Positions 1-64,000 of a DNA stretch of 64,000 nucleotides are shown here, piece by piece (position 1 is the first letter of the stretch; every line of letters starts with the position of its first letter). The stretch is from contig CAWCYI010000006.1 in assembly GCA_963799845.1 (NCBI GenBank), forward strand, positions 800,001-864,000, given 5' to 3'. This stretch comes from an uncultured Nitrososphaerota archaeon. GTDB lineage: Archaea > Thermoproteota > Nitrososphaeria > Nitrososphaerales > CADDZS01. The notes beneath the pieces were generated by a model. That model saw nothing but the letters and a program-made list of their open reading frames with translations, did no database searches and was not told the origin of the DNA. A program made the translations under genes and the position numbers.

Positions 1-1642
1 GCTGCCCAAACCGTAGAATCTTATCCTGATCCGATCGAGAATTTGTGGGAAGAGAAGAAGCTACAGGATCTTCCCGGAATCGGCGAGAACATCGAGAAGA
101 AGATAGACGAAATCCTGCGAACGGGGAAACTTCAGGCCCTCGAAAAAGCGAAATCTCGCATCCCGGTCGATGTGCCTTCTCTCATAAAGATAGAAGGCGT
201 CGGTCCGAAAACAGTGAAGCTGCTTTACTCCCAGCTCAAGATAAGGAGCATTGACGACCTGGAGGCTGCGATCAGAGCCGGAAAGCTTCGCGATTTCAAA
301 GGCCTTGGAGTAAAGTCCGATGAAATCCTGCTTGAGCGGGTGAGCGCGACAAGGCTGCAATCAAACAGGATATTGCTTGCCCAGGCGGTTCCGCTGGCCG
401 AAAGGGTCGAGAAAACTCTGAAGGAGATTCCAGACGTGAGTCGGATCGCGTTTGCAGGATCATTCCGTCGCATGAAGGAAACCATCGGTGACTTTGACAT
501 TATTCTTGAGACCGACGAACCTAAGCAAGCCATTGATTTTTTCACCAAGAATGAAGACGAAATCAAAGAGGTCATCTCAGCCGGCGATACGAAGGCGTCC
601 GTCAAACTACAGAATAACAACTTCCAAGTTGACGTCAGAGTAATCCCTGAAAGATCATGGGGTGCCGCCCTGCTTTACTTCACAGGCTCGAAGACTCACA
701 ACATCGAGCTCAGAACAATTGCGATAAAGAAGGGGCTTCGTTTGAACGAGTACGGTCTGTTCAAGACTTCGGATGAGACGGTTATGGTAGCCGGAAGAAC
801 AGAACAGGAGATCTATTCCGTTTTGGGGATGGACTATATTGAACCAGAGCTCAGGGAAAACAGGGGCGAGATCCAGGCTGCGATTTCACACAACCTGCCC
901 AAGCTCGTAACACTCAAGGAAATTCGAGGCGACCTTCAAATACACACGACTTACAGTGACGGAAGGGAATCGATTGGGGCGATGGCCGACAAGGCGAGAA
1001 GCCTCGGCTACGAGTATATCGCAATTACAGACCACGTTGGTTCTCTCAAAATTGCCAACGCGATGGATGAAGCTGAGAATAAATGAGCAGAAGAAGGAAA
1101 TCGATAAGCTGAACGATTCGTTCGAAAAATCTGGAGACAACTTTCACATCTTTCAAGGAGCCGAAGTCAACATAAAATCTGATGGCAAACTCGACATGCC
1201 TGATTCAGTCCTGAAGCAGATTGAACTAGTACTCGCATCAATTCACGGTGGATTCACTGACAATTCTGAAAAAATCACAATGCGGCTGGTCTCGGCAATG
1301 GAAAATGAAAACGTCGATATTATCGCTCACCCAACGGGACGACTGATCTTCGAACGGAGCGGCTACACATTCGACTTGCGAAAGATCATCGATACAGCCA
1401 AAAACACCGAGACCATTTTGGAAATCGACGCGCACGCCAATCGGCTCGACCTAAATGATGAGAACGCGAGGGAAGCAGTGAAGGCCGGCGTTTTGATGAG
1501 CGTTGACACCGATTCCCACGAATCGTCAGAAATGGACTATATGGCGCTAGGAATTGGACAGGCGAGGAGAGCCTGGGCAAAGAAGGAAGATATTCTCAAC
1601 ACCTCCAGTAGAGACGAGATTGAGAAGTATCTTCAGATCTGA
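1..1642 (+). CDS. polX: Family X DNA polymerase with C-terminal PHP domain (PolX-PHP); 5' end outside the window; single-base frameshift near 1075
   Basis: Frame is open from base 1. It shows HhH motifs (LPGIGE, IEGVGPK), GSFRR..ETIGDFD, VDVR, LYFTGSKTHN and PELREN. PHP motifs follow (DLQIHTTYSDG, ITDH, AHPTGR, DTDSH). Removing one base at GCT-G-AGA (~1075) joins ORFs 43..1086 and 956..1642. Confidence 0.93.
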
Positions 1643-1644
1643 CG

Positions 1645-2124
1645 CTAGTGCATATCTCGAGTTCTTCTAAACTCCACCTTCATGCACCGGTCATACACGA
1701 TCTTAATCCCGACTGCAGCAATTTTCTCTTCTGCTTCCGGGTTATGGATTCCGAGCTGCTCCCAGAACACTTTGGGTTTTTTTTCTATTACATCCTCAAC
1801 GTAGTTAGAAACGTCTTCACTGGGTCTGAATACATCGACAATGTCAACGGAGCCTGGGACGTCTGAAAGCCTCTTGTAGGCCCTCTGCCCCAAGATCTCA
1901 TCAGCGGTCGGATTCACGGGAATCACTTTGAACCCATTCTTGATCAAATATTCAGGAATCTTGTAGGCGTCCTTCTCGGGATTCTTTGACATCCCGATAA
2001 CGGCAACCGTCTTGTTCGTTTTCAAAATGTCCGAAATCTCGTCTTGAGTAGCATTCTGGACCGGCAAATTTTCCACACTTTTCAAGTGCGAGTCCGGGAG
2101 ATTTAATCGTAATGATGAATTCAT
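1645..2124 (-). CDS. CoA-binding protein (YccU-like)
   Basis: AVIGMSKNPEK, VIPVNP, VDIVDVFRPS, WEQLGI, DRCMK; start codon uncertain. Confidence 0.88.
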   Translation of the reverse strand: MNSSLRLNLPDSHLKSVENLPVQNATQDEISDILKTNKTVAVIGMSKNPEKDAYKIPEYLIKNGFKVIPVNPTADEILGQRAYKRLSDVPGSVDIVDVFRPSEDVSNYVEDVIEKKPKVFWEQLGIHNPEAEEKIAAVGIKIVYDRCMKVEFRRTRDMH

Positions 2125-2229
2125 CTGCGTTACCTTTATTTCAGAATTTTTTTAGGTTAATCTTACGTTTCCACCGCTCTAGCAAAGATTAGAAAATAAT
2201 TCCAGCTCCGTTCAATTTGGTGAAGCATT

Positions 2230-2805
2230 ATGAAATACACAGAGAGGATTGTCGGCCCTGATCGAGAAAAAGAGTTCATCGTTCTTTCAAACATGGAAGA
2301 AAAGTACGAGAAAAAAGATGCTTCGTTTTTCAATCAGATCCTGAAGAAGGAACCATCTCTGGTCGTGAGGGTACATGCCGTGACGGTCCTGTCCGAGATC
2401 GGAGACGAGAGTTCCGTTCCGGTACTCGCCGATGTTATGAAGAAAGATCCCAGTCCGCTTATTCGACATGAAGCGGCGTTTTCCCTCGGACAGATGGGAC
2501 TAAAGAGTGCAGTTCCATATCTAATTGACGCTGCTCTAAATGATCCCTCCGAGATTGTAAGGCATGAGTCGGCCGCCGCATTGGGTGCCATCGGGGATGA
2601 AAGAGGGAGGGATGCGCTTGAGAAAGCAAGCAAGGACACCAGCGATGAAGTCCGAGGCTCAGCGATTGCCTCTCTTTTCAATCTGGATTTTGTCAAATAC
2701 TCGAGCTCAAGACAAAAAGTGGATGCCGAAAAATTGGCTGTCGAGATAGAAGAGAAAAGAAAAAGGGCGTCGAAATACCCCAAGAAGAAAATGCCGCATC
2801 CTTGA
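2230..2805 (+). CDS. HEAT/PBS-lyase repeat protein with two His-Glu motifs (half deoxyhypusine-hydroxylase-like)
   Basis: IRHEAAFSLGQMG and VRHESAAALGAIG repeats, with the His residues 32 aa apart. Confidence 0.85.
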   Translation: MKYTERIVGPDREKEFIVLSNMEEKYEKKDASFFNQILKKEPSLVVRVHAVTVLSEIGDESSVPVLADVMKKDPSPLIRHEAAFSLGQMGLKSAVPYLIDAALNDPSEIVRHESAAALGAIGDERGRDALEKASKDTSDEVRGSAIASLFNLDFVKYSSSRQKVDAEKLAVEIEEKRKRASKYPKKKMPHP

Positions 2806-2850
2806 TCGTAAATGGATAATGAAATATAGTGGAGTTCGCCCTAGTAATCT

Positions 2851-2994
2851 ATGGAAAATAGTTCATCGGTTCATCCAGCCGTTTGCAACCGACATAACAT
2901 AAGACTGCGGACTGACGAGCACGGTAAAATGTCCTGTCCAGTTTGTGAACAGATTAGTACCCAGCAGGCTGCTCGGAGAGGCAGACGCCGGTAG
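2851..2994 (+). CDS. 47-aa zinc-knuckle microprotein (CxxH-x13-CPxC) with Arg-rich tail; not in the ORF track
   Basis: Manual translation MENSSSVHPAVCNRHNIRLRTDEHGKMSCPVCEQISTQQAARRGRRR*; clear paralog at 23472-23621. Confidence 0.85.
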   Translation: MENSSSVHPAVCNRHNIRLRTDEHGKMSCPVCEQISTQQAARRGRRR

Positions 2995-3065
2995 GTTTTG
3001 CTGAATATCTTCCTCCATAGCCCTTTCGAAATGGAGGATAGACAAGTATTTCGTATCTTATTCGC

Positions 3066-3530
3066 TCAGACCTGTTCGACCATCGAATCAGAGTCTGATT
3101 GTGAATCGCCGGAATCCGATTCTTCCTGTTCTTCAGAACTTTCGTCGCCGGATTCTTCGACAATCTCGCCTCCACCTTCGACCAAGGAGGCGTTTGCAAA
3201 TCTTGCACTAACTCTCTCGATCTTTATCTTGACCTTGGCCTCGGCATCTGCTTTTGCCCCGGGTACGAAAATAACAAATCCAGACACCTTGGCAACGCCC
3301 TCGCCCCTCCGGGAGAGCTCGCCGATCGTAACTGTGTACTCTTTTCCAACTTCCACAGGTGCGTCAGCTGGTGCAAACCGGCTCCCCCCGCTACCGCCGC
3401 CACCTCCGCCGTAAGATGGTCTGTATCCGCCGTAACCGCCGCTTCGTCTGCCGCGTCCATCCCTGCTACCTCCGCTTCCGGAGCTCGTCCGTCGTCCTCG
3501 GTTCTTCCCGCGATTGTCGCTATATCCCAT
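3066..3530 (-). CDS. Single TRAM-domain RNA-binding protein with RG/GG-rich N-terminus and acidic tail
   Basis: APVEVGKEYTVTIGELSRRGEGVAKVSGFVIFVPGAK...KIKIERVSARFANA. Confidence 0.92.
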   Translation of the reverse strand: MGYSDNRGKNRGRRTSSGSGGSRDGRGRRSGGYGGYRPSYGGGGGGSGGSRFAPADAPVEVGKEYTVTIGELSRRGEGVAKVSGFVIFVPGAKADAEAKVKIKIERVSARFANASLVEGGGEIVEESGDESSEEQEESDSGDSQSDSDSMVEQV

Positions 3531-3556
3531 GATACATTCCGTTGCCCTGATAACTT

Positions 3557-5221
3557 CTAGTAGTCCATTCCGCCCATGCCGCCAGGTCCTCCCGGCGGAG
3601 GTCCCGGAGGAGCTTTCATCTTTCCAGAGGCAATCATGTCATCAACACGCAGGATCATCTCGGCGGCTTCCGAGGCGGCCCTAATAATCTGCTCCTTTAC
3701 GGCCGCCGGTTCGATTACATTGTCTCCCCACATGTCTGAGACTTTGCCCGTCCTGACATTGATTCCAAACCACTTTTTGCCCTGACCGTGCTTTGCCCTC
3801 ATGTCAACTTCAGTATCGATTGGGTCCATGCCGGCGTTGTGAGCGAGTGTTTGAGGAATTGACTCGAGCGCGTCTGCAAATTTTGCGACCGCCAGTTGTT
3901 CTCTCCCAGAAAGTTTATTGGACCATTCCCTCAGCTTACCGGCGATCTCCTGCTCTGGAGCTCCCCCACCCGCAACGATGAGTGGTTTTTCCATGACATC
4001 CTTCACGACCATTATTGCATCGTGCATGGATCGCTCGACCTCATCCACGACCCTTTGAGAGCCGCCGCGGATTAGTATGGTAACCGCCTTTGGATTCTTG
4101 GACCCCTCGACGAAGACCCATTTATCCTGCTCCACTTTTCTTTCCTCCACTAGCTGAGCTCGACCAAGGTCCTTTTCAGTCAAATCATCAAGGTTGCTGA
4201 CAATTCTTCCGCCGGTAGCCTTTGCCAACTTTGTCAGATCAGACTCCTTCGCTCTCCTTACTGCCAGGATCTTTTTCTTAGAAAGATAATGCTGTGCGAT
4301 GTCATCTATCCCTTTTTGGCATATGAGGACGTTAGCGCCGGCAGACGCAATCTTGTCAACCATGGCAGAAAGCATCGAATTTTCTTCTTCCAGAAATCTT
4401 TTCATTTGGGATGGATCGTTGATTCTGATCTCAGCGGAGAATTCCGTCTTTTCAATTTCCAAAGGAGAATTCACAAGAGCAATCTTTGCGTCTTCAATTC
4501 TCTTAGGCATCCCGGGATGAACGACTTCCTTGTCTAAAACGATTCCTTTGATCAGCCGTGTATCACTTGTAGATCCCCCAGGTTTTTTCTCGACCTTTAC
4601 ATTATCAATGTCCACTTTGAATTTGCCTTCATCCGTCTTGTCGGCTATTTGGAGCAGGGCAGTTACCACAATCTCGCCAAGCTCAGCGCTGTCATTCGAT
4701 ACAAGCTTTGATTGCATGCTTGTCTCAGCAACTTGTTTGAGGGCAACTTTGTCCCCCGGTTTAACGCTGACTGCAATCTCATTCAGAAATTCGATAGCCT
4801 TGTCCGAGGCCTTGGAGTACCCGTCAACAATAATCGTTGGATGGACTCCCTTGTCGATCAAATCCTCAGCCTGCTCTAAAAGAGCACCAGCAAAGACGAC
4901 TGCAGAAGTAGTGCCATCGCCAACCTCGTTATCGGTAGTTTTCGAAATTTCGATTATCATTTTGGCTGCCGGGTGCTGAACGTCAATCTCTTTTAGAATG
5001 GTCGCGCCGTCGTTGGTTATCGTAACGTCCCCCATGCTGTCAACCAGCATCTTGTCCATACCCCTGGGACCTAAACTGGTCTTTACAATCTCTGCGATCA
5101 ACTTGGCTGCAAAGATGTTGTTTCGCTGGGCGTCATTGCCCTTGGTCTGAGAAGACCCTTCCTTCAGAATGAGAACCTGTTGACCTGTCGAGGTCGTCGC
5201 GGGAATCGCTGTTGCTGACAT
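3557..5221 (-). CDS. ths: Thermosome (group II chaperonin) subunit
   Basis: [33 protein letters not shown] and a GGM-rich tail. Confidence 0.98.
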
Positions 5222-5408
5222 TTTATTCTATTCTCTGAACTTGACCTTCGGTTGCGCTCATAAGTCTAGCGTTCAGATAGGTTACTGGCTCAACCCGATA
5301 GTATTCTTCGTTCAGCGGGTAATCTCGGCCCCAGGAGGCGAAGACGGATTTAGAGTGTCAAGATGTTGATGCGAGGATTAAATATGCCCCTAGATTATTG
5401 AATTTCAG

Positions 5409-5807
5409 ATGTCCTTCAAGGATGAGGTCAACGATGCTATCATGCATGTGGTTAGTCTAAGACAAATAATCCAGTTGAGCCGGCCCCGTCGCTTAGGAGA
5501 AAAATTCGACGCTGAGAAGGAGAAAAAGAAGGCGGAGACCATTGCCGATTCGAAAAAGAAACTTGAAGATATACCTGCTGAAAAGGTCGAGAATGTCATC
5601 GCGCTTGCCTCACAAAGCACTCCTATAGAAAGTGATGAGATTGTTCACAAGCTGGAGAGGTTGGAATTCCTGCTTGAAGATATGAGCAAAGGCAAAGACA
5701 AAAGGAGCAACTTGTCGTTCTTGATTGAATCTCTCAGAGTAAATACGATCATTTACAGCACGCTGTCCTCGGTAAAGAGTCTTCAGAAAATCATCACCGG
5801 TACCTAA
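5409..5807 (+). CDS. Hypothetical helical protein
   Basis: 132-aa ATG ORF filling the gap, preceded by a TATA-like attaaata (~5377). Confidence 0.65.
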   Translation: MSFKDEVNDAIMHVVSLRQIIQLSRPRRLGEKFDAEKEKKKAETIADSKKKLEDIPAEKVENVIALASQSTPIESDEIVHKLERLEFLLEDMSKGKDKRSNLSFLIESLRVNTIIYSTLSSVKSLQKIITGT

Positions 5808-5854
5808 CAGTCCGCTGCTCCAATCGCATTCGATGCGGCAGTTTCTACATCAAC

Positions 5855-7088
5855 TTCAACTTCTCCCGCCTGAAGGCAGGGAGATTGTGACTGTCGAAAA
5901 AAGAGGCGCTACAATAGGCTTGTTGAATCGAGCCCTCGAAGCTATGTTTCTTGCAGCGATATAATCTGCCATAGCCTCCAAACCGCAGGAGATACAACGG
6001 AAGATATCTCTTGACGGTCTATTCTTTTTGTCTATGAAGTGGCATTCTGGACATTCTCTTGAAGTGTTTCTGGGGTCCACGATTGCGATAGGAACCCCTT
6101 CGCGTTTTGCTTTGTACTCGAGGAAGAAACGCAGTTCTCCAAATGCCCACTTTGAGTGCCTGTCTCGATGTGAGTGCCTAACTGTTGCCCTCGACCGAAG
6201 GCCCTTCAAGTCTTCGAGGGCTATTCGTCGATTTGTGCCTTTGGCTTTCAAGACCATCCGTTTTGCAATCACGTGGTTCGTATCCCTCTTGAAGCGGCGT
6301 TCCCTGCCTGAAATAATCTTGAGCTTCCTCTGCGCAGATCTATGCGTCGATGTTGCCTTGGCTCTTTGGAGGGAAGCTCTCAGCTTGCTGTATCTTTGCC
6401 TAGTTTGCTCCACCTGTTTTCCTGAAAAGACCTCACCATCGCTATCCGTTGCCAGATTGTGTACGCCCAGATCCACGCCGAGGGTTTCCTTTGCTTGGTA
6501 CTGCGATGCTTCAGGAGCTTCCACGACGGCAATCAGGTAGAATACGCGATTTCGATAAATTAGGTCGGCCTGCCCACGCAATCCAGAGAGTGCCCTTGCC
6601 CTTTGATACTCGCCTACTCTAGTTTTGAGTTTGATTCTCCCGTTCAGGGTCAGCAGGGATACGAAGTCTATTCCCTTCCATGAGAGATTGCGCTGGTCGT
6701 ACTGGATTGCACCGATCATTCTGAAGCGAAGCTGTCTTGACCTGTCTCGTTTGTAGGCCTCGACTGCCTTGCTTATCACTCGGACTGTAAACTGAGCACT
6801 GAGGTGGAAGCATTCACGAATTTCAGGGTAGAGTAGCTTTTGGAGTGCGTACTTGTTTGCGAGTTTTAACTCAAATGCTTTTTCAGCGATGAAATTTGCA
6901 GCCGAGTTGTAGCGCCTCATAGTCTCCAGCAATAGCTCTTTCTCTTGCCTGTTGGTTTCGAGTCTTATCTGGAGAGACTGAAGCACTGACTCCCACGTTC
7001 CCAAAATCAATTATTAAAAGCCTATAGCGTGTTCTATAGCGCAATTCCTCCCCGACCTAAAGTTCGGGGCTTCCGTTGCGCGGTTATT
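5855..7088 (-). mobile_element. IS200/IS605-family element carrying tnpB only (IS1341-type), both ends intact
   Basis: On the - strand the left end is TTCAC|aataaccgcgcaacG-GAAG-CCCCGAACTTTAGGTCGGGG (hairpin) and the right end is CAAT-CTCCCTGCCTTCAGGCGGGAG-aagt-TGAA|. Both guide/cleavage tetranucleotide pairs (GAAG/TCAC, CAAT/TGAA) follow the IS608 pairing rule. Confidence 0.9.
5856..7010 (-). CDS. tnpB: RNA-guided endonuclease TnpB
   Basis: RuvC motifs GVDLG, IALEDL and ADYIAARNI; zinc finger CPEC...CISC. Confidence 0.95.
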   Translation of the reverse strand: MILGTWESVLQSLQIRLETNRQEKELLLETMRRYNSAANFIAEKAFELKLANKYALQKLLYPEIRECFHLSAQFTVRVISKAVEAYKRDRSRQLRFRMIGAIQYDQRNLSWKGIDFVSLLTLNGRIKLKTRVGEYQRARALSGLRGQADLIYRNRVFYLIAVVEAPEASQYQAKETLGVDLGVHNLATDSDGEVFSGKQVEQTRQRYSKLRASLQRAKATSTHRSAQRKLKIISGRERRFKRDTNHVIAKRMVLKAKGTNRRIALEDLKGLRSRATVRHSHRDRHSKWAFGELRFFLEYKAKREGVPIAIVDPRNTSRECPECHFIDKKNRPSRDIFRCISCGLEAMADYIAARNIASRARFNKPIVAPLFSTVTISLPSGGRS

Positions 7089-7134
7089 GTGAAACCATTA
7101 AGCAGATATGGCGGTTTGACGCAAGAGCTCCTGT

Positions 7135-7560
7135 ATGTCAGAAGTTAAGCAAACGAAGGAGGAGTACAATTCACTTCTCGCACGGTTGAGGGCCGCTAGA
7201 CCCGAAGGTATTTCGCGTTCTGAAGATCGTCTAAGGCTTCCTGATCCGAGGACGATGGTCTCCGGGAAGAAGACTTACTGGATCAATTTCATCGATTTTC
7301 CAAATATGCTTAGACGAGATCCGAACGAGTTTCTCAATTACTTCAGGAGCCAGCTTGCAATTAATGCTTCCATTGAAAACGGCAGGGCAATATTCATGGG
7401 TCGGCCGGACAAACACTCTTTCTCCGCTCTCTTGCAGAGGTACTTGAAAGAGCGGGTTATATGTCCGGTATGCAACAGCCCGGATACCCACCTCGAGAAA
7501 GAAAAACAGCTCACGACCATAGTCTGCGAAGCTTGCGGCGCCCGTTCGGCGGCCAAATAA
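7135..7560 (+). CDS. eif2b: Translation initiation factor aIF2 beta subunit
   Basis: EYNSLLAR, KTYWINF, LRRDP and zinc ribbon CPVCNSPDT...CEACGA. Confidence 0.93.
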   Translation: MSEVKQTKEEYNSLLARLRAARPEGISRSEDRLRLPDPRTMVSGKKTYWINFIDFPNMLRRDPNEFLNYFRSQLAINASIENGRAIFMGRPDKHSFSALLQRYLKERVICPVCNSPDTHLEKEKQLTTIVCEACGARSAAK

Positions 7561-7604
7561 GACACGTCTAAGCATAGGATTTTATCCTAGTGATCTTGCC
7601 TTAG

Positions 7605-7850
7605 TTGGCCATGGTAGCCAAAGCATTCGTTCTCATAAATGCCGAACTCGGATCCGAGATGGACACTGTTCACTCGATAAAAAGTATTCCGAACGTGATG
7701 GAGGCATATCTGGTTTATGGAACGTATGATATCATCGTGAAGGTGGAAGGAGAATCGCTGGATAAAGTCAAGGATACGATAACTCACAAGTTACGAACGC
7801 TTCCAAATGTGAGATCGACTCTGTCGATGGTAGTCGTAGAGGAACAGTGA
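7605..7850 (+). CDS. Stand-alone Lrp/AsnC ligand-binding (RAM) domain protein
   Basis: KAFVLINAELG...VYGTYDIIVKVE...VRSTLSM. Confidence 0.9.
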   Translation: MAMVAKAFVLINAELGSEMDTVHSIKSIPNVMEAYLVYGTYDIIVKVEGESLDKVKDTITHKLRTLPNVRSTLSMVVVEEQ

Positions 7851-7900
7851 ACACGCATCACAGGGTAGTTTTCTACCTTGTGATTAGATTCTTCGGCACT

Positions 7901-8155
7901 TTAGTTGAAGTACAACGGATTCGAGAGTCTAGAGATTCTCGATCGTGGAGGAGGGACGCCAAGCCTTGCGCTAGTTCTTCTTCTCGCAGCAGTTCCACTG
8001 CATCTCTCTGAGCAGTACTTCCTTCTTCCCACGAGTCCTGACATATTGTCCATGGGTGTACCGCAGAATTCACAGTATTGCTGAACCACTTCTTGTTTTG
8101 TCTTTCTTTGAGGCATCTTGTAAATGCAGTGAGGGATTATCTTCCGAGCATACAT
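7901..8155 (-). CDS. Small putative zinc-binding protein (CxxC...YCSxxC)
   Basis: CEFCG...RRKYCSERC; true start probably the MPQRK ATG. Confidence 0.6.
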   Translation of the reverse strand: MYARKIIPHCIYKMPQRKTKQEVVQQYCEFCGTPMDNMSGLVGRRKYCSERCSGTAARRRTSARLGVPPPRSRISRLSNPLYFN

Positions 8156-8232
8156 AGGATTGAGGGTACAAACTCGTTAATTGGAAGGTCTATTTTTCTT
8201 GAAAATGGCAAAGCGGCTCCTCTCATGAGAGG

Positions 8233-8628
8233 TTAATTAACCTCCTGGGCTCTTGGCGAGAAAAAGTGCTTGAAGTACCAGAGAAGATAAGAAGCCCACA
8301 GCCACAATACCGTTAGAGTCCCGTAAAGAGCCAGAAAATCGATCGGCGCATAAAGAATGTACCCGACGACCCCGTGGCTGTAGAATTTCAATGGAAGCAG
8401 ATTCGCCTCGTTGAATTGATTTACAACTCGTTGAAGATAGAACGACTGGACCGTGTCGATTCCAGTCAAAAAAGCGGAGATCATTCCCAGAAGGATCATA
8501 TTGTGGCGATTAATCGTTTCCGAAAACCATGCATTCGCAACCGCGACCTTGCCGACTCCTAACTGAGTTTTCAGCATCCTTTTTCCGCCAGGCGCAGAAA
8601 CAACAGCCTCATCGGAGGAATTCGTCAT
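8233..8628 (-). CDS. Hypothetical membrane protein
   Basis: Two to three hydrophobic segments with D...NEAN motif. Confidence 0.65.
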   Translation of the reverse strand: MTNSSDEAVVSAPGGKRMLKTQLGVGKVAVANAWFSETINRHNMILLGMISAFLTGIDTVQSFYLQRVVNQFNEANLLPLKFYSHGVVGYILYAPIDFLALYGTLTVLWLWASYLLWYFKHFFSPRAQEVN

Positions 8629-8935
8629 GGATCGCTGATACGGAGTACCGCTCCACTTGTTTTTAAGTTTGATATGATGAAGGCCGATGTACTTTCCGGA
8701 TTCCGCGTTGCCCTAAAAGATAGCGAGATCCGATATCTCGACGCATATACTTCCCCTGATCATTGTTTTTTCTTCGGCCGTTAGCGTCGGGCTATATTTT
8801 CACCCGCGGATTACGCATGGCGATAAGGTCAAAGAGTAGGACACCCTTTAACGATCAAAGTCCAGAAGGCTGATTTGCATTGGCAAATCAAAGAGTGGCT
8901 ATCCGAAGACAATCGAAAAAAACGAGAGTGTGAAA

Positions 8936-9271
8936 CTAATCGGTAATCGAATAACCTCTGACACGAATCAAAGCTATCAAGTCTTCTAGCCCCGTGTAGT
9001 TCCAGTTTGATAGTTTGAACCGATTTTTCAACTCCTCAATTATCGTGGTTTCGATGATTCTTGATCCATTTTTGAAAATATCTCTGATTGCGTTGCAGAA
9101 AAGATCTGGCCGCTCGATGAGATCTTCTTTCTTTAGTTTAGTTTCTAGGCTGAATTTCCAGTAGACCACTATCGCCACTGCCTGTCCAAACTTAGAAAAC
9201 GCTCTGTCGATGCAGATCAATATTTCCGAATTCAAGTCTAGAATTTCAGCTTGTTCAGCCACGGATTTCAC
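8936..9271 (-). CDS. DUF3227/NitrOD5-like small protein typical of Nitrososphaerota
   Basis: IDRAFSKFG.AV..VVYW.F...LKKEDL.ERPDLF..AIRDIF..GSRIIE pattern. Confidence 0.7.
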   Translation of the reverse strand: MKSVAEQAEILDLNSEILICIDRAFSKFGQAVAIVVYWKFSLETKLKKEDLIERPDLFCNAIRDIFKNGSRIIETTIIEELKNRFKLSNWNYTGLEDLIALIRVRGYSITD

Positions 9272-9381
9272 CTAAAGTCATTGAGCCATTCAGTCAGAAA
9301 CATTAACCGGAATATATCCAAATTGGATGTTTTCCATACATATCGAAGTACGATACAAATACTCAAAATTAACTGATTCGA

Positions 9382-9564
9382 TTATTCGCGAGAATCTGAA
9401 AGGTAAACCGTGTAACTCTCGTTACAATTAGAGCATTTGATCGTTTTTTCCTCGAAGTCGTCGGAACCAGGTTTCTTCAAAGTCGTCTTGAGGGAACCCG
9501 ACGATGGCATGCTGACTTCATTGGGAACCATACATTCGGGACATGAAACTAGGAGATCTTCCAT
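9382..9564 (-). CDS. Small zinc-ribbon protein
   Basis: CPEC ... KCSNCN in a 60-aa ATG ORF. Confidence 0.7.
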   Translation of the reverse strand: MEDLLVSCPECMVPNEVSMPSSGSLKTTLKKPGSDDFEEKTIKCSNCNESYTVYLSDSRE

Positions 9565-9710
9565 GAATCCGCCCTGGGTTATACAGCGTAATTAAACGCT
9601 TGGCCCTCCCGGTTGATCAAATTCCTTGTTTCGATTCTAACTTTGAAACTATATCGGGAATTCACAACCCTTTTTCTAGGAACTCTCATGATTGAACCAG
9701 CGACGATTTT

Positions 9711-12700
9711 TTGTTGTTTCCTAGCCGCGACAGTCGAAATTCGAACATGCTTGTCGGAATTTCGCTTGCGTTCTTGTTCTTGTTAGTCAGTTTGCCGTTT
9801 CAAAACGCGGCAATTAACACGCGTAGCCAAGGCTCCTCGATCAGTAATTCTAAGGGAGTACAGGCGCAAAGAGGAGCAATTTTCGCCGCCCCCAAGAATT
9901 TCCGCGCGACGGAGGAAGCGTCGAGCTCGGCGTCTCAGCTTTCAAGTGTGCCCCCGGTTTCTTGGGATGAACAGCTGGCAATGACAATCTCGCAAGATTC
10001 ACCTTCGCTCTCATACAATGTAACCGCGGTGCAACAGTCAGATGTCGACGGTTATGGACCGGCGTACCTTCTGAGCGGTCTCACAGACCAAGGATATTGG
10101 TATCAGGTGGGGATAGCGTGGAACTGGCCGATAAATGGAGGAGGCTATTTGCCAGGATTCCAATTTCTTTACGAAGCATGGAACCCCTCTGGATCTTCTG
10201 TTTATCCAGCTGACGGCGGAGGGGGGTTGCAAAATTACTCTGCTAAAATCAATGCGGGCGACATCGTCCTGCTGAATCTGTATTTTTCAAACAATCAAGT
10301 TATGATGTACTCTAAGGATTGGAATACTAGCGCGATAGCTTCCGCCAACTATACTGCAGCGGGCGGCGCGGTCTTTGTGGGTCTTCCGGAGCAGTGTAAT
10401 TCGAACTGCTATTTTTCAGGGCTTATGACCGAACAGTATCATGCTTCTGAATATCTTGGCACGGAAGCTAAGGTGACCTACAGCGATCCCTACCTTGGAC
10501 TGGATGCTGCGACGATGTGGATCGATGAATACAATGTAAACACAAATCAAACTTTGTTCAGTCTTTCATCTGCAGATATTTCTTACACCGATCCCAATCA
10601 ATTACAGTACTTCTCACTGAACGGAACTTCGGAAGCTTCAAACGCCTACGAATTCACCACTGGGTCAAGCAGTCTAATTGGAATAACCCTCAGCTATTCA
10701 ATAGTTGGTGGAGGTTCGGGATACCAAGCTCCAATACTCGACTATACTTCAAACGGGACTCCCCTAAATGCAACACTGACAACTTCACCGACAGAATATT
10801 TCATGGACCAAGGGACTAGTTGGAATGCCACGAGCCTGCTGATCGGGTCCTCGTCGAACCAAAGATGGATAACAAATCAGCCCGCTGGCAATGTTTCGGT
10901 TACCCAGACGTTAGTTCTGGCATACACGCATGAATACGTGTTATTTTTCGGATCTAGCCAAAATGGAACTGGAACCGTTCAACCATCGGGATCAGGATGG
11001 TACGAGGCGGGAATTGCTCTGAGCATTTCTGCTATGCCACAGAGCCCATATCTTTTCTCAAACTGGTCGTCAAACTCCAGTAAAATCGTATTTGCAAATG
11101 CTGAATCGGCCAATACAACCACGACCATCAGTGGCCCGGGAAGCATAACCGCCAAGTTCACTCTGTTAACTATTTCACTTTCTTCGAATTCGGGATCTTT
11201 GACGGAAGGATCGAGCGTATCCACTAACGCAAAAATTATCGGGATCAACATCTCCGTCACCCTTTCCGTTTCAGGACTTCCCAGCGAGGCCACAGTTACT
11301 TGGAGCAAGAATCCTATCACGGACGATCTTGCGGGAGTGACTGACATGCTGAACATCTCAACCTCATTCTCAAGTCCACCCGGAATTTACAACGTAACCG
11401 TGACCGCTTCCTCAACTAACGGGAGCGATTCGACCCAGTTCACGCTCAAGATCAATGCGGCCGATGCTCTGACGGTCAGCTTTTCCACCAGCGACAATAG
11501 TTCTCCCAACCCCCCGACCATAAGCTACGTATACGATGGTACCGACTACCAGCTCTCGCTGACAAATTCTTCCCAGGTGATCTACGTTGACAACAGTTCT
11601 AGCTGGGAGGTAACGTCCGTTTTGAGTAACTCGTCTTCCACACAAAGGTGGATATTGAACGGAACTAATCAACGCATTTCAAACGCCCCGTCCACTATCA
11701 ATCTCGTCTACTATCATCAGTACTCGGTTGGTTTCACATTTCGTACCTTCGACAACAGTAGCTCTTCAGAATTTCCAACCGTGTCCATTGTCTCATCGGG
11801 AGTAATTTCAAGCGTATACGCAAACGGCACCGGGATATGGGCCGATTCCGGAACGGAATACAGCTTTGCTTCCTCGATTACGAAGTCCCCTACGGAGAGG
11901 TGGGAGCTGGCAGGAAACCAGACCGGCACCGTCACCCAAGAGGCGATGGTTAGCGCAATATATTATCATCAATATTTTGTCAATTCCTCGTTTGGACTGT
12001 TGGAACGAGCTATCGTCCCGACTGCGCCCATGCTGAGTTTTGTAAGTAACGGAACAACAAATTCTATCAGATTGGGACAGAATTTGAACGCGTATTGGAT
12101 TGATTCAGGCTCAACGTGGTCGGCCTCTGCGAATCTTAGTGGAACTTCAGTTGAAAGATTTTTGGGATCAAATACGTCCGGGATCACGAATTCCCAGAGC
12201 ACGATTCATCCTGAATACACGCCGCAGTTTTACGTCGTAATCAGGCAGAACTCCCCAATTGCAGGCTCGACCTCTCTGCAGCAGGGCTGGTATACTTCCA
12301 ACTCCTCTCTTTCAGTTTCGGCAAAGGCTAACCAGGGATGGAAGTTCGCAATGTGGAATGGCGCTGGAAGTCAAACCAATTCGAGTTCTACAACTGTTCT
12401 TGTTACCGAACCCATGAATATCACCGCTGAATTTTATGCTGGGTTGTCTCTGAGCGCTGGAGCTAACGGACATGTGACTTACACTTATGGATCGAACTCT
12501 GGTACAATATCGGCGGGATCAGCAGAAATACTCTATGTAGCCCCGGGAACTAATATCTCTCTGAGCGCTTCATCCGATTCGCCATTTTACTCGGAGGGTT
12601 CATGGAACACTGGTAACGACACGGCGGGATCATCCTCTCCGTTCGTTTTGACGGTGTCTTCTCCGATGACTATAGGAGCATCCTTTGGTCTGAACGTGAC

Positions 12701-12821
12701 GATGATTGCCCTAATCGGAGCAGTCGTCGCAGGAATTGTTGTGGCGGTGGCATTTGTTGCGGTAAGAAGAAGCGGTGGAAAGCAGTTCGGCGATAGTTCG
12801 AGCCACACATGGAAATGGTAA
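9711..12821 (+). CDS. Large membrane-anchored surface glycoprotein with conserved N-terminal beta-domain and repeated Ig/B-repeat-like modules
   Basis: Signal peptide, many N-x-S/T sequons, repeated 'S..ERW...Y..QY' and 'GW.F..W' modules, C-terminal TM helix followed by RR; paralog at 16076-19277. Confidence 0.88.
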   Translation: MLFPSRDSRNSNMLVGISLAFLFLLVSLPFQNAAINTRSQGSSISNSKGVQAQRGAIFAAPKNFRATEEASSSASQLSSVPPVSWDEQLAMTISQDSPSLSYNVTAVQQSDVDGYGPAYLLSGLTDQGYWYQVGIAWNWPINGGGYLPGFQFLYEAWNPSGSSVYPADGGGGLQNYSAKINAGDIVLLNLYFSNNQVMMYSKDWNTSAIASANYTAAGGAVFVGLPEQCNSNCYFSGLMTEQYHASEYLGTEAKVTYSDPYLGLDAATMWIDEYNVNTNQTLFSLSSADISYTDPNQLQYFSLNGTSEASNAYEFTTGSSSLIGITLSYSIVGGGSGYQAPILDYTSNGTPLNATLTTSPTEYFMDQGTSWNATSLLIGSSSNQRWITNQPAGNVSVTQTLVLAYTHEYVLFFGSSQNGTGTVQPSGSGWYEAGIALSISAMPQSPYLFSNWSSNSSKIVFANAESANTTTTISGPGSITAKFTLLTISLSSNSGSLTEGSSVSTNAKIIGINISVTLSVSGLPSEATVTWSKNPITDDLAGVTDMLNISTSFSSPPGIYNVTVTASSTNGSDSTQFTLKINAADALTVSFSTSDNSSPNPPTISYVYDGTDYQLSLTNSSQVIYVDNSSSWEVTSVLSNSSSTQRWILNGTNQRISNAPSTINLVYYHQYSVGFTFRTFDNSSSSEFPTVSIVSSGVISSVYANGTGIWADSGTEYSFASSITKSPTERWELAGNQTGTVTQEAMVSAIYYHQYFVNSSFGLLERAIVPTAPMLSFVSNGTTNSIRLGQNLNAYWIDSGSTWSASANLSGTSVERFLGSNTSGITNSQSTIHPEYTPQFYVVIRQNSPIAGSTSLQQGWYTSNSSLSVSAKANQGWKFAMWNGAGSQTNSSSTTVLVTEPMNITAEFYAGLSLSAGANGHVTYTYGSNSGTISAGSAEILYVAPGTNISLSASSDSPFYSEGSWNTGNDTAGSSSPFVLTVSSPMTIGASFGLNVTMIALIGAVVAGIVVAVAFVAVRRSGGKQFGDSSSHTWKW

Positions 12822-12960
12822 GTGGATTTGACTCTGTAGCCAAAACCATTTCTAGAATTCTTCAGAGTTGTACTCAAAAAAAGTGCACTTATCCTGCTCA
12901 GTGAACGTTTGCCGCAACCAAAGTCTTAAGGCGAGCAGCTGAGATCTCCCTGAGCGCATA

Positions 12961-14314
12961 ATGAAAATCTGCATCAATAGTCAAACTCCTTTCATAAAAT
13001 TCAAGCTTAGCTACAGGGAGCTGCTCGAAAAATACGGTTGGCTTTCCGATCCCCTGGATATTTCCGAACTCGCCGAGGGGGAAGATTATGATTTTTCTCC
13101 CGGAGGGGTTACCGCCATGGTATATCCTCTGCTAAAGAGAATGCTGAAACTTGGGTACCTATCTGGGGCGACGTGGGTAAGTCTAGGGGTCGAATACCCG
13201 CCCCGGTTGAAAGTGGGTAACATTTTTGTTTCCCATATCGAGATTCCAGAGCAGGTCCTTAGAGAGTACACAATATTCAAAGAGGAACTATGGGCGCAGA
13301 TACACGGGCTTTCAAGCTCTGACATTTTTGAGAAAGGATACGATGCATACGCGTGGTTCAATTGGGTCAACTCGGAGGCCATGTTGCAGCATTGGAGAGA
13401 GACCGACATTTTCTATATCCAAGATTTTCAGCTCCTGATGACCGGAGGACTAATCGGACCTCCGGCCCCTGCCGTCTTTAGGTGGCACGTGCCTTTTGCA
13501 CCGGAGCGGTTGCCCTATCTAACACACAGGGCAGTTTTGAAATGGGTGGAAGCCTTCGACGCCATAGTGGTCAGCACTCGTCGAGATCTGGAAGGACTCA
13601 TCAAATCATCCTATCGGGGTCGGGCCCACCAGGTCTATCCATTCCTTGATCCTGAAAGTTGGGAGACACCAGCATCGACGAGTGCGATAAATAGAGCTGC
13701 GGAGAGAATCGGTTTGAAACCTGACGAAAAGCTCCTTCTCATGGTTGCAAGGATGGATCGAATAAAGTCCCACGATGTTGCAATCAGGGCGATGTCTCAC
13801 CTGAAGAATAAAGGGAAATTTCGCTTGGCTTTGATAGGGAATGGAAGTTTCTCTTCCTCAAAAAAAGGCGGCCTGGGTCATGGCAAAGGTGGTATGTGGA
13901 GAGCAGAACTCGAGAAGCTCGTCGGAGATTTGCAATTGCAGGATTCCGTGACTTTTCTCGGTCACGTGCCGTCAGAGGAGCTGAAAGCCTTCTATTCTTT
14001 ATCGTCGTCCGTCCTACTGACCTCAATTTCAGAGGGATTTGGAATAAGCGTCCTGGAGGGCTGGATCAACAAAAAGCCCGTCGTAGTCAGCACCGGTGCA
14101 GGTTCGTCTGAGCTTGTGGTAGATGGTTCAAATGGATATACGTTTCCTGCGGGTGACGATTTCAAAGCCGCCGAATGTATCCTAAAGTCTGTTGGAAGTG
14201 GAACTGATAAGCTGAGGAGAAAATGGGTTTGAAACATCGAAGCAGTGTCACATCAGCGTCGCGGCTGAAAGGGAGAAGGCGATTTTCGAAGAAGCGATGT
14301 CGATTTATGCCTGA
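12961..14314 (+). CDS. GT4 (GT-B) glycosyltransferase; frameshift near 14214 truncates the listed ORF
   Basis: RWHVPF, VARMDRIKSH and SISEGFGISVLEGW. Removing one base in CTG-A-GGA gives LGENGFETSKQ...SIYA* ending at 14314. Confidence 0.88.
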
Positions 14315-14318
14315 AATT

Positions 14319-14858
14319 TCATGAAGACGACCATATCCTAACTTGCCCGTCCTCATTTTTGACCTTTTTCACGTCGGTCTGAGTGGGTGGAATGGAAGGA
14401 TCGGGCCCGTTAAGTTCCGCCTCCAGCTTGTTGATTTTTTCTTGCAGTGCTGAGCGGCTAGTCATCAGGTCTTCGGAAAGTTTCGAAGATGGCACCACTT
14501 TGCTGAGGTCCTGATTCAAGACCATCAGGTCGTACTTCAGGTCATTCAAACGTCTCTGTTTCGATTTTTGGCTCTCCACTTTCTCAACATTTTCTGTAGA
14601 TATTTGCAGACCACCAGGGTGGGAAGGCCGATGACCTTGGATAATAGTTTCTAGGATTCGTGGTATGGATTGCCCTGATCTAAAAATTTCCAATGCGGTA
14701 GTAGATCGAACGAGCCTTGTCTTTCTTTGGATTGTGATCGACTTCTGTAGCCACATTACTTGAAGCACTTGTGGTACGTGAATCACAAACTCGTCAACCA
14801 AACCTTTCTTCAAGCCTAGTCCCCGACTGGATGGCCGGGCGAGCGATCCAAGCTTCAA
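14319..14858 (-). CDS. Hypothetical protein with C-terminal coiled coil
   Basis: 179-aa ORF with a heptad-like C-terminus; start uncertain. Confidence 0.5.
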   Translation of the reverse strand: MKLGSLARPSSRGLGLKKGLVDEFVIHVPQVLQVMWLQKSITIQRKTRLVRSTTALEIFRSGQSIPRILETIIQGHRPSHPGGLQISTENVEKVESQKSKQRRLNDLKYDLMVLNQDLSKVVPSSKLSEDLMTSRSALQEKINKLEAELNGPDPSIPPTQTDVKKVKNEDGQVRIWSSS

Positions 14859-15016
14859 CCGTGCCTTGGGCCAGCTTATACAACGAGCGATTCTCCTTCT
14901 TTACGCCAAAACTTTACTCAGAGTTCATAATTTTCTTTATGAAATACTGACCGAAAAAATAGGGAATTGCGATTTTCGAGCGAGCTTACGCTCTACTCTA
15001 CGGTGGCGAATGAATA

Positions 15017-15832
15017 ATGAACCTCTTTTGGAGGCCCAAGGAGCAGATATTCTACCGTAGTTGGATCGGCGACGCCGGTCACAGTGTCGCAGTTGATGCT
15101 CAGATAGAAGGGACGGGATACTCAGCTGCCTTCAAAGTTTTCGGGAATTTTTGCGAGCTTTGGCTATTTCCGGTCAGCGTGAAAGTTCGGCGCAAGGGCG
15201 ATACTTTCTCAGACAGTGTGACACGGCGCGCCCTAATTCTAAATCTCCCGAAAAGAGACGTGGACATTTCAAAGCAAATTCGTCACGAGCTCTTGCAGGC
15301 AGGTGAAATCCATGAAGATCGAGTCGATTTCAAATGGGTGAGATATTCCGTGAAGGTAAAAAGGATCAGCGCGGACGACGAACTCAGAATCCTTCAGTGG
15401 CAAAAGTCATCGTCCCTCGTTCCGGAGAGACAAATAGTGCGAAGAAGGGGAACTGCTATCGTAGATTCTTCGCTCGGCATACTTCTTGTTTCGAGCAAAG
15501 GTCATCTGTACCTGCTGCCTGGAGGTGGTGCCAAGAAAGATGAAAGCAGGATGGACGCGGCGCTCCGCGGGTTGAAAGATGAGACCGGACTCACGGCGAA
15601 GAGCTGTCGGTATCTATTTTCATTCGATGATCCCGAAGACAAGAAACTCAGGAATCTACACAAAGTCTTTTTGGTCGAGACCGATGGAACCCCTAAAAAC
15701 AATCTGCAGGAGTCGAGACGCTCAGAGTTCTGGCACGAGGGTTCGAAGTTGAACATAAGCAACTCGACAAGTTTGATCATTGAAAGGTATATGCGGGAAT
15801 TCAAGCCCTCCTATGCAGAAAATAGATCCTGA
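15017..15832 (+). CDS. Unknown N-terminal domain fused to a NUDIX domain with a degenerate Nudix box
   Basis: LLPGGGAKKDESRMDAALRGLKDETGL compared with the canonical GX5EX7REUXEEXGU. Confidence 0.8.
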   Translation: MNLFWRPKEQIFYRSWIGDAGHSVAVDAQIEGTGYSAAFKVFGNFCELWLFPVSVKVRRKGDTFSDSVTRRALILNLPKRDVDISKQIRHELLQAGEIHEDRVDFKWVRYSVKVKRISADDELRILQWQKSSSLVPERQIVRRRGTAIVDSSLGILLVSSKGHLYLLPGGGAKKDESRMDAALRGLKDETGLTAKSCRYLFSFDDPEDKKLRNLHKVFLVETDGTPKNNLQESRRSEFWHEGSKLNISNSTSLIIERYMREFKPSYAENRS

Positions 15833-16075
15833 AATCATGGACAGAATGCTGGGTCGCTTTGAGAGGGCTAGGAGGTTAAAATGCTAGTTTCGTATTTTAG
15901 GGCATCCAGAATTTTGAAATGTCTGTTTCTGGATATTGTTTGTCTTTTTCAGATGTAATTGACAAAGTTATAGATCCCCAATCCATGAGGGATTTGGAGA
16001 CCTTAGTCCAAATTCACAAACTATTTTGTAACTTTCGCAGACTCTTGATTGGGTAGCGATTTCTGAACTTAATAG

Positions 16076-19000
16076 GTGCCTTCACAGGAGCTGATTTTCT
16101 TCCACTCATTTAGTTTATCGAGGAGATTCATTATGGTATTCGCAGTAGGTTTAATTCTTGCGACAAGCACGATGGGCACATTTGCGTCTCGTTCGAGCGA
16201 GTGCCCGGCGAATCATTGTGGTATAGTGAATCATCCGACCGAAATTTCTGGTGATTCGAAAAGTACCGAGACTTACTCCGGACCTTCATTTTCTCCCAAT
16301 AATTACAGCAATCAATCCTTTCATGCGCACGCATCGATAATGCCTTCCAACCTCAGATCGAATCCCGGAAACCTTGCACCTCCACCACCCGCCGTAATCG
16401 ACGAACAGATGGGAATTACTTTCGGACAGAATTTCGCCGCTCTTTCTTACAACGTGACAGCGGTTCAGCAAAATGATAGCGATGGTTATGGCCCCGCATA
16501 CCTCCTGAACGGGCTTTCCAATCAGGGATACTGGTACCAGGTTGGAATTTCATGGGATTGGCCTTTTCCAAGTGGTGGCTACACGAGCGGATTTTATTTC
16601 AACTATGAGGTTTTCAACTCAACAGGGCAGTCGGTATTTCCAGCGGGTGGAAGTGGCGGGGTAACTGCTTTTACAGGACTGGTGAATCAGGGCGACATTG
16701 TACTGCTAAACTTGTACATCTCTGGAGGTGTCGTTTTCATGTCGGCTCGAGATTTGAACACCAGTGTTGGTGCAACGCAAGACTACACTGCCGAGGGTGC
16801 TTCGACATTCATCGGCATGTCCTCTCCTGAAAACAGCTTCGGCTTTTTCACAGGTCTAATGACGGAGCAGTACCACGCATCGCCTTACTACGGCCCCTTC
16901 TCAGAAGTTACCTACAGCGATTTCTCCACTGCTATTGTATCCGCGACAATGTGGATCGACGAGTGGGATCCGAGCTCAAACCAGACAGTGTTTTCCGGGG
17001 CTTCTTCGCAGCTACAGGTACACAAATCCGAATTTGTTCCAGTTTTATTCCTTGCACGACGCTGTAGAAGGCTCGAACGCATTTGAGTTCATCACTGGAG
17101 CGACAGGTCTGATACCAATCACATTGAGCTATAGCGTAGAATCCGGAGGAACAGGATACTACCCGCCGCTACTGACGTATTATTCAAACCAGGTGAAACA
17201 CATTGTCACGCTGAATACGCAGCCGACGACATATTACATGGACAACGGTTCGCAGTGGTCGTCCGCCAATGAACTTGCAGGGTCTACCATGACGGAGAGA
17301 TGGATCGCGACCCAAGCGACTAACGGAATCGCAAATTACAGTCAGACGATCAATTTAGGTTACATCAATCAGTACAACGTGACGATCGGAGATTCTCCTG
17401 CAAACGGCGGAACAGTAAACCCGTCCGGAGCAAATTGGTTCAACGCGTATTCCAAAGTCCAGCTCTCAGCTTCCTCCTCCAATCCTTTCGTCTTTGCGGA
17501 ATGGAGTTCGTCCACACCAAACATCACATTCGACGACAGTAAAGCTATCTCAACTCAGGCGAGTATTTCCGGGCCTGGTAATATAGAGGCAGATTTTAAC
17601 AAGGTGGCGATTTATCTTTCTGCCGAATCAGGGAGCGTTACGCAAGGAGCATCGACTTCCTTCGTTGCCACGGTAGTGGGAATCAGTGGATCGGCTTACA
17701 TTACGATTTCTGGTCTGCCGGAGGGAGCACGATCAAGCTTCGGAGCTAATCCGGTTCCCCTGGAGTTTATGGGCACGCCAGACAACGTGAGTCTATCATT
17801 TTCGATGTCAACTCCTCCAGGCTTCTACAATATCACCCTGACCGCGAATGCGAGCGACGCAATCGACACTGCGAATTACGAGTTGCACGTCCAGAAGGCG
17901 GTTGTTCTCACAGTAGAATTTTCTACGAGCGACGGCACTTACGGTTCCTCCCCTTCATTTAACTATACTTACAATGGCGCAGACGAATCAATATCCCTCA
18001 CACAAACACCCCAAATGGTTTACGCCGATAATGGTTCGAAATGGAGCGTTGAAAACGAATTCAATGAATCCAATCCCGGAGAGAGATGGATAACAAATCA
18101 GACTACCGACGGGATCGTCAATAATTCGCAGACAATCGATTTTAGCTTCTACCACCAATATCAAGTTACATTTGGTTATAGCGTGGTTGGCGATACTACT
18201 CCTGATACCGCACCTGTAGTGAACTACTCTTCGTTTGGCACCACCGCGAACATTGGATTGAATAGTACCGGCTCAACCTTATGGGTAGATTCTCTTTCAA
18301 CTTACTCTTATACACCATCAATTTTTAGCAATGAATCACTTCTCGCGCGGTGGGCTGCTGGCTCAAACCAGACCGGCGAGATCACGAATTCTACTTCCGT
18401 AGTAGCTCAGTACTACTTGCAATATCTTGTCATGGCGGGATATGGAGTCCTCGGCGGAGGATCTGGATTTTCGGCACCCAACGCTACTTTCCAGAACCTC
18501 GGTTCAAACGTTAATACCACGCTGCAATCGCAGCCAAAAGCCTACTGGGTTGATACCAACTCGACATGGTCCTATCCGAAAATACTATCCGGATCAACCA
18601 CGAAAGAAAGGTGGATATCGACGAATTCTACGGTGTCAGTTAGCGTGGACTCTCCTCTTTCGATTTCTCTGAATTATCAAAATCAGTACTTTGTCTCAGT
18701 TAGCTCTATTTCTCCATCAGCCGGTCAGGTAGATCCACGGAGCGGTTGGTTTAACTCTGGTGAAACTATTGCGTTTTCAGCGTCTGCTAACTCTGGCTGG
18801 AAGTTTACCGGTTGGACAAGCAGCGGCACGGTCGCCTCCAACGGGACGGTAGTGGTCGACAGCCCAATAAATGAAACTGCGCAATTCGACGCCGGCCTGG
18901 TGCTCAGTGCTTCTCCAGGAGGTCAACTGATTTACAACGTCGGATCGGCTCAAGGGACAATAAGCGGCGGTTCATCACAAACAATGTACGTCGTCCCCGG

Positions 19001-19277
19001 CACCATGGTGTTCCTAAGCGCTTCCCCGTCCTCGACTCTGTATTCGTTCGGCAAATGGAGTATTGGAAGCGATACCGCTTCCTCAAGCGCATCCTATTCG
19101 GTCTCGGTATCAACTCCAACTAGCATAACAGCCTATTTTGGTCCCAACTACCTGATTTTTGTTTTATTGGGAATAGTAACGTTCGTAGGGGTCGCCTTCG
19201 CGATGTTTTTCATCGCCAAAAGAAGAAAACCAAAAGTAGACAGTCCAGTGGAAAGAGAAGAAACAGACGATTTCTAG
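16076..19277 (+). CDS. Large surface glycoprotein, paralog of 9711-12821; frameshift near 17015
   Basis: Shares SYNVTAVQQ.D.DGYGPAYLL.GL..QGYWYQVGI.W.WP, GLMTEQYHAS and ATMWIDE with the paralog. Deleting one base after CAGCTA restores collinearity (SSQLRYTNPN vs SADISYTDPN). C-terminal TM followed by KRRK. Confidence 0.88.
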
Positions 19278-19345
19278 TTAGACTCGGATCCACCCTTCCG
19301 GAAACTATTTCGAGACGAATTTGAAAATGAGCTGCAGACCGGTTT

Positions 19346-20716
19346 TTGGAATCCTTGGAACATCGTGAAAAATCCAGTGATCTTTGCATAAGCGTATTCG
19401 GCCTCGGATTTGTAGGCAGCTCAATTGCAGCGGCCTGGCTTCGGGCCGGCGCGATCGTAGAGGGGTTTGATGTGTCAGCGGGACGAATTGAGGACCTTAA
19501 GAATCCCAAGACGCTTGGATTCGAGGAAGCGGTCGAGGAGGCTTTTGATGAAGGTCTGAAAAGGGGGAAGCTACGACTCTATACCACGGACTTAGTTTCA
19601 AAGACCAGATCCAGTGTAAAGCTTGTCTGTGTGCCTGTCTACCTCGGCAAAGACAAACGCGCGGATCTTTCATCTCTGAAAAGTGCGACCGCTACTGTCG
19701 GCTCGACTCTCAAGAGGGGTGATGCCGTGATCATCTGTCCATCGGTTCCGCCTGGCACTACGCGCAAAGTTGTTGTCCCGATTCTTGAGAAACAGAGCGG
19801 ACTTGCCGCTGGAAAAGATTTTGATCTCATCTACAGCCCGGAGAGGATACTTGTCGGAAGAGCTGTTGAAGATATCGAGAAACATTATCCCGCAGTTATA
19901 TCCGGGATCGACGAGAAGAGCCTCAACAGAGCGGAATCCATCTTCCGAATAGTTGCCCAGAAGGGAGTTCTCAAAATGCCTAACATTGAGAGCGCCGAGT
20001 TTGAGAAATTGGCAGAGGGTGTCTACCGAGACGTGAATATTTCGCTCGCTAACGAGCTCGCGATGGTTTGTGACGAACTTGGGGTCGATTTCTGGGCCGT
20101 CCGCGAAGCCGCAAATTCGCAGCCCTTCTCTCAGATTCACGTCCCGGGACTGGGTGTTGGCGGTGCCTGCATTCCAGTTTATCCGTGGTTTGTTGTGCAG
20201 TCCGTTGAAAATACCGATACGAGATTGATCGAAGACGGAAGAGAAATCAACGATTCGATGGTGGATTATCTCGTTGAGTCTCTCAAGAAGAATTTTCATT
20301 TGAATGCAAAATCGAAAATTGCGATACTTGGTCTGGCGTTTCGTGGAGGCGTCGCAGATTCGCGACTCTCAGTCACGTATCGATTGGTCGAAAGTTTGCG
20401 AAAAAGCGGCTTTGACCAGCTTAAGATTCATGATCCGCTCATATCGAAGGATTCGAAGGTCGGAGACATCTTGACATCCAATTTGGATGAAGCACTTTCC
20501 CTTGCTGATGTAGCAGTAATTGCTACCGATCACAAAATGTACAAAGACTACGACTGGAAATCGTACAAACGTGAGTCGAAATTGAAGATCATAGATGCGA
20601 AAGGAATCCTCAGGGACAAGCCGCTTTCATCCTCTGTCGAGGTTTACGGCCTGGGTTACGGATTAAACAATCCAAAGATGGTTGAAAGGCCGTCAAAAGA
20701 TGAGTCTGAAAACTAG
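19346..20716 (+). CDS. Nucleotide-sugar dehydrogenase (UDP-ManNAc/UDP-GlcNAc dehydrogenase, WecC-like)
   Basis: GLGFVG, PSVPPGTTR, YSPER, AEFEKLAEGVYRDVNI, GVGGACIP, ILGLAFR. Confidence 0.93.
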   Translation: MESLEHREKSSDLCISVFGLGFVGSSIAAAWLRAGAIVEGFDVSAGRIEDLKNPKTLGFEEAVEEAFDEGLKRGKLRLYTTDLVSKTRSSVKLVCVPVYLGKDKRADLSSLKSATATVGSTLKRGDAVIICPSVPPGTTRKVVVPILEKQSGLAAGKDFDLIYSPERILVGRAVEDIEKHYPAVISGIDEKSLNRAESIFRIVAQKGVLKMPNIESAEFEKLAEGVYRDVNISLANELAMVCDELGVDFWAVREAANSQPFSQIHVPGLGVGGACIPVYPWFVVQSVENTDTRLIEDGREINDSMVDYLVESLKKNFHLNAKSKIAILGLAFRGGVADSRLSVTYRLVESLRKSGFDQLKIHDPLISKDSKVGDILTSNLDEALSLADVAVIATDHKMYKDYDWKSYKRESKLKIIDAKGILRDKPLSSSVEVYGLGYGLNNPKMVERPSKDESEN

Positions 20717-20785
20717 AGTATTCAGGAAAAATAACATAACTCATTCGCTATGTGGAAAGAGGAAGTTCCTTCGAACGGATTCGAG

Positions 20786-21112
20786 TTAATGTTTCGTTTC
20801 AACTTTATCATCTGACCGTTCAAGCAAGATGGTGAAAAAAAATCTCTGATGGTCTTGCAATTGCTCCTCTTGAAACATGGATTCAGTTACCATAAAGTTC
20901 TCATTTACAAGAGTGCCTTCTTTGGTCACGAACTTTGCACGTTCAAGCCGTCCCCTTCTTATCGGGCCCACACGGTGAAGAATCTCCAGTTTGTCTACTT
21001 CATTGTCAACATGGCCCTTAATGCAATAGCCTGTACCCACCTGTTCAATATCGACTACACCCAATCGAGGAATTATGAAATCTCCGATCAAAGCACTGAA
21101 GTTTGAAAGCAC
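20786..21112 (-). CDS. Hypothetical protein
   Basis: 108-aa ORF with no recognised motif. Confidence 0.5.
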   Translation of the reverse strand: MLSNFSALIGDFIIPRLGVVDIEQVGTGYCIKGHVDNEVDKLEILHRVGPIRRGRLERAKFVTKEGTLVNENFMVTESMFQEEQLQDHQRFFFTILLERSDDKVETKH

Positions 21113-21274
21113 GGTGGAACGAGATCTTCAAAGACGGAAGATTAAGCATTTTGACGGTTGCTTATTTTCGCAAATGACCTCAGAAATTTATTTCCAGCAC
21201 TGGTCGCTATTTGTCCTGAAGAATTGGCCCGAGGGTCACTACTATCCGAGCAGCAAAAAATCTGTGTTTGCCAG

Positions 21275-22270
21275 TTATACCATTAATCCTGTAACCTTGA
21301 GCGTAAAGTTAATGCTCGTTGTCTTACCGTTGCTCGTTGATGTGCCCACGAAATTCAAGTAAGTAACGATAGGCACGCTTGCTCCGGAAGGCGTCCCACT
21401 TGACATTGCGAATTTCGTGAGAGTTTCACTTCCACCGCAGTATGTGAATGAAACTGGATACGAACTGGCAACGTAATTCGTCACAGTTATCGAGACCGTC
21501 CCAATTGTCACGTCCGACGTTCCAGTGGACTGGAATTGAGAACTGCTGAATACTTGAAGCGATTGAGCATTCTCGATTTCTATAATGAATCCAGAAAATA
21601 GGCCGATTACTTCGTCGTACCCGAATGAAACCGGGATGCTCGTTCCATTTACTTCTATGAACAAGACTGTGCCGTTCGTTGCTATCGTAGCCGTTGTAGT
21701 TTCCGAAATGTTGATCGTCTTGTAGGTCAGGTTAACCACGATCTGCGAAGAACTCGAAGAGACTACGTTGTAAGATGCAGTGTAATTGATGGGAGTCGGG
21801 CCATTAGTCCCATTGTAGATGCCCGAGTAGGATATCGTCATTGCTGAGTAGGACGTAAGCAGAGGTATGAGGTTTGAAAGCTCGTTAGTAGTATTGGAAC
21901 AGGTCACGGTTTCCCCCGTACCAGTGACAGTGTTTGACGAGATTCCTGAGGATGAATTAGTTGTCGTAGATATGGCAGTTGATGTGGAAGTTGAGCTGCT
22001 GATTGTAGTTGAAACAATAGATGGACTCGAACTTGTTGAAGGAGTCGACGAAGTGGTCGTGCTCGAGGCAGACAGAGATGAAGAACCAGCTGAAGTAACC
22101 GAACTAGCCGGACTAGAGGAAGTTGAGGAAGCCGAAGATGAGGAAGTACCAGTTGTAGACGACTTGCTTGAGAGGGCAACATATGCAGTCGCCCCTGCCA
22201 CAGCAATTATCACGATCAAGACGATGGCTATTACCGCCGGTGCAATGGCGCTTCTGGTACGTATTATCAA
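21275..22270 (-). CDS. Secreted/membrane-anchored protein with Ser/Thr-rich linker
   Basis: N-terminal RSA/IAP class-III-like signal and hydrophobic helix, ~70-aa S/T tract, beta-rich C-terminal domain. Confidence 0.85.
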   Translation of the reverse strand: MIIRTRSAIAPAVIAIVLIVIIAVAGATAYVALSSKSSTTGTSSSSASSTSSSPASSVTSAGSSSLSASSTTTSSTPSTSSSPSIVSTTISSSTSTSTAISTTTNSSSGISSNTVTGTGETVTCSNTTNELSNLIPLLTSYSAMTISYSGIYNGTNGPTPINYTASYNVVSSSSSQIVVNLTYKTINISETTTATIATNGTVLFIEVNGTSIPVSFGYDEVIGLFSGFIIEIENAQSLQVFSSSQFQSTGTSDVTIGTVSITVTNYVASSYPVSFTYCGGSETLTKFAMSSGTPSGASVPIVTYLNFVGTSTSNGKTTSINFTLKVTGLMV

Positions 22271-22527
22271 GCCAAGTCTCGGGTGCTTTCGGAAAATCGG
22301 AATTTAATTTAATTCATAGTAGCATTCGGAACATTTCGATCTAGTTTGAACAATTTGAGAAACTTACAGAGAAGGTCAGTCAATTAGGCTTAGTTGAAAG
22401 TGATAATCGGGCGCGAACATTTCGGTGATTCGCAAGAAAGGGGAATTACTCAGGCCAGGAATCAATTTCAATAACGCCCTAATTTTCCTAGATTGGAATT
22501 TTGGCTCTCTACGGGTATGAGCGTCCC

Positions 22528-22893
22528 TTAGTCAGAATCTAGAACTGGGCGTAGAGTGTTTGCGATCTTAATGATTGCGAGCGCATTAAATCTCAACGTG
22601 TTCGCGCCCAGAGGTGTCAGACCGTATACTTTCTTTCTTTTACGATGTGCACCGTTCGCGTCCTGCGAAATGAATTTCGATCTTTCCAGATTTCTAAGAT
22701 GCGGGTAGAGGGTTCCAAAACTGACCATAATCCCAAACTCTGTTGACAATTCTTTCCTTAGCTCGTATCCCCCCATCGGTCTGGACCAAAGCTGAGAAAG
22801 AAGCAGGATGTCAAGTAGGTCTGCCACTTTGTTTTGGTCACGAGAAGTTGAACCAGGAGTCTGACCCTTCGGATCATCCTGCAGCAGTGTCAA
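22528..22893 (-). CDS. PadR-family transcriptional regulator
   Basis: RPMGGYEL...SFGTLYPHLRNLE...RKKVYGLTPLG. Confidence 0.92.
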   Translation of the reverse strand: MTLLQDDPKGQTPGSTSRDQNKVADLLDILLLSQLWSRPMGGYELRKELSTEFGIMVSFGTLYPHLRNLERSKFISQDANGAHRKRKKVYGLTPLGANTLRFNALAIIKIANTLRPVLDSD

Positions 22894-23033
22894 ATCTGTC
22901 TTGAATTAGCAAACTCGAATTAAGATAGTTGTGAAACAATGATTCTGATCAGAGCTTCTTGTCCGCTTCTATAGCGGGATCCGATATACTAAACGCTTGC
23001 GTACTATTGCACTGAAGAGCCGGGTTTGCTTCC

Positions 23034-23339
23034 CTAGTTTTTAGGCTCGTTCTCGGTCGGACCGACGATGGATGCCAACCCAAATCTGGGGCCCAAACTA
23101 TCTATCCTGATCCTCACCTTGTCTCCGATCTTCGAGCCTCTAACGAACACGATAAATCCTTTGACTTTCGCTAAGCCGTCACCCTTTTTCGAAAGTTCGA
23201 GAATTTCGACACTGTATTCCTTGCCAACTTCAATTGGAGGGGGCGGAGTGAATCCGGGACCGTTGCTATACCTAGAATCGTTGGACCGCGGCCTCCCGCC
23301 GTGCCTTTCTTCGTTTCCTCTACGATCTCGCCGACTCAA
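23034..23339 (-). CDS. Single TRAM-domain RNA-binding protein
   Basis: PPIEVGKEYSVEILELSKKGDGLAKVKGFIVFVRGSKIGDKVRIRI. Confidence 0.92.
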   Translation of the reverse strand: MSRRDRRGNEERHGGRPRSNDSRYSNGPGFTPPPPIEVGKEYSVEILELSKKGDGLAKVKGFIVFVRGSKIGDKVRIRIDSLGPRFGLASIVGPTENEPKN

Positions 23340-23471
23340 TTTCTCAAAAAAACCTTAGAGCCAGCTTTCCGATTGCCCCTTTAAGTGATTGTCCCGCTTT
23401 TGCGAGGCTGCCGGTACCTGGGCAGTATTTCGAAGGACAATGCCTAATAGCGTGAACGACTGCTTTTATCT

Positions 23472-23621
23472 GTGAGCTCTATCAATTCTTTAGGCCAAGC
23501 CGAGGTTTGCACAAAACACGGCATCAGGTTCCGAGCCGACGAACACGGGAATTTGCGTTGCCCGGTCTGTGAACAGATTTCCCTTCAACAGTCCTTGCGC
23601 AGAGGACGCCGAAGGCGTTAG
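23472..23621 (+). CDS. 49-aa zinc-knuckle microprotein (CxxH-x13-CPxC) with Arg-rich tail; not in the ORF track
   Basis: GTG start; MSSINSLGQAEVCTKHGIRFRADEHGNLRCPVCEQISLQQSLRRGRRRR*; paralog of 2851-2994. Start codon uncertain. Confidence 0.82.
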   Translation: MSSINSLGQAEVCTKHGIRFRADEHGNLRCPVCEQISLQQSLRRGRRRR

Positions 23622-23660
23622 CACGTTTACAATAACACGTGGAAGTCATGTGATGGCATT

Positions 23661-24626
23661 ATGAGCGGTCTGATCAAGATTGCGCAAAGGGATCTTACAC
23701 TTTACGACGGAAACCGCGCCCGCTGCCCAAGATGCGCCAAGGGTCCTATGGTGACCGATTCTTCAGGATCCGAGCTCTTTTGCAGCAACTGCGGGTTCGT
23801 TCTAAAGGATCAGATCGTCGATACCGGACGAGAGTGGAGGGCTTTCTCAAGTGAGGAGGCAAGTCAGCGCGCCCATTCGGGGCCACCCTCCAGCCTTGCT
23901 ATCCATGACATGGGTCTGTCTACCATTATTGGATTTGAGAATAAGGACGCGCACGGCAATTTTCTTCCAACCGCGATGAGGACGACAATTGAAAGGCTAC
24001 GCACTTGGGACGGAAGATCACAAGTACATGCGACCGCAGACAGGAATAGACGCCAAGCGTTCAGCCAGCTCAACCTGCTCGTCGACAAATTGAACGTCAA
24101 TTCACTGGTTGTCGAAAAAGCTGCTTACATTTACAGGCGGGCTCTCGACAGAGGAATGATAAGGGGGAGGTCGATCTCTGGCATGATTGCAGCAGCTCTC
24201 TATGCGGCTTGTCGAGATACGGAAACTCCGCGCACTCTGAAGGACCTTTCGCTGATCAGCAACATCAAGAAAAAGGAGCTCGCACGGTGCTATCGACTGC
24301 TTTTCAACGAACTCGATCTAAGAGTGCCTGTTGCCGACCCGATAAAGTGCATCGCAAGGATCGCAAGCAAAGCGGGAATCCACGAAAAGACAAAACGCAA
24401 GGCACTGGAGATACTCAGGCACACGATCGAAACCAATGATTCTGCTGGCAAGGATCCGATGGGACTCGCGGCTTCAGCTCTGTATATTGCTTGCATTATG
24501 GAGAACGAGAATATTACTCAGAAGGACATCGCCGAAGCTGCAGGTGTTACCGAAGTTACCATAAGGAACAGGTACAAGGGACTCAAAGCTGCGATAATGG
24601 CTGAAAATTCGGCGAAGGCAATTTAG
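23661..24626 (+). CDS. tfb: Transcription initiation factor IIB
   Basis: Zinc ribbon CPRC..CSNCG, EWRAF, HDMGLST and cyclin repeats (RGRSI, GKDPMGLAA, GVTEVTIRNRYK). Confidence 0.97.
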   Translation: MSGLIKIAQRDLTLYDGNRARCPRCAKGPMVTDSSGSELFCSNCGFVLKDQIVDTGREWRAFSSEEASQRAHSGPPSSLAIHDMGLSTIIGFENKDAHGNFLPTAMRTTIERLRTWDGRSQVHATADRNRRQAFSQLNLLVDKLNVNSLVVEKAAYIYRRALDRGMIRGRSISGMIAAALYAACRDTETPRTLKDLSLISNIKKKELARCYRLLFNELDLRVPVADPIKCIARIASKAGIHEKTKRKALEILRHTIETNDSAGKDPMGLAASALYIACIMENENITQKDIAEAAGVTEVTIRNRYKGLKAAIMAENSAKAI

Positions 24627-24653
24627 CGATAGCCAATCCGTACGAAGCCTAAC

Positions 24654-25070
24654 TTACATCATCGCTTGGGCGCGCGACATCAAGGCACCGTTCAGGATCA
24701 TAAGAGCCCCAACCGCAAGCATTCCAGCACTCGAAAGAAATGCTCCTTCCATCATTGGGGCAATTCCTGAATACATGGATCCCCCGATCAGCAGCATCAT
24801 CACGCCGTAAACTATCATCAGAGTTCCGAAAAGACCCATCCTAGTCTTTCCTATTGAAGATACGCTTGCAATTGCGGTAATTATCAAAACTGCTCCAAGC
24901 ACTGAAACTCCTATTCCCCATGCGAGCGCAGAAGAATTGTGCACGGTCATAATCACTCCCATGTCGTTTGATGTAGTCGTCGATTGTGCGAGAAATAAAT
25001 AGCCGGAGGTAAAGTCGACAAGAGCGCCGGCAAAACAAAGAATTAATCCGGCTAGTGTTGTCTGGTTCAA
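24654..25070 (-). CDS. Hypothetical 4-TM membrane protein
   Basis: Four hydrophobic helices. Confidence 0.7.
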   Translation of the reverse strand: MNQTTLAGLILCFAGALVDFTSGYLFLAQSTTTSNDMGVIMTVHNSSALAWGIGVSVLGAVLIITAIASVSSIGKTRMGLFGTLMIVYGVMMLLIGGSMYSGIAPMMEGAFLSSAGMLAVGALMILNGALMSRAQAMM

Positions 25071-25227
25071 ATTAGATTACCTGTTAGAACCTGAACGAAT
25101 AGAGTCTGGAACCATCAATATTCTTTGTGTAGTTAATACTCTAGGCAAGAAAACCGTTGGATTGAATCGAGATTTATCAAAACAAACGCTTTAAGCGCAA
25201 TTTGAATTCTGACTTGCCAGATTTTCT

Positions 25228-26193
25228 TTGGAGTATGTTCGGCTCGGATCTGCCGGGGTAAAGGTATCGCGAATCTGTCTGGGAACGATGTCATTCGGTA
25301 ACTCTGCTGAATGGATGATTGAAATCGAAGCGGCAAAACCAATCGTGAAGCGGGCGCTCGATCTCGGGATCAACTTCTTTGATACAGCCGATGTCTACTC
25401 GGGTGGCAGATCTGAAGAGATCGTGGGTGAATTGTTGAAGGGGGTTCGAGACGAAGTAGTCTTGGCGACAAAGGTCAGGTCGAAGGTCGGACCCGGGGTA
25501 AATGATTCCGGTCTATCACGACTTCACATAATGATGGAAACAGACAGGTCATTGAAGAGGCTCCAGACCGACAGAATCGATCTCTACCAGATCCACCGAT
25601 GGGATTATGATACGCCGATAGAGGAAACTCTAATCGCCTTGGATGATCTCGTAAGCGCGGGCAAGGTCAGATATATCGGGGCGTCGAGCATGTTCGCCTG
25701 GCAGTTTGCAAAGGCCCTCTATACGAGTGATCTGCTCAAGATATCCAGATTCGTTTCCATGCAAAACCACTACAATCTAGCCTACAGGGAAGAGGAACGG
25801 GAAATGATGCCTCTTTGCAAGGATCAGAATATCGGGACAATTCCATTCAGCCCTCTTGCAAGAGGATTCCTTAGCGGGAAATACAGACGCGGTGATTCTC
25901 CAAACACCCCTAGATCGAGATCGGATCAATTATTGCCGGAACGATTCTTCAAGCCGGAGGATTTCGATGTCGCCGAAAGATTGCAGGAAATCGCGAAGGA
26001 AAAGGGAGTAACTCCCTCGCAGTTGGCACTCGCTTGGCTTCTCCACAGAGGAGTCACTTCTCCGATAATAGGTGAGACGAAGATTCAACATATAGAAGAA
26101 GCTGTTTCAGCCGTGGAATTGAAGCTTTCAAACGATGATATGAAGAGGCTCGAGGAACCGTACAAGCTACATCCAATTTTAGGACATAGTTGA
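25228..26193 (+). CDS. Aldo/keto reductase
   Basis: CLGTMSFG, FFDTADVYS, LATK, DLYQIHR, GKVRYIGAS, SPLARG. Confidence 0.95.
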   Translation: MEYVRLGSAGVKVSRICLGTMSFGNSAEWMIEIEAAKPIVKRALDLGINFFDTADVYSGGRSEEIVGELLKGVRDEVVLATKVRSKVGPGVNDSGLSRLHIMMETDRSLKRLQTDRIDLYQIHRWDYDTPIEETLIALDDLVSAGKVRYIGASSMFAWQFAKALYTSDLLKISRFVSMQNHYNLAYREEEREMMPLCKDQNIGTIPFSPLARGFLSGKYRRGDSPNTPRSRSDQLLPERFFKPEDFDVAERLQEIAKEKGVTPSQLALAWLLHRGVTSPIIGETKIQHIEEAVSAVELKLSNDDMKRLEEPYKLHPILGHS

Positions 26194-26239
26194 GAAAGGC
26201 AAACTCGTACGATCGATCCGGTTCTCGTGAGAATTCTCG

Positions 26240-26266
26240 GTTTTGAAATTCATAAAATTTCAAAAC
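26240..26266. promoter_or_regulatory. Perfect 11-bp inverted repeat (operator or terminator candidate)
   Basis: GTTTTGAAATT-cataa-AATTTCAAAAC downstream of the AKR gene. Confidence 0.45.
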
Positions 26267-26628
26267 TTAGTTTTTCCGAATGATCCATTGATTGACTGAA
26301 GTTCCTTCTCGGTCTCTCCAAAAGAGCTTGGGAAAGCGAAAAAAGGCGATTCCAACGAAGTTGGCTAGTTACACGAATAGTTGCGATCCTCTTCTCTCAG
26401 GATTATCAAGATTCGAACAGGTAGGCATATCAGAATTCGAATGCCAATTTTCCTGACTTGAAAATCGATAAAATCATCGGGAAGAAACCAGAAAACTCCA
26501 TACACGGCTAAACTTCGAGTAAGAGTGTCTTATTGCCGTAATCACTAAAGGACGAGAGGCTCAGCATGGAATTGTGAAAAATCTCCTAAATTGGTGCAGA
26601 TGAATACTGAGAACGCGTGTAAAATTTC

Positions 26629-27618
26629 ATGCCAATGGTCGCGACGCCGAAGTCATTAGATGTAATCGGCAAAGTTGAACAGCTCTCTGAAAAAAGGAGA
26701 GACCTCTTACGGCAAACCTTGACTTTGAACCATTGGGAGTCTTATTTCGCCTTCGTTCCATGCCGAAAAACAGACCGTGCCACTCCTTCTAGGGAAATTG
26801 AACTGCTCGAATTTGAGTTAAACACTTCACGAAAACGAACCCAAGTGCCCCTCCAAGAAGACCTGATGCAAAGTAGGAGACTGAAAGAGTTGGCAGACGT
26901 CATGAGCTTGCACTCATTTCAGTCTGGTACCAATTTCACAACTTGTGATATCAGTCAGAAACCGCTTGATCATGCTGTTCAAAAAGATATGCGAAATGTG
27001 GATCTTATTCCCACGATTCAAAATTCGATGCGACTGGTAAAGGGAGAGATGTCTGGCACCAAGAAAATAATTTATGATTTTAGACTCATCTCGCCACCGG
27101 TTGAAACAACGCCGTCAAATATTGGTGAACTAAAAACATCGACTGATGAATATCGCTTCCTCCAGGAGAAGAGTCGTCAAAAAATTCGTCTAATGAATCC
27201 GCAGGTCCTTGCGGATAACCTGCTAGAAGACATTTTCGTAATCATCTATTCTGACGCAGCCCAGTGCACCAGTGCTAGTGAAGTTTTTGTCAGCACATCT
27301 ATAGAGCAATTAGGCGGTTACTGGAAGATTTCGATAACCGACAAATCAAAGGGTGTACCATCCGAGCAGCACGCAAATCAGATAGCAAAGAGTAAGCCCG
27401 GGGCGATTGGAATATCGATCTTGCGCTCGCTGATTGAGGATCGCTACCACGGACATATGAACGTCAAATATAGGGTTCCATCCACGACTTTCGAGTTGTG
27501 GCTTCCAAAAATTCCATCACAACTCGAAAAACGCGCAGCTGCTAAACGTCCACAGATCAAGGAAAGCGCCGGTGTTACTTCCCTACGAAGCAAGTACAGG
27601 GTTGCGGCAACCAGCTAG
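26629..27618 (+). CDS. Protein with a degenerate C-terminal histidine-kinase-like ATPase (HATPase_c) domain
   Basis: ADNLLEDIF..IYSDAA (N-box-like), ISITDKSKGVP (G1-like), GIGISILRSLIE-like segment, TTFELWLPK; no H-box visible. Confidence 0.65.
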   Translation: MPMVATPKSLDVIGKVEQLSEKRRDLLRQTLTLNHWESYFAFVPCRKTDRATPSREIELLEFELNTSRKRTQVPLQEDLMQSRRLKELADVMSLHSFQSGTNFTTCDISQKPLDHAVQKDMRNVDLIPTIQNSMRLVKGEMSGTKKIIYDFRLISPPVETTPSNIGELKTSTDEYRFLQEKSRQKIRLMNPQVLADNLLEDIFVIIYSDAAQCTSASEVFVSTSIEQLGGYWKISITDKSKGVPSEQHANQIAKSKPGAIGISILRSLIEDRYHGHMNVKYRVPSTTFELWLPKIPSQLEKRAAAKRPQIKESAGVTSLRSKYRVAATS

Positions 27619-27816
27619 ATACTAATTCCATCCGTTTGGCATTCTTTGAAACGAGCAGTCGTCCAATGAAGCGCTCGCAAAATACGCTGAAGAGAATAAT
27701 CACCATAATCACGATTTTGATCGAGTGAAAGGAATCAAGAAGATCGCTCTCAGAGCACATTATCCGAATTGCCTTTTAGGGTAGATGCGTAGAGCTAGAT
27801 CGAGCCGATTCTCCCG

Positions 27817-28149
27817 ATGCCAGCACTGATGGATCTCTCCCTGCTTCAGATCGGAAGTACTGAAGCGATCGCAATTGCAGTGCTAATCATTCTGGTCGTG
27901 GTAATCGTCGTATGGGGTATCTGGTCAGTCGTATGGGCACTCAAGAAGAAGCCAGTGACCGGGCCGGAAGCGCTCATCGGAAAAAGCGGAGTCGCAGTCC
28001 AGGATTTCAAGCCCGATAATACGGGAGAGGTAACGATTGATGGAATCATATGGAAGGCGAGGGTCTCCGACGGCTCGAAGACATCAAAGGGAGATTCGGT
28101 GACGGTGGTCGGATATTCTGAGCTTACTGTTTATGTGAAAAAAGTATAG
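27817..28149 (+). CDS. NfeD-family C-terminal OB-fold protein
   Basis: TM helix, then KPVTGPEALIGKSG...GEVTIDGIIWKA...GDSVTVVG. Confidence 0.88.
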   Translation: MPALMDLSLLQIGSTEAIAIAVLIILVVVIVVWGIWSVVWALKKKPVTGPEALIGKSGVAVQDFKPDNTGEVTIDGIIWKARVSDGSKTSKGDSVTVVGYSELTVYVKKV

Positions 28150-28287
28150 CTCAGCAAAGCATTTGACCCAATCCCTTCGTGTCCTGGCATCCATCGTTCG
28201 CGCCGCTAGATTCCAATGCTAATCGGAATCTTCTAGCATCGTACAATGCAAATCTTATCTATGTGCGCATACCCATACACATACACG

Positions 28288-28521
28288 ATGGCCACGAAGA
28301 ACATCTCTATAACCGAGGAAGCTTACGAGGCGCTCCAACGACAGAGAAGAAACAACGAGAGCTTCACCCAAATAATATTACGACTCACGCAGAGTAGAGG
28401 CAAGATCTCGGATTTGTACGGTGCTTGGAAAATGACGGACGAGGAAGAATCTAGAATAGTCGGGGAGCTTTCGAAAGGATGGAAACGAGCAAGGAAGCGG
28501 ATAACAAATGAAGTGCGTTGA
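28288..28521 (+). CDS. vapB: VapB-type antitoxin (DUF217-like)
   Basis: MATKNISITEEAYEAL...ESFTQIILRL; overlaps vapC. Confidence 0.88.
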   Translation: MATKNISITEEAYEALQRQRRNNESFTQIILRLTQSRGKISDLYGAWKMTDEEESRIVGELSKGWKRARKRITNEVR

Positions 28522-28900
28522 CACCGACCTGTTGATCGGTGTGCTTAGGGGGAAAGGAGACGCAGAAAAGAAGATGCGAGAGCTAGACGAAGAAGGGAGG
28601 CAGGCTACGACATCTGTCAACGCTTTCGAGCTTTTCTTTGGAGCCTGTAAATCTCGCGAAAAGGGCATCAATGTACAGGCAACGATGAGCCTGCTCGATC
28701 GATTCGACGTTCTTTCGTTGGACCTGGAATCTTCTCAGAAGGCTGGGGAAGTCCTGGCCGCTTTAGCCGCCGCCGGTGAAGTGATTGATTTTAGGGATGC
28801 TCTGATCGGAGGGATTGCCTTGGTCAATAGTTTGTCGCTCGTTACTCGAAACAAAGAGCATTTCGCACGAGTTAATGGGCTCAAACTGGAACAGTGGTAG
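28508..28900 (+). CDS. vapC: VapC PIN-domain toxin
   Basis: VDTDLLI, FEL, RDALIGGIA, LVTRNKEHF. Confidence 0.93.
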   Translation: MKCVDTDLLIGVLRGKGDAEKKMRELDEEGRQATTSVNAFELFFGACKSREKGINVQATMSLLDRFDVLSLDLESSQKAGEVLAALAAAGEVIDFRDALIGGIALVNSLSLVTRNKEHFARVNGLKLEQW

Positions 28901-29017
28901 GCGGACATTACTTCTGGTCAGTAGGCAATGAGATTTGTTTGATGCGCACAGCGGGGCCGACTGCTGTTAAAGCCCTTATTATGACCACATTTAGTATTCG
29001 ATTTCTAGTCATCATAT

Positions 29018-30247
29018 TTGCAGAAGCCGAAGAGTGATTCAACAAGGAGTCTTCTCGGCACCTCTATCGGTCATTTCTTGAACGATGGAGCAAACAATCT
29101 CTTCCCGGTCGTTTACCCGGTCCTGCTCAGCTCCTATCACGTGTCGCTACAGGTCATAGGAGTGCTCGCTGCGCTTTACAGCATCTCCTCTATGGTTTCA
29201 AGCCCGTTCATCGGAAGGAGGTCCGATTACAACCGGAGTTATCTCCGATTGATCCCGCTCGGACTCATCGTCATCGCGTTCGGAATCCTGGGATTTGCAC
29301 TCTCGATTGCATTTTTCCCCGGGAATCTCCTGTATTTTGGACTGGTCTTGTTCACGCTCGTTGCTGGTTTCGGGAGTTCGTTTTACCATCCGCTGGCTGC
29401 GGCCATTCTTAATGAAACGTGGTCGTTGGATAGCAGGGGACGCGCAATGGGGATCAACGGGTCGATGGGGGGTGTGGGAACGCTCGTTTTCCCAATCATT
29501 ACGGTCGGCTTGATCGTCCTGTACGGAGTGAAATCATTGAGCCTGATTGCGATCGCGTTCATCCTAGTTGCAATCGTGATCTACTCGATAATGCGGAGGA
29601 TGACCGTGGCTCCCGATTATGAGAAGAGGATGGAAGCCACCGAGAAGAGGATATCTTCGAGCGTACCACTTCGAGTTGTTTTGCCTTCAATACTTGCGCT
29701 TACCCTTGCAGGTTTTTTCAGGAGCACGATGACACAAGGGGTGATCAATTTTCTGCCGACCTATCTTACGACCGTGAGCAAGATTCAATATCAGTACGTC
29801 GGTTCCGTGCAGGTCGCCTATTCTTTTTTTGCGATAGTCGGTCAGCCGCTGTTCGGCTCGCTTGCGGACCGTTTCGGCCGCCGGCCGATGATAGGAGTTA
29901 CTTGCCTTGGTTGCGTTGGCGCAGTGCTCTTGCTCTCTTTCAGCTCTACCAATTTTTGGCTGACTGAAGTGAGCCTCGGACTGTTAGGGCTTTTTTCTTA
30001 CACCAGCTTTCCTCTGTTTTTGGGTCTCACCGGTCTGATTGCGCCCAAGGGCGGTGTTACTCTGGCTAATTCTTTTGTGTGGGGGTTTGGCATGATAGGC
30101 GGCGGGATCCTGGGTCCCATTTTAGTGGGTGTTCTTTCGGGCCCGTCCTTTCTTGGATCTTTGCATTTATCTTTCCTTCTTCTCGCTGGAGTCGGTGCAA
30201 TTTCGCTCGCCTTCTTGCCGTTCATTCCAAAGCCGAGAAAGACATAG
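29018..30247 (+). CDS. MFS transporter (FsR-like)
   Basis: HFLND, GSSFYHP, RGRAMGING, GSLADRFGRR; 12 TM. Confidence 0.92.
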   Translation: MQKPKSDSTRSLLGTSIGHFLNDGANNLFPVVYPVLLSSYHVSLQVIGVLAALYSISSMVSSPFIGRRSDYNRSYLRLIPLGLIVIAFGILGFALSIAFFPGNLLYFGLVLFTLVAGFGSSFYHPLAAAILNETWSLDSRGRAMGINGSMGGVGTLVFPIITVGLIVLYGVKSLSLIAIAFILVAIVIYSIMRRMTVAPDYEKRMEATEKRISSSVPLRVVLPSILALTLAGFFRSTMTQGVINFLPTYLTTVSKIQYQYVGSVQVAYSFFAIVGQPLFGSLADRFGRRPMIGVTCLGCVGAVLLLSFSSTNFWLTEVSLGLLGLFSYTSFPLFLGLTGLIAPKGGVTLANSFVWGFGMIGGGILGPILVGVLSGPSFLGSLHLSFLLLAGVGAISLAFLPFIPKPRKT

Positions 30248-30366
30248 CTCATTTGCTTTCACAGATCAGCCATCTCTATCGAATTCTGTACCAGTTAATG
30301 GAGATGAATTTTCTCCCCCGTATTTCCAAACTCATTTATTAGGAAGGGTGGACACGATGGTTCGAT

Positions 30367-31446
30367 TTGAAATCCAGAGCCAGTACGAGTACATCAACAC
30401 TTAGCGATCTTGAAGCGAAGGTGGCGAAAAAGATAATCTCCGAGTCTCTCCGCCTGAAGAAAGGTGAATCCGTCACGGTTGAAACGTGGAACAATGGGTT
30501 TGACCTTGCCCGGAGGTTTGTAATCGAGGCAAGGAAGGTCGGCGCTCATCCTATCATGTTATTCGAGGACGAAGACGCCTATGTGGAGAGCGTAAAGAAT
30601 ACTCCCAAGGATTCGATCGGAAAAATGGGGAGGCACGAATACGAACTTCTTTCAGCTACTGATGCTTACTTCTTCATCCCAAATGAACTCCTTGAAGGCT
30701 ACACCAAGAGGCTCACCCCAGCGGAAGTAGACCAATCTACTGGTTACGGCACATCCTGGTACGAGGCGGCAGAGAAGGCAAAGCTCAGAGGCGCTAGGAT
30801 GAGTTTCGGATTCGCTGGAAAGGAGCTGGCAAAGATGCTCGGGAAGGGACTCGATGACGTGGTGACTCATCAACTGAAAGCTACCCTTGTTGATTTTGAT
30901 TCTCTAAAGAAGACAGGGAAGGAGCTCGAATCGCATTTGCCCAACAACGGTGCTGGTGTACTCACCTCCGGCGGCTCGAAGTTAGAGTTCGAATTTGATG
31001 ATGGGATAAGGATTGAAGATGGGATTGTAGACGAGGATGATATTTCACAGGGACATAACGTAGCCTACTTGCCTCCAGGAATGCTGACAAAGAGTCTGAA
31101 AGTCGATTCAGTGAACGGCAACGTAAAGCTCTCGCCGACGCTGACGTGGCTTGGGGTCGTAAACGACGTCGTTCTTGAATTTGAGAAAGGCAGACTAGTC
31201 AAATGGAGTAGCAAGTCCTCGAAGGAGAGGCTGGATTCTTTGATTAACGATCAACCGGAAAGCAAGAGGAAGATCAGCGAAGTGGTGATAGGACTTAACC
31301 CTCTGGTGCGTTACGGCTATGGCCAGGATAGATTCGTAGCCGGGTCTTTAGGCATCGGCGGTTTGGAATTCACCGGGATGGTAAAGAATGGCACCCTTCG
31401 GGCAGATCAGACAATTCTGGTTGATAAGGGGAAGCTCTTGCATTAA
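30367..31446 (+). CDS. M29 aminopeptidase-like protein, probably lacking metal ligands
   Basis: SLRLKKGESVTV N-terminus, LEFEKGRLV, ISEVVIGLNP; the usual NxPxGE and DEK...H motifs appear as YLPPGM and QDRFVAGSL. Confidence 0.7.
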   Translation: MKSRASTSTSTLSDLEAKVAKKIISESLRLKKGESVTVETWNNGFDLARRFVIEARKVGAHPIMLFEDEDAYVESVKNTPKDSIGKMGRHEYELLSATDAYFFIPNELLEGYTKRLTPAEVDQSTGYGTSWYEAAEKAKLRGARMSFGFAGKELAKMLGKGLDDVVTHQLKATLVDFDSLKKTGKELESHLPNNGAGVLTSGGSKLEFEFDDGIRIEDGIVDEDDISQGHNVAYLPPGMLTKSLKVDSVNGNVKLSPTLTWLGVVNDVVLEFEKGRLVKWSSKSSKERLDSLINDQPESKRKISEVVIGLNPLVRYGYGQDRFVAGSLGIGGLEFTGMVKNGTLRADQTILVDKGKLLH

Positions 31447-31803
31447 TGACGAATCTCATTCGAAAGCACTGATCCATACTTGGAACATCCGAAAGAATTT
31501 CGTTCGAGTCCTCAGATTTTTGCCGAAGCCTTGAGTCCCTTGTGTCTTTTTCTTATCTTAATCTGAGGCAACACTCGCAGACTCGCTGAGGTCCTTCTGG
31601 GCTACGACATAGACCTATATAGTGCGACACACCTATTACATATTTGAGAAATACATTGCAAACAAGAACATCATTACCAACACCTGTGTCAACAGCAACA
31701 AGACCGATAACCACCATAAAGCAGCGAGTATCTCAGATGTTCTCAAGCTCGGTGAATGATGTTTCAGAGTTTTTGTCCGTTATAGGATTTTAGTTGAGAA
31801 CTC

Positions 31804-32226
31804 ATGAACAATCCATTTCACCATAGTCAGAGTCTAGAGCCATTTAAGCTCCTAGTTCAGTCTAATTCCTCGCGATTGAAAGATATCGTCATGGACAATC
31901 AGAGGTTGTACTTTGCGATGCAAAGCTTTCTGATTCTGTCTCCAGCGAGACAAATACCCCAACTAGGCGGAGTTGGTTTACTCGTTGCAAAGGGAGACGC
32001 AGCAAAGGCTATCGGGAAGAATCTGGAGGCACGTGTAGATTACGAAACTGCAGCGAGGATCGAGATATTCGAGCAGCACAAAGAAAGCGCGAGAAACTGT
32101 CTGGAACTAGCTGATGGGGTTTCAGAGAATGTATCACAGCATCACGAGTTCCATGAAACGATGCTGGCTGATATGGACGAGGTACTGCGGGTTTCCAAAG
32201 CCTTCCAAAGCTCTGCGACTAATTGA
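31804..32226 (+). CDS. Hypothetical protein
   Basis: 140-aa ORF with a TPR-like helical segment; no firm family. Confidence 0.5.
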   Translation: MNNPFHHSQSLEPFKLLVQSNSSRLKDIVMDNQRLYFAMQSFLILSPARQIPQLGGVGLLVAKGDAAKAIGKNLEARVDYETAARIEIFEQHKESARNCLELADGVSENVSQHHEFHETMLADMDEVLRVSKAFQSSATN

Positions 32227-32300
32227 ACTTCAACTTTGAAAATAAAGTAAGTACTTCTCAATAGTTATTTAACTATCTCATTATTTCAGGAATTCCTGAA

Positions 32301-32579
32301 TTGAGCATCGAATATCCACCGAAATTTGTTGGCCTTCTCATAAGGGATTTCAGTGGGAAGATCATTGCTGGCACAATTACCTCTATCGACCACAGGCAGA
32401 AAATTGTCAGAGTTTCCGACGTTTCAATTCTGGAAATAGTCGGATTGAAACATGGGTTAGAGCCGATTTACGACAAAAGAAAAATCGGGCGGTTTCACTT
32501 ATCTCTCACTGGAAACGATAGTCCATTGGGAGAATTTGCCGGATTATCTGGAAAGAAAAGATTAGCCGATGACAGTTAA
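32301..32579 (+). CDS. Hypothetical protein
   Basis: 92-aa TTG ORF, beta-rich. Confidence 0.45.
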   Translation: MSIEYPPKFVGLLIRDFSGKIIAGTITSIDHRQKIVRVSDVSILEIVGLKHGLEPIYDKRKIGRFHLSLTGNDSPLGEFAGLSGKKRLADDS

Positions 32580-32701
32580 CAGCAACAAAAACCGATGATT
32601 AGTTACCAGAACCTCTTTTACACACATAATAACGGATTCAGAAACTCTAAACACAAAAGACTTCAGGACTGGAAAAAATCGCATTTTGGAAGGAGTAGAG
32701 T

Positions 32702-33100
32702 TTGGTTCATACAGAGGACACTGAATCCCACATCAGGGCGGTCCTCGAGGATGCTGAATACTGGAGGACAAAGCGGCTAGAGCCTATCATGTTTCAACTG
32801 ATCAGGAAGGGCAAACTAGGATTCTACGATTTGTTTACGGCCTCGCCAAAGCCCAGAGCGGTTCCCTCGCTTGCTCGTGGGCAGCCTCAAGCCGGTCTGG
32901 AAGAGCGTGTTGAAACTCTGGAATTGAACCTAGGAAGATACATCAACGGAATTGAAATCGCCGCTCAGATTGCCAGAGATTCGTACTTCATAGATGAACA
33001 GAGGAAAGATTCGGGGGTGTACGACGACGAACTGAAATTTGTTCACAGAGAATTAACAGCGGGATCTAGCCAGGGAGAAAAACTTTCTGAGGTTGAGTAG
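32702..33100 (+). CDS. Hypothetical protein, possibly a nitrile hydratase/thiocyanate hydrolase beta-like subunit
   Basis: Abuts (TAG-ATG) the NHase-alpha-like fragment; assignment is by context only. Confidence 0.45.
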   Translation: MVHTEDTESHIRAVLEDAEYWRTKRLEPIMFQLIRKGKLGFYDLFTASPKPRAVPSLARGQPQAGLEERVETLELNLGRYINGIEIAAQIARDSYFIDEQRKDSGVYDDELKFVHRELTAGSSQGEKLSEVE

Positions 33101-33343
33101 ATGTTAGACGAATATTACGATGTCCTGCTGGTGTATCTCAACGCCCTGGTTGGAAGGGGCTTCATTAAACCCGATAAATTGGAGGAAATGCTCGAGGCGC
33201 CCGTTCCACCCAAATTTGAAAACGGAGCGAGAAATGTTGCATTAGCTTGGACGGACGCGCAGTTCAAATCTAAACTTCTGCAAGACGCAAAGCAGACCCT
33301 CCGCGAGATGGGTATCGCAGTTTACAGGTCGCCGCGTCTTTGA
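33101..33343 (+). pseudogene. N-terminal fragment of nitrile hydratase alpha / thiocyanate hydrolase gamma subunit
   Basis: ENGARNVALAWTDAQFKSKLLQDA matches the NGA.VVA.AW.D..FK..LL.D motif; it ends before the CxLCSC metal site. Confidence 0.75.
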
Positions 33344-33911
33344 AGGAGTCAACCCGCAGGGTGTGCGGGTGGCACACTTTGGGGTCCCCACTCCGGAGGA
33401 ACTCAATCACGATTTTCTATGGCGAGTTCACAAGGAGGTACCCGGCAACGGTGAAATTGTCATCTTCAACCGAAGTCACTACGAGGGCGTACTTGTCGTC
33501 CGTGTCCACAAGCTAGTTCCAGGGGAAGTCTGGAAAAATAGGTATCAAGAGATTGTGGACTTTGAGCGATCGCTTTTCGATGAGGGTACGACGATCATAA
33601 AGTTCTATTTGCATATTGATGCGGATGAGCAAAAGAAACGACTGCAAGATCGTCTTGACGATCCAACCAAGAGGTGGAAATTCAGCTACAACGATCAGCC
33701 GGAGAGAGAGCATTGGTCAGAATATATGAGGGCCTACGAAGATGTTTTGGAAAAGACTAGCACGAAATGGGCTCCGTGGTACATAATACCAGCTAATCAC
33801 AACTGGTTCCGAGACGTATTAGTTTCCACAATCGTTGTGAAGACACTAGAACATATGCACATGCAATATCCTGAATTGACAACGGAGACCCAGCAATCAA
33901 ACATAAGGTAA
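33333..33911 (+). pseudogene. ppk2: 5'-truncated polyphosphate kinase 2 (class III PPK2)
   Basis: RVFEGVNPQGVRV..F.VPTPEELNHDFLWR, IFNRSHYE, KFYLHI, KRWKFS..D, APWYIIPANHNWFR; the Walker A (GxDxxGKD) region is absent. Confidence 0.85.
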
Positions 33912-34081
33912 GAATTAGAACAGAAGCGTTCCCAGTAGACAATGCTCGATTATTTCGCTGTCACTGAAAGCTGTCTTTGAAAAATGATAAATTATGAGGT
34001 TAGAGAGTACTATGTTACTATCGGCGATCAGATTTCGCATAACGAAATCTTAAGAGCTAAAGTATTCGACTTCCGTATTCG

Positions 34082-34558
34082 ATGTCTGAACTTACCAGGT
34101 CTCACATTAGTATTGCGGGTGCACATTTTGTAGCCGGAGAGCTTTCACAGAGAGGGCACGTGGCGACACTGACCCCTCGAAACACGAGGGGAATCGATGT
34201 CCTAGTTTCAAAGCTTGACGGGTCAAAATCCGTAAGCATTCAAGTGAAGACTAGTAGCGCTAAACTAAGAGAAAACTACACCAGGAGTTGGTCGATGGGA
34301 AAGAAGGATGAGAATATTTTTTCCGACTACCTGTTCTACGTTTTCGTTGACATCAAAAGTGGCAACGAAAAACCCGACTATTATGTCGTAAAAAGCAAGA
34401 TTGTAGCCGAATACGTAAAGACGACCCACAAGGAATACCTCGCCAAATCTGGCGGAGAAGGAAAACCGCACCCGGACGCCGAAATGAGAGCTTTCGTGAT
34501 TGAAGATTCTGATGTCGACAAATTCCTTAACAGATGGGACACGCTAGGCCTAGATTAG
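34082..34558 (+). CDS. PD-(D/E)xK nuclease-fold protein (Hjc/restriction-endonuclease-like)
   Basis: AGAHFVAGELSQRG...GIDVLV...SIQVKT. Confidence 0.78.
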   Translation: MSELTRSHISIAGAHFVAGELSQRGHVATLTPRNTRGIDVLVSKLDGSKSVSIQVKTSSAKLRENYTRSWSMGKKDENIFSDYLFYVFVDIKSGNEKPDYYVVKSKIVAEYVKTTHKEYLAKSGGEGKPHPDAEMRAFVIEDSDVDKFLNRWDTLGLD

Positions 34559-35146
34559 CGCTTAAGCTAGGCCCAGTTATGAGCTTGGCATCTGTTATTC
34601 GCATAATTGCTTTCCGGATCGTAGTTGAAAGCCATAAACTCAGCAACGTTTTCCCGTTCTTCCTAGGTTGCTCTGGTCTATCCGTTAAGGAAGGTCAGCG
34701 GCACCTAGGGAGGACATTTATCTCAATCAATCAATTTTCGTCTCCACGATGCGAATATCGAAAGCCTGTTGAAACGCGGCAGAGAGATTACTATGAAGCG
34801 TTGTCGAAATCGAACTGATCGGCGGGAGCCGTCCAACCGCGAAGGTGTGCAAGATATAGATGACGTGCGTACAAATCATAGCCAAGTCCCGCAGTTGCCT
34901 GACAATCTGGGCACACTCCCATGAGGTCTTTCAAGTCTGCCCAAGCATCTTCGGCTAGTGACTCCGTTATCGATGACATACTCATCGGAGAGCCAAAAAG
35001 TACTATGAAAACTAGTCTTCCAAATGTAAGTCTAGTTCCAAGAAATATTGTCAAATATCTGTTCAAAAATGAACAGATAAATCTAGGTTGTTAGTCTTTT
35101 TTTTGTGCCGATCATGTTTAGGGCATTCGCTTAAGAAACATCCTCT

Positions 35147-35212
35147 TGCGTATTTGTATCAGGATCTGGTATAGCAGATGCGTATTTGTATCAGGATCTG
35201 GTATAGCAGATG
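35147..35212. repeat. Exact tandem duplication of a 32-bp unit
   Basis: TGCGTATTTGTATCAGGATCTGGTATAGCAGA x2 plus TG. Confidence 0.95.
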
Positions 35213-35464
35213 ACGAAACAGATAATTTGGTTCCTGACAATACTAGATGAATCTAATTGCGATTTCAATAACTGTCACAAGAACCATAACGAAAACTGTT
35301 CACGAACTTGTTCTTCGGTCTTGCGACCTTAGGCAAAAAGAGTCGATTGGAAAAGATGCTGAAGTAATCGATGCTCCCGTCAATTGACCTATTGTTAGGT
35401 ATGAGGTTGAAAAGTCGTCAGCCTCGGAGATGAATAAATGGGCTCGTTTCGTATTCTTGCGATG

Positions 35465-37031
35465 CTAAGCGCTCACTATGCAGCAAAGGGGAGTAACTCG
35501 GTATAACGCCACACCTTCGGAGGGAACGCTAGCACTGATTGTGCCGGCGTGTGAGATTGTCCAGACCTGCCCCGTCCAGAGGTTTTCGACCAAGTAACCG
35601 AACGAATCGCTAGGTAGTCCCATAGCGGACGCCGTTGTCGAGATGGTTTCATTTGCCGCGTGCAAGTTGGTGCTCGTGTCGAACAGCCCCACGATGCCAT
35701 CACCCCGAGGCTCCACTTTGGCAAAAACTTGCGCAGTCCCAACTTTCAAGATCCGGGACGCGTCAATCGAGTCCTGGTCGACCTCGATAACTTGGCGGTT
35801 CATCAAGAGGCTGAGGTCGGCCAGGTGTAGACCACTGCTTGCGCCGTACGCATTCGTCACTTTGCTTGTCAAGTCGACGCCGAGAATCAGCGGAGAGGAG
35901 CCTAGCGCCCACAAGCTCAACTGGCTCTCCTCGGCAGCATAAGACATGCCGCTATTGGCGGGACCGTTGCCGACCTCGATCGAGTCGTAATCATTGAACC
36001 CGCCGGGGCCACCGTAAGGCTGCCAGTTGGTGACCCCATTGAACCGATCTTCCCAGTGAGAAAAGCTGGTCAGGGGGAAGACGCTCAGGCAACCAGTAAA
36101 TGGAGGAATGCTGCAGCTATTCGCGCTGCCTTCATCCGGTCCATTGATTTCAATGTCGGGGAGGAATTCCCATTGGTTGGAATACCTCTTCAACTCTGGA
36201 GCGATTTTGATCGTGAAACTGCCCTGAGTTGTGTCAAGTATCATCGGGCGGCCTGACTGTGCTATAGCAGTTGACCATGCCCTAACGTCAGGCACGTTCC
36301 TGTTCGTGATGCCGTCGAGCTTGATGTAATCGACTCCCCATGACGCGAGCTCGTCCACAATGGAGTTGACGTAAGTCTTGGGCTCCCGGTTTGCCGTAGT
36401 TCAAATCGACCATTCCACCGCAGTTGTAGTTGTTCTGCGAGGCCTTGGTGGCGATCTGGTCGGCAGTATAAAGAGTGCCCAAGACTGGCGTGTTCTCCGC
36501 CACCGCCTGCTCGGAGATACCGGCCGTTTCATAGACGCCGAATTTCAATCCGAGGCTGTGCACATACGCGGCCAAGGCCATGATTCCATTTTGCGAGCCA
36601 ACACTCGGGTAATTCGTCGAATTGATAACCCACCGGCCGTAGTGGTCCACGTTGGGCCCCTGAGGTCCCGGGCACTGGTACCAGCCGTCGTCGATATTGA
36701 TGTACTCGTATCCGACCGACGCGAGGCCGGTCGAGATCATCGCTTGGGCCTCCCCCTCTACCTGGGAGGTATCCGCGCCAATTCTTAGGAAGCTCCAGCT
36801 ACTCCAACCCATCACAGGAGTCTGGTCGACACTCAACTTTTGCGGACTGGAGAAATTGTACGAAGCTGTATCCATCTGTGAGACGCTTATTGCGCCGATG
36901 CCCTGTTGAACCTCATTATTGCTCGTTGGAGCTTTTAGTGAATCCGCGCCTGCAACGACAAAGATTACAACGACTATGATAGCCAGCCCAATTCTAGTAG
37001 GAGTGACCGCTTTATTTTTGGTAAATTTCAT
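35465..37031 (-). CDS. Secreted GH27 alpha-galactosidase-like glycosidase; frameshift near 36373
   Basis: TPVMGWSSW, YINIDDGW, GLKFGVY, WGVDYIKLDG, GGFNDYDSIEVGNG, LWAL.SSPLILG; N-terminal TM. The frame switches between AQ and YVNS. Confidence 0.92.
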
Positions 37032-37251
37032 ACTCCCGCATCTACACCATAATGAGGTGGAGACATTTCTCATACGGATAAACACTTCGAAACAATGTTC
37101 CTTGATGGTTTGTGAGCTGGTTCCACATTAGAAGAACCTAATCGTCTAGTTTGCGCATTTCCGATTATGTTTGGTTTGGCTGAATTGCACGTCTATTGGC
37201 TCGGCAGATAACCGCCACTTTTGGAGTTTGAGTGCGGAAGATCTCTCAAAT

Positions 37252-37680
37252 TCAGAAGGGATAGAATTTGGGCAGACTCACTCCGAGTGTTGCTATCAGA
37301 ATCGCGTCCAAAATGACCAAAACTAGCCATGCGACCACAACAATGCCTAGCGCGCCAAACCAGCTTGTATCAAATGAAGCACGATAAACGGCCAACCAAG
37401 CGAGCAACGCTAGTACAAATGCAAATATTACGGCGGACTGACCTAGGAGTGCTCCCAAAAAGAAATCCAGGCCATAAAATACCAGGAAGTAGACCAACCC
37501 ACCCCCAAGAGTTGCAACCATTGCATCTCCGAAAGTAGATTCACCCGTTGTAACTAGTTTTCCGGCAAAGTAAACTGGAATCGAGACGATAACCCACAAG
37601 ATAATTAGGGCAAGTACGAAGATTATCACACCCGTAAGAGTTCCAGGAATCGGGAGAGAAAATGAGGCCATGGTACTCAT
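37252..37680 (-). CDS. Hypothetical 4-TM membrane protein
   Basis: Hydrophobic helices, SIPVYFAGK...FGDAMVATL. Confidence 0.75.
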   Translation of the reverse strand: MSTMASFSLPIPGTLTGVIIFVLALIILWVIVSIPVYFAGKLVTTGESTFGDAMVATLGGGLVYFLVFYGLDFFLGALLGQSAVIFAFVLALLAWLAVYRASFDTSWFGALGIVVVAWLVLVILDAILIATLGVSLPKFYPF

Positions 37681-37724
37681 CCCATAAAAGTCTCCCTTAT
37701 TTAATTCCTGAGGTACTTCGGCAC

Positions 37725-38054
37725 TCAAAAATAATGCGTGGAGCTTGGAAAGTCTTCCAAGAACAGCGGCTTGACATCAAAGGGCCTCCTTTGGAGCTCA
37801 TTTTCAAGATCTTCCTCCCGCCTTGCGAAAACTGCAGGAACGTTCTGAATCTTCGCAACTGCCAGAACATAACAATCCACCAGAGAGATCGATCTTGCGC
37901 ACTTGTAGCATCCAGCCTGCATGTCAATTTCATCCGAAGAAACCAGAGAGATAACTGGTTTTAAGTAACGTCTCGATTGCTTCGCTAGCGTATTCGTCCC
38001 CCCTTTCTTCTGCACATCATATAGAATAATTCCGATATTGTTTGTCCGCTCCAA
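37725..38054 (-). pseudogene. PIN-domain toxin remnant
   Basis: C-terminal PIN motif SISLVDCYVLAVAK; the N-terminal D motif is missing. Confidence 0.6.
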
Positions 38055-38198
38055 AAGATTCTGTCAATTCTAGGAGTAGCCAGCCATCTAGATGAAGCCG
38101 ATAAAGTTCAAACCTCCAGTCATGGTCGCTGCGAAATTCTTTCGACAAACATAGAGGAAGTAAGAGCGAGCTATTTTTCAAATCATCTGCGAGAGCTT

Positions 38199-39500
38199 TT
38201 GAATGCCTCTTGGAATCAAAGAAAATGGGGAGTGATCAAATTGTATAGGTCAGATCGGAATCTCCTCCTCGATCGGAGTTTTCTGAAGTATAACTCAACG
38301 GCTGCCCTCGCCAATTTTGTCCAACCCATCTTCACCCTCTTCCTTCCTCTTCTAGCCCTCGAGCACGGCGCCAGCGTCTTCGAGATAGGACTGGTCGGGG
38401 GCGCCCCCAGTCTTGTCTACTCATTCATGCCACTCGTAATGGGAAGATTTTCTGACAAGGGACAAGCTCGCAGCTTGTTGATCATTCTCGCACTCGCTCT
38501 ACTTTCCGCTATCTCGATCCTGTACCACTTTGCAGAAAATCCAGTTGACTTGATTCTCCTCAGGATATTAGAAGGACTGGGCTGGGTTGCCTTTTGGCCT
38601 TCGATTGATTCCGCGGTAAGCCACGATACCAAGATAGATCCGAGCAAGGCTCTAGCGATTTTTAATCTATCCTGGTCATCGACTTCAGCTCTTGGACCAC
38701 TCGTCGGTGCCTTCGTCGTCGTAATTTTCTCCATCAATCAGGTCTTCATATTCAACGCGATTTTTCTTATAGCGGCACTTTTACTTAATTTGATCACTTT
38801 CTCCGGGTTCAGGAGATCCAATGTCTCCGAAAATCCAGATATCGAAGAGGTCGATATTGCTGAGAGAAAAACGTCACAAATTGTAGATACCTCTAGCCAC
38901 GCCGAAAAGCCCACTCAAGCGATCCCGAAGATCCTGAAAGTCAGTCCACTGTTTTACGTGCTTTCTCTTGTATTATGCACTATCTCATCCAATACATTGG
39001 CCTCGTTCTTCTCTCCTTACTCCCACTCTCAGGGTGTTCCGACTCTGATTATCGGTGCAATCGCATTCACCTACGGCTTTGCGAGATTCATTGGTTATCT
39101 CGTCACTTCGGGGACACGACTCAGGAATTTCCTGCTCGTTGAGCGCACTCGGATCAGAAACATCTTCGTGTTGCTATTCTTGGTGTCGTTATCCCCTCTG
39201 ATCATGCTCGTTCACACCAGTTCGGGCACCATCTATTTTCTTTCGTTCGGCATCTTGGGCTTTAGCTACTCGTTCATCTATTACATTGCAATGGTGGCGT
39301 TTTTGGCCGAGACAGACAGGGAGAGGATGGGAGCCGGTGCAGGGATATTCGAAACCTCGATTGGTGTCGGAAGCCTTGTTGGACCGGTCATAGCAGGACT
39401 TGTCTCGGGCAACTCGCTCTCGATTCCGTTCATCGTTCCATCCGTCATCTCAATTCCAATCCTGACAGTACTATTCTTCTTGTCCAGGTCAAGGAGATAG
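38199..39500 (+). CDS. MFS transporter
   Basis: MGRFSDKG, LRILEGLG, GSLVGPVIAG; 12 TM; start probably ~38241. Confidence 0.9.
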   Translation: MNASWNQRKWGVIKLYRSDRNLLLDRSFLKYNSTAALANFVQPIFTLFLPLLALEHGASVFEIGLVGGAPSLVYSFMPLVMGRFSDKGQARSLLIILALALLSAISILYHFAENPVDLILLRILEGLGWVAFWPSIDSAVSHDTKIDPSKALAIFNLSWSSTSALGPLVGAFVVVIFSINQVFIFNAIFLIAALLLNLITFSGFRRSNVSENPDIEEVDIAERKTSQIVDTSSHAEKPTQAIPKILKVSPLFYVLSLVLCTISSNTLASFFSPYSHSQGVPTLIIGAIAFTYGFARFIGYLVTSGTRLRNFLLVERTRIRNIFVLLFLVSLSPLIMLVHTSSGTIYFLSFGILGFSYSFIYYIAMVAFLAETDRERMGAGAGIFETSIGVGSLVGPVIAGLVSGNSLSIPFIVPSVISIPILTVLFFLSRSRR

Positions 39501-39613
39501 GTAGACGACTAACGCGACCTTCGGAAAGATTGCGAGGAGTGACCCCGATCATTACGAAATCATATACTATTCTTGATATATCGTCCTCGCTCAATTTTTT
39601 TCGAAAGCCGACT
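39402..39613 (+). repeat. Copy 1 of a ~210-bp diverged direct repeat (MFS 3' end plus downstream); copy 2 at 43221-43429
   Basis: Shared CAACTCGCTCTCGATTCC.TTCATCGTTCCA.CCGTCATC ... ACGAAATCAT...CTATTCTTGATATATCGT ... CTCAATTTTTT(T)CGAAAGCCGACT. Confidence 0.9.
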
Positions 39614-39657
39614 GGCATTCTAAACCGGATTAACCTGGGGGATTCCAGAAGTGAGTC

Positions 39658-39918
39658 CTACCTGTAAACCTTGTCGTGATGTTCATAATCTTCCAAGACA
39701 ACGCTCTTTCTTGGTTCATCTATGGAATACGTCAGGACATAATTTCCAAAATGAACTCTTCTCATCCCCACCAAAGGATAATGGAGGGGTTTGAACCTAT
39801 GCGGGTCTTCGAGTATCTCATTGATTTTTTCCGTAATCGTTTTCATTTGGTCGGGATTTCGCTTGGCCAATTTCTTGAAGATTCTGTCAACGTGCTCTCT
39901 TACTTCCAAAACATACAT
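39658..39918 (-). CDS. relE: RelE/ParE-family toxin
   Basis: FKKLAKRNP...EILEDPHRFKPL...RRVHFGNYVLTY...YEHHDKVY. Confidence 0.88.
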   Translation of the reverse strand: MYVLEVREHVDRIFKKLAKRNPDQMKTITEKINEILEDPHRFKPLHYPLVGMRRVHFGNYVLTYSIDEPRKSVVLEDYEHHDKVYR

Positions 39919-40161
39919 TTAATTCAAACCGTATCTTTTCTTGAAGTCTTTGACGCTGCCCACTCTGATTATTGGTTCCTTCCGAATCTTCTTTAGTTTC
40001 TTCACGTATTCGGGCCTAATATTTGACTCGAGGATAATTTCCTTGTACAGTTTTGCCATTTTGTTTATCGCATGTGACTTGTCCTTCAAGTCGTATTGAG
40101 CCTTGAGGATATTGAGGACGGTGTTTGCTTCCTTCTCTATATCGACGATGGCTTTGACCAT
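39919..40161 (-). CDS. Antitoxin (DUF2683-like) of the RelE module
   Basis: MVKAIVDI..EAN.VLNILKA.Y.LKDKS.AI...IRPEYVKKLKKI; directly upstream of relE, with palindrome TTAATA-cta-TATTAA at 40163-40177. Confidence 0.85.
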   Translation of the reverse strand: MVKAIVDIEKEANTVLNILKAQYDLKDKSHAINKMAKLYKEIILESNIRPEYVKKLKKIRKEPIIRVGSVKDFKKRYGLN

Positions 40162-40204
40162 GTTAATACTATATTAATATTGGAATATAATCTAATCGCA
40201 ATTC

Positions 40205-40625
40205 GTTTAGCCTCGGAACGACCACCGAGAGCATGACCGAAAAAAGTAGATAAAACAGCAATAAAACCGTCGGCACGTTGAGTTTTGTATTCAAGACTTT
40301 ATTTCGTGTCCGACACTCGTTCATCTGTCGCTCTTTGCGGAGTACATCGTTATTACTTCTTGCCTTGTTGTTCTTTGCTCGTCAAACAGAAGTGTGTTTT
40401 AGGGTCGGGTCCAGTCAGTCTAGGGAAACAAAAGGCAAACACTATTGGCGAAGTTGAGCTTTTAGCTTGTAATCTTCCCTTTGAAGGAAGTAGAATCTGT
40501 GAAGGGGGAAAAGCTGTAGACCGTAAAGCAAGCGCCTTTACGCTAGGTCCAGTCATCCCGCTGTGCCTTTAGTATCTGCTCTCCAATTCCTCAAACTATC
40601 TGAAACCCGATTTCCCTCCACACTC
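40205..40625 (-). ncRNA. Candidate structured non-coding RNA downstream of the DIP1984-family gene
   Basis: No credible ORF. Paired segments: 40577-40583/40227-40233, 40427-40438/40360-40372, 40305-40314/40269-40277. Hairpins at 40522-40542, 40474-40490 and 40212-40229. TGACTGGACC occurs twice. Confidence 0.6.
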
Positions 40626-40627
40626 CA

Positions 40628-41101
40628 TCAGATGGAAATCTCTAGCTCCACAGACTGATTTGCCTGTTGAATCAGCGCGTCCAGCCCGTTTTTACGACTC
40701 TGATAGTCTTCAAGCATTGAAAGGAGCGTCAAGGTATCTTTTTGCTTGAGCATTTTGACATCTTCCTTGGAGCGCCTTTCGCGATCAAAAAATCCTCTAC
40801 GCTCTATATGCATCATGTCTTTGAGCTGATCTACCGTGGATCGAAGATTGGCGAGCTCGACAATGTTTTCAAAGAGTGTTTTCCCGTTTGGTAGAGTTGC
40901 ATTCATGTTTGCTTTTGCGATTCCAACTTTTATCTTTGTCAATTTGTTGACGACTTCCTTGATTTTGACAGTCAGTGAGTCGAAGTCGAACTCTGGCTTT
41001 TCGTCTTCTGGATACTCTAGGTTTCGGTTTCTGAGTCCTATCAGCTGGACGAGCTGAGACTGCAGCGATTTCTTCAACGCTAGCGCTTCGTATAATTTCA
41101 T
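40628..41101 (-). CDS. DIP1984-family coiled-coil protein (157 aa from MKLYEAL)
   Basis: MKLYEAL.LKK.LQ, EDEKPE.D, IK..IAKAN, LDALIQQAN.SVEL match the family pattern MKLAEAL..R..LQ...E.P.ED...I..IN..N...LD..IQ..NW..EL. Confidence 0.8.
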   Translation of the reverse strand: MKLYEALALKKSLQSQLVQLIGLRNRNLEYPEDEKPEFDFDSLTVKIKEVVNKLTKIKVGIAKANMNATLPNGKTLFENIVELANLRSTVDQLKDMMHIERRGFFDRERRSKEDVKMLKQKDTLTLLSMLEDYQSRKNGLDALIQQANQSVELEISI

Positions 41102-41290
41102 GACCTCGTTTTCGCCTTGGGAAATTGCAGTACTATTACTGTAATCATAAGCGTTGTCGTCTGTAAAAGCTGACCAGCGGTCTGAGATTCTTGTCTGAGG
41201 TGCCGGCGGATAATTCATCTGGCAGAGCTACAATTCATGTCCCTCGGCATGCTTATATGTAAGACTACTTATTTTACTTATTTTGCGGAC

Positions 41291-41515
41291 ATGCCGAACG
41301 TCACTTTGGCAGTGCCAGACGAACTGCACAGGATCATGAAGAATCATCCCGAGATCAAGTGGAGTGAAATCGCCCGTCACGCTATGAAAGAGTACGCCGC
41401 TCACTTGGAGGTCATCGACGAGATCACCAACAAAAGCAAGTTCACCGAGAACGATGCGCTGGAAGTTGGTTCGGCGGTGAACAAGATCTCGCTGCGAGGT
41501 ACAAACGGGCCATGA
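41291..41515 (+). CDS. Ribbon-helix-helix antitoxin
   Basis: [29 protein letters not shown]; possible 1-nt loss at the GATC at 41485. Confidence 0.85.
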
Positions 41516-41536
41516 GAAAGAGAAGGTCAAACCCCG

Positions 41537-41959
41537 TTGAAACTCGTGGTCGACACTAATGTTTTGCTCGGCTCGTTGATAAGGAACTCCACAACCAGAT
41601 TGTTGCTCATGAATCCCGATCATGAGTTTTCCATCCCAGAATTTGCTCTGCAGGAAGTGGCAAAATATTCAGACGTGATAAGCTCCAAATCTGGGCTGGC
41701 GAAGAAAGAAATCAAACTGTTGATAGACACGCTAGCAACGAACTTGAAGCTGGTCCCGCTGGAAGAATTCGTGGAAGGTTTTGGTCAAGCGGAGGAGGCA
41801 CTGAATAATATCGACGAAAAGGATATCCCATTCCTCGCACTTGCACTGAGCATCAAATGCGACGGCATCTGGAGCAACGACAAACACTTGAAGGAACAGA
41901 GACTCGTAAAAGTTTGGAACACTCTTGAAATCGTTTCCCTCTTCCGGGATGATAAGTGA
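41537..41959 (+). CDS. PIN-domain toxin
   Basis: LVVDTNVL, QEV, DEKDIPFLALAL, GIWSNDKH. Confidence 0.9.
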   Translation: MKLVVDTNVLLGSLIRNSTTRLLLMNPDHEFSIPEFALQEVAKYSDVISSKSGLAKKEIKLLIDTLATNLKLVPLEEFVEGFGQAEEALNNIDEKDIPFLALALSIKCDGIWSNDKHLKEQRLVKVWNTLEIVSLFRDDK

Positions 41960-42008
41960 CGGGTCTTCAAGTACTAATCCATTGATTCTTAAGGAAAAAG
42001 ATTCTGTC

Positions 42009-42104
42009 GTTTTGCAACCGCGCGTGTTTTCCGATTGATGAGCTCAAAACGAGCTCTGCAAGCTCAGGAGAGCTACGAACGCGCTCTCCTGACAATACAG
42101 AGCT
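42009..42104 (-). repeat. Phased AGCT-array element, copy A (inverted relative to copy B at ~52300-52400)
   Basis: AGCT at 42041, 42052, 42061, 42071 and 42101; the reverse complement aligns with copy B, including TCGGAAAACACGC. Confidence 0.8.
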
Positions 42105-42359
42105 CGGAAAACTAGTTCTCACGCTGTGCTGGAAAGAATCTTGACTTCAAGTGGTTTCACTCTTCCATGGTTACAATCGGTGACATCGACAGGCAAGCGC
42201 TGTTCATAAAATTCCAACACAAAGACCACGAACGAAGTTGGATCGAAAGAGTTACGAATTTTCATTCACTCGATGAAGCCGGAAAACAAAAAGAAAAAAA
42301 TGATCGCTCGAAAAAAAGAGCGACCAAAAAGAGTACGGACTACTTAATCCCTTTGATCT

Positions 42360-42860
42360 CAGCTCACGTCTATCGTGAATGTGCCAGTCCACGAGACATC
42401 GAGCTTTGTTCGTATAGTTGAATTTGAATGTATGCAATCCGGGCGAAGTAGTAGTGCCAATACTTACGCTCAATGTTCCAAGCAATGTCTGACCGGCCTT
42501 AACAGTAAAGGAACTTGTGAGCGAACAAGTAAACTTACCGCCATTGACGGAGAGTTTACAGCCTGTGAAAGTGTACGATTTCGTTCCCGTGTTATGAACA
42601 GTAAGGTCGGCAGATACCGTTGAGCCAGGCGCACCACTATATGATTTTGGGCTAAATTTCACTGTGACCGGTACTTTGGTAAGCGCTGGGCTCAAGACAA
42701 GCGAGTGAGCTGGTGAGGACATTGTTGCCGTGGCGTAAGGTGCACTTGCTGTAGATGCGAAGACTAACGGTGCACTTCCAACCGCAAGTAGGAACGCGAT
42801 CGAGGCAATTAGGCTTGAAGTTACTAAGATGGATTTCATGCGTGAACGACCTTCTGTCAT
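42360..42860 (-). CDS. Small secreted Ig-like protein; frameshift near 42405
   Basis: Signal peptide and a beta-sandwich with a Cys pair. Removing one base beside AGCT gives NYTNKLDVSWTGTFTIDVS* ending at ~42360. Confidence 0.7.
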
Positions 42861-43220
42861 TGATATTAATGTATCTGTAATGGAACAGATAATTTGTGAA
42901 CTATATCGGATGCCGATAGACGCTTAAAGGTTGCTTCTTTTGCTAGGCTGGAATATTTGGCACTCCGGAAATTCCCAGCTGACGAATTTTACACCGAGAA
43001 TTAGTTCTCAGACTTGCACTGGAACGCTATCAGCTTTAAGCATAGCTCCGTGATAAATGGCATCCCGCCTAAATTAAAAACAAAGCTCAGAAGCAAAGAG
43101 CTCTTCGATACGTCCGTGAATAGTTTGCAGAACACCTACCCGGAGAGAAGGCGAATGACGCGGTTGAATTACAGCTTGCTATAGGTCTATTCTGAGGCCA
43201 ATAACGTAAAGCCACAAGCC

Positions 43221-43429
43221 GTCTTGGTCAACTCGCTCTCGATTCCCTTCATCGTTCCAACCGTCATCGAAATTCCAATTCTGACCGTACGATTCTTTTT
43301 GTCCAGGCAGATAGGGTGACGAGCAACGTGATCTTTGTGAAGATCGCAAGGAGTGCCCCCCATCACCACGAAATCATGTTCTATTCTTGATATATCGTTC
43401 TAGATCTCAATTTTTTTCGAAAGCCGACT
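43221..43429 (+). repeat. Copy 2 of the ~210-bp diverged direct repeat
   Basis: Aligns with 39402-39613. Confidence 0.9.
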
Positions 43430-43755
43430 CGTGCGAATAAATAGCGCACTCGATAGGATTTGGGATCCATGTCCCAGATCCAGATTTCAGCTCCACGTGA
43501 TAGAGAGAATAGGGAATACGATCCACTGGTATGCAAAACCTGTCAGAAAATAGCATCTGACGATCCCCAGCCTGCGAGAACTCCGTACAGCGACTGCGAG
43601 GAACATTTCCATCAGAGGGTAACGAACCTGCTCCTTAACGGCGGCCTCCAGATAATCTGAGTACGCGGTTCAGACCCTGGAACCGCCTTTTTTGCTGCCC
43701 TTGAAGTACTCGATCCAAGCGAAGGTGTCAATTACGTGAACTACCCACGACTGAA

Positions 43756-44931
43756 CAGTAGATGCGAATCAAGTATGCTTTTCTCGTATGTTAAATGACC
43801 CACTCATAATCAGACCGATGAGAGAGAGTTTCATTTGTATTACTTCCACCGATTCGTTCGGATGGAGCAGCTCTTGGTTGGCATTGTACATGACCCACGA
43901 ATTGTAGACAAGACATGCAAAGAGATAGTAGAACAATCTTACCACGTAGTTCCTTGATGTTGTTTTTATCAGGAATTGATTTGACATTCGGTAGCTTGTC
44001 TCTATGCCCCAGCGGTTCTTGAATAGCCTTAGGATTGTTTCAGCTTTGTAGGGAAGATTTGTTGCAAACAGGTACTTGTAATCCTTTGTCTTGTCATATG
44101 CCACTACAACTTCAAACGAGGCTTGTTCAGATTCCCTCCTCCTGTGTCCGCTAGTAGTGTACGTGAACCTCCTACCCTGCCAGAGCCTCATTTTCTTTGT
44201 CTTGTAGGTTGGAGCCATTCGCACGATGTACTTGAGTCCAGATTCCTCAAGAAATCTGAGTAGGTTTGTGTGAAAGAATCCGCCGTCAAAAACCAGATAG
44301 CGAATTCTTATTTTCAGCTCTTCTTGCAGTTTTCGCACAATTTGTGTGGTAGACGAGACAAGTTCCGAGCCTGATGCTAATCCTGTAACAGCTACGATCA
44401 GTCTTTCTCCATCTGCTAGAACAGAAGCTGTAAGGTACTTGAATGAATAATTGCTTCCGTCCCTGTGCATGGTTCCAATGACCATCGGTGTTTCTTCATG
44501 ATTACCGTAGTACATGACATCATGCAGATCCAAAGCGACAGGGACTGGTACGCGTAATTTTCTTCTTTTTCTAAGATCCTTCACATTCCCGTCTATCAAA
44601 TTATCGAAGATTTGTTTGACTCTCGCTTCTCTTTGTGATTTAATGTACGAAAGAAGAGTTTCTGCAGTCGGTGATTCGCCTAGAGATTTCGAAACACCTT
44701 CAGCAAATCCATTTACCAAGCTCGCCGAGATGAGCAGGTTTAGGTGTTCATTCTTGGAATAAATCGCTCTCTCCTTCAGCTCATATGTCAGCAGTCCTGA
44801 GATGTTTTTCTTTACGAATTCATACAGCTTTCTCGAATTGAACCTCAATTGGAACGTCGGAAACAAGCCCTAAGGCGGGCTGGCCATAATAATTGCGGCC
44901 GGAAATCGCCTAGATTCGTTCGCATCTACTG
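43756..44931 (-). mobile_element. ISH3-like (IS4 superfamily) insertion sequence
   Basis: Perfect 13-bp TIRs CAGTAGATGCGAA (43756-43768) and TTCGCATCTACTG (44919-44931); 4-bp TSD TGAA at 43752-43755 and 44932-44935. Confidence 0.92.
43769..44866 (-). CDS. ISH3-like DDE transposase
   Basis: VALDLH..MYYG, LVFDGGFF, F..RWGIETSYR, RLFYYLFA. Confidence 0.92.
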   Translation of the reverse strand: MFPTFQLRFNSRKLYEFVKKNISGLLTYELKERAIYSKNEHLNLLISASLVNGFAEGVSKSLGESPTAETLLSYIKSQREARVKQIFDNLIDGNVKDLRKRRKLRVPVPVALDLHDVMYYGNHEETPMVIGTMHRDGSNYSFKYLTASVLADGERLIVAVTGLASGSELVSSTTQIVRKLQEELKIRIRYLVFDGGFFHTNLLRFLEESGLKYIVRMAPTYKTKKMRLWQGRRFTYTTSGHRRRESEQASFEVVVAYDKTKDYKYLFATNLPYKAETILRLFKNRWGIETSYRMSNQFLIKTTSRNYVVRLFYYLFACLVYNSWVMYNANQELLHPNESVEVIQMKLSLIGLIMSGSFNIREKHT

Positions 44932-46216
44932 TGAAGATCGTGGGCTTCTCCACGACCATAGCAGGGCTTCCTGTTTCAACCACCATGCTTGCTCTGATGT
45001 GTGGAATGCTGTTGAAGTATTCCAAGAGAGTATAGGCAAGAGTGTCCGCAGGCGTTAATTCCCTATGCACCATAGGTACTCCTCCTTCCTTTTCGATGTT
45101 TATCGCGGAGTTCAAGTCTCTGTCCATTACGAGACCACAGTATGTGCATTCATAGATTCGATCCGCAAGAGTGACCTGATTCCTTGCGTTGCAACGCGAG
45201 CATTTCTGGGTCGTGGGAATGAAGCTATCCACTTTCCTCGGCGTTTGTGCCTTCTTTTCAAGCGCACTGATTATTCCGCCGAGCGAGGTGTTCAAGATTC
45301 TTCTTCCCCAGATCCGCTGCCAGGCTTTGATTGTATCATCCTGATAGCAAATCGTTGTGAACTGTTTTGTGAGTCCGCGCACAAGCTTGTTCTGGATATC
45401 CTTTTTGACGCTCGTCGTCCCGTCATAGGCTTTATCCAGTTTCGTTTTTGCCTTCCACCAGTTGTGGCTGTGGTATTTCTTTCTGCTTAGCTTCCTGCAC
45501 AGCTTCTTCATATGGTCTGTTATTGGCACTTCGTAGTTGATTCTGATCCCGCTTGATAGCGTGAGCTGGTTTTTGATTCCCAAGTCTATGCCTACGCTTT
45601 TTGATGGCTGTTCTTCTTCCCGATGCTTCGGAACTACTTTAGTCTGGTATGTCGTCACATGTAGATAGTAGTCTCCATGCTTTCGGACCAGAAGAGCGGA
45701 TGCAAGATCGGCACTCGCAGGAAGCTGAAAAATCCCTCTTGTTTTGAGTCCCTGCTTGATTCCCTGAATGTGGACGTAGTGCTTATCGAAGATCCAATAC
45801 GTCATCCCTTGCTGCTTGAGTGGGATGGAACAGATTTCACTTTTGAATTTGAGCGCACCAACTTTGTGTCCGCTCTTCTTCAGCCTGGAAAGTGATCTGA
45901 TGTTGTCTCTCATCCTGTCGATGAGTTCCTGTTTCATCTGGGATGATAGGCATCGGATTTCTCTTGTTTCGAAACCATTCTTTGCCTTGACACGGACCGC
46001 GCCCAACCTGTAGTCGGCCTCGAATATGTTTCCGTTTGCAAGCACATGATTGTAGAACCACTTGGCTTCGAGAAATAATCTGTCGAGATGTTTGTGTGTC
46101 TTGTCGCTGAGATGGGAAGTATCTATTTTCAGCTCGTATTGCTTACAGGTTTGAGTCCTCCGTCTCTCCTTAGTTTTCTTGAGCGAGCCGCGTATGGCGT
46201 CATTCTTGAGAGACAT
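44870..46216 (-). CDS. tnpB: TnpB (C-terminus now reads into the ISH3 end)
   Basis: GIDLGIK, ICYQDD, TTQKCSRC...CTYCG, DRDLNSAINI; the original ending was EKPTIFSRG*. Confidence 0.92.
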   Translation of the reverse strand: MSLKNDAIRGSLKKTKERRRTQTCKQYELKIDTSHLSDKTHKHLDRLFLEAKWFYNHVLANGNIFEADYRLGAVRVKAKNGFETREIRCLSSQMKQELIDRMRDNIRSLSRLKKSGHKVGALKFKSEICSIPLKQQGMTYWIFDKHYVHIQGIKQGLKTRGIFQLPASADLASALLVRKHGDYYLHVTTYQTKVVPKHREEEQPSKSVGIDLGIKNQLTLSSGIRINYEVPITDHMKKLCRKLSRKKYHSHNWWKAKTKLDKAYDGTTSVKKDIQNKLVRGLTKQFTTICYQDDTIKAWQRIWGRRILNTSLGGIISALEKKAQTPRKVDSFIPTTQKCSRCNARNQVTLADRIYECTYCGLVMDRDLNSAINIEKEGGVPMVHRELTPADTLAYTLLEYFNSIPHIRASMVVETGSPAMVVEKPTIFTVDANESRRFPAAIIMASPP

Positions 46217-46282
46217 CCGACTCTCTCAAGCGCAATTCATCCCATGTTTTAAAACATGGGCTTTCTTGCACAATCTGGTAAA

Positions 46283-46358
46283 TCCGATCGGCCTCTCTTA
46301 CAAAAAGCATGTCACTTGCTCTTCCTATCCCGGAACCAGATCCTGTAACTATTGCAAC
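46283..46358 (-). pseudogene. SDR N-terminal remnant
   Basis: Translates VAIVTGSGSGIGRASDMLFVRE (TGxxxGIG Rossmann motif); continues as LRLGN on the far side of the IS630. Confidence 0.7.
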
Positions 46359-46361
46359 TTA

Positions 46362-47485
46362 ACCTGGCCGACATAAGTTCATAGACACCTGTTGGTCAGA
46401 AGGAATTTCTTCATGTCAAGATGCGAGCAAAACCTTCGCGTTCGATAGTATTCTGCCAGGATTGATTTCAGTTCTTTCAATGACGTCGGAAAGGTTGGAA
46501 GCCTTGAGAGATCCTTCTCACCCTCGCGCCAACACTCCTCCATCATGTTGAACTCTGGCGAAGCTGTCGGGATCCATCTGACTCTGAGAGTCTTCCTGTT
46601 CTTACCCAAATAATCAGTTACGATCCTGGTTTTGTGGTGTTGCCTTGCTTTGTCAAGGAAGAGATAGAGTGATCCAAACTTCCTGTGCACCTTCTTCAGG
46701 TAGTCGAGGAATGTCTCGCCATTGAATTTCTCGTACTGCCTGAAGATTTGTGTCCCGTCCAGGCTGATCGCTCCAAACACCACGGTGTTGCCGTGCGAGC
46801 CTGACACAATCCGAATCGGTCGAATCCCTTTGACCGCCCACACCCTTTTGGTTTCTATGTTCTGGACGAAGATTGATTCGTCTTCGGATGCTACGGTGAA
46901 GCCTTCCGGGATATTCCTGAGGAGTCTTGCGGTCCTTTTTTAAATTCGAGCCTCTCTTCGAGGGAAGCCTTGTGAAGTAACCTCTTGTCAGGGACAATTG
47001 CTCTCACTCCCCACTTCTGCATCAACCTGTAGATGTGTCTCTCAGTGTATGCCACGTCTGCTTCCTTGCGGATCATCTCCCTGACCTCCTTCACGGTCCA
47101 GCCGCATTCGTTCTTCACGACCTTCCTCTTCACCGCAATGAACTTGTTGTGATCGAGCTTCGGAGGTCTCCCGCTCCTTTCCATCGTCTTGAGTCCTTCT
47201 AGCCCATCTTTCTCGAAACGTCTAAGCCACGGTGTCGTCCATGATTTGTGCCGGTGAACTTCCCTTGCTACGTGCGACGCCGGGACACCCTCGTACTTGA
47301 CCTTCAGAACGAGGAATATCCTCTTGCTTACGTTTGCGTCCCTCTCCTCTCTATAAGCCTCTTCAACAATCTCCTTCGGTGCCTGTAATCGAGACATACA
47401 ACCTGAGATAGGAAGGGAAGTTGGCCAAAAATGAGAATGTCTAGGTCTGTGGCCCTTTCAGTCTAATAATTTATGTCGGCCAGGT
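46362..47485 (-). mobile_element. IS630-family insertion sequence
   Basis: Imperfect ~25-bp TIRs ACCTGGCCGACATAA(G/A)TT..TAGAC flanked by duplicated TA (46360-46361, 47486-47487). Confidence 0.92.
46379..47397 (-). CDS. IS630 transposase in two frames (HTH ORF plus DDE ORF), probable programmed -1 frameshift
   Basis: HTH ORF ends LEFKK at slippery TTTAAAAAAG (~46933-46944). The DDE part has SEDESIF, FLDKARQH and SPEFNMMEECW. Confidence 0.88.
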
Positions 47486-47608
47486 TAGTTTCCCAATCTC
47501 AGACGAATTTCACCTGAAGTATATTCCAACCGAAAACAATTTCTTAAATAATATTTGTGCGATTCTCGGGAAGACCTAGCAGGCTCTCCAGTTAGTTAGT
47601 GACTTCCA

Positions 47609-48595
47609 ATGGCGCAGATAGAAATCTCTGCAAATCTTGGAGAAAACGATTTTGATCCGAAAGAGTTCGTCGATGCCGCGGGTTATGCGGAAGAGGCGGG
47701 TTTCTCGACTGTCTGGTTTGGTGACCACATCTTTCCTTGGTACCATTCAGGCAAGAGGTCCTCTTTCGTCTGGTCGATGATGCCGACAGCATTGGAGAAA
47801 ACTGATCGAATCAAAGTCGGACCTTGGGTCACTGTGCCAACTGGAGCACGGTATCATCCGGCGATCATAGCACGGGCTGCTGCCACCTTGGACAACATGT
47901 ACCCGGGTAGACTCTTGCTCGGTGTCGGCACTGGAGAGGCTTTGAACGAACGCCCCTTCTGGAATGATCGGTGGCCAAAATGGGAAGAAAGAATGGACAG
48001 GATGACGGAAGGCATCCGGTTGATACGCCAAATGTGGGACTCCAAGGAACCCTTCAAGTTTGAAGGCAAATACTTCTCGTCTGGTTTTTACTGCCTCTAC
48101 ACCAAACCAAGGAGGAAGATCCCGATTTATGCTTCAGCGATAGGAAGGAAAGCCGCTTATGCTGCCGGCGCGAATACTGAGGGATTGATCACATTGAGTC
48201 CGAGGAATGATGTCCAGAGGCTCAAGGATGTGATCCTTCCTGCCTACATGCAGGGTAGACGCGAGACTAACAAGAAAGGATTAGGAAAGGTTGCCATTGA
48301 ACTGATCCACAGCTTCGAGACGCCCGAATATCTTCTCAAGAACGCGTGGAGAACACTTGGCATTTGGAGAAAAGATTCCTGGAGTACGCCTAACCCCATA
48401 GAAGTCGAGAATGAAGGGAGGAAAGTTACCCGGGAGCAACTTCAAAGTAACGTGCACTTCTGCAAAAGCTGGAAAGGCATGGTGAAACTGATCGAGACGT
48501 ATCAAGAGGTTGGTGTCAACGAAGTGAACATCTCCACTGGTTGTACTAAGAAAATGATCCGAGCGGTTGCAAAGAACGTCCACGACGTCTTCTAA
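47609..48595 (+). CDS. LLM-class flavin/F420-dependent oxidoreductase
   Basis: AEEAGF..VWFGDHIFPW, RYHPAIIA.AAATL, GRLLLGVGTGEALNE, FEGKYF. Confidence 0.92.
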   Translation: MAQIEISANLGENDFDPKEFVDAAGYAEEAGFSTVWFGDHIFPWYHSGKRSSFVWSMMPTALEKTDRIKVGPWVTVPTGARYHPAIIARAAATLDNMYPGRLLLGVGTGEALNERPFWNDRWPKWEERMDRMTEGIRLIRQMWDSKEPFKFEGKYFSSGFYCLYTKPRRKIPIYASAIGRKAAYAAGANTEGLITLSPRNDVQRLKDVILPAYMQGRRETNKKGLGKVAIELIHSFETPEYLLKNAWRTLGIWRKDSWSTPNPIEVENEGRKVTREQLQSNVHFCKSWKGMVKLIETYQEVGVNEVNISTGCTKKMIRAVAKNVHDVF

Positions 48596-48643
48596 TTCGA
48601 TTCATGATCCAGATCAAAATGAAAGATTTCGAGGCTTTGTAAA

Positions 48644-48883
48644 ATGGAGTACAAGCAGCTGGGCAAGTCTGGGGTGAAAGTGTCCAACCTTTGTATGGAC
48701 ACGATGGATTTTGGATCTAAAATAAATGGAGCCGCAGCAATCAAGCTTGTCAAGCGTGCCGTGGATTTAGACGCCAACTTCTTTGACACAGCTGATGTTT
48801 ACAAAAACGGCAAGTCAGAAGAGATCCTGGGTAAAGTCATCAAAGCCATGAGAGATGAACTGCGAAGAAAAGTGGAGCCCTAA
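48644..48883 (+). pseudogene. Aldo/keto reductase N-terminal fragment
   Basis: MEYKQLGKSGVKVSNLC...NFFDTADVYKNGKSEEILG, then stop; degraded homolog of 25228-26193. Confidence 0.85.
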
Positions 48884-48987
48884 AAGTGGTGAACATTGAT
48901 GCCCTGAGATCTCTTGCAGAAGAGATCATGCCATTTTGAGACACTTGATTCTAGTTGCCATAATCTAACATGAAGAAAACGCGGCTC

Positions 48988-51313
48988 TCAAGAATTTCCA
49001 GCCGATTTCATGAGATCTAGAATGTAATCCGGCGCCAAGGGCATTTTGTCCACGAAAACGCCGAGCGGAGAAAGGGCGTCGTCGACCGCGTTAACGACAA
49101 CTGTCGCAGCAGCTATCGTGGGACCCTCTCCAATTCCCTTTATTCCCAGCGGATTACGGCTTGTGGGAGTTTCGGTCCTCCCGCACTCAATATGTGGAAG
49201 CGTTTCAGCCACGGGCAAGAGGTAATCTGCGAGCGTGGCGGTAAGAAGTTGGCCTGATTCGTTGTATACTATCTGTTCTAAAAGTGCCTGACCGATTCCC
49301 TGAAGCACTCCGCCGTGAACCTGACCTTCCACTATCAGCGGGTTGATCACTTTGCCGCAGTCGTCCACTGCAAAATATTTTAAGAGCTTGACCACTCCGG
49401 TCTCTTTGTCTACCTCTACTGCAGCGACATGAGCTCCGAAGGGATAAATGAAATCTGTCGGGGCAAATGCGGTGTATTCGAATAGAGTAGCTTCCATCCT
49501 TTCGGAAGTTTGTCCGGTCGATACGCCGTTCTAGCGACATCGAGAAAAGTAACGACTTTTTTAGGAGTCTTTGAAACGAAGATCTTGCCATCCTGGAATG
49601 ATAACTCGTCTTCAGCGGTATTCAGCATGCCTACGGCTATTTTGCTCATCTTCTTTTTGACCTTGTTTGCACACACGAATACAGCACTACCGGTTCCCGA
49701 CGATCCCGACTGCCCCCGGTAACAAAACCGAATACCAGGGAGTTTGTGTCTCCGTACTTTACGTCCATATCCGCCGGGTCAATTCCCAGAACCTGCGCTG
49801 CGATCTGCACTGCGGACGTCGCGTGGCCCTGCCCCTGCGGCTCGCCGCCGATCGCGATGGTAACTTTTCCGGTACTCGTTACAGAAATTGCTGCCGTCTG
49901 CGGTGCCTGTGCACCTGTGCCGGTAATGTCGACCCAAGACGCAAGGCCGATTCCAACAAGTCTTCCATCCTCTCTCGCCCTGCGTTGCATCGTTCTTAGT
50001 GTTTCATATTCTGAAACTTTGAGAGCCTCCATAAGATTTCTTTCATAATCGCCGGAATCGTAAGACAGTCCGGTCATCGTTTTGTAGGGAAACTTGTCGC
50101 GTCTTACGTAATTTGAAGTACGCAGCCTTACCGGATCGAACTTCAGCTTTCGAGCAATTGTGTTAATAGTCCTCTCGATCAGATAATTTGCTTCAGGACG
50201 ACCCGCGCCCCTGTAAGAATCCTGCGGAACCTTGTTGGTGAAAACGTGAAGCACTTCCGATCTGAAGGCAGATAAATCATATTGACCTGGAGCCAATTGC
50301 ATGGTAGAAGATGGATTGGACCAGCCAGTTGAAGTGTTGTAAGCTCCGCAGTCCGAAACAATCTTTATCTTCAAGCCACGCACCAATCCGTCCCGCGAAA
50401 CAGCAGCCTCAACATACTGCTTTTGGCCCCTTCCATGCGTCATCGAAAGTAAATTCTCGCTCCTTGTTTCTACCCATTTAATCGAACGACCAAGCCTCAT
50501 GGAAGCATACGCGACTGCGATCTCCTCTGGGTAGAGAGCGGCCTTTGCCCCAAAACCGCCGCCAACATCCGGAGCAATGACGCGGACCTTGTTCTCTGGC
50601 AGTTCAAGAGTATCTGCAATTAATGATCTAGCACCGTGCGGGTCCTGAGTAGACAGCCAGACGGTGAGCGATCTAGCACCAACATCATAACTAGCCACGA
50701 CTCCTCTTGGTTCCATGGGGAGCGGCGCGACTCGCTGGTTTGTGATTTCAAGTGCGATCTTCTCATCTGCTTCTTCAAAGACCTTGTCGACATCGCCAGA
50801 CTCATATTTCGAATGGTAGGCGATATTATTGGAGAGATAGTCGTGCGTTCTCGCAGCATTAGGCTTGAGTGCCTTTTCTAGATCTTCCACGGCCTCTAGC
50901 GGTTCATAGTCTACCAGTACGAGTTCAGCAGCATCTTCCGCTGCATACGAGTCTTTCGCAACAACTAGGGCGATCGCTTCACCAAGATAATTTACTTCAT
51001 CTATTGCCAAGACGGGCCTGGGACTGTCTGTCTTTTCACTATCGTTGCCAGTGGTCGGCATGTTCTTGACATGTTTGAGATCTCTAGCTGTCAGGACGAG
51101 CGCTACGTCATGGTGTACCGCAGACAAGTCGATTCCCTTGATTTTGGCGTGGGCGTACGCAGCTCTTACAAACACGCCGTAAAGCGTGTCAGGTAGCCTG
51201 ATGTCATCGAGGTACCTTCCCTCGCCCGTGACTAGCCTAGGATCCTCGACACGTTTCATCGGGTACCCTACAATATCTTTGCTTTTGGTGATAGCTTCTT
51301 GTAACGTAGACAA
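48988..51313 (-). CDS. Xanthine-dehydrogenase-family molybdopterin large subunit (CoxL/CutA-like); two frameshifts (~49705, ~49498)
   Basis: RVEDPRLVTGEGRYLDD, DVGGGFGAK, active-site loop SYRGAGRPE, QGQGHAT, DDCGKVINP.IVEGQVHGG, KGIGE. Confidence 0.92.
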
Positions 51314-52299
51314 AGTAATAGTTTTCGAGTCAGTGGTTTCGATAATAAGTGTAACTTTTCTTGTAGTCAGAAAAATGAATGTGATCCATTCGATTCGATT
51401 TAGAAAATACGTTTCGGGAAGCTTGAACGGGACGGTTGCAGCTCTTCGTTCTCTTACTTCCTGCTATGATCTTAATGGAAAAATAAACTGGGATAAGATC
51501 AATCTTCCTGAGGAAGGGGAGAAGAAAAGACTAACCTCCCGCGTCAAAACAGCTCCGAGAAATATGGGCTCTTGGGCACATATTGCTCCTTTTGCCTATT
51601 GCCTAGAGATTAACTAATTTAGGGCGAGTGGGGAGATCTCGTGAAAGAACTGTAAGAAAACTTCTGAGATCATTGATAAGTTGGTTTATGCCTAATAGTC
51701 AGGAAGCCACTGCGGAACAAAAAGTAAACAAGAAAAGCGAGAATTGGAACCAGGGTCGCAACTATGGTCCCCAATGGGAACACCGGCGCGGGCAGCGTTG
51801 AGCTATACGTCACGCTCAGACCTCTATAATCGACTTTCGCTAGGAAACAGTTTGTCACTCTGAAAGACCTCCGATAGTCGTCGAGTCTTACCCGGTATGC
51901 ATTGCGTCATAGTCTTCCGATTTCATAAGCGATTTTTCCAAATACAAGGAACACTATGACCGAACCAATGGGGTAGATTGCTTCCATTGCAAACCAGTAA
52001 TTCGCGACGAGAATCAGATGGAGGTTCAATACTTTCGAAATGTCGTCGAGATCATCCAGTCCGAGAAGTGAGAGATAGATCAGCAGGGCTATTACAGCGA
52101 GGAATGAAGGAAAGCAGTTTTTTATCGGTGCAAAATGGACACATCGGCTCAGCGAATCGCTACGCGAAGATTAGCAGCAACGAGATTTCTGTGAGGTCCT
52201 ATCCAGCCCGTCCTATTGGGTTTTCATTGCTGATACTTGAAAGATAATGTTAGATCCTAAAAAATTCCCTTCAACTCGACGATCCCGTTCAATGCGTTT

Positions 52300-52400
52300 C
52301 GAGCTCTCTAAGCTCCGTTCAGCTCGTTTCAAGCTCTTCTGAGCTTACAGAGCTTGATTTGAGCTCTTCACTCGGAAAACACGCCCCGTGTGCGAACGCA
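52300..52400 (+). repeat. Phased AGCT-array element, copy B
   Basis: AGCT at 52302, 52311, 52321, 52332, 52342, 52351 and 52362, followed by TCGGAAAACACGC. Confidence 0.85.
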
Positions 52401-52635
52401 AGAGAAAATCGTGATCTGTAACCTACAGCTCTCTAGTAAAGGAATGAAATATGCTACGAAATTTTCAGAACATCCTCGAAAACTCGAAAATCCAGTACGA
52501 AACGATCAACTCGACGATTGTCGAGTGTGTCCGCTCAAATGCATTTCAGAACCAGAAAAGGTGCCTCTCAGTCTCAAATTGAATTCTGACACTCGATTTC
52601 CGAGCGTACGCCAACTTCCCAATAATCTTTGACGA

Positions 52636-53547
52636 TTGAATGAATCGGAATCCGCTATAATTGAGGAAATGCTTTTACACCAGATTCCCGCTGGCGCGCT
52701 AAATACAAGAGATGCGAGTGCTGTGTTTCGAAAAATTTCTTCTATCATGGGATTAAGTTTTATTTTCATCCTGTTTGCAGCCTCACCCTTTCTATCCGTC
52801 TCAGCCTTTTTCAGCCCGTCAGGCGCAGCTCCGATGACACCGGTAATCCAACCGTCTATCACCGGAAGTAGCGTATCGAGCTTCAACTGGGCTGGTTATG
52901 CAATAAAGGAGGCGAAGGATACCGTGACTTCAGTACGCGGCTCTTGGACGCAACAAGCGATTACCTGTCCGTCGGCAACAACATTAGAAGCCGCAGCCTT
53001 CTGGGTTGGAATTGACGGATTTTCTTCCAAGACAGTGGAACAAACTGGAACGCTCGCTCTTTGTACAGGAAGTGGTACAACTCCTGAATACTATGCTTGG
53101 TACGAATTTTATCCGAAACAACCCTCCATAGTAGATATAACAACAGTCACCGTGTCGCCTGGAGATGCATTTACAGCGAGCGTTACTTATTCTACAAGTA
53201 CAAGCAAATTCACAGTTACAATAGCGGACACGACAACAGGCAAGTCGTTCACGCACACCCAGGGAGGAAAAGCAGTTCGTAGTTCTGCCGAGTGGATAGT
53301 CGAGGCGCCCGGCGGTGACGCACAAACTGCATCGGGATTGTATCCATTGCCCAACTTTGGCACTGCTTCGTTTACTAGCGCTTCCGCAACCACAACTGCG
53401 AGCTCCGGCAACATTCGAAGCTTTGGAAGTGCTGACCAGAAAATAACGATGGTAGCTGATCCGTCGTTAGTTACGATGGCATCTCCGTCTGCATTGAGCT
53501 CTGGTGGGTCAAGCTTCTCCGTTACTTGGGACAATTCAGGCCCTTAG
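52636..53547 (+). CDS. Secreted glutamic peptidase, family G1 (eqolisin; Peptidase_A4)
   Basis: SFNWAGY, FWVGIDG, VEQTGT (catalytic Q), YYAWYEFYP, VSPGD, SAEWIVEAP (catalytic E), LPNFG; true start probably downstream of 52636. Confidence 0.93.
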   Translation: MNESESAIIEEMLLHQIPAGALNTRDASAVFRKISSIMGLSFIFILFAASPFLSVSAFFSPSGAAPMTPVIQPSITGSSVSSFNWAGYAIKEAKDTVTSVRGSWTQQAITCPSATTLEAAAFWVGIDGFSSKTVEQTGTLALCTGSGTTPEYYAWYEFYPKQPSIVDITTVTVSPGDAFTASVTYSTSTSKFTVTIADTTTGKSFTHTQGGKAVRSSAEWIVEAPGGDAQTASGLYPLPNFGTASFTSASATTTASSGNIRSFGSADQKITMVADPSLVTMASPSALSSGGSSFSVTWDNSGP

Positions 53548-53866
53548 GTTGGAGAGTTATTTGCCTCGGTGGGGAAGCGCGATAGCTTCCAGAAATCAAG
53601 CAGTCTGACTTCTTTACATACATATCCCGCAATATCTTTACTCTCGTTCCTTACATTCTTCTCGCGGTTCTGCTGTACACGGTAAGTCTGAAGATCCTGA
53701 AAGTTTTGAGCGACGAAGATCGTCGATTTCTATCGCACGTTATTCCAGGGCCGCTTCAATGGATACTGCGTTATGTTTAGGGTCTTGCAAGACGAATCAC
53801 CTATTAGATAATTGTTTACGAAAAGGTGTACCTCTTTTACTATTAAGATGGCTGTATCTCTAAATT

Positions 53867-56203
53867 TTGTCGGTTTCTGGGCTCGAATCTGTTCTGAATC
53901 TTTATTTCGGGGAGGATACGCCGAGTCTATGGCGGATATATTTGAAAAATATTGCGGAGAAACACGCGCTGGCGATTAGCCGTATAATTCTGGTCGTGAT
54001 CCTCGTCATCATCATAGTTGCTGCCGGCGCCGGGTACATCTTTCTGAACCAGCATCAGACCACGACAAGCTCTCAAACTAGTACCTCTTCATCTTCCCAG
54101 TCAGCTTCCACTTCTTCCGTCTCATCCACCACTACTGTGTCTTCGAGCCCTGTTAACTCAAGTTCATCTGCTTCCAGTACTTCATCTTCCTCATCAGGTT
54201 CTTCTATCACTTCATCGTCTACGACTTCGAGCTCATCAAGTCTTAAAATACCCTCGGTTCTAACTTACGAAAGTTCATCTTCGCCACAATTTCTGGATCC
54301 AGAAGTTTCGTTTACCGCTTACGACTTTAACATAATGCAGAACGTATACCAAAGCTTACTTTACATCAATCAAACAAGCAGCGGTGGTGCGGTAAACGTA
54401 CCGTGGCTCGCTCAAAACTATACAGTTTCTTCTGATGGTATGACGGCTAATTTCACTCTGAAGAGTGGGATTACTTTCGCGGATGGCGAACAAATGAATT
54501 CGACGGCTGTTTACTTTGATGTCAATCGCTACTTAATCGAAGATGGTAGTTCTCCATACGGGCACGGAACGCAGGCATCGTACATCATTCAACAGTTGTT
54601 CAATACCAGTCTAAGCTCTGTTCTAAGCGGCCAGCCCCAGCCATACAATCAAACGTGGGTCAATGAAGTCTTAGCGGAGGATGCTGTCCAGATTACCGGC
54701 CCTCTGACGTTCACTTTTCACATCCAAAATCCCAATGCAGCCTTCCCCTATCTGATGCTCTTCACGACAATGTTGCTTGCTCCTAACTATGTGACGCAAC
54801 ATGACGTAGCTCTTTGGAACCAGTCGAGTAACGGCTATACTTTGCCCTATCCAACTCTCAGCGGCAATCTCACCAACAGGATCTACCAATATTTCGTCGA
54901 TGAAGTTTCTACTTGCAATGCGGGTGCAACACCAAAAGGCTGCGGCACGACATACCTCGATGGCTCTTATAACGGCTCGCTCGCAGGTACCGGACCGTAT
55001 GAGATTCAGAGCGCGAGCCAAACCACGGGCGATGTCGTTCTAGCTGCAAACCCTCACTACTGGGGCTGGACTCCAATGCCCAAGACGTTAAGTGGACCAG
55101 TTCCCGCGTTTCAAACAGTGGACATCAATTACGTTCCAACGATAACCACCAGAGAGGTTGACCTTCAGGCCGCGGCCGCCTCGGGAAGAGCGATGACTAT
55201 TGACCTAACTGGTGATCATCTATACGACGTCGCGGATCGAAGCGCGTGGCTCGCAAACGGAACTCTCCAATCAATTCTACCGGGAGTGAGCCTTTACGGG
55301 CCTTACACTACACACGCGACTCTCTACGAGCCGTTCGACATGAACGTGACTAATCCCTTGACGGGCAGCTATTACACATTTCAGCCGTTTGCTGATAGGC
55401 GGCTCAGGCTTGCTTTCGCCGACTCTGTAAACATGACCGAGATCAATACGGATTCCAACAATAATCTGGGAAAAGTAGCAAATGAAGCAATCCCGCCCGG
55501 TTTGCCGCCCGTCGGATCGTACAATAGTTCCATCACGCCTCTGTACTCCTTTAACACAACAGCAGTGCAGGATCTACTTTTGGCTGCGATGCAGCATCCT
55601 CTCACTCAATTCAATTTCTTCAATGGCACTGCCGCGCCTCTGGGATTCTTCAACAACACGTTTGGGTGTTCTACTCTGGACTCTAGCGGACAGTGCGCGC
55701 ATCCTGTAACGCAATCGATCACTCTGGCTTACTACGTCGGAGCTCCGGTAGATCCTGCGGTTTTCGAGCAAATGGCTACAGTGATCAATAATGTAAGCGA
55801 TACCTACAACATGGGATTGTCTGTAAGCGTAGAACCGTTGCCTCTTGGCCCCTTGTTTGGTCAGGGACTTTCCGATGAGCTCTACCTTTATTCTAGCGGT
55901 TACTACGGAGCATACCCTTGGGTGACGGATTTTCTTACTGTCGCATTTAATCCGTTTAGCGCAGCGGATGGCTTCAATATTGCCACCGTTAATTCTCTGC
56001 TAGCGCAGTCCCAGAAAGCAACAGCTTCAAACAACGTGACCGGACTAATAGCCGTCACAAACGCGATCAACGAATGGGCAAACCAGGCAATCATGTATGT
56101 GTGGACAATCAATCCTGTGTCGTTCGCCGTCTATACATCAAACGTCCAAGGATACTTCAACAATCCGTACTTTATCTCCACCTATTTTGCGACTCTCTAC
56201 TAG
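53867..56203 (+). CDS. ABC transporter substrate-binding protein, family 5 (peptide/oligosaccharide), with S/T linker
   Basis: TM anchor, Ser tract, QFLDP, NVYQSL, PWLAQNYTVSSDG...FTLKSGITFADG, GTGPY, NPHYWG; start probably TTG ~53942. Confidence 0.9.
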   Translation: MSVSGLESVLNLYFGEDTPSLWRIYLKNIAEKHALAISRIILVVILVIIIVAAGAGYIFLNQHQTTTSSQTSTSSSSQSASTSSVSSTTTVSSSPVNSSSSASSTSSSSSGSSITSSSTTSSSSSLKIPSVLTYESSSSPQFLDPEVSFTAYDFNIMQNVYQSLLYINQTSSGGAVNVPWLAQNYTVSSDGMTANFTLKSGITFADGEQMNSTAVYFDVNRYLIEDGSSPYGHGTQASYIIQQLFNTSLSSVLSGQPQPYNQTWVNEVLAEDAVQITGPLTFTFHIQNPNAAFPYLMLFTTMLLAPNYVTQHDVALWNQSSNGYTLPYPTLSGNLTNRIYQYFVDEVSTCNAGATPKGCGTTYLDGSYNGSLAGTGPYEIQSASQTTGDVVLAANPHYWGWTPMPKTLSGPVPAFQTVDINYVPTITTREVDLQAAAASGRAMTIDLTGDHLYDVADRSAWLANGTLQSILPGVSLYGPYTTHATLYEPFDMNVTNPLTGSYYTFQPFADRRLRLAFADSVNMTEINTDSNNNLGKVANEAIPPGLPPVGSYNSSITPLYSFNTTAVQDLLLAAMQHPLTQFNFFNGTAAPLGFFNNTFGCSTLDSSGQCAHPVTQSITLAYYVGAPVDPAVFEQMATVINNVSDTYNMGLSVSVEPLPLGPLFGQGLSDELYLYSSGYYGAYPWVTDFLTVAFNPFSAADGFNIATVNSLLAQSQKATASNNVTGLIAVTNAINEWANQAIMYVWTINPVSFAVYTSNVQGYFNNPYFISTYFATLY

Positions 56204-56224
56204 CGGAGCATCGCCGTATTTTCC

Positions 56225-57553
56225 TTGAAGACCAAGGCTCCGAGCCGAAAGAGAGTCCGGCTCGGAAATGACTCGGGAAGAAAATATCTGTGCATACGAG
56301 CTGGAACGCTGATCGATGGTCGCATTAAAGGCCCGGTCAAGAATGTCACCATCATCATAGCGGGAAAAAAAATCAAATCAGTAGTGGCGGGTGAATCGGT
56401 TCCGAAGAATGCAGTAGTAATCGATGCTTCGGAAGGAACCGTGCTTCCCGGGCTGATCGACATGCACGTTCATGTCGGAAACAAACGGCAGTTGGAGCTG
56501 TTTTTGGAGTACGGAGTGACGTCCGTCCGGGACGTAGGAAATAATCTCGGAAAAATAAAAAATTTTAGAGATTCTGTTGCGAAAGGCAAGTTGATCGGCC
56601 CCAGGATCTTCTTTGCGGGACCGCTCATCGACCATCTTCCTGCTAAAGTGCGAAAGAACGAATTTTTTCCTGATATGAACGTTGCAGTCAATAACGAAAA
56701 GGAGGCGGCCAGGGTAGCAAACCGACTCATGAATCAGGGAGTAGACTGTCTCAAAGTCTATCAAAACATGTCCTCAAATCTGATCGGTGCTGTCGTCAAC
56801 GAAGCGAAAAAGAGAGGCATTCCAGTGGCTGCGCATTCCGGGATCGGTTCGACGATCGGGGAAGCTGTGAAGGCCGGAATCACCACCGTCGAGCATGTTC
56901 ACAGGATGGCTACTGAACTCGCACCGACGGTTCCAAAAAAACCTCTGATTACGGGGCCATTTTCGATGATGCGTCCTTGGGCTGGAGTCGACTTGGGCTC
57001 GTCAGAAGTTAGTAATCTGATCAAACTCATGCTAGACAAGAAAGTGTATTTTGATCCCACGCTTACCGTTGTCGACAAGTTGGCAAAGTCAAACGATCCG
57101 CATTTACTGAAGGATTCTGATTATAGAAAGCTCGATCCGAGTGAGAGAAAGAAATGGGACAAAGAAAACGAGGCGTTCCTCGAAAACGTGAACGATGAAG
57201 ATTTTCTCGAAGCCGGGAAGGCTCTGGGGGTAGCCGAAGGCTTTGTCGCTATGGCGTTTAAGTCCGGTGTGAAGATCCTCGCAGGTTCTGACAACGGAAT
57301 GCCGTATGCTGTCGCCGGAAAATCATTACATGAAGAACTGCATCTTTTAGCGGAATCAGGTATTCCAAAGATCGAAGTTCTCCGCGCTGCCACGATCAAC
57401 GGAGCTTTTGCGCTTGGGCAGGAAAAAGATCTAGGGTCGGTTGAACCTGGAAAACTTGCCGATCTCTTAATCCTCAAAGCTAACCCGCTAGATGATATCG
57501 CGAATACGCTAGAGATTTCGCATGTCATCAAAGATGGCGAGCTTGTCGAATAG
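56225..57553 (+). CDS. Amidohydrolase-family protein
   Basis: PGLIDMHVH, GVTSVRD, LKVY, AAH, VEH, AGSD, GSVEPGKLADL. Confidence 0.93.
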   Translation: MKTKAPSRKRVRLGNDSGRKYLCIRAGTLIDGRIKGPVKNVTIIIAGKKIKSVVAGESVPKNAVVIDASEGTVLPGLIDMHVHVGNKRQLELFLEYGVTSVRDVGNNLGKIKNFRDSVAKGKLIGPRIFFAGPLIDHLPAKVRKNEFFPDMNVAVNNEKEAARVANRLMNQGVDCLKVYQNMSSNLIGAVVNEAKKRGIPVAAHSGIGSTIGEAVKAGITTVEHVHRMATELAPTVPKKPLITGPFSMMRPWAGVDLGSSEVSNLIKLMLDKKVYFDPTLTVVDKLAKSNDPHLLKDSDYRKLDPSERKKWDKENEAFLENVNDEDFLEAGKALGVAEGFVAMAFKSGVKILAGSDNGMPYAVAGKSLHEELHLLAESGIPKIEVLRAATINGAFALGQEKDLGSVEPGKLADLLILKANPLDDIANTLEISHVIKDGELVE

Positions 57554-57603
57554 TAGTTACCCGGCTCATGTCCTCGATTTTTTTGCGCTCTAACTCTCGA
57601 ATG

Positions 57604-59649
57604 TTACCACGATCTAATCAATCGATGATTAACGCTGTAGAACATTGATGGACCCATTAAGAAAACCGGTACGCGCTTTTCGTTCACTATTATTTTTCCA
57701 TCATAGGTTGCATTTTTTCTCTTGTCGAAAAGAGAATATTCCTGTCCAGCGGAGGGAAAGGCTAGATCTCCTCGATCCTCTTCATTGCGAGACCTGATCT
57801 CAAGAATAGACTCACTGAATTGAAGGCCGAGTTCCACATTTACAGCGATGAGATCTGAGTTTCTTACTTCATTGCTCAGGCCATTCATGTCATTCCCGAG
57901 CTGGAAGTAAGTCCCGGCAAACCAGGGACATCCTACGAGTAATGGTCTTTGGCCCACATGCCAAGAGAGTGTTGGTTCCGCCGGAAGTCCTGCTATTGAC
58001 TCGTGAATGTGCAACGTCGTTCCATCTTCCTTATCTTTCGTTATTTGGAGCTCGCTCCTCCCTTCCGACCGGTCGGCTCGAAACTGAAAACACCGCAATC
58101 CAAGATGGTCTTCGGCAGGTTCAATTACCATCTCAAAATAATCTGTGAAGGGTGGAGCATTCAGAGACACTCGGGATTTGATCATAGTGGGCCTTCCATC
58201 TGATCCATGCACTACGCTCACTTCTTCTTGCCCTAATTCAATGTCGCCAATCTTAATCTCGTACAGAAAATGAGCTTCTCCCTGTTTACTGGGTACTCCG
58301 AAATCAGAGGGCGATAGGTGAGCTCCTGTTACATAGGATTTGGTTAGAGCATCTAGTTTCTGCTCCAGCACCGACTTTTCTAACCATTCGCCCCTTACCA
58401 TAACACCTCGAAGTTTCGTCGAAAGCACCGACACGTCATCCAGTGGGTTTGCATCAAGAAGGATGAGATCCGCCCTTTTACCAGTCTCGATCGTCCCGAA
58501 CTCTTTCTCGGCATTAAGAAACTTTGCAGCGTCCGCAGTACCTGCTTTGAGAGCTTCGCATGGGGAAAATCCCGCAGAAACAAGATTGCGAAGTTCTTTG
58601 TGAATTGAAAAGCCGGGAACAACAAAGGGATTGGGCGTGTCGGTGCCAAGCAGGAATTGGGCCCCCTGTCTGTGAAGAGAAGTCGTGAGCTCAATCAATA
58701 AGGCGTTACGTTTTTCATAAAGTTCCATCTCGACTTCTTCCGAAATTTTACTACTCGTAGAAGCTTGTAGGGAAGCTTTCCAATCTTCCATCCAGATCGG
58801 AGGAACATACCGCATTTCATCTTCTTGGACGAGGTCTTGTCTGATTTGTTTCGGTGCAAGAGCTGTCTGGTAGACGACGAGGGTCGGGCAATTCCAAGTG
58901 CCTGAACGCGTTGTAAGTTCAGTTAATGATGGTATTGCCGACTTGTCCACGAATTCTACAGACCTGAGACGAGCTTCAGGGTCGTGCTCGTTCCTGACAG
59001 GAGAATCTTCAAGCTGAAGAGCCTCGAGATACCCACTCAAATGTTCGATAGAAGATTGGCCCAACTCAATCGCCCCTTTCAATCCGACAGAATAAGGAAT
59101 GTGACCGACGAACCGGATGCCATCCGTCTCCGCCTCTTTAGCGATCGCTTCGTAAACTTCAGCTGAAAGTCTGTTGTATACTTTCAGAAAATCGTATCCA
59201 ATTGACTTTTGGTAGGAAACCTCTTCCTTTACCTCGCCGACATCATCAATTACTCTGCATGAGCTCCAAATTGGCGGCGATCCGTCGATCAGAGGCCCGG
59301 TAGTGTAAATTGTCGGTCCGAGCATTTCACCTCGGGAGATCATCTTACGCCATGCTAGATGCCGAGGGCTGCCCCACATGTTCCTAATGGTGGTTACTCC
59401 ATTTGCAAGAAAGAGAGTAAATTCCGATTCCGACCAGTTGTGAACGTGCATGTCGCAGAGTCCAGGCATGAGAAACTTGCCTCGGCAGTTTTTTACCTGA
59501 ATAGCGTCAGAGGGGAGAGAAATCTCGTCCGCGGGTACTATTGCGCTGATTGTTTGACCTTCCACGATGACGGTTTGATCCTGAAGCACCACGTCCCGGT
59601 CCATGGGGACTACGTTTACTCCAACGAAGGCAATATGCCCGATTGACAA
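57604..59649 (-). CDS. Amidohydrolase-family protein with ~240-aa C-terminal extension
   Basis: PGLCDMHVH, GVTTIRNM, LKVY, VGH, IEH, GTD, GTIETGKRADL; extra beta-rich domain. Confidence 0.9.
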   Translation of the reverse strand: MSIGHIAFVGVNVVPMDRDVVLQDQTVIVEGQTISAIVPADEISLPSDAIQVKNCRGKFLMPGLCDMHVHNWSESEFTLFLANGVTTIRNMWGSPRHLAWRKMISRGEMLGPTIYTTGPLIDGSPPIWSSCRVIDDVGEVKEEVSYQKSIGYDFLKVYNRLSAEVYEAIAKEAETDGIRFVGHIPYSVGLKGAIELGQSSIEHLSGYLEALQLEDSPVRNEHDPEARLRSVEFVDKSAIPSLTELTTRSGTWNCPTLVVYQTALAPKQIRQDLVQEDEMRYVPPIWMEDWKASLQASTSSKISEEVEMELYEKRNALLIELTTSLHRQGAQFLLGTDTPNPFVVPGFSIHKELRNLVSAGFSPCEALKAGTADAAKFLNAEKEFGTIETGKRADLILLDANPLDDVSVLSTKLRGVMVRGEWLEKSVLEQKLDALTKSYVTGAHLSPSDFGVPSKQGEAHFLYEIKIGDIELGQEEVSVVHGSDGRPTMIKSRVSLNAPPFTDYFEMVIEPAEDHLGLRCFQFRADRSEGRSELQITKDKEDGTTLHIHESIAGLPAEPTLSWHVGQRPLLVGCPWFAGTYFQLGNDMNGLSNEVRNSDLIAVNVELGLQFSESILEIRSRNEEDRGDLAFPSAGQEYSLFDKRKNATYDGKIIVNEKRVPVFLMGPSMFYSVNHRLIRSW

Positions 59650-60032
59650 GCTAGAAAATCGACTTCACAAAAATTAACGTTGCAGCTAAAATCCAGATTT
59701 GGGAAATGATCAGAGATCGCGTGGAGCACGACAGTTTGAACTATTAAGGAAATCTACAAAGCAGGAGAGCGTATGCCTGATGTTATCTTAATTTTCTCTG
59801 CTGGTCACGGGTATTTGCGTGATGCACAATGGAAAAAAGTAATCGACATTCTTCAGCCAAAAAGTGCTCACGTGTGTAGAAACGCAGAAAAAAATGGTTT
59901 CGTTATCATTATCGGACCCGTTGCCCAAAATTATGTCACATTCAATAGACTCACCGTCAGCTAAAATAATTTCCCCATGTCAAATTCGCTTCGGTTTAGG
60001 CGAAGCATGCGACCTCATTTTGGTGCGCATTT

Positions 60033-60095
60033 GACCGTGCGAGAAAGTGTAGTTTCGGTATACTAATTTCCGGAAAACAGAGACCGTGCGAGAAA
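60033..60095 (+). promoter_or_regulatory. Two identical 14-bp direct repeats upstream of a TATA-like box (candidate operator)
   Basis: GACCGTGCGAGAAA at 60033-60046 and 60082-60095; ATATTAATAT at 60101; APC gene starts at 60135. Confidence 0.6.
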
Positions 60096-60134
60096 ACGAA
60101 ATATTAATATTGGCGGGGTTTTTTGCACGAGGCA

Positions 60135-61776
60135 ATGCCGGAAGAAAAAACGCTTTTTCTCAGGAATGCATCTGGGCTTGTTCGTAGTTGGCGTATATGG
60201 GACGGTTTCATCTACGCGGTCTACGCCGACAGCATTATCGTCGCCGCAGCTTTGACATATGCGATTGCTTATCCTTGGCCCGAAGGAAACATTCCTCTTG
60301 CAATTGTTCTTACTACGATCTCGATCATTCCGTTGACGATTGTTTATGCAATGCTGGCATCAGCGATGCCGAGAGTTGCTGGGGATTACGTATGGCAAAG
60401 TCGCGCGATAGGTGGATTTGTTGGCTTTACTCTTTCGCTCGCTGGTCTCGCATTTTGGCCGTGGTTTTATGGAGCTGACTAACGTTTATCCGGGAACAGT
60501 ATCGGCTATTGCTCCCGCGTTTTCGCTTTTGGGCGGCTGGCTCAACAACGTCAGCTTGTCAAATCTCGCGACCTATCTTACAACTTCCTCGGGAATCTGG
60601 TGGGGCTTTGTCGTATTCGTTGCCTGGGCCACGTTCATAATGATTGCAGGAATGAAGTGGTATGCTCGCGTCCAGAGGATATCGTTCTACATTGGCATGG
60701 CTGCTGTTGTCGTCTGGGTCGCCGTCTTTCTGACTACGTCAAACTCGCAGTTTATTTCGAATTTCAATTCTTTCGTGACTTCCCATTTTCCGGGGTGGGG
60801 AGGAGCTGACCCATACCATTACATCCTCAACCAGTCGGCAGCGGGCGGGTACACCGGCGTTTCATTGAGTCAAACAAACCTGACCCAGACCTATATGCTC
60901 GTTCCGGTTATGGCATATGTCTATCTATGGGTTGTCTGGGCTGGTGGACTTTCTGGTGAGATTTCTGGTATTCAACAGTTGAAAAAATCGCTTACAATGT
61001 ATGTGGGATCGGCAATATTCGCGATGGTAGTCGGCGGGGGCGTCATACTCCTGACACTGCTAATGGTTGGCAACGGGTGGTTTTCTTCGGCGAATTTTCT
61101 GTATTATAATCCAGGACACACACCTGCCATGCCTTTCGCGCCTTTCTTGGGCTTCCTTTACATCGCGATGACAAAAAACCCCATACTATGGACAGTGACC
61201 ATAATCGGGTTCAACGCGTGGTTCTGGATATGGCCGACCAACAACTGGGTCTGGTCAATTAGAGCGTTCTTCGCAATGAGTTTTGACAGGGCGCTACCCA
61301 GTTGGTTCGGTCAGATTAATAATAAGACGGGAGTTCCCCTCAACGCAATCATACTCGTATCGGCCGGGTCGCTCGTGATGGGTTATCTATACAGCTTCAC
61401 TGTAGTAGCCTCGTACACTCTTGATGCTACTTTGGGGACTGCTCTTGCAATTGTGGGTACGACGTTCGCTGCGATAATATTGCCGTATCGGAAGAAGACG
61501 AAAGCGCTTTGGGAACAGTCGCCCGCCGCAAAATACAAGATTGGAGGCGTACCGGTGATAACCATCTGCGGCATTCTGACGTTTGTGATTCTCTGGATCC
61601 CACTGTACTTCCTGTGGGCGACTAATCCATTATACGGGGTGAACAATCCGACTTCGGGCTTATTCGTCGTAAGTCTGTTCGCCATTGCGGCAGCCATCTA
61701 TTTGATAATGAAATTCTATCGGAAACGTCAAAACATAGACCTGAATCTAGTCTTCGGCGAAATTCCTGGCGAGTAG
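60135..61776 (+). CDS. APC-family permease; frameshift near 60477
   Basis: LFLRNASGLVR, SAMPRVAGDYVWQSR, RAFFAMSFDRALP, FGEIPGE; removing one G in GCT-G-ACT joins the ORFs. Confidence 0.9.
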
Positions 61777-61878
61777 ACAATCTTCATTTTTGCTGTGATC
61801 GTGGGAAAGGGGGACTTTCTGCCCCTGTTGAGCAGTGAATCTTTTTAGAACAAAGCAGGAAACTGGATATACCATAGA

Positions 61879-62814
61879 ATGAAGACTAGAATCTTCTTCG
61901 CAACCGACATCCACGGTTCAGACAAGTGCTGGATCAAATTCATCAACGCTGCAGAATATTACAAAGCGAACATCCTCGTGTTGGGAGGCGATCTAACTTC
62001 GAAGGGTTTCATCGCGTTGTTGAAACAACCGGATGGATCTTACAGGACAAACTTTCGGGGAATAGACTACCAAATGAAAAGCGAGGAAGAAGTAGTTGAA
62101 ACAGAGAAAAAGATCAGGACAGGTGGATTCTATCCGTTCAGGACTACCTCTCAAGAGGTCGTTGAATACGAGTCGGCGGAGAAGACAAGGCAACTCATGA
62201 TAGAGTTGGCAAAGGAGTCTCTTAGGCGATGGATGAATATTGCAGAAAAGAAACTCTCTGGCAAAAACATTCCGTTCTATTTAACCGGCGGGAATGATGA
62301 TGAGTTCGAAATAGATGATATCCTTCGTAGTTCAAAGATAGTGCAGTATGTGGAAGGGAAAGTGGTTAACATCGATGGTGAACATGAGATGATAAGCACC
62401 GGGTTGGGCAACAAGACACCATGGAGTTGCCCGAGAGATGTTACGGAAGAAGAACTCGAGTCTGTTATAGTGAAGATGGCTGACCAGGTGAAAAACATGC
62501 GTACCTGTATATTCAACATTCACGTTCCGCCGTATGGTACACGCCTTGATGATGCACCGGAGCTTGACAAAACCATGAGAATGTCATCAGCGAACATGGT
62601 CCCGGTGGGAAGTACGGGAGTTAGACGGACCATAGAAAGATACCAGCCGATGCTCACGCTGCACGGCCACATACACGAATCTAAGGGAAGTTACAAGCTT
62701 GGAAAGACACTCTGCATTAATCCCGGGAGTGCGTATGCGGACGGAGTGCTCCAGGGTGTATTGGTTGATATCGATGGGCCGACGGTAAAGAGGTTCATTC
62801 CTGTCAGCGGTTAG
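61879..62814 (+). CDS. Icc-related metallophosphoesterase
   Basis: ATDIHGS, GGDLTSK, GGNDD, HVPPY, HGHIHES, INPGS. Confidence 0.93.
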   Translation: MKTRIFFATDIHGSDKCWIKFINAAEYYKANILVLGGDLTSKGFIALLKQPDGSYRTNFRGIDYQMKSEEEVVETEKKIRTGGFYPFRTTSQEVVEYESAEKTRQLMIELAKESLRRWMNIAEKKLSGKNIPFYLTGGNDDEFEIDDILRSSKIVQYVEGKVVNIDGEHEMISTGLGNKTPWSCPRDVTEEELESVIVKMADQVKNMRTCIFNIHVPPYGTRLDDAPELDKTMRMSSANMVPVGSTGVRRTIERYQPMLTLHGHIHESKGSYKLGKTLCINPGSAYADGVLQGVLVDIDGPTVKRFIPVSG

Positions 62815-62873
62815 TTTGAATGTCTAAGGCAAATTTCAAAAGCATTAGTGCAATTTCGCAAAGCTGTTAGACA

Positions 62874-63299
62874 ATGATTCGGTCGAGTAAGATATCAAAC
62901 AAAGAAATTGATGTTGCGGTTGCAGCTTGTAAAAAGAAGTCGACGGAAATCGGAATGCCGATGGATATTGCAGTCTGTGACGACGGAGGGAACCTTCTAC
63001 ATTTCGAAAGGATGGATGGAGCGATCGTCGGCGGGATAAACCTCGCGATTGACAAAGCGTACACCGCAGCAATTTTTGGAATAAGGACTGAAGAATTAGG
63101 TCGTACTGCGGTTCCAGGAGGTCCGGATTTTGGAATAAGCTCATCGGATCGCGGCAGAATAATAATCTACGGAGGGGGCGTACCGATCATCATCGAAAAT
63201 AATATCCTGGGCGCAGTCGGATGCAGCTCTGGCGGAACATCGGATCAAGATTCGGCAGTTGCGAGTACGGGAGTGGACGCCCTCAAAAAGAATCTATAG
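62874..63299 (+). CDS. GlcG/HbpS (DUF336) heme-binding protein
   Basis: IAVCDDGGNLLHFERMDGA, AIDKAYTA, GGGVPI, GAVGCS, DQD..VA. Confidence 0.92.
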   Translation: MIRSSKISNKEIDVAVAACKKKSTEIGMPMDIAVCDDGGNLLHFERMDGAIVGGINLAIDKAYTAAIFGIRTEELGRTAVPGGPDFGISSSDRGRIIIYGGGVPIIIENNILGAVGCSSGGTSDQDSAVASTGVDALKKNL

Positions 63300-63301
63300 A
63301 T

Positions 63302-64000
63302 CTAATGCATGACTAGTCCGCCAGTGGGACAAATATTCTGGCCCGTGATGAACGAAGATTGATCTGAAACAAGGAAAAGAGCAACATTCGCAATGTCTTC
63401 CGGTTCGGCGATTCGCCCCAGTGGAGTCTTGCTGACCAGTCCATCAATATACTCACGGGATAGACGTTCGAAAACCCGAGTTCTTACAATGCCAGGCGAA
63501 ATAGAGTTCACGTTGATGCCAAAGGATCCAACCTCTCTCGCGATGGCTTTCGTAAAGGCTATCACCCCTGCCTTGCACGCGGCGTAAACTGCCAGCTTAT
63601 CTCCGCCATCCGCTGAATCTCCCATTCCGGTCGTTGAACCAAGATTGATGATCCTCCCGTACTTTCTATCCATCATTAGAGGAAGTGTATGCTTAACGCA
63701 ATTGAACATCGAGTACAAATTGCCATTTACCGTAATATCCCATGATTTCTTTTCAGTTCTTGCGAATTCAACGCCTCCCACTCCATAACTTCCTCCGGCA
63801 TTGTTAACCAGGATATCGATCTTACCGAATTCCTTCTCTGTTTTCTGGATCAACTCTCCTGCAAAATCATAGTCTGATACATCGCCGCGAAAGGTCAAGA
63901 TTTTAGATTCTTCCAACTTCATCGACTTTGCTCCCTCCTTGAAGGAAAGTAATCTGTCTTCGTAAAGATCGGCTAGTGAGACACTCGCACCAGCGTGGAG
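63302..64000 (-). CDS. Short-chain dehydrogenase/reductase (FabG-like); 5' end beyond the window
   Basis: Frame open to base 64000; IDILVNNAG, YAACKAG, NSISPG, PLGR..EPEDIA. Confidence 0.92.
   Translation of the reverse strand, partial: LHAGASVSLADLYEDRLLSFKEGAKSMKLEESKILTFRGDVSDYDFAGELIQKTEKEFGKIDILVNNAGGSYGVGGVEFARTEKKSWDITVNGNLYSMFNCVKHTLPLMMDRKYGRIINLGSTTGMGDSADGGDKLAVYAACKAGVIAFTKAIAREVGSFGINVNSISPGIVRTRVFERLSREYIDGLVSKTPLGRIAEPEDIANVALFLVSDQSSFITGQNICPTGGLVMH

Follow-up and report, generated by a model that had tools for sequence, protein, structure and literature searches.

Paralogous genes for putative zinc-finger microproteins beside TRAM and TFB genes in Nitrososphaerales archaea

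Archaea encode many small zinc-finger proteins, which gene callers routinely miss and of which only a handful have an assigned role. Two short open reading frames in the stretch of Nitrososphaerota DNA analysed here (64,000 nucleotides, hereafter the window) raise the question of whether they are genes of this kind, and which of their neighbours their products might work with. We call them mpA and mpB, and the family mp:

2851-2994, + strand: mpA, ATG start, 47 aa, putative basic zinc-finger microprotein, pI 10.6, Arg-rich tail
23472-23621, + strand: mpB, GTG start, 49 aa, putative basic zinc-finger microprotein, pI 11.1

Both fall short of the 60-aa default of the ORF listing, as a preliminary description of this DNA had remarked. 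That description had located the two frames correctly, but the peptides it gave were cores of 37-38 residues that lacked the first 10-11.

The two products are evidently related. BLASTP found 20 of 30 aligned residues identical (E 4e-16), and tblastn of each protein against the whole window gave 70.3% identity over 37 aa (E 2e-16). Each tblastn search retrieved just the other copy, with no third copy in the window and a next best match at E 0.068, indicating that the similarity is not due to chance. Over the aligned codons, 81 of 141 nucleotides (57%) are identical, with differences of about 0.30-0.37, 0.30-0.33 and 0.64-0.68 at codon positions 1, 2 and 3; since pS is 0.88 and pN 0.29, and the third position has changed roughly twice as often as the other two, the earlier statement that the protein is conserved while the DNA has diverged was correct. 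Relatives were few. Two very large collections yielded four predicted proteins, two of them over-extended calls, and genomic DNA yielded five loci (L001-L005) in four Nitrososphaerales MAGs; the family has so far been seen just in a small group of these archaea. With mpA and mpB, the five loci make up the seven copies in the synteny counts below. The reading frame is intact in all seven, synonymous change is saturated and replacement change is constrained: pN is lower than pS in each of the 21 gene pairs (0.11-0.46 versus 0.58-1.0), and omega is 0.14-0.15 in the three pairs with estimable dS. The dN/dS comparison suggested in the preliminary description thus returned purifying selection, and mpA and mpB are paralogs under such selection.

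All aligned family members carry the same putative metal site. In mpA the ligand pattern is C12-x2-H15-x13-C29-P-V-C32, and C-x2-H-x13/14-C-P-V-C is invariant in all ten aligned family sequences, as are, residue by residue, C13, H16, C30, P31, V32, C33, Q39 and R47. Among the motifs named at the outset, CxxH-x13-CPVC is therefore the one that holds for the family, while DEHG, EQIS.QQ and RRGRRR are common to the window copies and not family-invariant. Length is 43-50 aa in 11 of 11 family sequences, pI 8.7-11.1, and Arg plus Lys number 8-12 per 43-50 residues. In the AlphaFold2 model, a knuckle, a beta-hairpin and a helix precede an Arg-rich tail, with pLDDT 87-89 over residues 11-40, short strands and then a helix at 31-44; mpA is predicted with the same topology. 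In such a fold, the C-x2-H knuckle and the C-P-V-C at the helix start would jointly hold one metal ion in a treble-clef-like arrangement, and the helix would continue into the Arg-rich, probably disordered tail. AlphaFold2 is unable to establish zinc binding, and five of 14 such Haloferax proteins are described as zinc-free (PMC11241148). As modelled, the anatomy of mpA and mpB is probably suited to nucleic-acid binding.

Database comparisons left the family on its own. No Pfam or NCBIfam family reached its cutoff with mpA or mpB, in keeping with the earlier view of an unassigned family, and no ribosomal protein or RNA polymerase subunit model matched either at E up to 1, an identity that the preliminary description had named as one that would overturn it. 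The closest rejected candidates were the YnfU family (NCBIfam NF038384; mpA 17.2 bits, E 0.0027, cutoff 36) and the TFIIB zinc ribbon (PF08271; mpA 13.2 bits, E 0.069, cutoff 29), neither of which matched mpB. A sequence search of the PDB gave no match below E 0.04 for either protein. Because no structural neighbour was significant (best Foldseek E 1.1 in the PDB, 0.37 in BFVD), the predicted fold says just that this is a small zinc finger. Language-model look-alikes were generic small zinc ribbons (YhfH, NinF, HVO_0758, S27 and L37ae), all with scores of at most 0.91. Treble-clef fingers, such as GATA, nuclear-receptor DNA-binding domains and B-box/RING, head the Foldseek list and share the knuckle, the hairpin and a helix with the last two ligands; with a best E of 1.1 and TM of 0.34-0.38, this is a resemblance of topology alone. 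On DNA, GATA-type fingers make use of a basic tail. The TFIIB/TFB zinc ribbon is alike in the spacing of its ligand pairs around the beta-hairpin and in that mp is encoded beside TFB, whereas the second half of mp is a predicted helix with no third strand, and the linked TFB has a complete ribbon of its own; hhalign found no relationship between mp and that ribbon (probability 4.1% over 9 columns).

The best reading of these features is that mp is a new family and that it falls within a class already known, the small zinc-finger proteins of CPxC type in archaea. The CPxCG-related class of Tarasov et al. 2008 is large, and many of its members have been overlooked by annotation (PMC2253796). As the cited text defines it, the class comprises proteins of <100 residues with one CPxCx motif and a second Cys/His pair, 2-3 residues between its members and 7-40 residues from the first (PMC2253796); mp has the CPxCx form C-P-V-C and a C-x2-H pair 13-14 residues before it, and shares with the class its basic character. 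The class is defined by motif and not by homology, and sequence comparison relates mp to none of the curated families. Its member Brz of Halobacterium salinarum is encoded directly upstream of the gene that it regulates (PMC2253796). Likewise, mp lies directly upstream, in the same orientation, of a gene of the transcription system; unlike the regulated structural gene that follows brz, as described there, this is a general transcription factor. A regulatory action of mp would be analogous to that of small archaeal zinc-finger regulators such as Brz. The Haloferax volcanii C(P)XCG micro-proteins, such as HVO_0758 and HVO_2753, are, as presented in PMC11241148, also one-domain proteins of <70 aa with predicted tetrahedral metal sites. 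Membership in that group was rejected: they carry two C(P)XCG motifs (PMC11241148), whereas mp has a single CPVC with E, D or V next to it instead of G, a CxxH as its other pair, and an Arg-rich tail. They belong to a different phylum, and the Pfam HVO_0758 family did not match mpA or mpB, although it was among the mpA language-model look-alikes (score 0.85, a lead only).

mpA and mpB each have a promoter-like element upstream:

2814-2829, + strand: promoter-like box GGATAATGAAATATAG, A/T-rich 3' part ending 21 nt before the mpA ATG
23435-23450, + strand: promoter-like box GGACAATGCCTAATAG, located 21 nt ahead of the GTG of mpB, putative promoter

The two boxes are equidistant from their start codons. 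The pattern GGAYAATGNNNWATAG, which was derived from these very sites, matches both and nothing else, against 0.15 matches expected. GGATAATGAAATATAG is placed as the archaeal TATA box of a leaderless mRNA would be, and L001-L003 have a conserved GATAGTGCCTTATAT 21 nt before a GTG start (conserved from mpB to L001, L002 and L003), at a position orthologous to GGACAATGCCTAATAG. Each mp gene would have its own TATA-like box ~21-28 nt before the start codon, a distance at which the mRNA is probably leaderless; judged from position and A/T content, the mp genes probably have their own leaderless promoters. For a leaderless mRNA, GTG is an unusual start codon.

The neighbours of the two genes were identified as follows:

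2230-2805, + strand: repeat protein of the HEAT_PBS type, its end 45 nt from the start of mpA (Pfam HEAT_2 E 7.6e-35; PDB matches)
3066-3530, - strand: TRAM-A, 154-aa stand-alone TRAM protein with Gly/Arg-rich N-terminus and acidic C-terminal tail, convergent with mpA at 71 nt (Pfam TRAM E 3.1e-13, 49.8 bits, cutoff 21; NCBIfam PyTRAM 67.5 bits, cutoff 85)
3557-5221, - strand: thermosome subunit, adjoining TRAM-A (Pfam Cpn60_TCP1 E 4.5e-193)
22528-22893, - strand: PadR-family regulator, beyond TRAM-B (Pfam PadR E 9.1e-13)
23034-23339, - strand: TRAM-B, 101-aa stand-alone TRAM protein, divergent from mpB at 132 nt (Pfam TRAM E 6.8e-12, 45.5 bits, cutoff 21; NCBIfam PyTRAM 76 bits, cutoff 85)
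23661-24626, + strand: tfb, complete TFB paralog with Zn ribbon and two cyclin-like repeats, starting 39 nt after the mpB stop (Pfam TFIIB PF00382 E 1.8e-42 over two stretches; Zn_Ribbon_TF PF08271 E 6.7e-11)

With its N-terminal ribbon and two TFIIB cyclin-like repeats, tfb corresponds to the definition of an archaeal TFB. A tfb gene lies downstream of mp on the same strand in four of the seven copies, at gaps of 39, 29, 28 and 208 nt; those in L002, L003 and L005 are orthologs with 61-75% identity, and the four are every full tfb gene in the 100,159 bases examined. L004 retains a 17-residue relic of a tfb 3' end (E 0.006) between TRAM and mp. Since three copies (mpA, L001 and L004) have no intact tfb adjoining, the mp protein is not strictly dependent on a tfb operon. 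The spacer between mp and tfb shows no sequence conservation; the order of mp and TFB ortholog has been kept across genomes with saturated synonymous sites. mpB and tfb are probably co-transcribed.

TRAM genes lie within 1.2 kb of four of the seven copies as well, at 71, 132, 572 and 1185 nt. No two of these placements are alike: TRAM is convergent, divergent, on the same strand (the copy 572 nt away) or beyond tfb (the one at 1185 nt). TRAM and mp therefore do not form a fixed two-gene module. All four TRAM genes in the 100,159 bases are within 1.5 kb of an mp copy, as are 20.5% of the bases; the corresponding P of about 0.002 assumes independent loci and overstates their independence, because the mp loci are related. 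Near L003, TRAM is absent from the 5 kb to each side, and near L001 from the 1.2 kb upstream and the 5 kb downstream; L002 was left out of this judgement. The TRAM link is real but loose, and the tfb link is tighter. The preliminary description had the immediate neighbours right (TRAM-A convergent beside the thermosome, TRAM-B divergent, tfb 39 nt downstream), and of its recurrent TRAM and microprotein module the proximity does recur, while the arrangements vary and two loci lack TRAM. Its co-occurrence survey, run on the seven copies, gave TRAM at four, tfb at four plus one relic, and the thermosome at one; as no thermosome gene was found adjoining any of the five related loci, the proposed link to the chaperonin is not supported beyond mpA. 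PadR genes occur ≤3.5 kb from three of the seven copies. In the family tree, two deep branches (support 94/94) each contain tfb-linked and TRAM-linked copies, which suggests that the TRAM/mp/tfb neighbourhood is ancestral.

That mp has a transcription initiation factor and putative RNA chaperones encoded beside it hints at a role in gene regulation. From an anatomy suited to nucleic-acid binding, together with the apparent first-cistron position before TFB, we tentatively favour the reading that mp is produced along with TFB, binds nucleic acid, and serves as a small accessory or regulatory factor in initiating transcription or in controlling that step. In the commonest arrangement, mp would be the first cistron of a two-gene unit with one particular TFB paralog as the second, a place it keeps immediately before that paralog across genomes with saturated synonymous sites; the TRAM genes nearby would be members of the same ancestral neighbourhood or regulon and not obligate partners. 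If mp is a TFB partner, it would open a way to learn how archaea that have numerous TFB paralogs, Nitrososphaerota included, allot them to different promoter sets.

TRAM genes are near mp as often as tfb genes are, and this would agree just as well with a role directed at RNA. It is possible, if somewhat doubtful, that mp is, along the lines of the stress or RNA-regulation module of the preliminary description, an RNA-binding zinc knuckle that works with the neighbouring stand-alone TRAM proteins, as putative chaperones, in handling RNA after transcription or under cold or stress. The Arg-rich tail of mp would then contact RNA or the acidic tail of TRAM-A. In methanogens, stand-alone TRAMs are described as RNA chaperones and cold-shock proteins (PMC5572242); the TRAM proteins here have Gly/Arg-rich N-termini, so both partners look like RNA binders, and the link, with every TRAM gene in the fifth of bases near mp, is present in both deep branches. 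However, none of the four arrangements is operon-like, L001 and L003 lack TRAM, the loci are related, the acidic tail is confined to TRAM-A, and both window TRAMs score below the PyTRAM equivalog cutoff. Were this correct, mp would be an added component of a poorly known archaeal RNA-chaperone system.

It appears unlikely that mp is a free-standing small basic zinc protein serving some general function, such as one associated with the ribosome, the nucleoid or a different nucleic-acid machine, and that its place beside tfb and TRAM is inherited gene order of no functional significance. According to PMC2253796, ribosomal proteins and RNA polymerase subunits do belong to the small archaeal CPxC class, together with many orphans; a promoter-like box of its own precedes each copy, L001 exists without tfb or TRAM, and the look-alikes are generic ribbons. 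On the other hand, no ribosomal or polymerase family matched even at E 1, duplication and restriction to few Nitrososphaerales genomes are unlike a core component, and synteny with the same TFB ortholog has outlasted synonymous saturation. A more specific form of the TFB-coupled reading, in which mp is a dedicated zinc-finger cofactor that redirects initiation by one alternative TFB and forms with the TRAMs a lineage-specific stress-response unit of soil Nitrososphaerales, is quite improbable as a whole. The cofactor would come from the same leaderless transcript as TFB, and its target would be promoter DNA, nascent RNA or the complex of TFB with RNA polymerase; mp would then be the first small protein to be described as partner to a general transcription factor in archaea.

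Very improbable is a regulatory uORF whose translation itself controls tfb while the peptide is functionless. The frame is short and ends 28-39 nt before tfb in three genomes, but its amino-acid sequence is conserved with invariant Cys/His ligands and pN far below pS, paralogs (mpA, L001, L004) persist away from intact tfb, and a fold is confidently predicted over residues 11-40. That the frames are chance ORFs or decayed remnants, as their near absence from gene calls might suggest, is barely credible, being already contradicted by E 2e-16 between the copies, seven intact frames and constrained replacement change. The sequence data are best explained if mpA and mpB are true genes, members of a family that is restricted to one lineage and encodes strongly basic zinc-finger proteins of ~5-6 kDa with a single domain. 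The family is nearly invisible in public protein sets (four calls, two over-extended), yet clearly under selection, and whichever partner it has, genome annotation of these archaea should include a model for the mp ORF.

Two paralogous ORFs, mpA and mpB, encode predicted zinc-finger microproteins and lie beside genes for stand-alone TRAM proteins (TRAM-A and TRAM-B), with neighbours arranged as the preliminary description had claimed:

2851-2994, plus strand: mpA, ATG start, 47 codons
3066-3530, minus strand: TRAM-A, convergent with mpA, 71 nt away
3557-5221, minus strand: thermosome gene, beyond TRAM-A
23034-23339, minus strand: TRAM-B, divergent from mpB, 132 nt away
23472-23621, plus strand: mpB, GTG start, 49 codons
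23661-24626, plus strand: tfb, a TFB paralog gene beginning 39 nt after the mpB stop codon

The relationship of the two ORFs was borne out by BLASTP, which aligned their products with 20/30 identities (E 4e-16). When each was searched by tblastn against the whole 64-kb window, the other copy alone was found (70.3% over 37 residues, E 2e-16) and all remaining matches had E >= 0.068; the window thus contains exactly two copies, whose similarity is far past chance. As had been proposed, the protein is conserved and the DNA has diverged: nucleotide identity is 57% (81/141 aligned positions), and the codons differ at 68% of third, but only 30% each of first and second positions. Across seven copies, the two in the window and five at related loci (L001-L005), mean pairwise differences at the three codon positions were 0.37, 0.33 and 0.64. 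Nei-Gojobori analysis of all 21 pairs of these genes gave synonymous differences of 0.58-1.0, at or near saturation, and lower replacement differences of 0.11-0.46; in the 3 pairs permitting an estimate of dS, omega was 0.14-0.15, so that the dN/dS comparison suggested earlier came out in favour of a selected protein. The evidence from codon-wise divergence says that mpA and mpB are genes. A structured RNA in their place was considered and rejected, as an Rfam search of the window, run at gathering thresholds, returned nothing.

In an alignment of ten family sequences, C13, H16, C30, P31, V32, C33, Q39 and R47 (mpB numbering) are invariant and I18, R19, L20 and R44 nearly so; the ligand pattern of the family is C-x2-H-x13/14-C-P-V-C. 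Members are 43-50 residues long, have a pI of 8.7-11.1 and 8-12 Arg and Lys residues, and carry C-terminal tails of the kind RRGRRRR, RRGGRR or RRRSRRR. The AlphaFold2 model of mpB, built from a 9-row alignment (mean pLDDT 76.7; 87-89 for residues 11-40; both termini of low confidence), comprises short strands around the CxxH knuckle and a hairpin, followed by a helix (31-44) starting at CPVC, and the mpA model has the same topology (pLDDT 77.9, helix 30-43). We take this predicted knuckle and hairpin, with a helix providing the last two ligands, to be a treble-clef finger. Foldseek searches with the predicted structure yielded no match at E <= 0.001 among 84 from the PDB and 441 from BFVD (best E 1.1 and 0.37, respectively), the non-significant PDB list being headed by B-box, RING, GATA and nuclear-receptor fingers. 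A PDB sequence search and two ESM Atlas searches likewise gave nothing above threshold and returned generic small zinc-finger look-alikes only.

An existing family assignment was not found either, since no Pfam or NCBIfam model reached its cutoff for either ORF; the best scores, all far below threshold, were those of PaaD and TFIIB zinc ribbons (13-14 bits) and YnfU (17 bits). An exhaustive phmmer search with mpB against 1.84 billion representatives returned seven matches at E <= 0.001, three of them real: P0007 (50 aa), P0002 (146 aa) and P0003 (92 aa). In P0002 and P0003 the match is confined to the C-terminal 41-45 residues, and both are evidently over-extended ORF calls; P0001, P0004, P0005 and P0006 were dropped, being long repeat proteins in which the match was spread over several weak segments. 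With the family alignment as query, word-index searches yielded P0008 as the sole addition at near lengths and found P0002 and P0003 again at longer ones, whereas mpA alone returned no match, not even itself; the unannotated status of mpA and mpB is based on these word-index protein searches. The sole name carried by predicted proteins of the family is 'hypothetical protein'. Scanning species-representative genomes with one peptide pattern around CPVC gave 16 matches, seven of which were confirmed by tblastn and correspond to five loci in four MAGs, all four bearing the label Nitrososphaerales archaeon; like the window, one of these MAGs carries two copies. The family thus appears rare or seldom called, and so far occurs in one group of Nitrososphaerales only, a range that is a lower bound because the genome scan used a single strict pattern and the exhaustive protein search started from a single sequence. 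A protein tree resolved two groups (support 94/94), one with L004, L005, P0007 and P0008, the other with mpA, mpB, L001-L003 and the two trimmed calls; 5/8 inner branches below these groups are open, so the tree does not give the order of duplications.

All three sequence criteria (3/3) of the small archaeal CPxCG-related zinc-finger class, which is defined by motif in PMC2253796, are found in these proteins, but they lie outside the stricter two-C(P)XCG definition of Haloferax proteins (PMC11241148) and outside each of the families defined by homology that were compared (the TFIIB ribbon, zinc proteins of the ribosome and of RNA polymerase, YnfU). Judged by sequence, they are therefore a new family within a known class. 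Searches of the literature on TRAM, zinc fingers, small proteins and TFB paralogs in Nitrososphaera, Thaumarchaeota and ammonia-oxidizing archaea did not find the family, nor a description of its position before a general transcription factor or its recurrent proximity to TRAM genes.

The surroundings of the seven related copies were compared over 100,159 bases. In 4/7 copies, tfb follows downstream on the same strand (after 39 nt at mpB, 29 nt at L002, 28 nt at L003 and 208 nt at L005). These four tfb genes are all the full-length ones in the bases examined, and they are orthologous (61-75% identity). The proposed tfb linkage was thus upheld for most copies, and extends to L004, where 17 residues of the TFB C-terminus persist as a relic (E 0.006) between the TRAM and microprotein genes, which suggests loss or truncation of a tfb gene there; it fails at mpA and L001, which have no tfb nearby in the DNA examined. 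The relic (L004 1454-1504, plus strand, frame open over 1280-1513) is 76% identical to residues 296-312 of the window TFB by tblastn and lies directly 3' of the TRAM gene, 430 nt 5' of the microprotein copy. At L005, a further 49-codon ORF (5134-5283, plus strand) with the C4 pattern CPGCG-x13-CEGC lies between the microprotein gene and tfb (5338-6228), in frame with the latter and parted from its open frame by one TGA. Pfam gave this ORF only weak matches, the one to a reverse gyrase zinc finger staying under the cutoff at E 0.0026; it may be either a second microprotein or an N-terminal extension of this TFB that has decayed or been interrupted.

Both copies in the window are preceded by a box, GGAYAATGnnnWATAG, ending 21 nt 5' of the start codon; the pattern, which was built from these two sites, matches the window twice against 0.15 expected. 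L001, L002 and L003 have a conserved GATAGTGCCTTATAT with identical spacing to a GTG that is itself conserved; the residues after this GTG (SSNS...) are conserved and the in-frame residues before it vary. In archaea, the TATA box of a leaderless transcript would be expected as an A/T-rich element centred some 25-27 nt 5' of the start codon, and we read the microprotein box as a putative one; the literature search returned no leaderless or transcription start site data for Nitrososphaera. A shared regulon motif was rejected, since within the window the box is confined to the two microprotein genes and absent at TRAM, ths (the thermosome gene) and tfb; a scan for sigma-70-type promoters and terminators was set aside as irrelevant to an archaeon. 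At L003, GAGGT lies about 10 nt 5' of the tfb ATG.

From a selected, basic micro-ORF with a Cys/His pattern, a promoter-like box of its own and a location most often just upstream of one TFB ortholog and frequently close to a TRAM gene, we infer a nucleic-acid-binding protein, which would consist of one zinc-finger domain with an Arg-rich tail. Its commonest context would be a bicistronic unit with tfb, the first cistron being leaderless. Our tentative suggestion, made partly by analogy, is that it may work with the linked TFB as an accessory or regulatory factor in transcription initiation. According to PMC2253796, Brz is a small zinc-finger protein whose gene lies directly upstream of a neighbour that needs Brz for its transcription, much as the microprotein gene precedes tfb; its authors defined the CPxCG-related motif class, many members of which are unannotated. 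A complex prediction for TFB (4-row alignment) with mpB (9-row) scored 0.00 against a mark of 0.32 and, the fold of the partner being uncertain, speaks neither for nor against binding. Descent of the microprotein from the TFB zinc ribbon was unsupported (hhalign probability 4%).

The chief rival is the model of the preliminary description, an RNA-directed function together with TRAM proteins, a kind described as RNA chaperones in PMC5572242. The proposed recurrence held insofar as TRAM genes lie within 1.5 kb of 4/7 copies: besides the two in the window, one lies upstream on the same strand at L004 (572 nt) and one is convergent beyond tfb at L005 (1185 nt). All four TRAM genes in the 100,159 bases fall within the 20.5% of bases <=1.5 kb from a copy, with P about 0.002 under independence, which related loci do not have. 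However, the four arrangements differ, L003 lacks a TRAM gene within 5 kb on either side, at L001 the nearest 1.2 kb upstream and 5 kb downstream are likewise free of one (at L002 the upstream view is 318 nt), and we regard a joint RNA-directed role as doubtful. The thermosome linkage did not recur, being present at 1/7 copies; PadR lies within 3.5 kb of 3/7. Since both tree groups include tfb-linked and TRAM-linked copies, the neighbourhood of TRAM, microprotein and tfb is probably ancestral and has been repeatedly rearranged.

A role independent of either partner would suit L001, where neither gene is in view, and fits less well with the four tfb-linked copies; we consider it unlikely. A pure leader peptide, to which a place before tfb would be suited, is very improbable beside the selected protein sequence, and that the ORFs are not genes at all is scarcely credible with the reading frame unbroken in 7/7 copies.

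Several further features accompany these genes. An inverted repeat at 3012-3040 (CCTCCAT ... ATGGAGG), in the gap that separates mpA from the convergent TRAM-A, forms a hairpin of ordinary folding energy (z -1.55; 13/200 shuffles fold as well). Just 5' of mpA, a HEAT_PBS repeat protein with two His-Glu motifs (2230-2805, plus strand) matches designed alphaRep proteins and human deoxyhypusine hydroxylase (residues 39-154 against 22-136 of 4d4z, E 8.4e-22), its whole length being about half that of the enzyme; a DOHH-like protein is a lead only. The aIF2-beta gene (7135-7560, plus strand) encodes a C-terminal zinc ribbon with CPVC, which accounts for a weak mpA tblastn match there (E 0.83). The NCBIfam aIF2-beta model PRK12336 matches both TRAM proteins at its C-terminal TRAM-like part (profile positions 143-201/203), so a zinc ribbon followed by TRAM occurs elsewhere as a fused architecture. 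A VapB-like antitoxin and PIN-domain pair (28246-28900) and a separate PIN_2 gene (41537-41959) lie on the plus strand. Mobile-element genes are as follows:

5856-7010, minus strand: mobile-element gene
43769-44866, minus strand: mobile-element gene
44870-46216, minus strand: mobile-element gene
46379-47397, minus strand: mobile-element gene

The set includes two TnpB/IS605 OrfB-type genes (Cas12f1-like TNB domain), one DDE_Tnp_1 transposase, and DDE_3 and HTH in two ORFs, resembling a transposase read in two frames. Truncated-looking ORFs encode PPK2 (33363-33911) and alpha-galactosidase (35465-36358). A PolX-like ORF (43-1086, plus strand), with polymerase beta thumb and palm and HhH, breaks off after profile positions 1-51/164 of its PHP domain and is overlapped in another frame by the ORF 956-1642 (plus strand), which has no Pfam match at E 0.1; together they may represent one PolX gene that carries a frameshift or is decaying. 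An aldehyde oxidase/xanthine dehydrogenase-type molybdopterin-binding large subunit is spread over two minus-strand ORFs (48988-49497 and 49646-51313), between which its MoCoBD_2 domain is divided, and is possibly a pseudogene.
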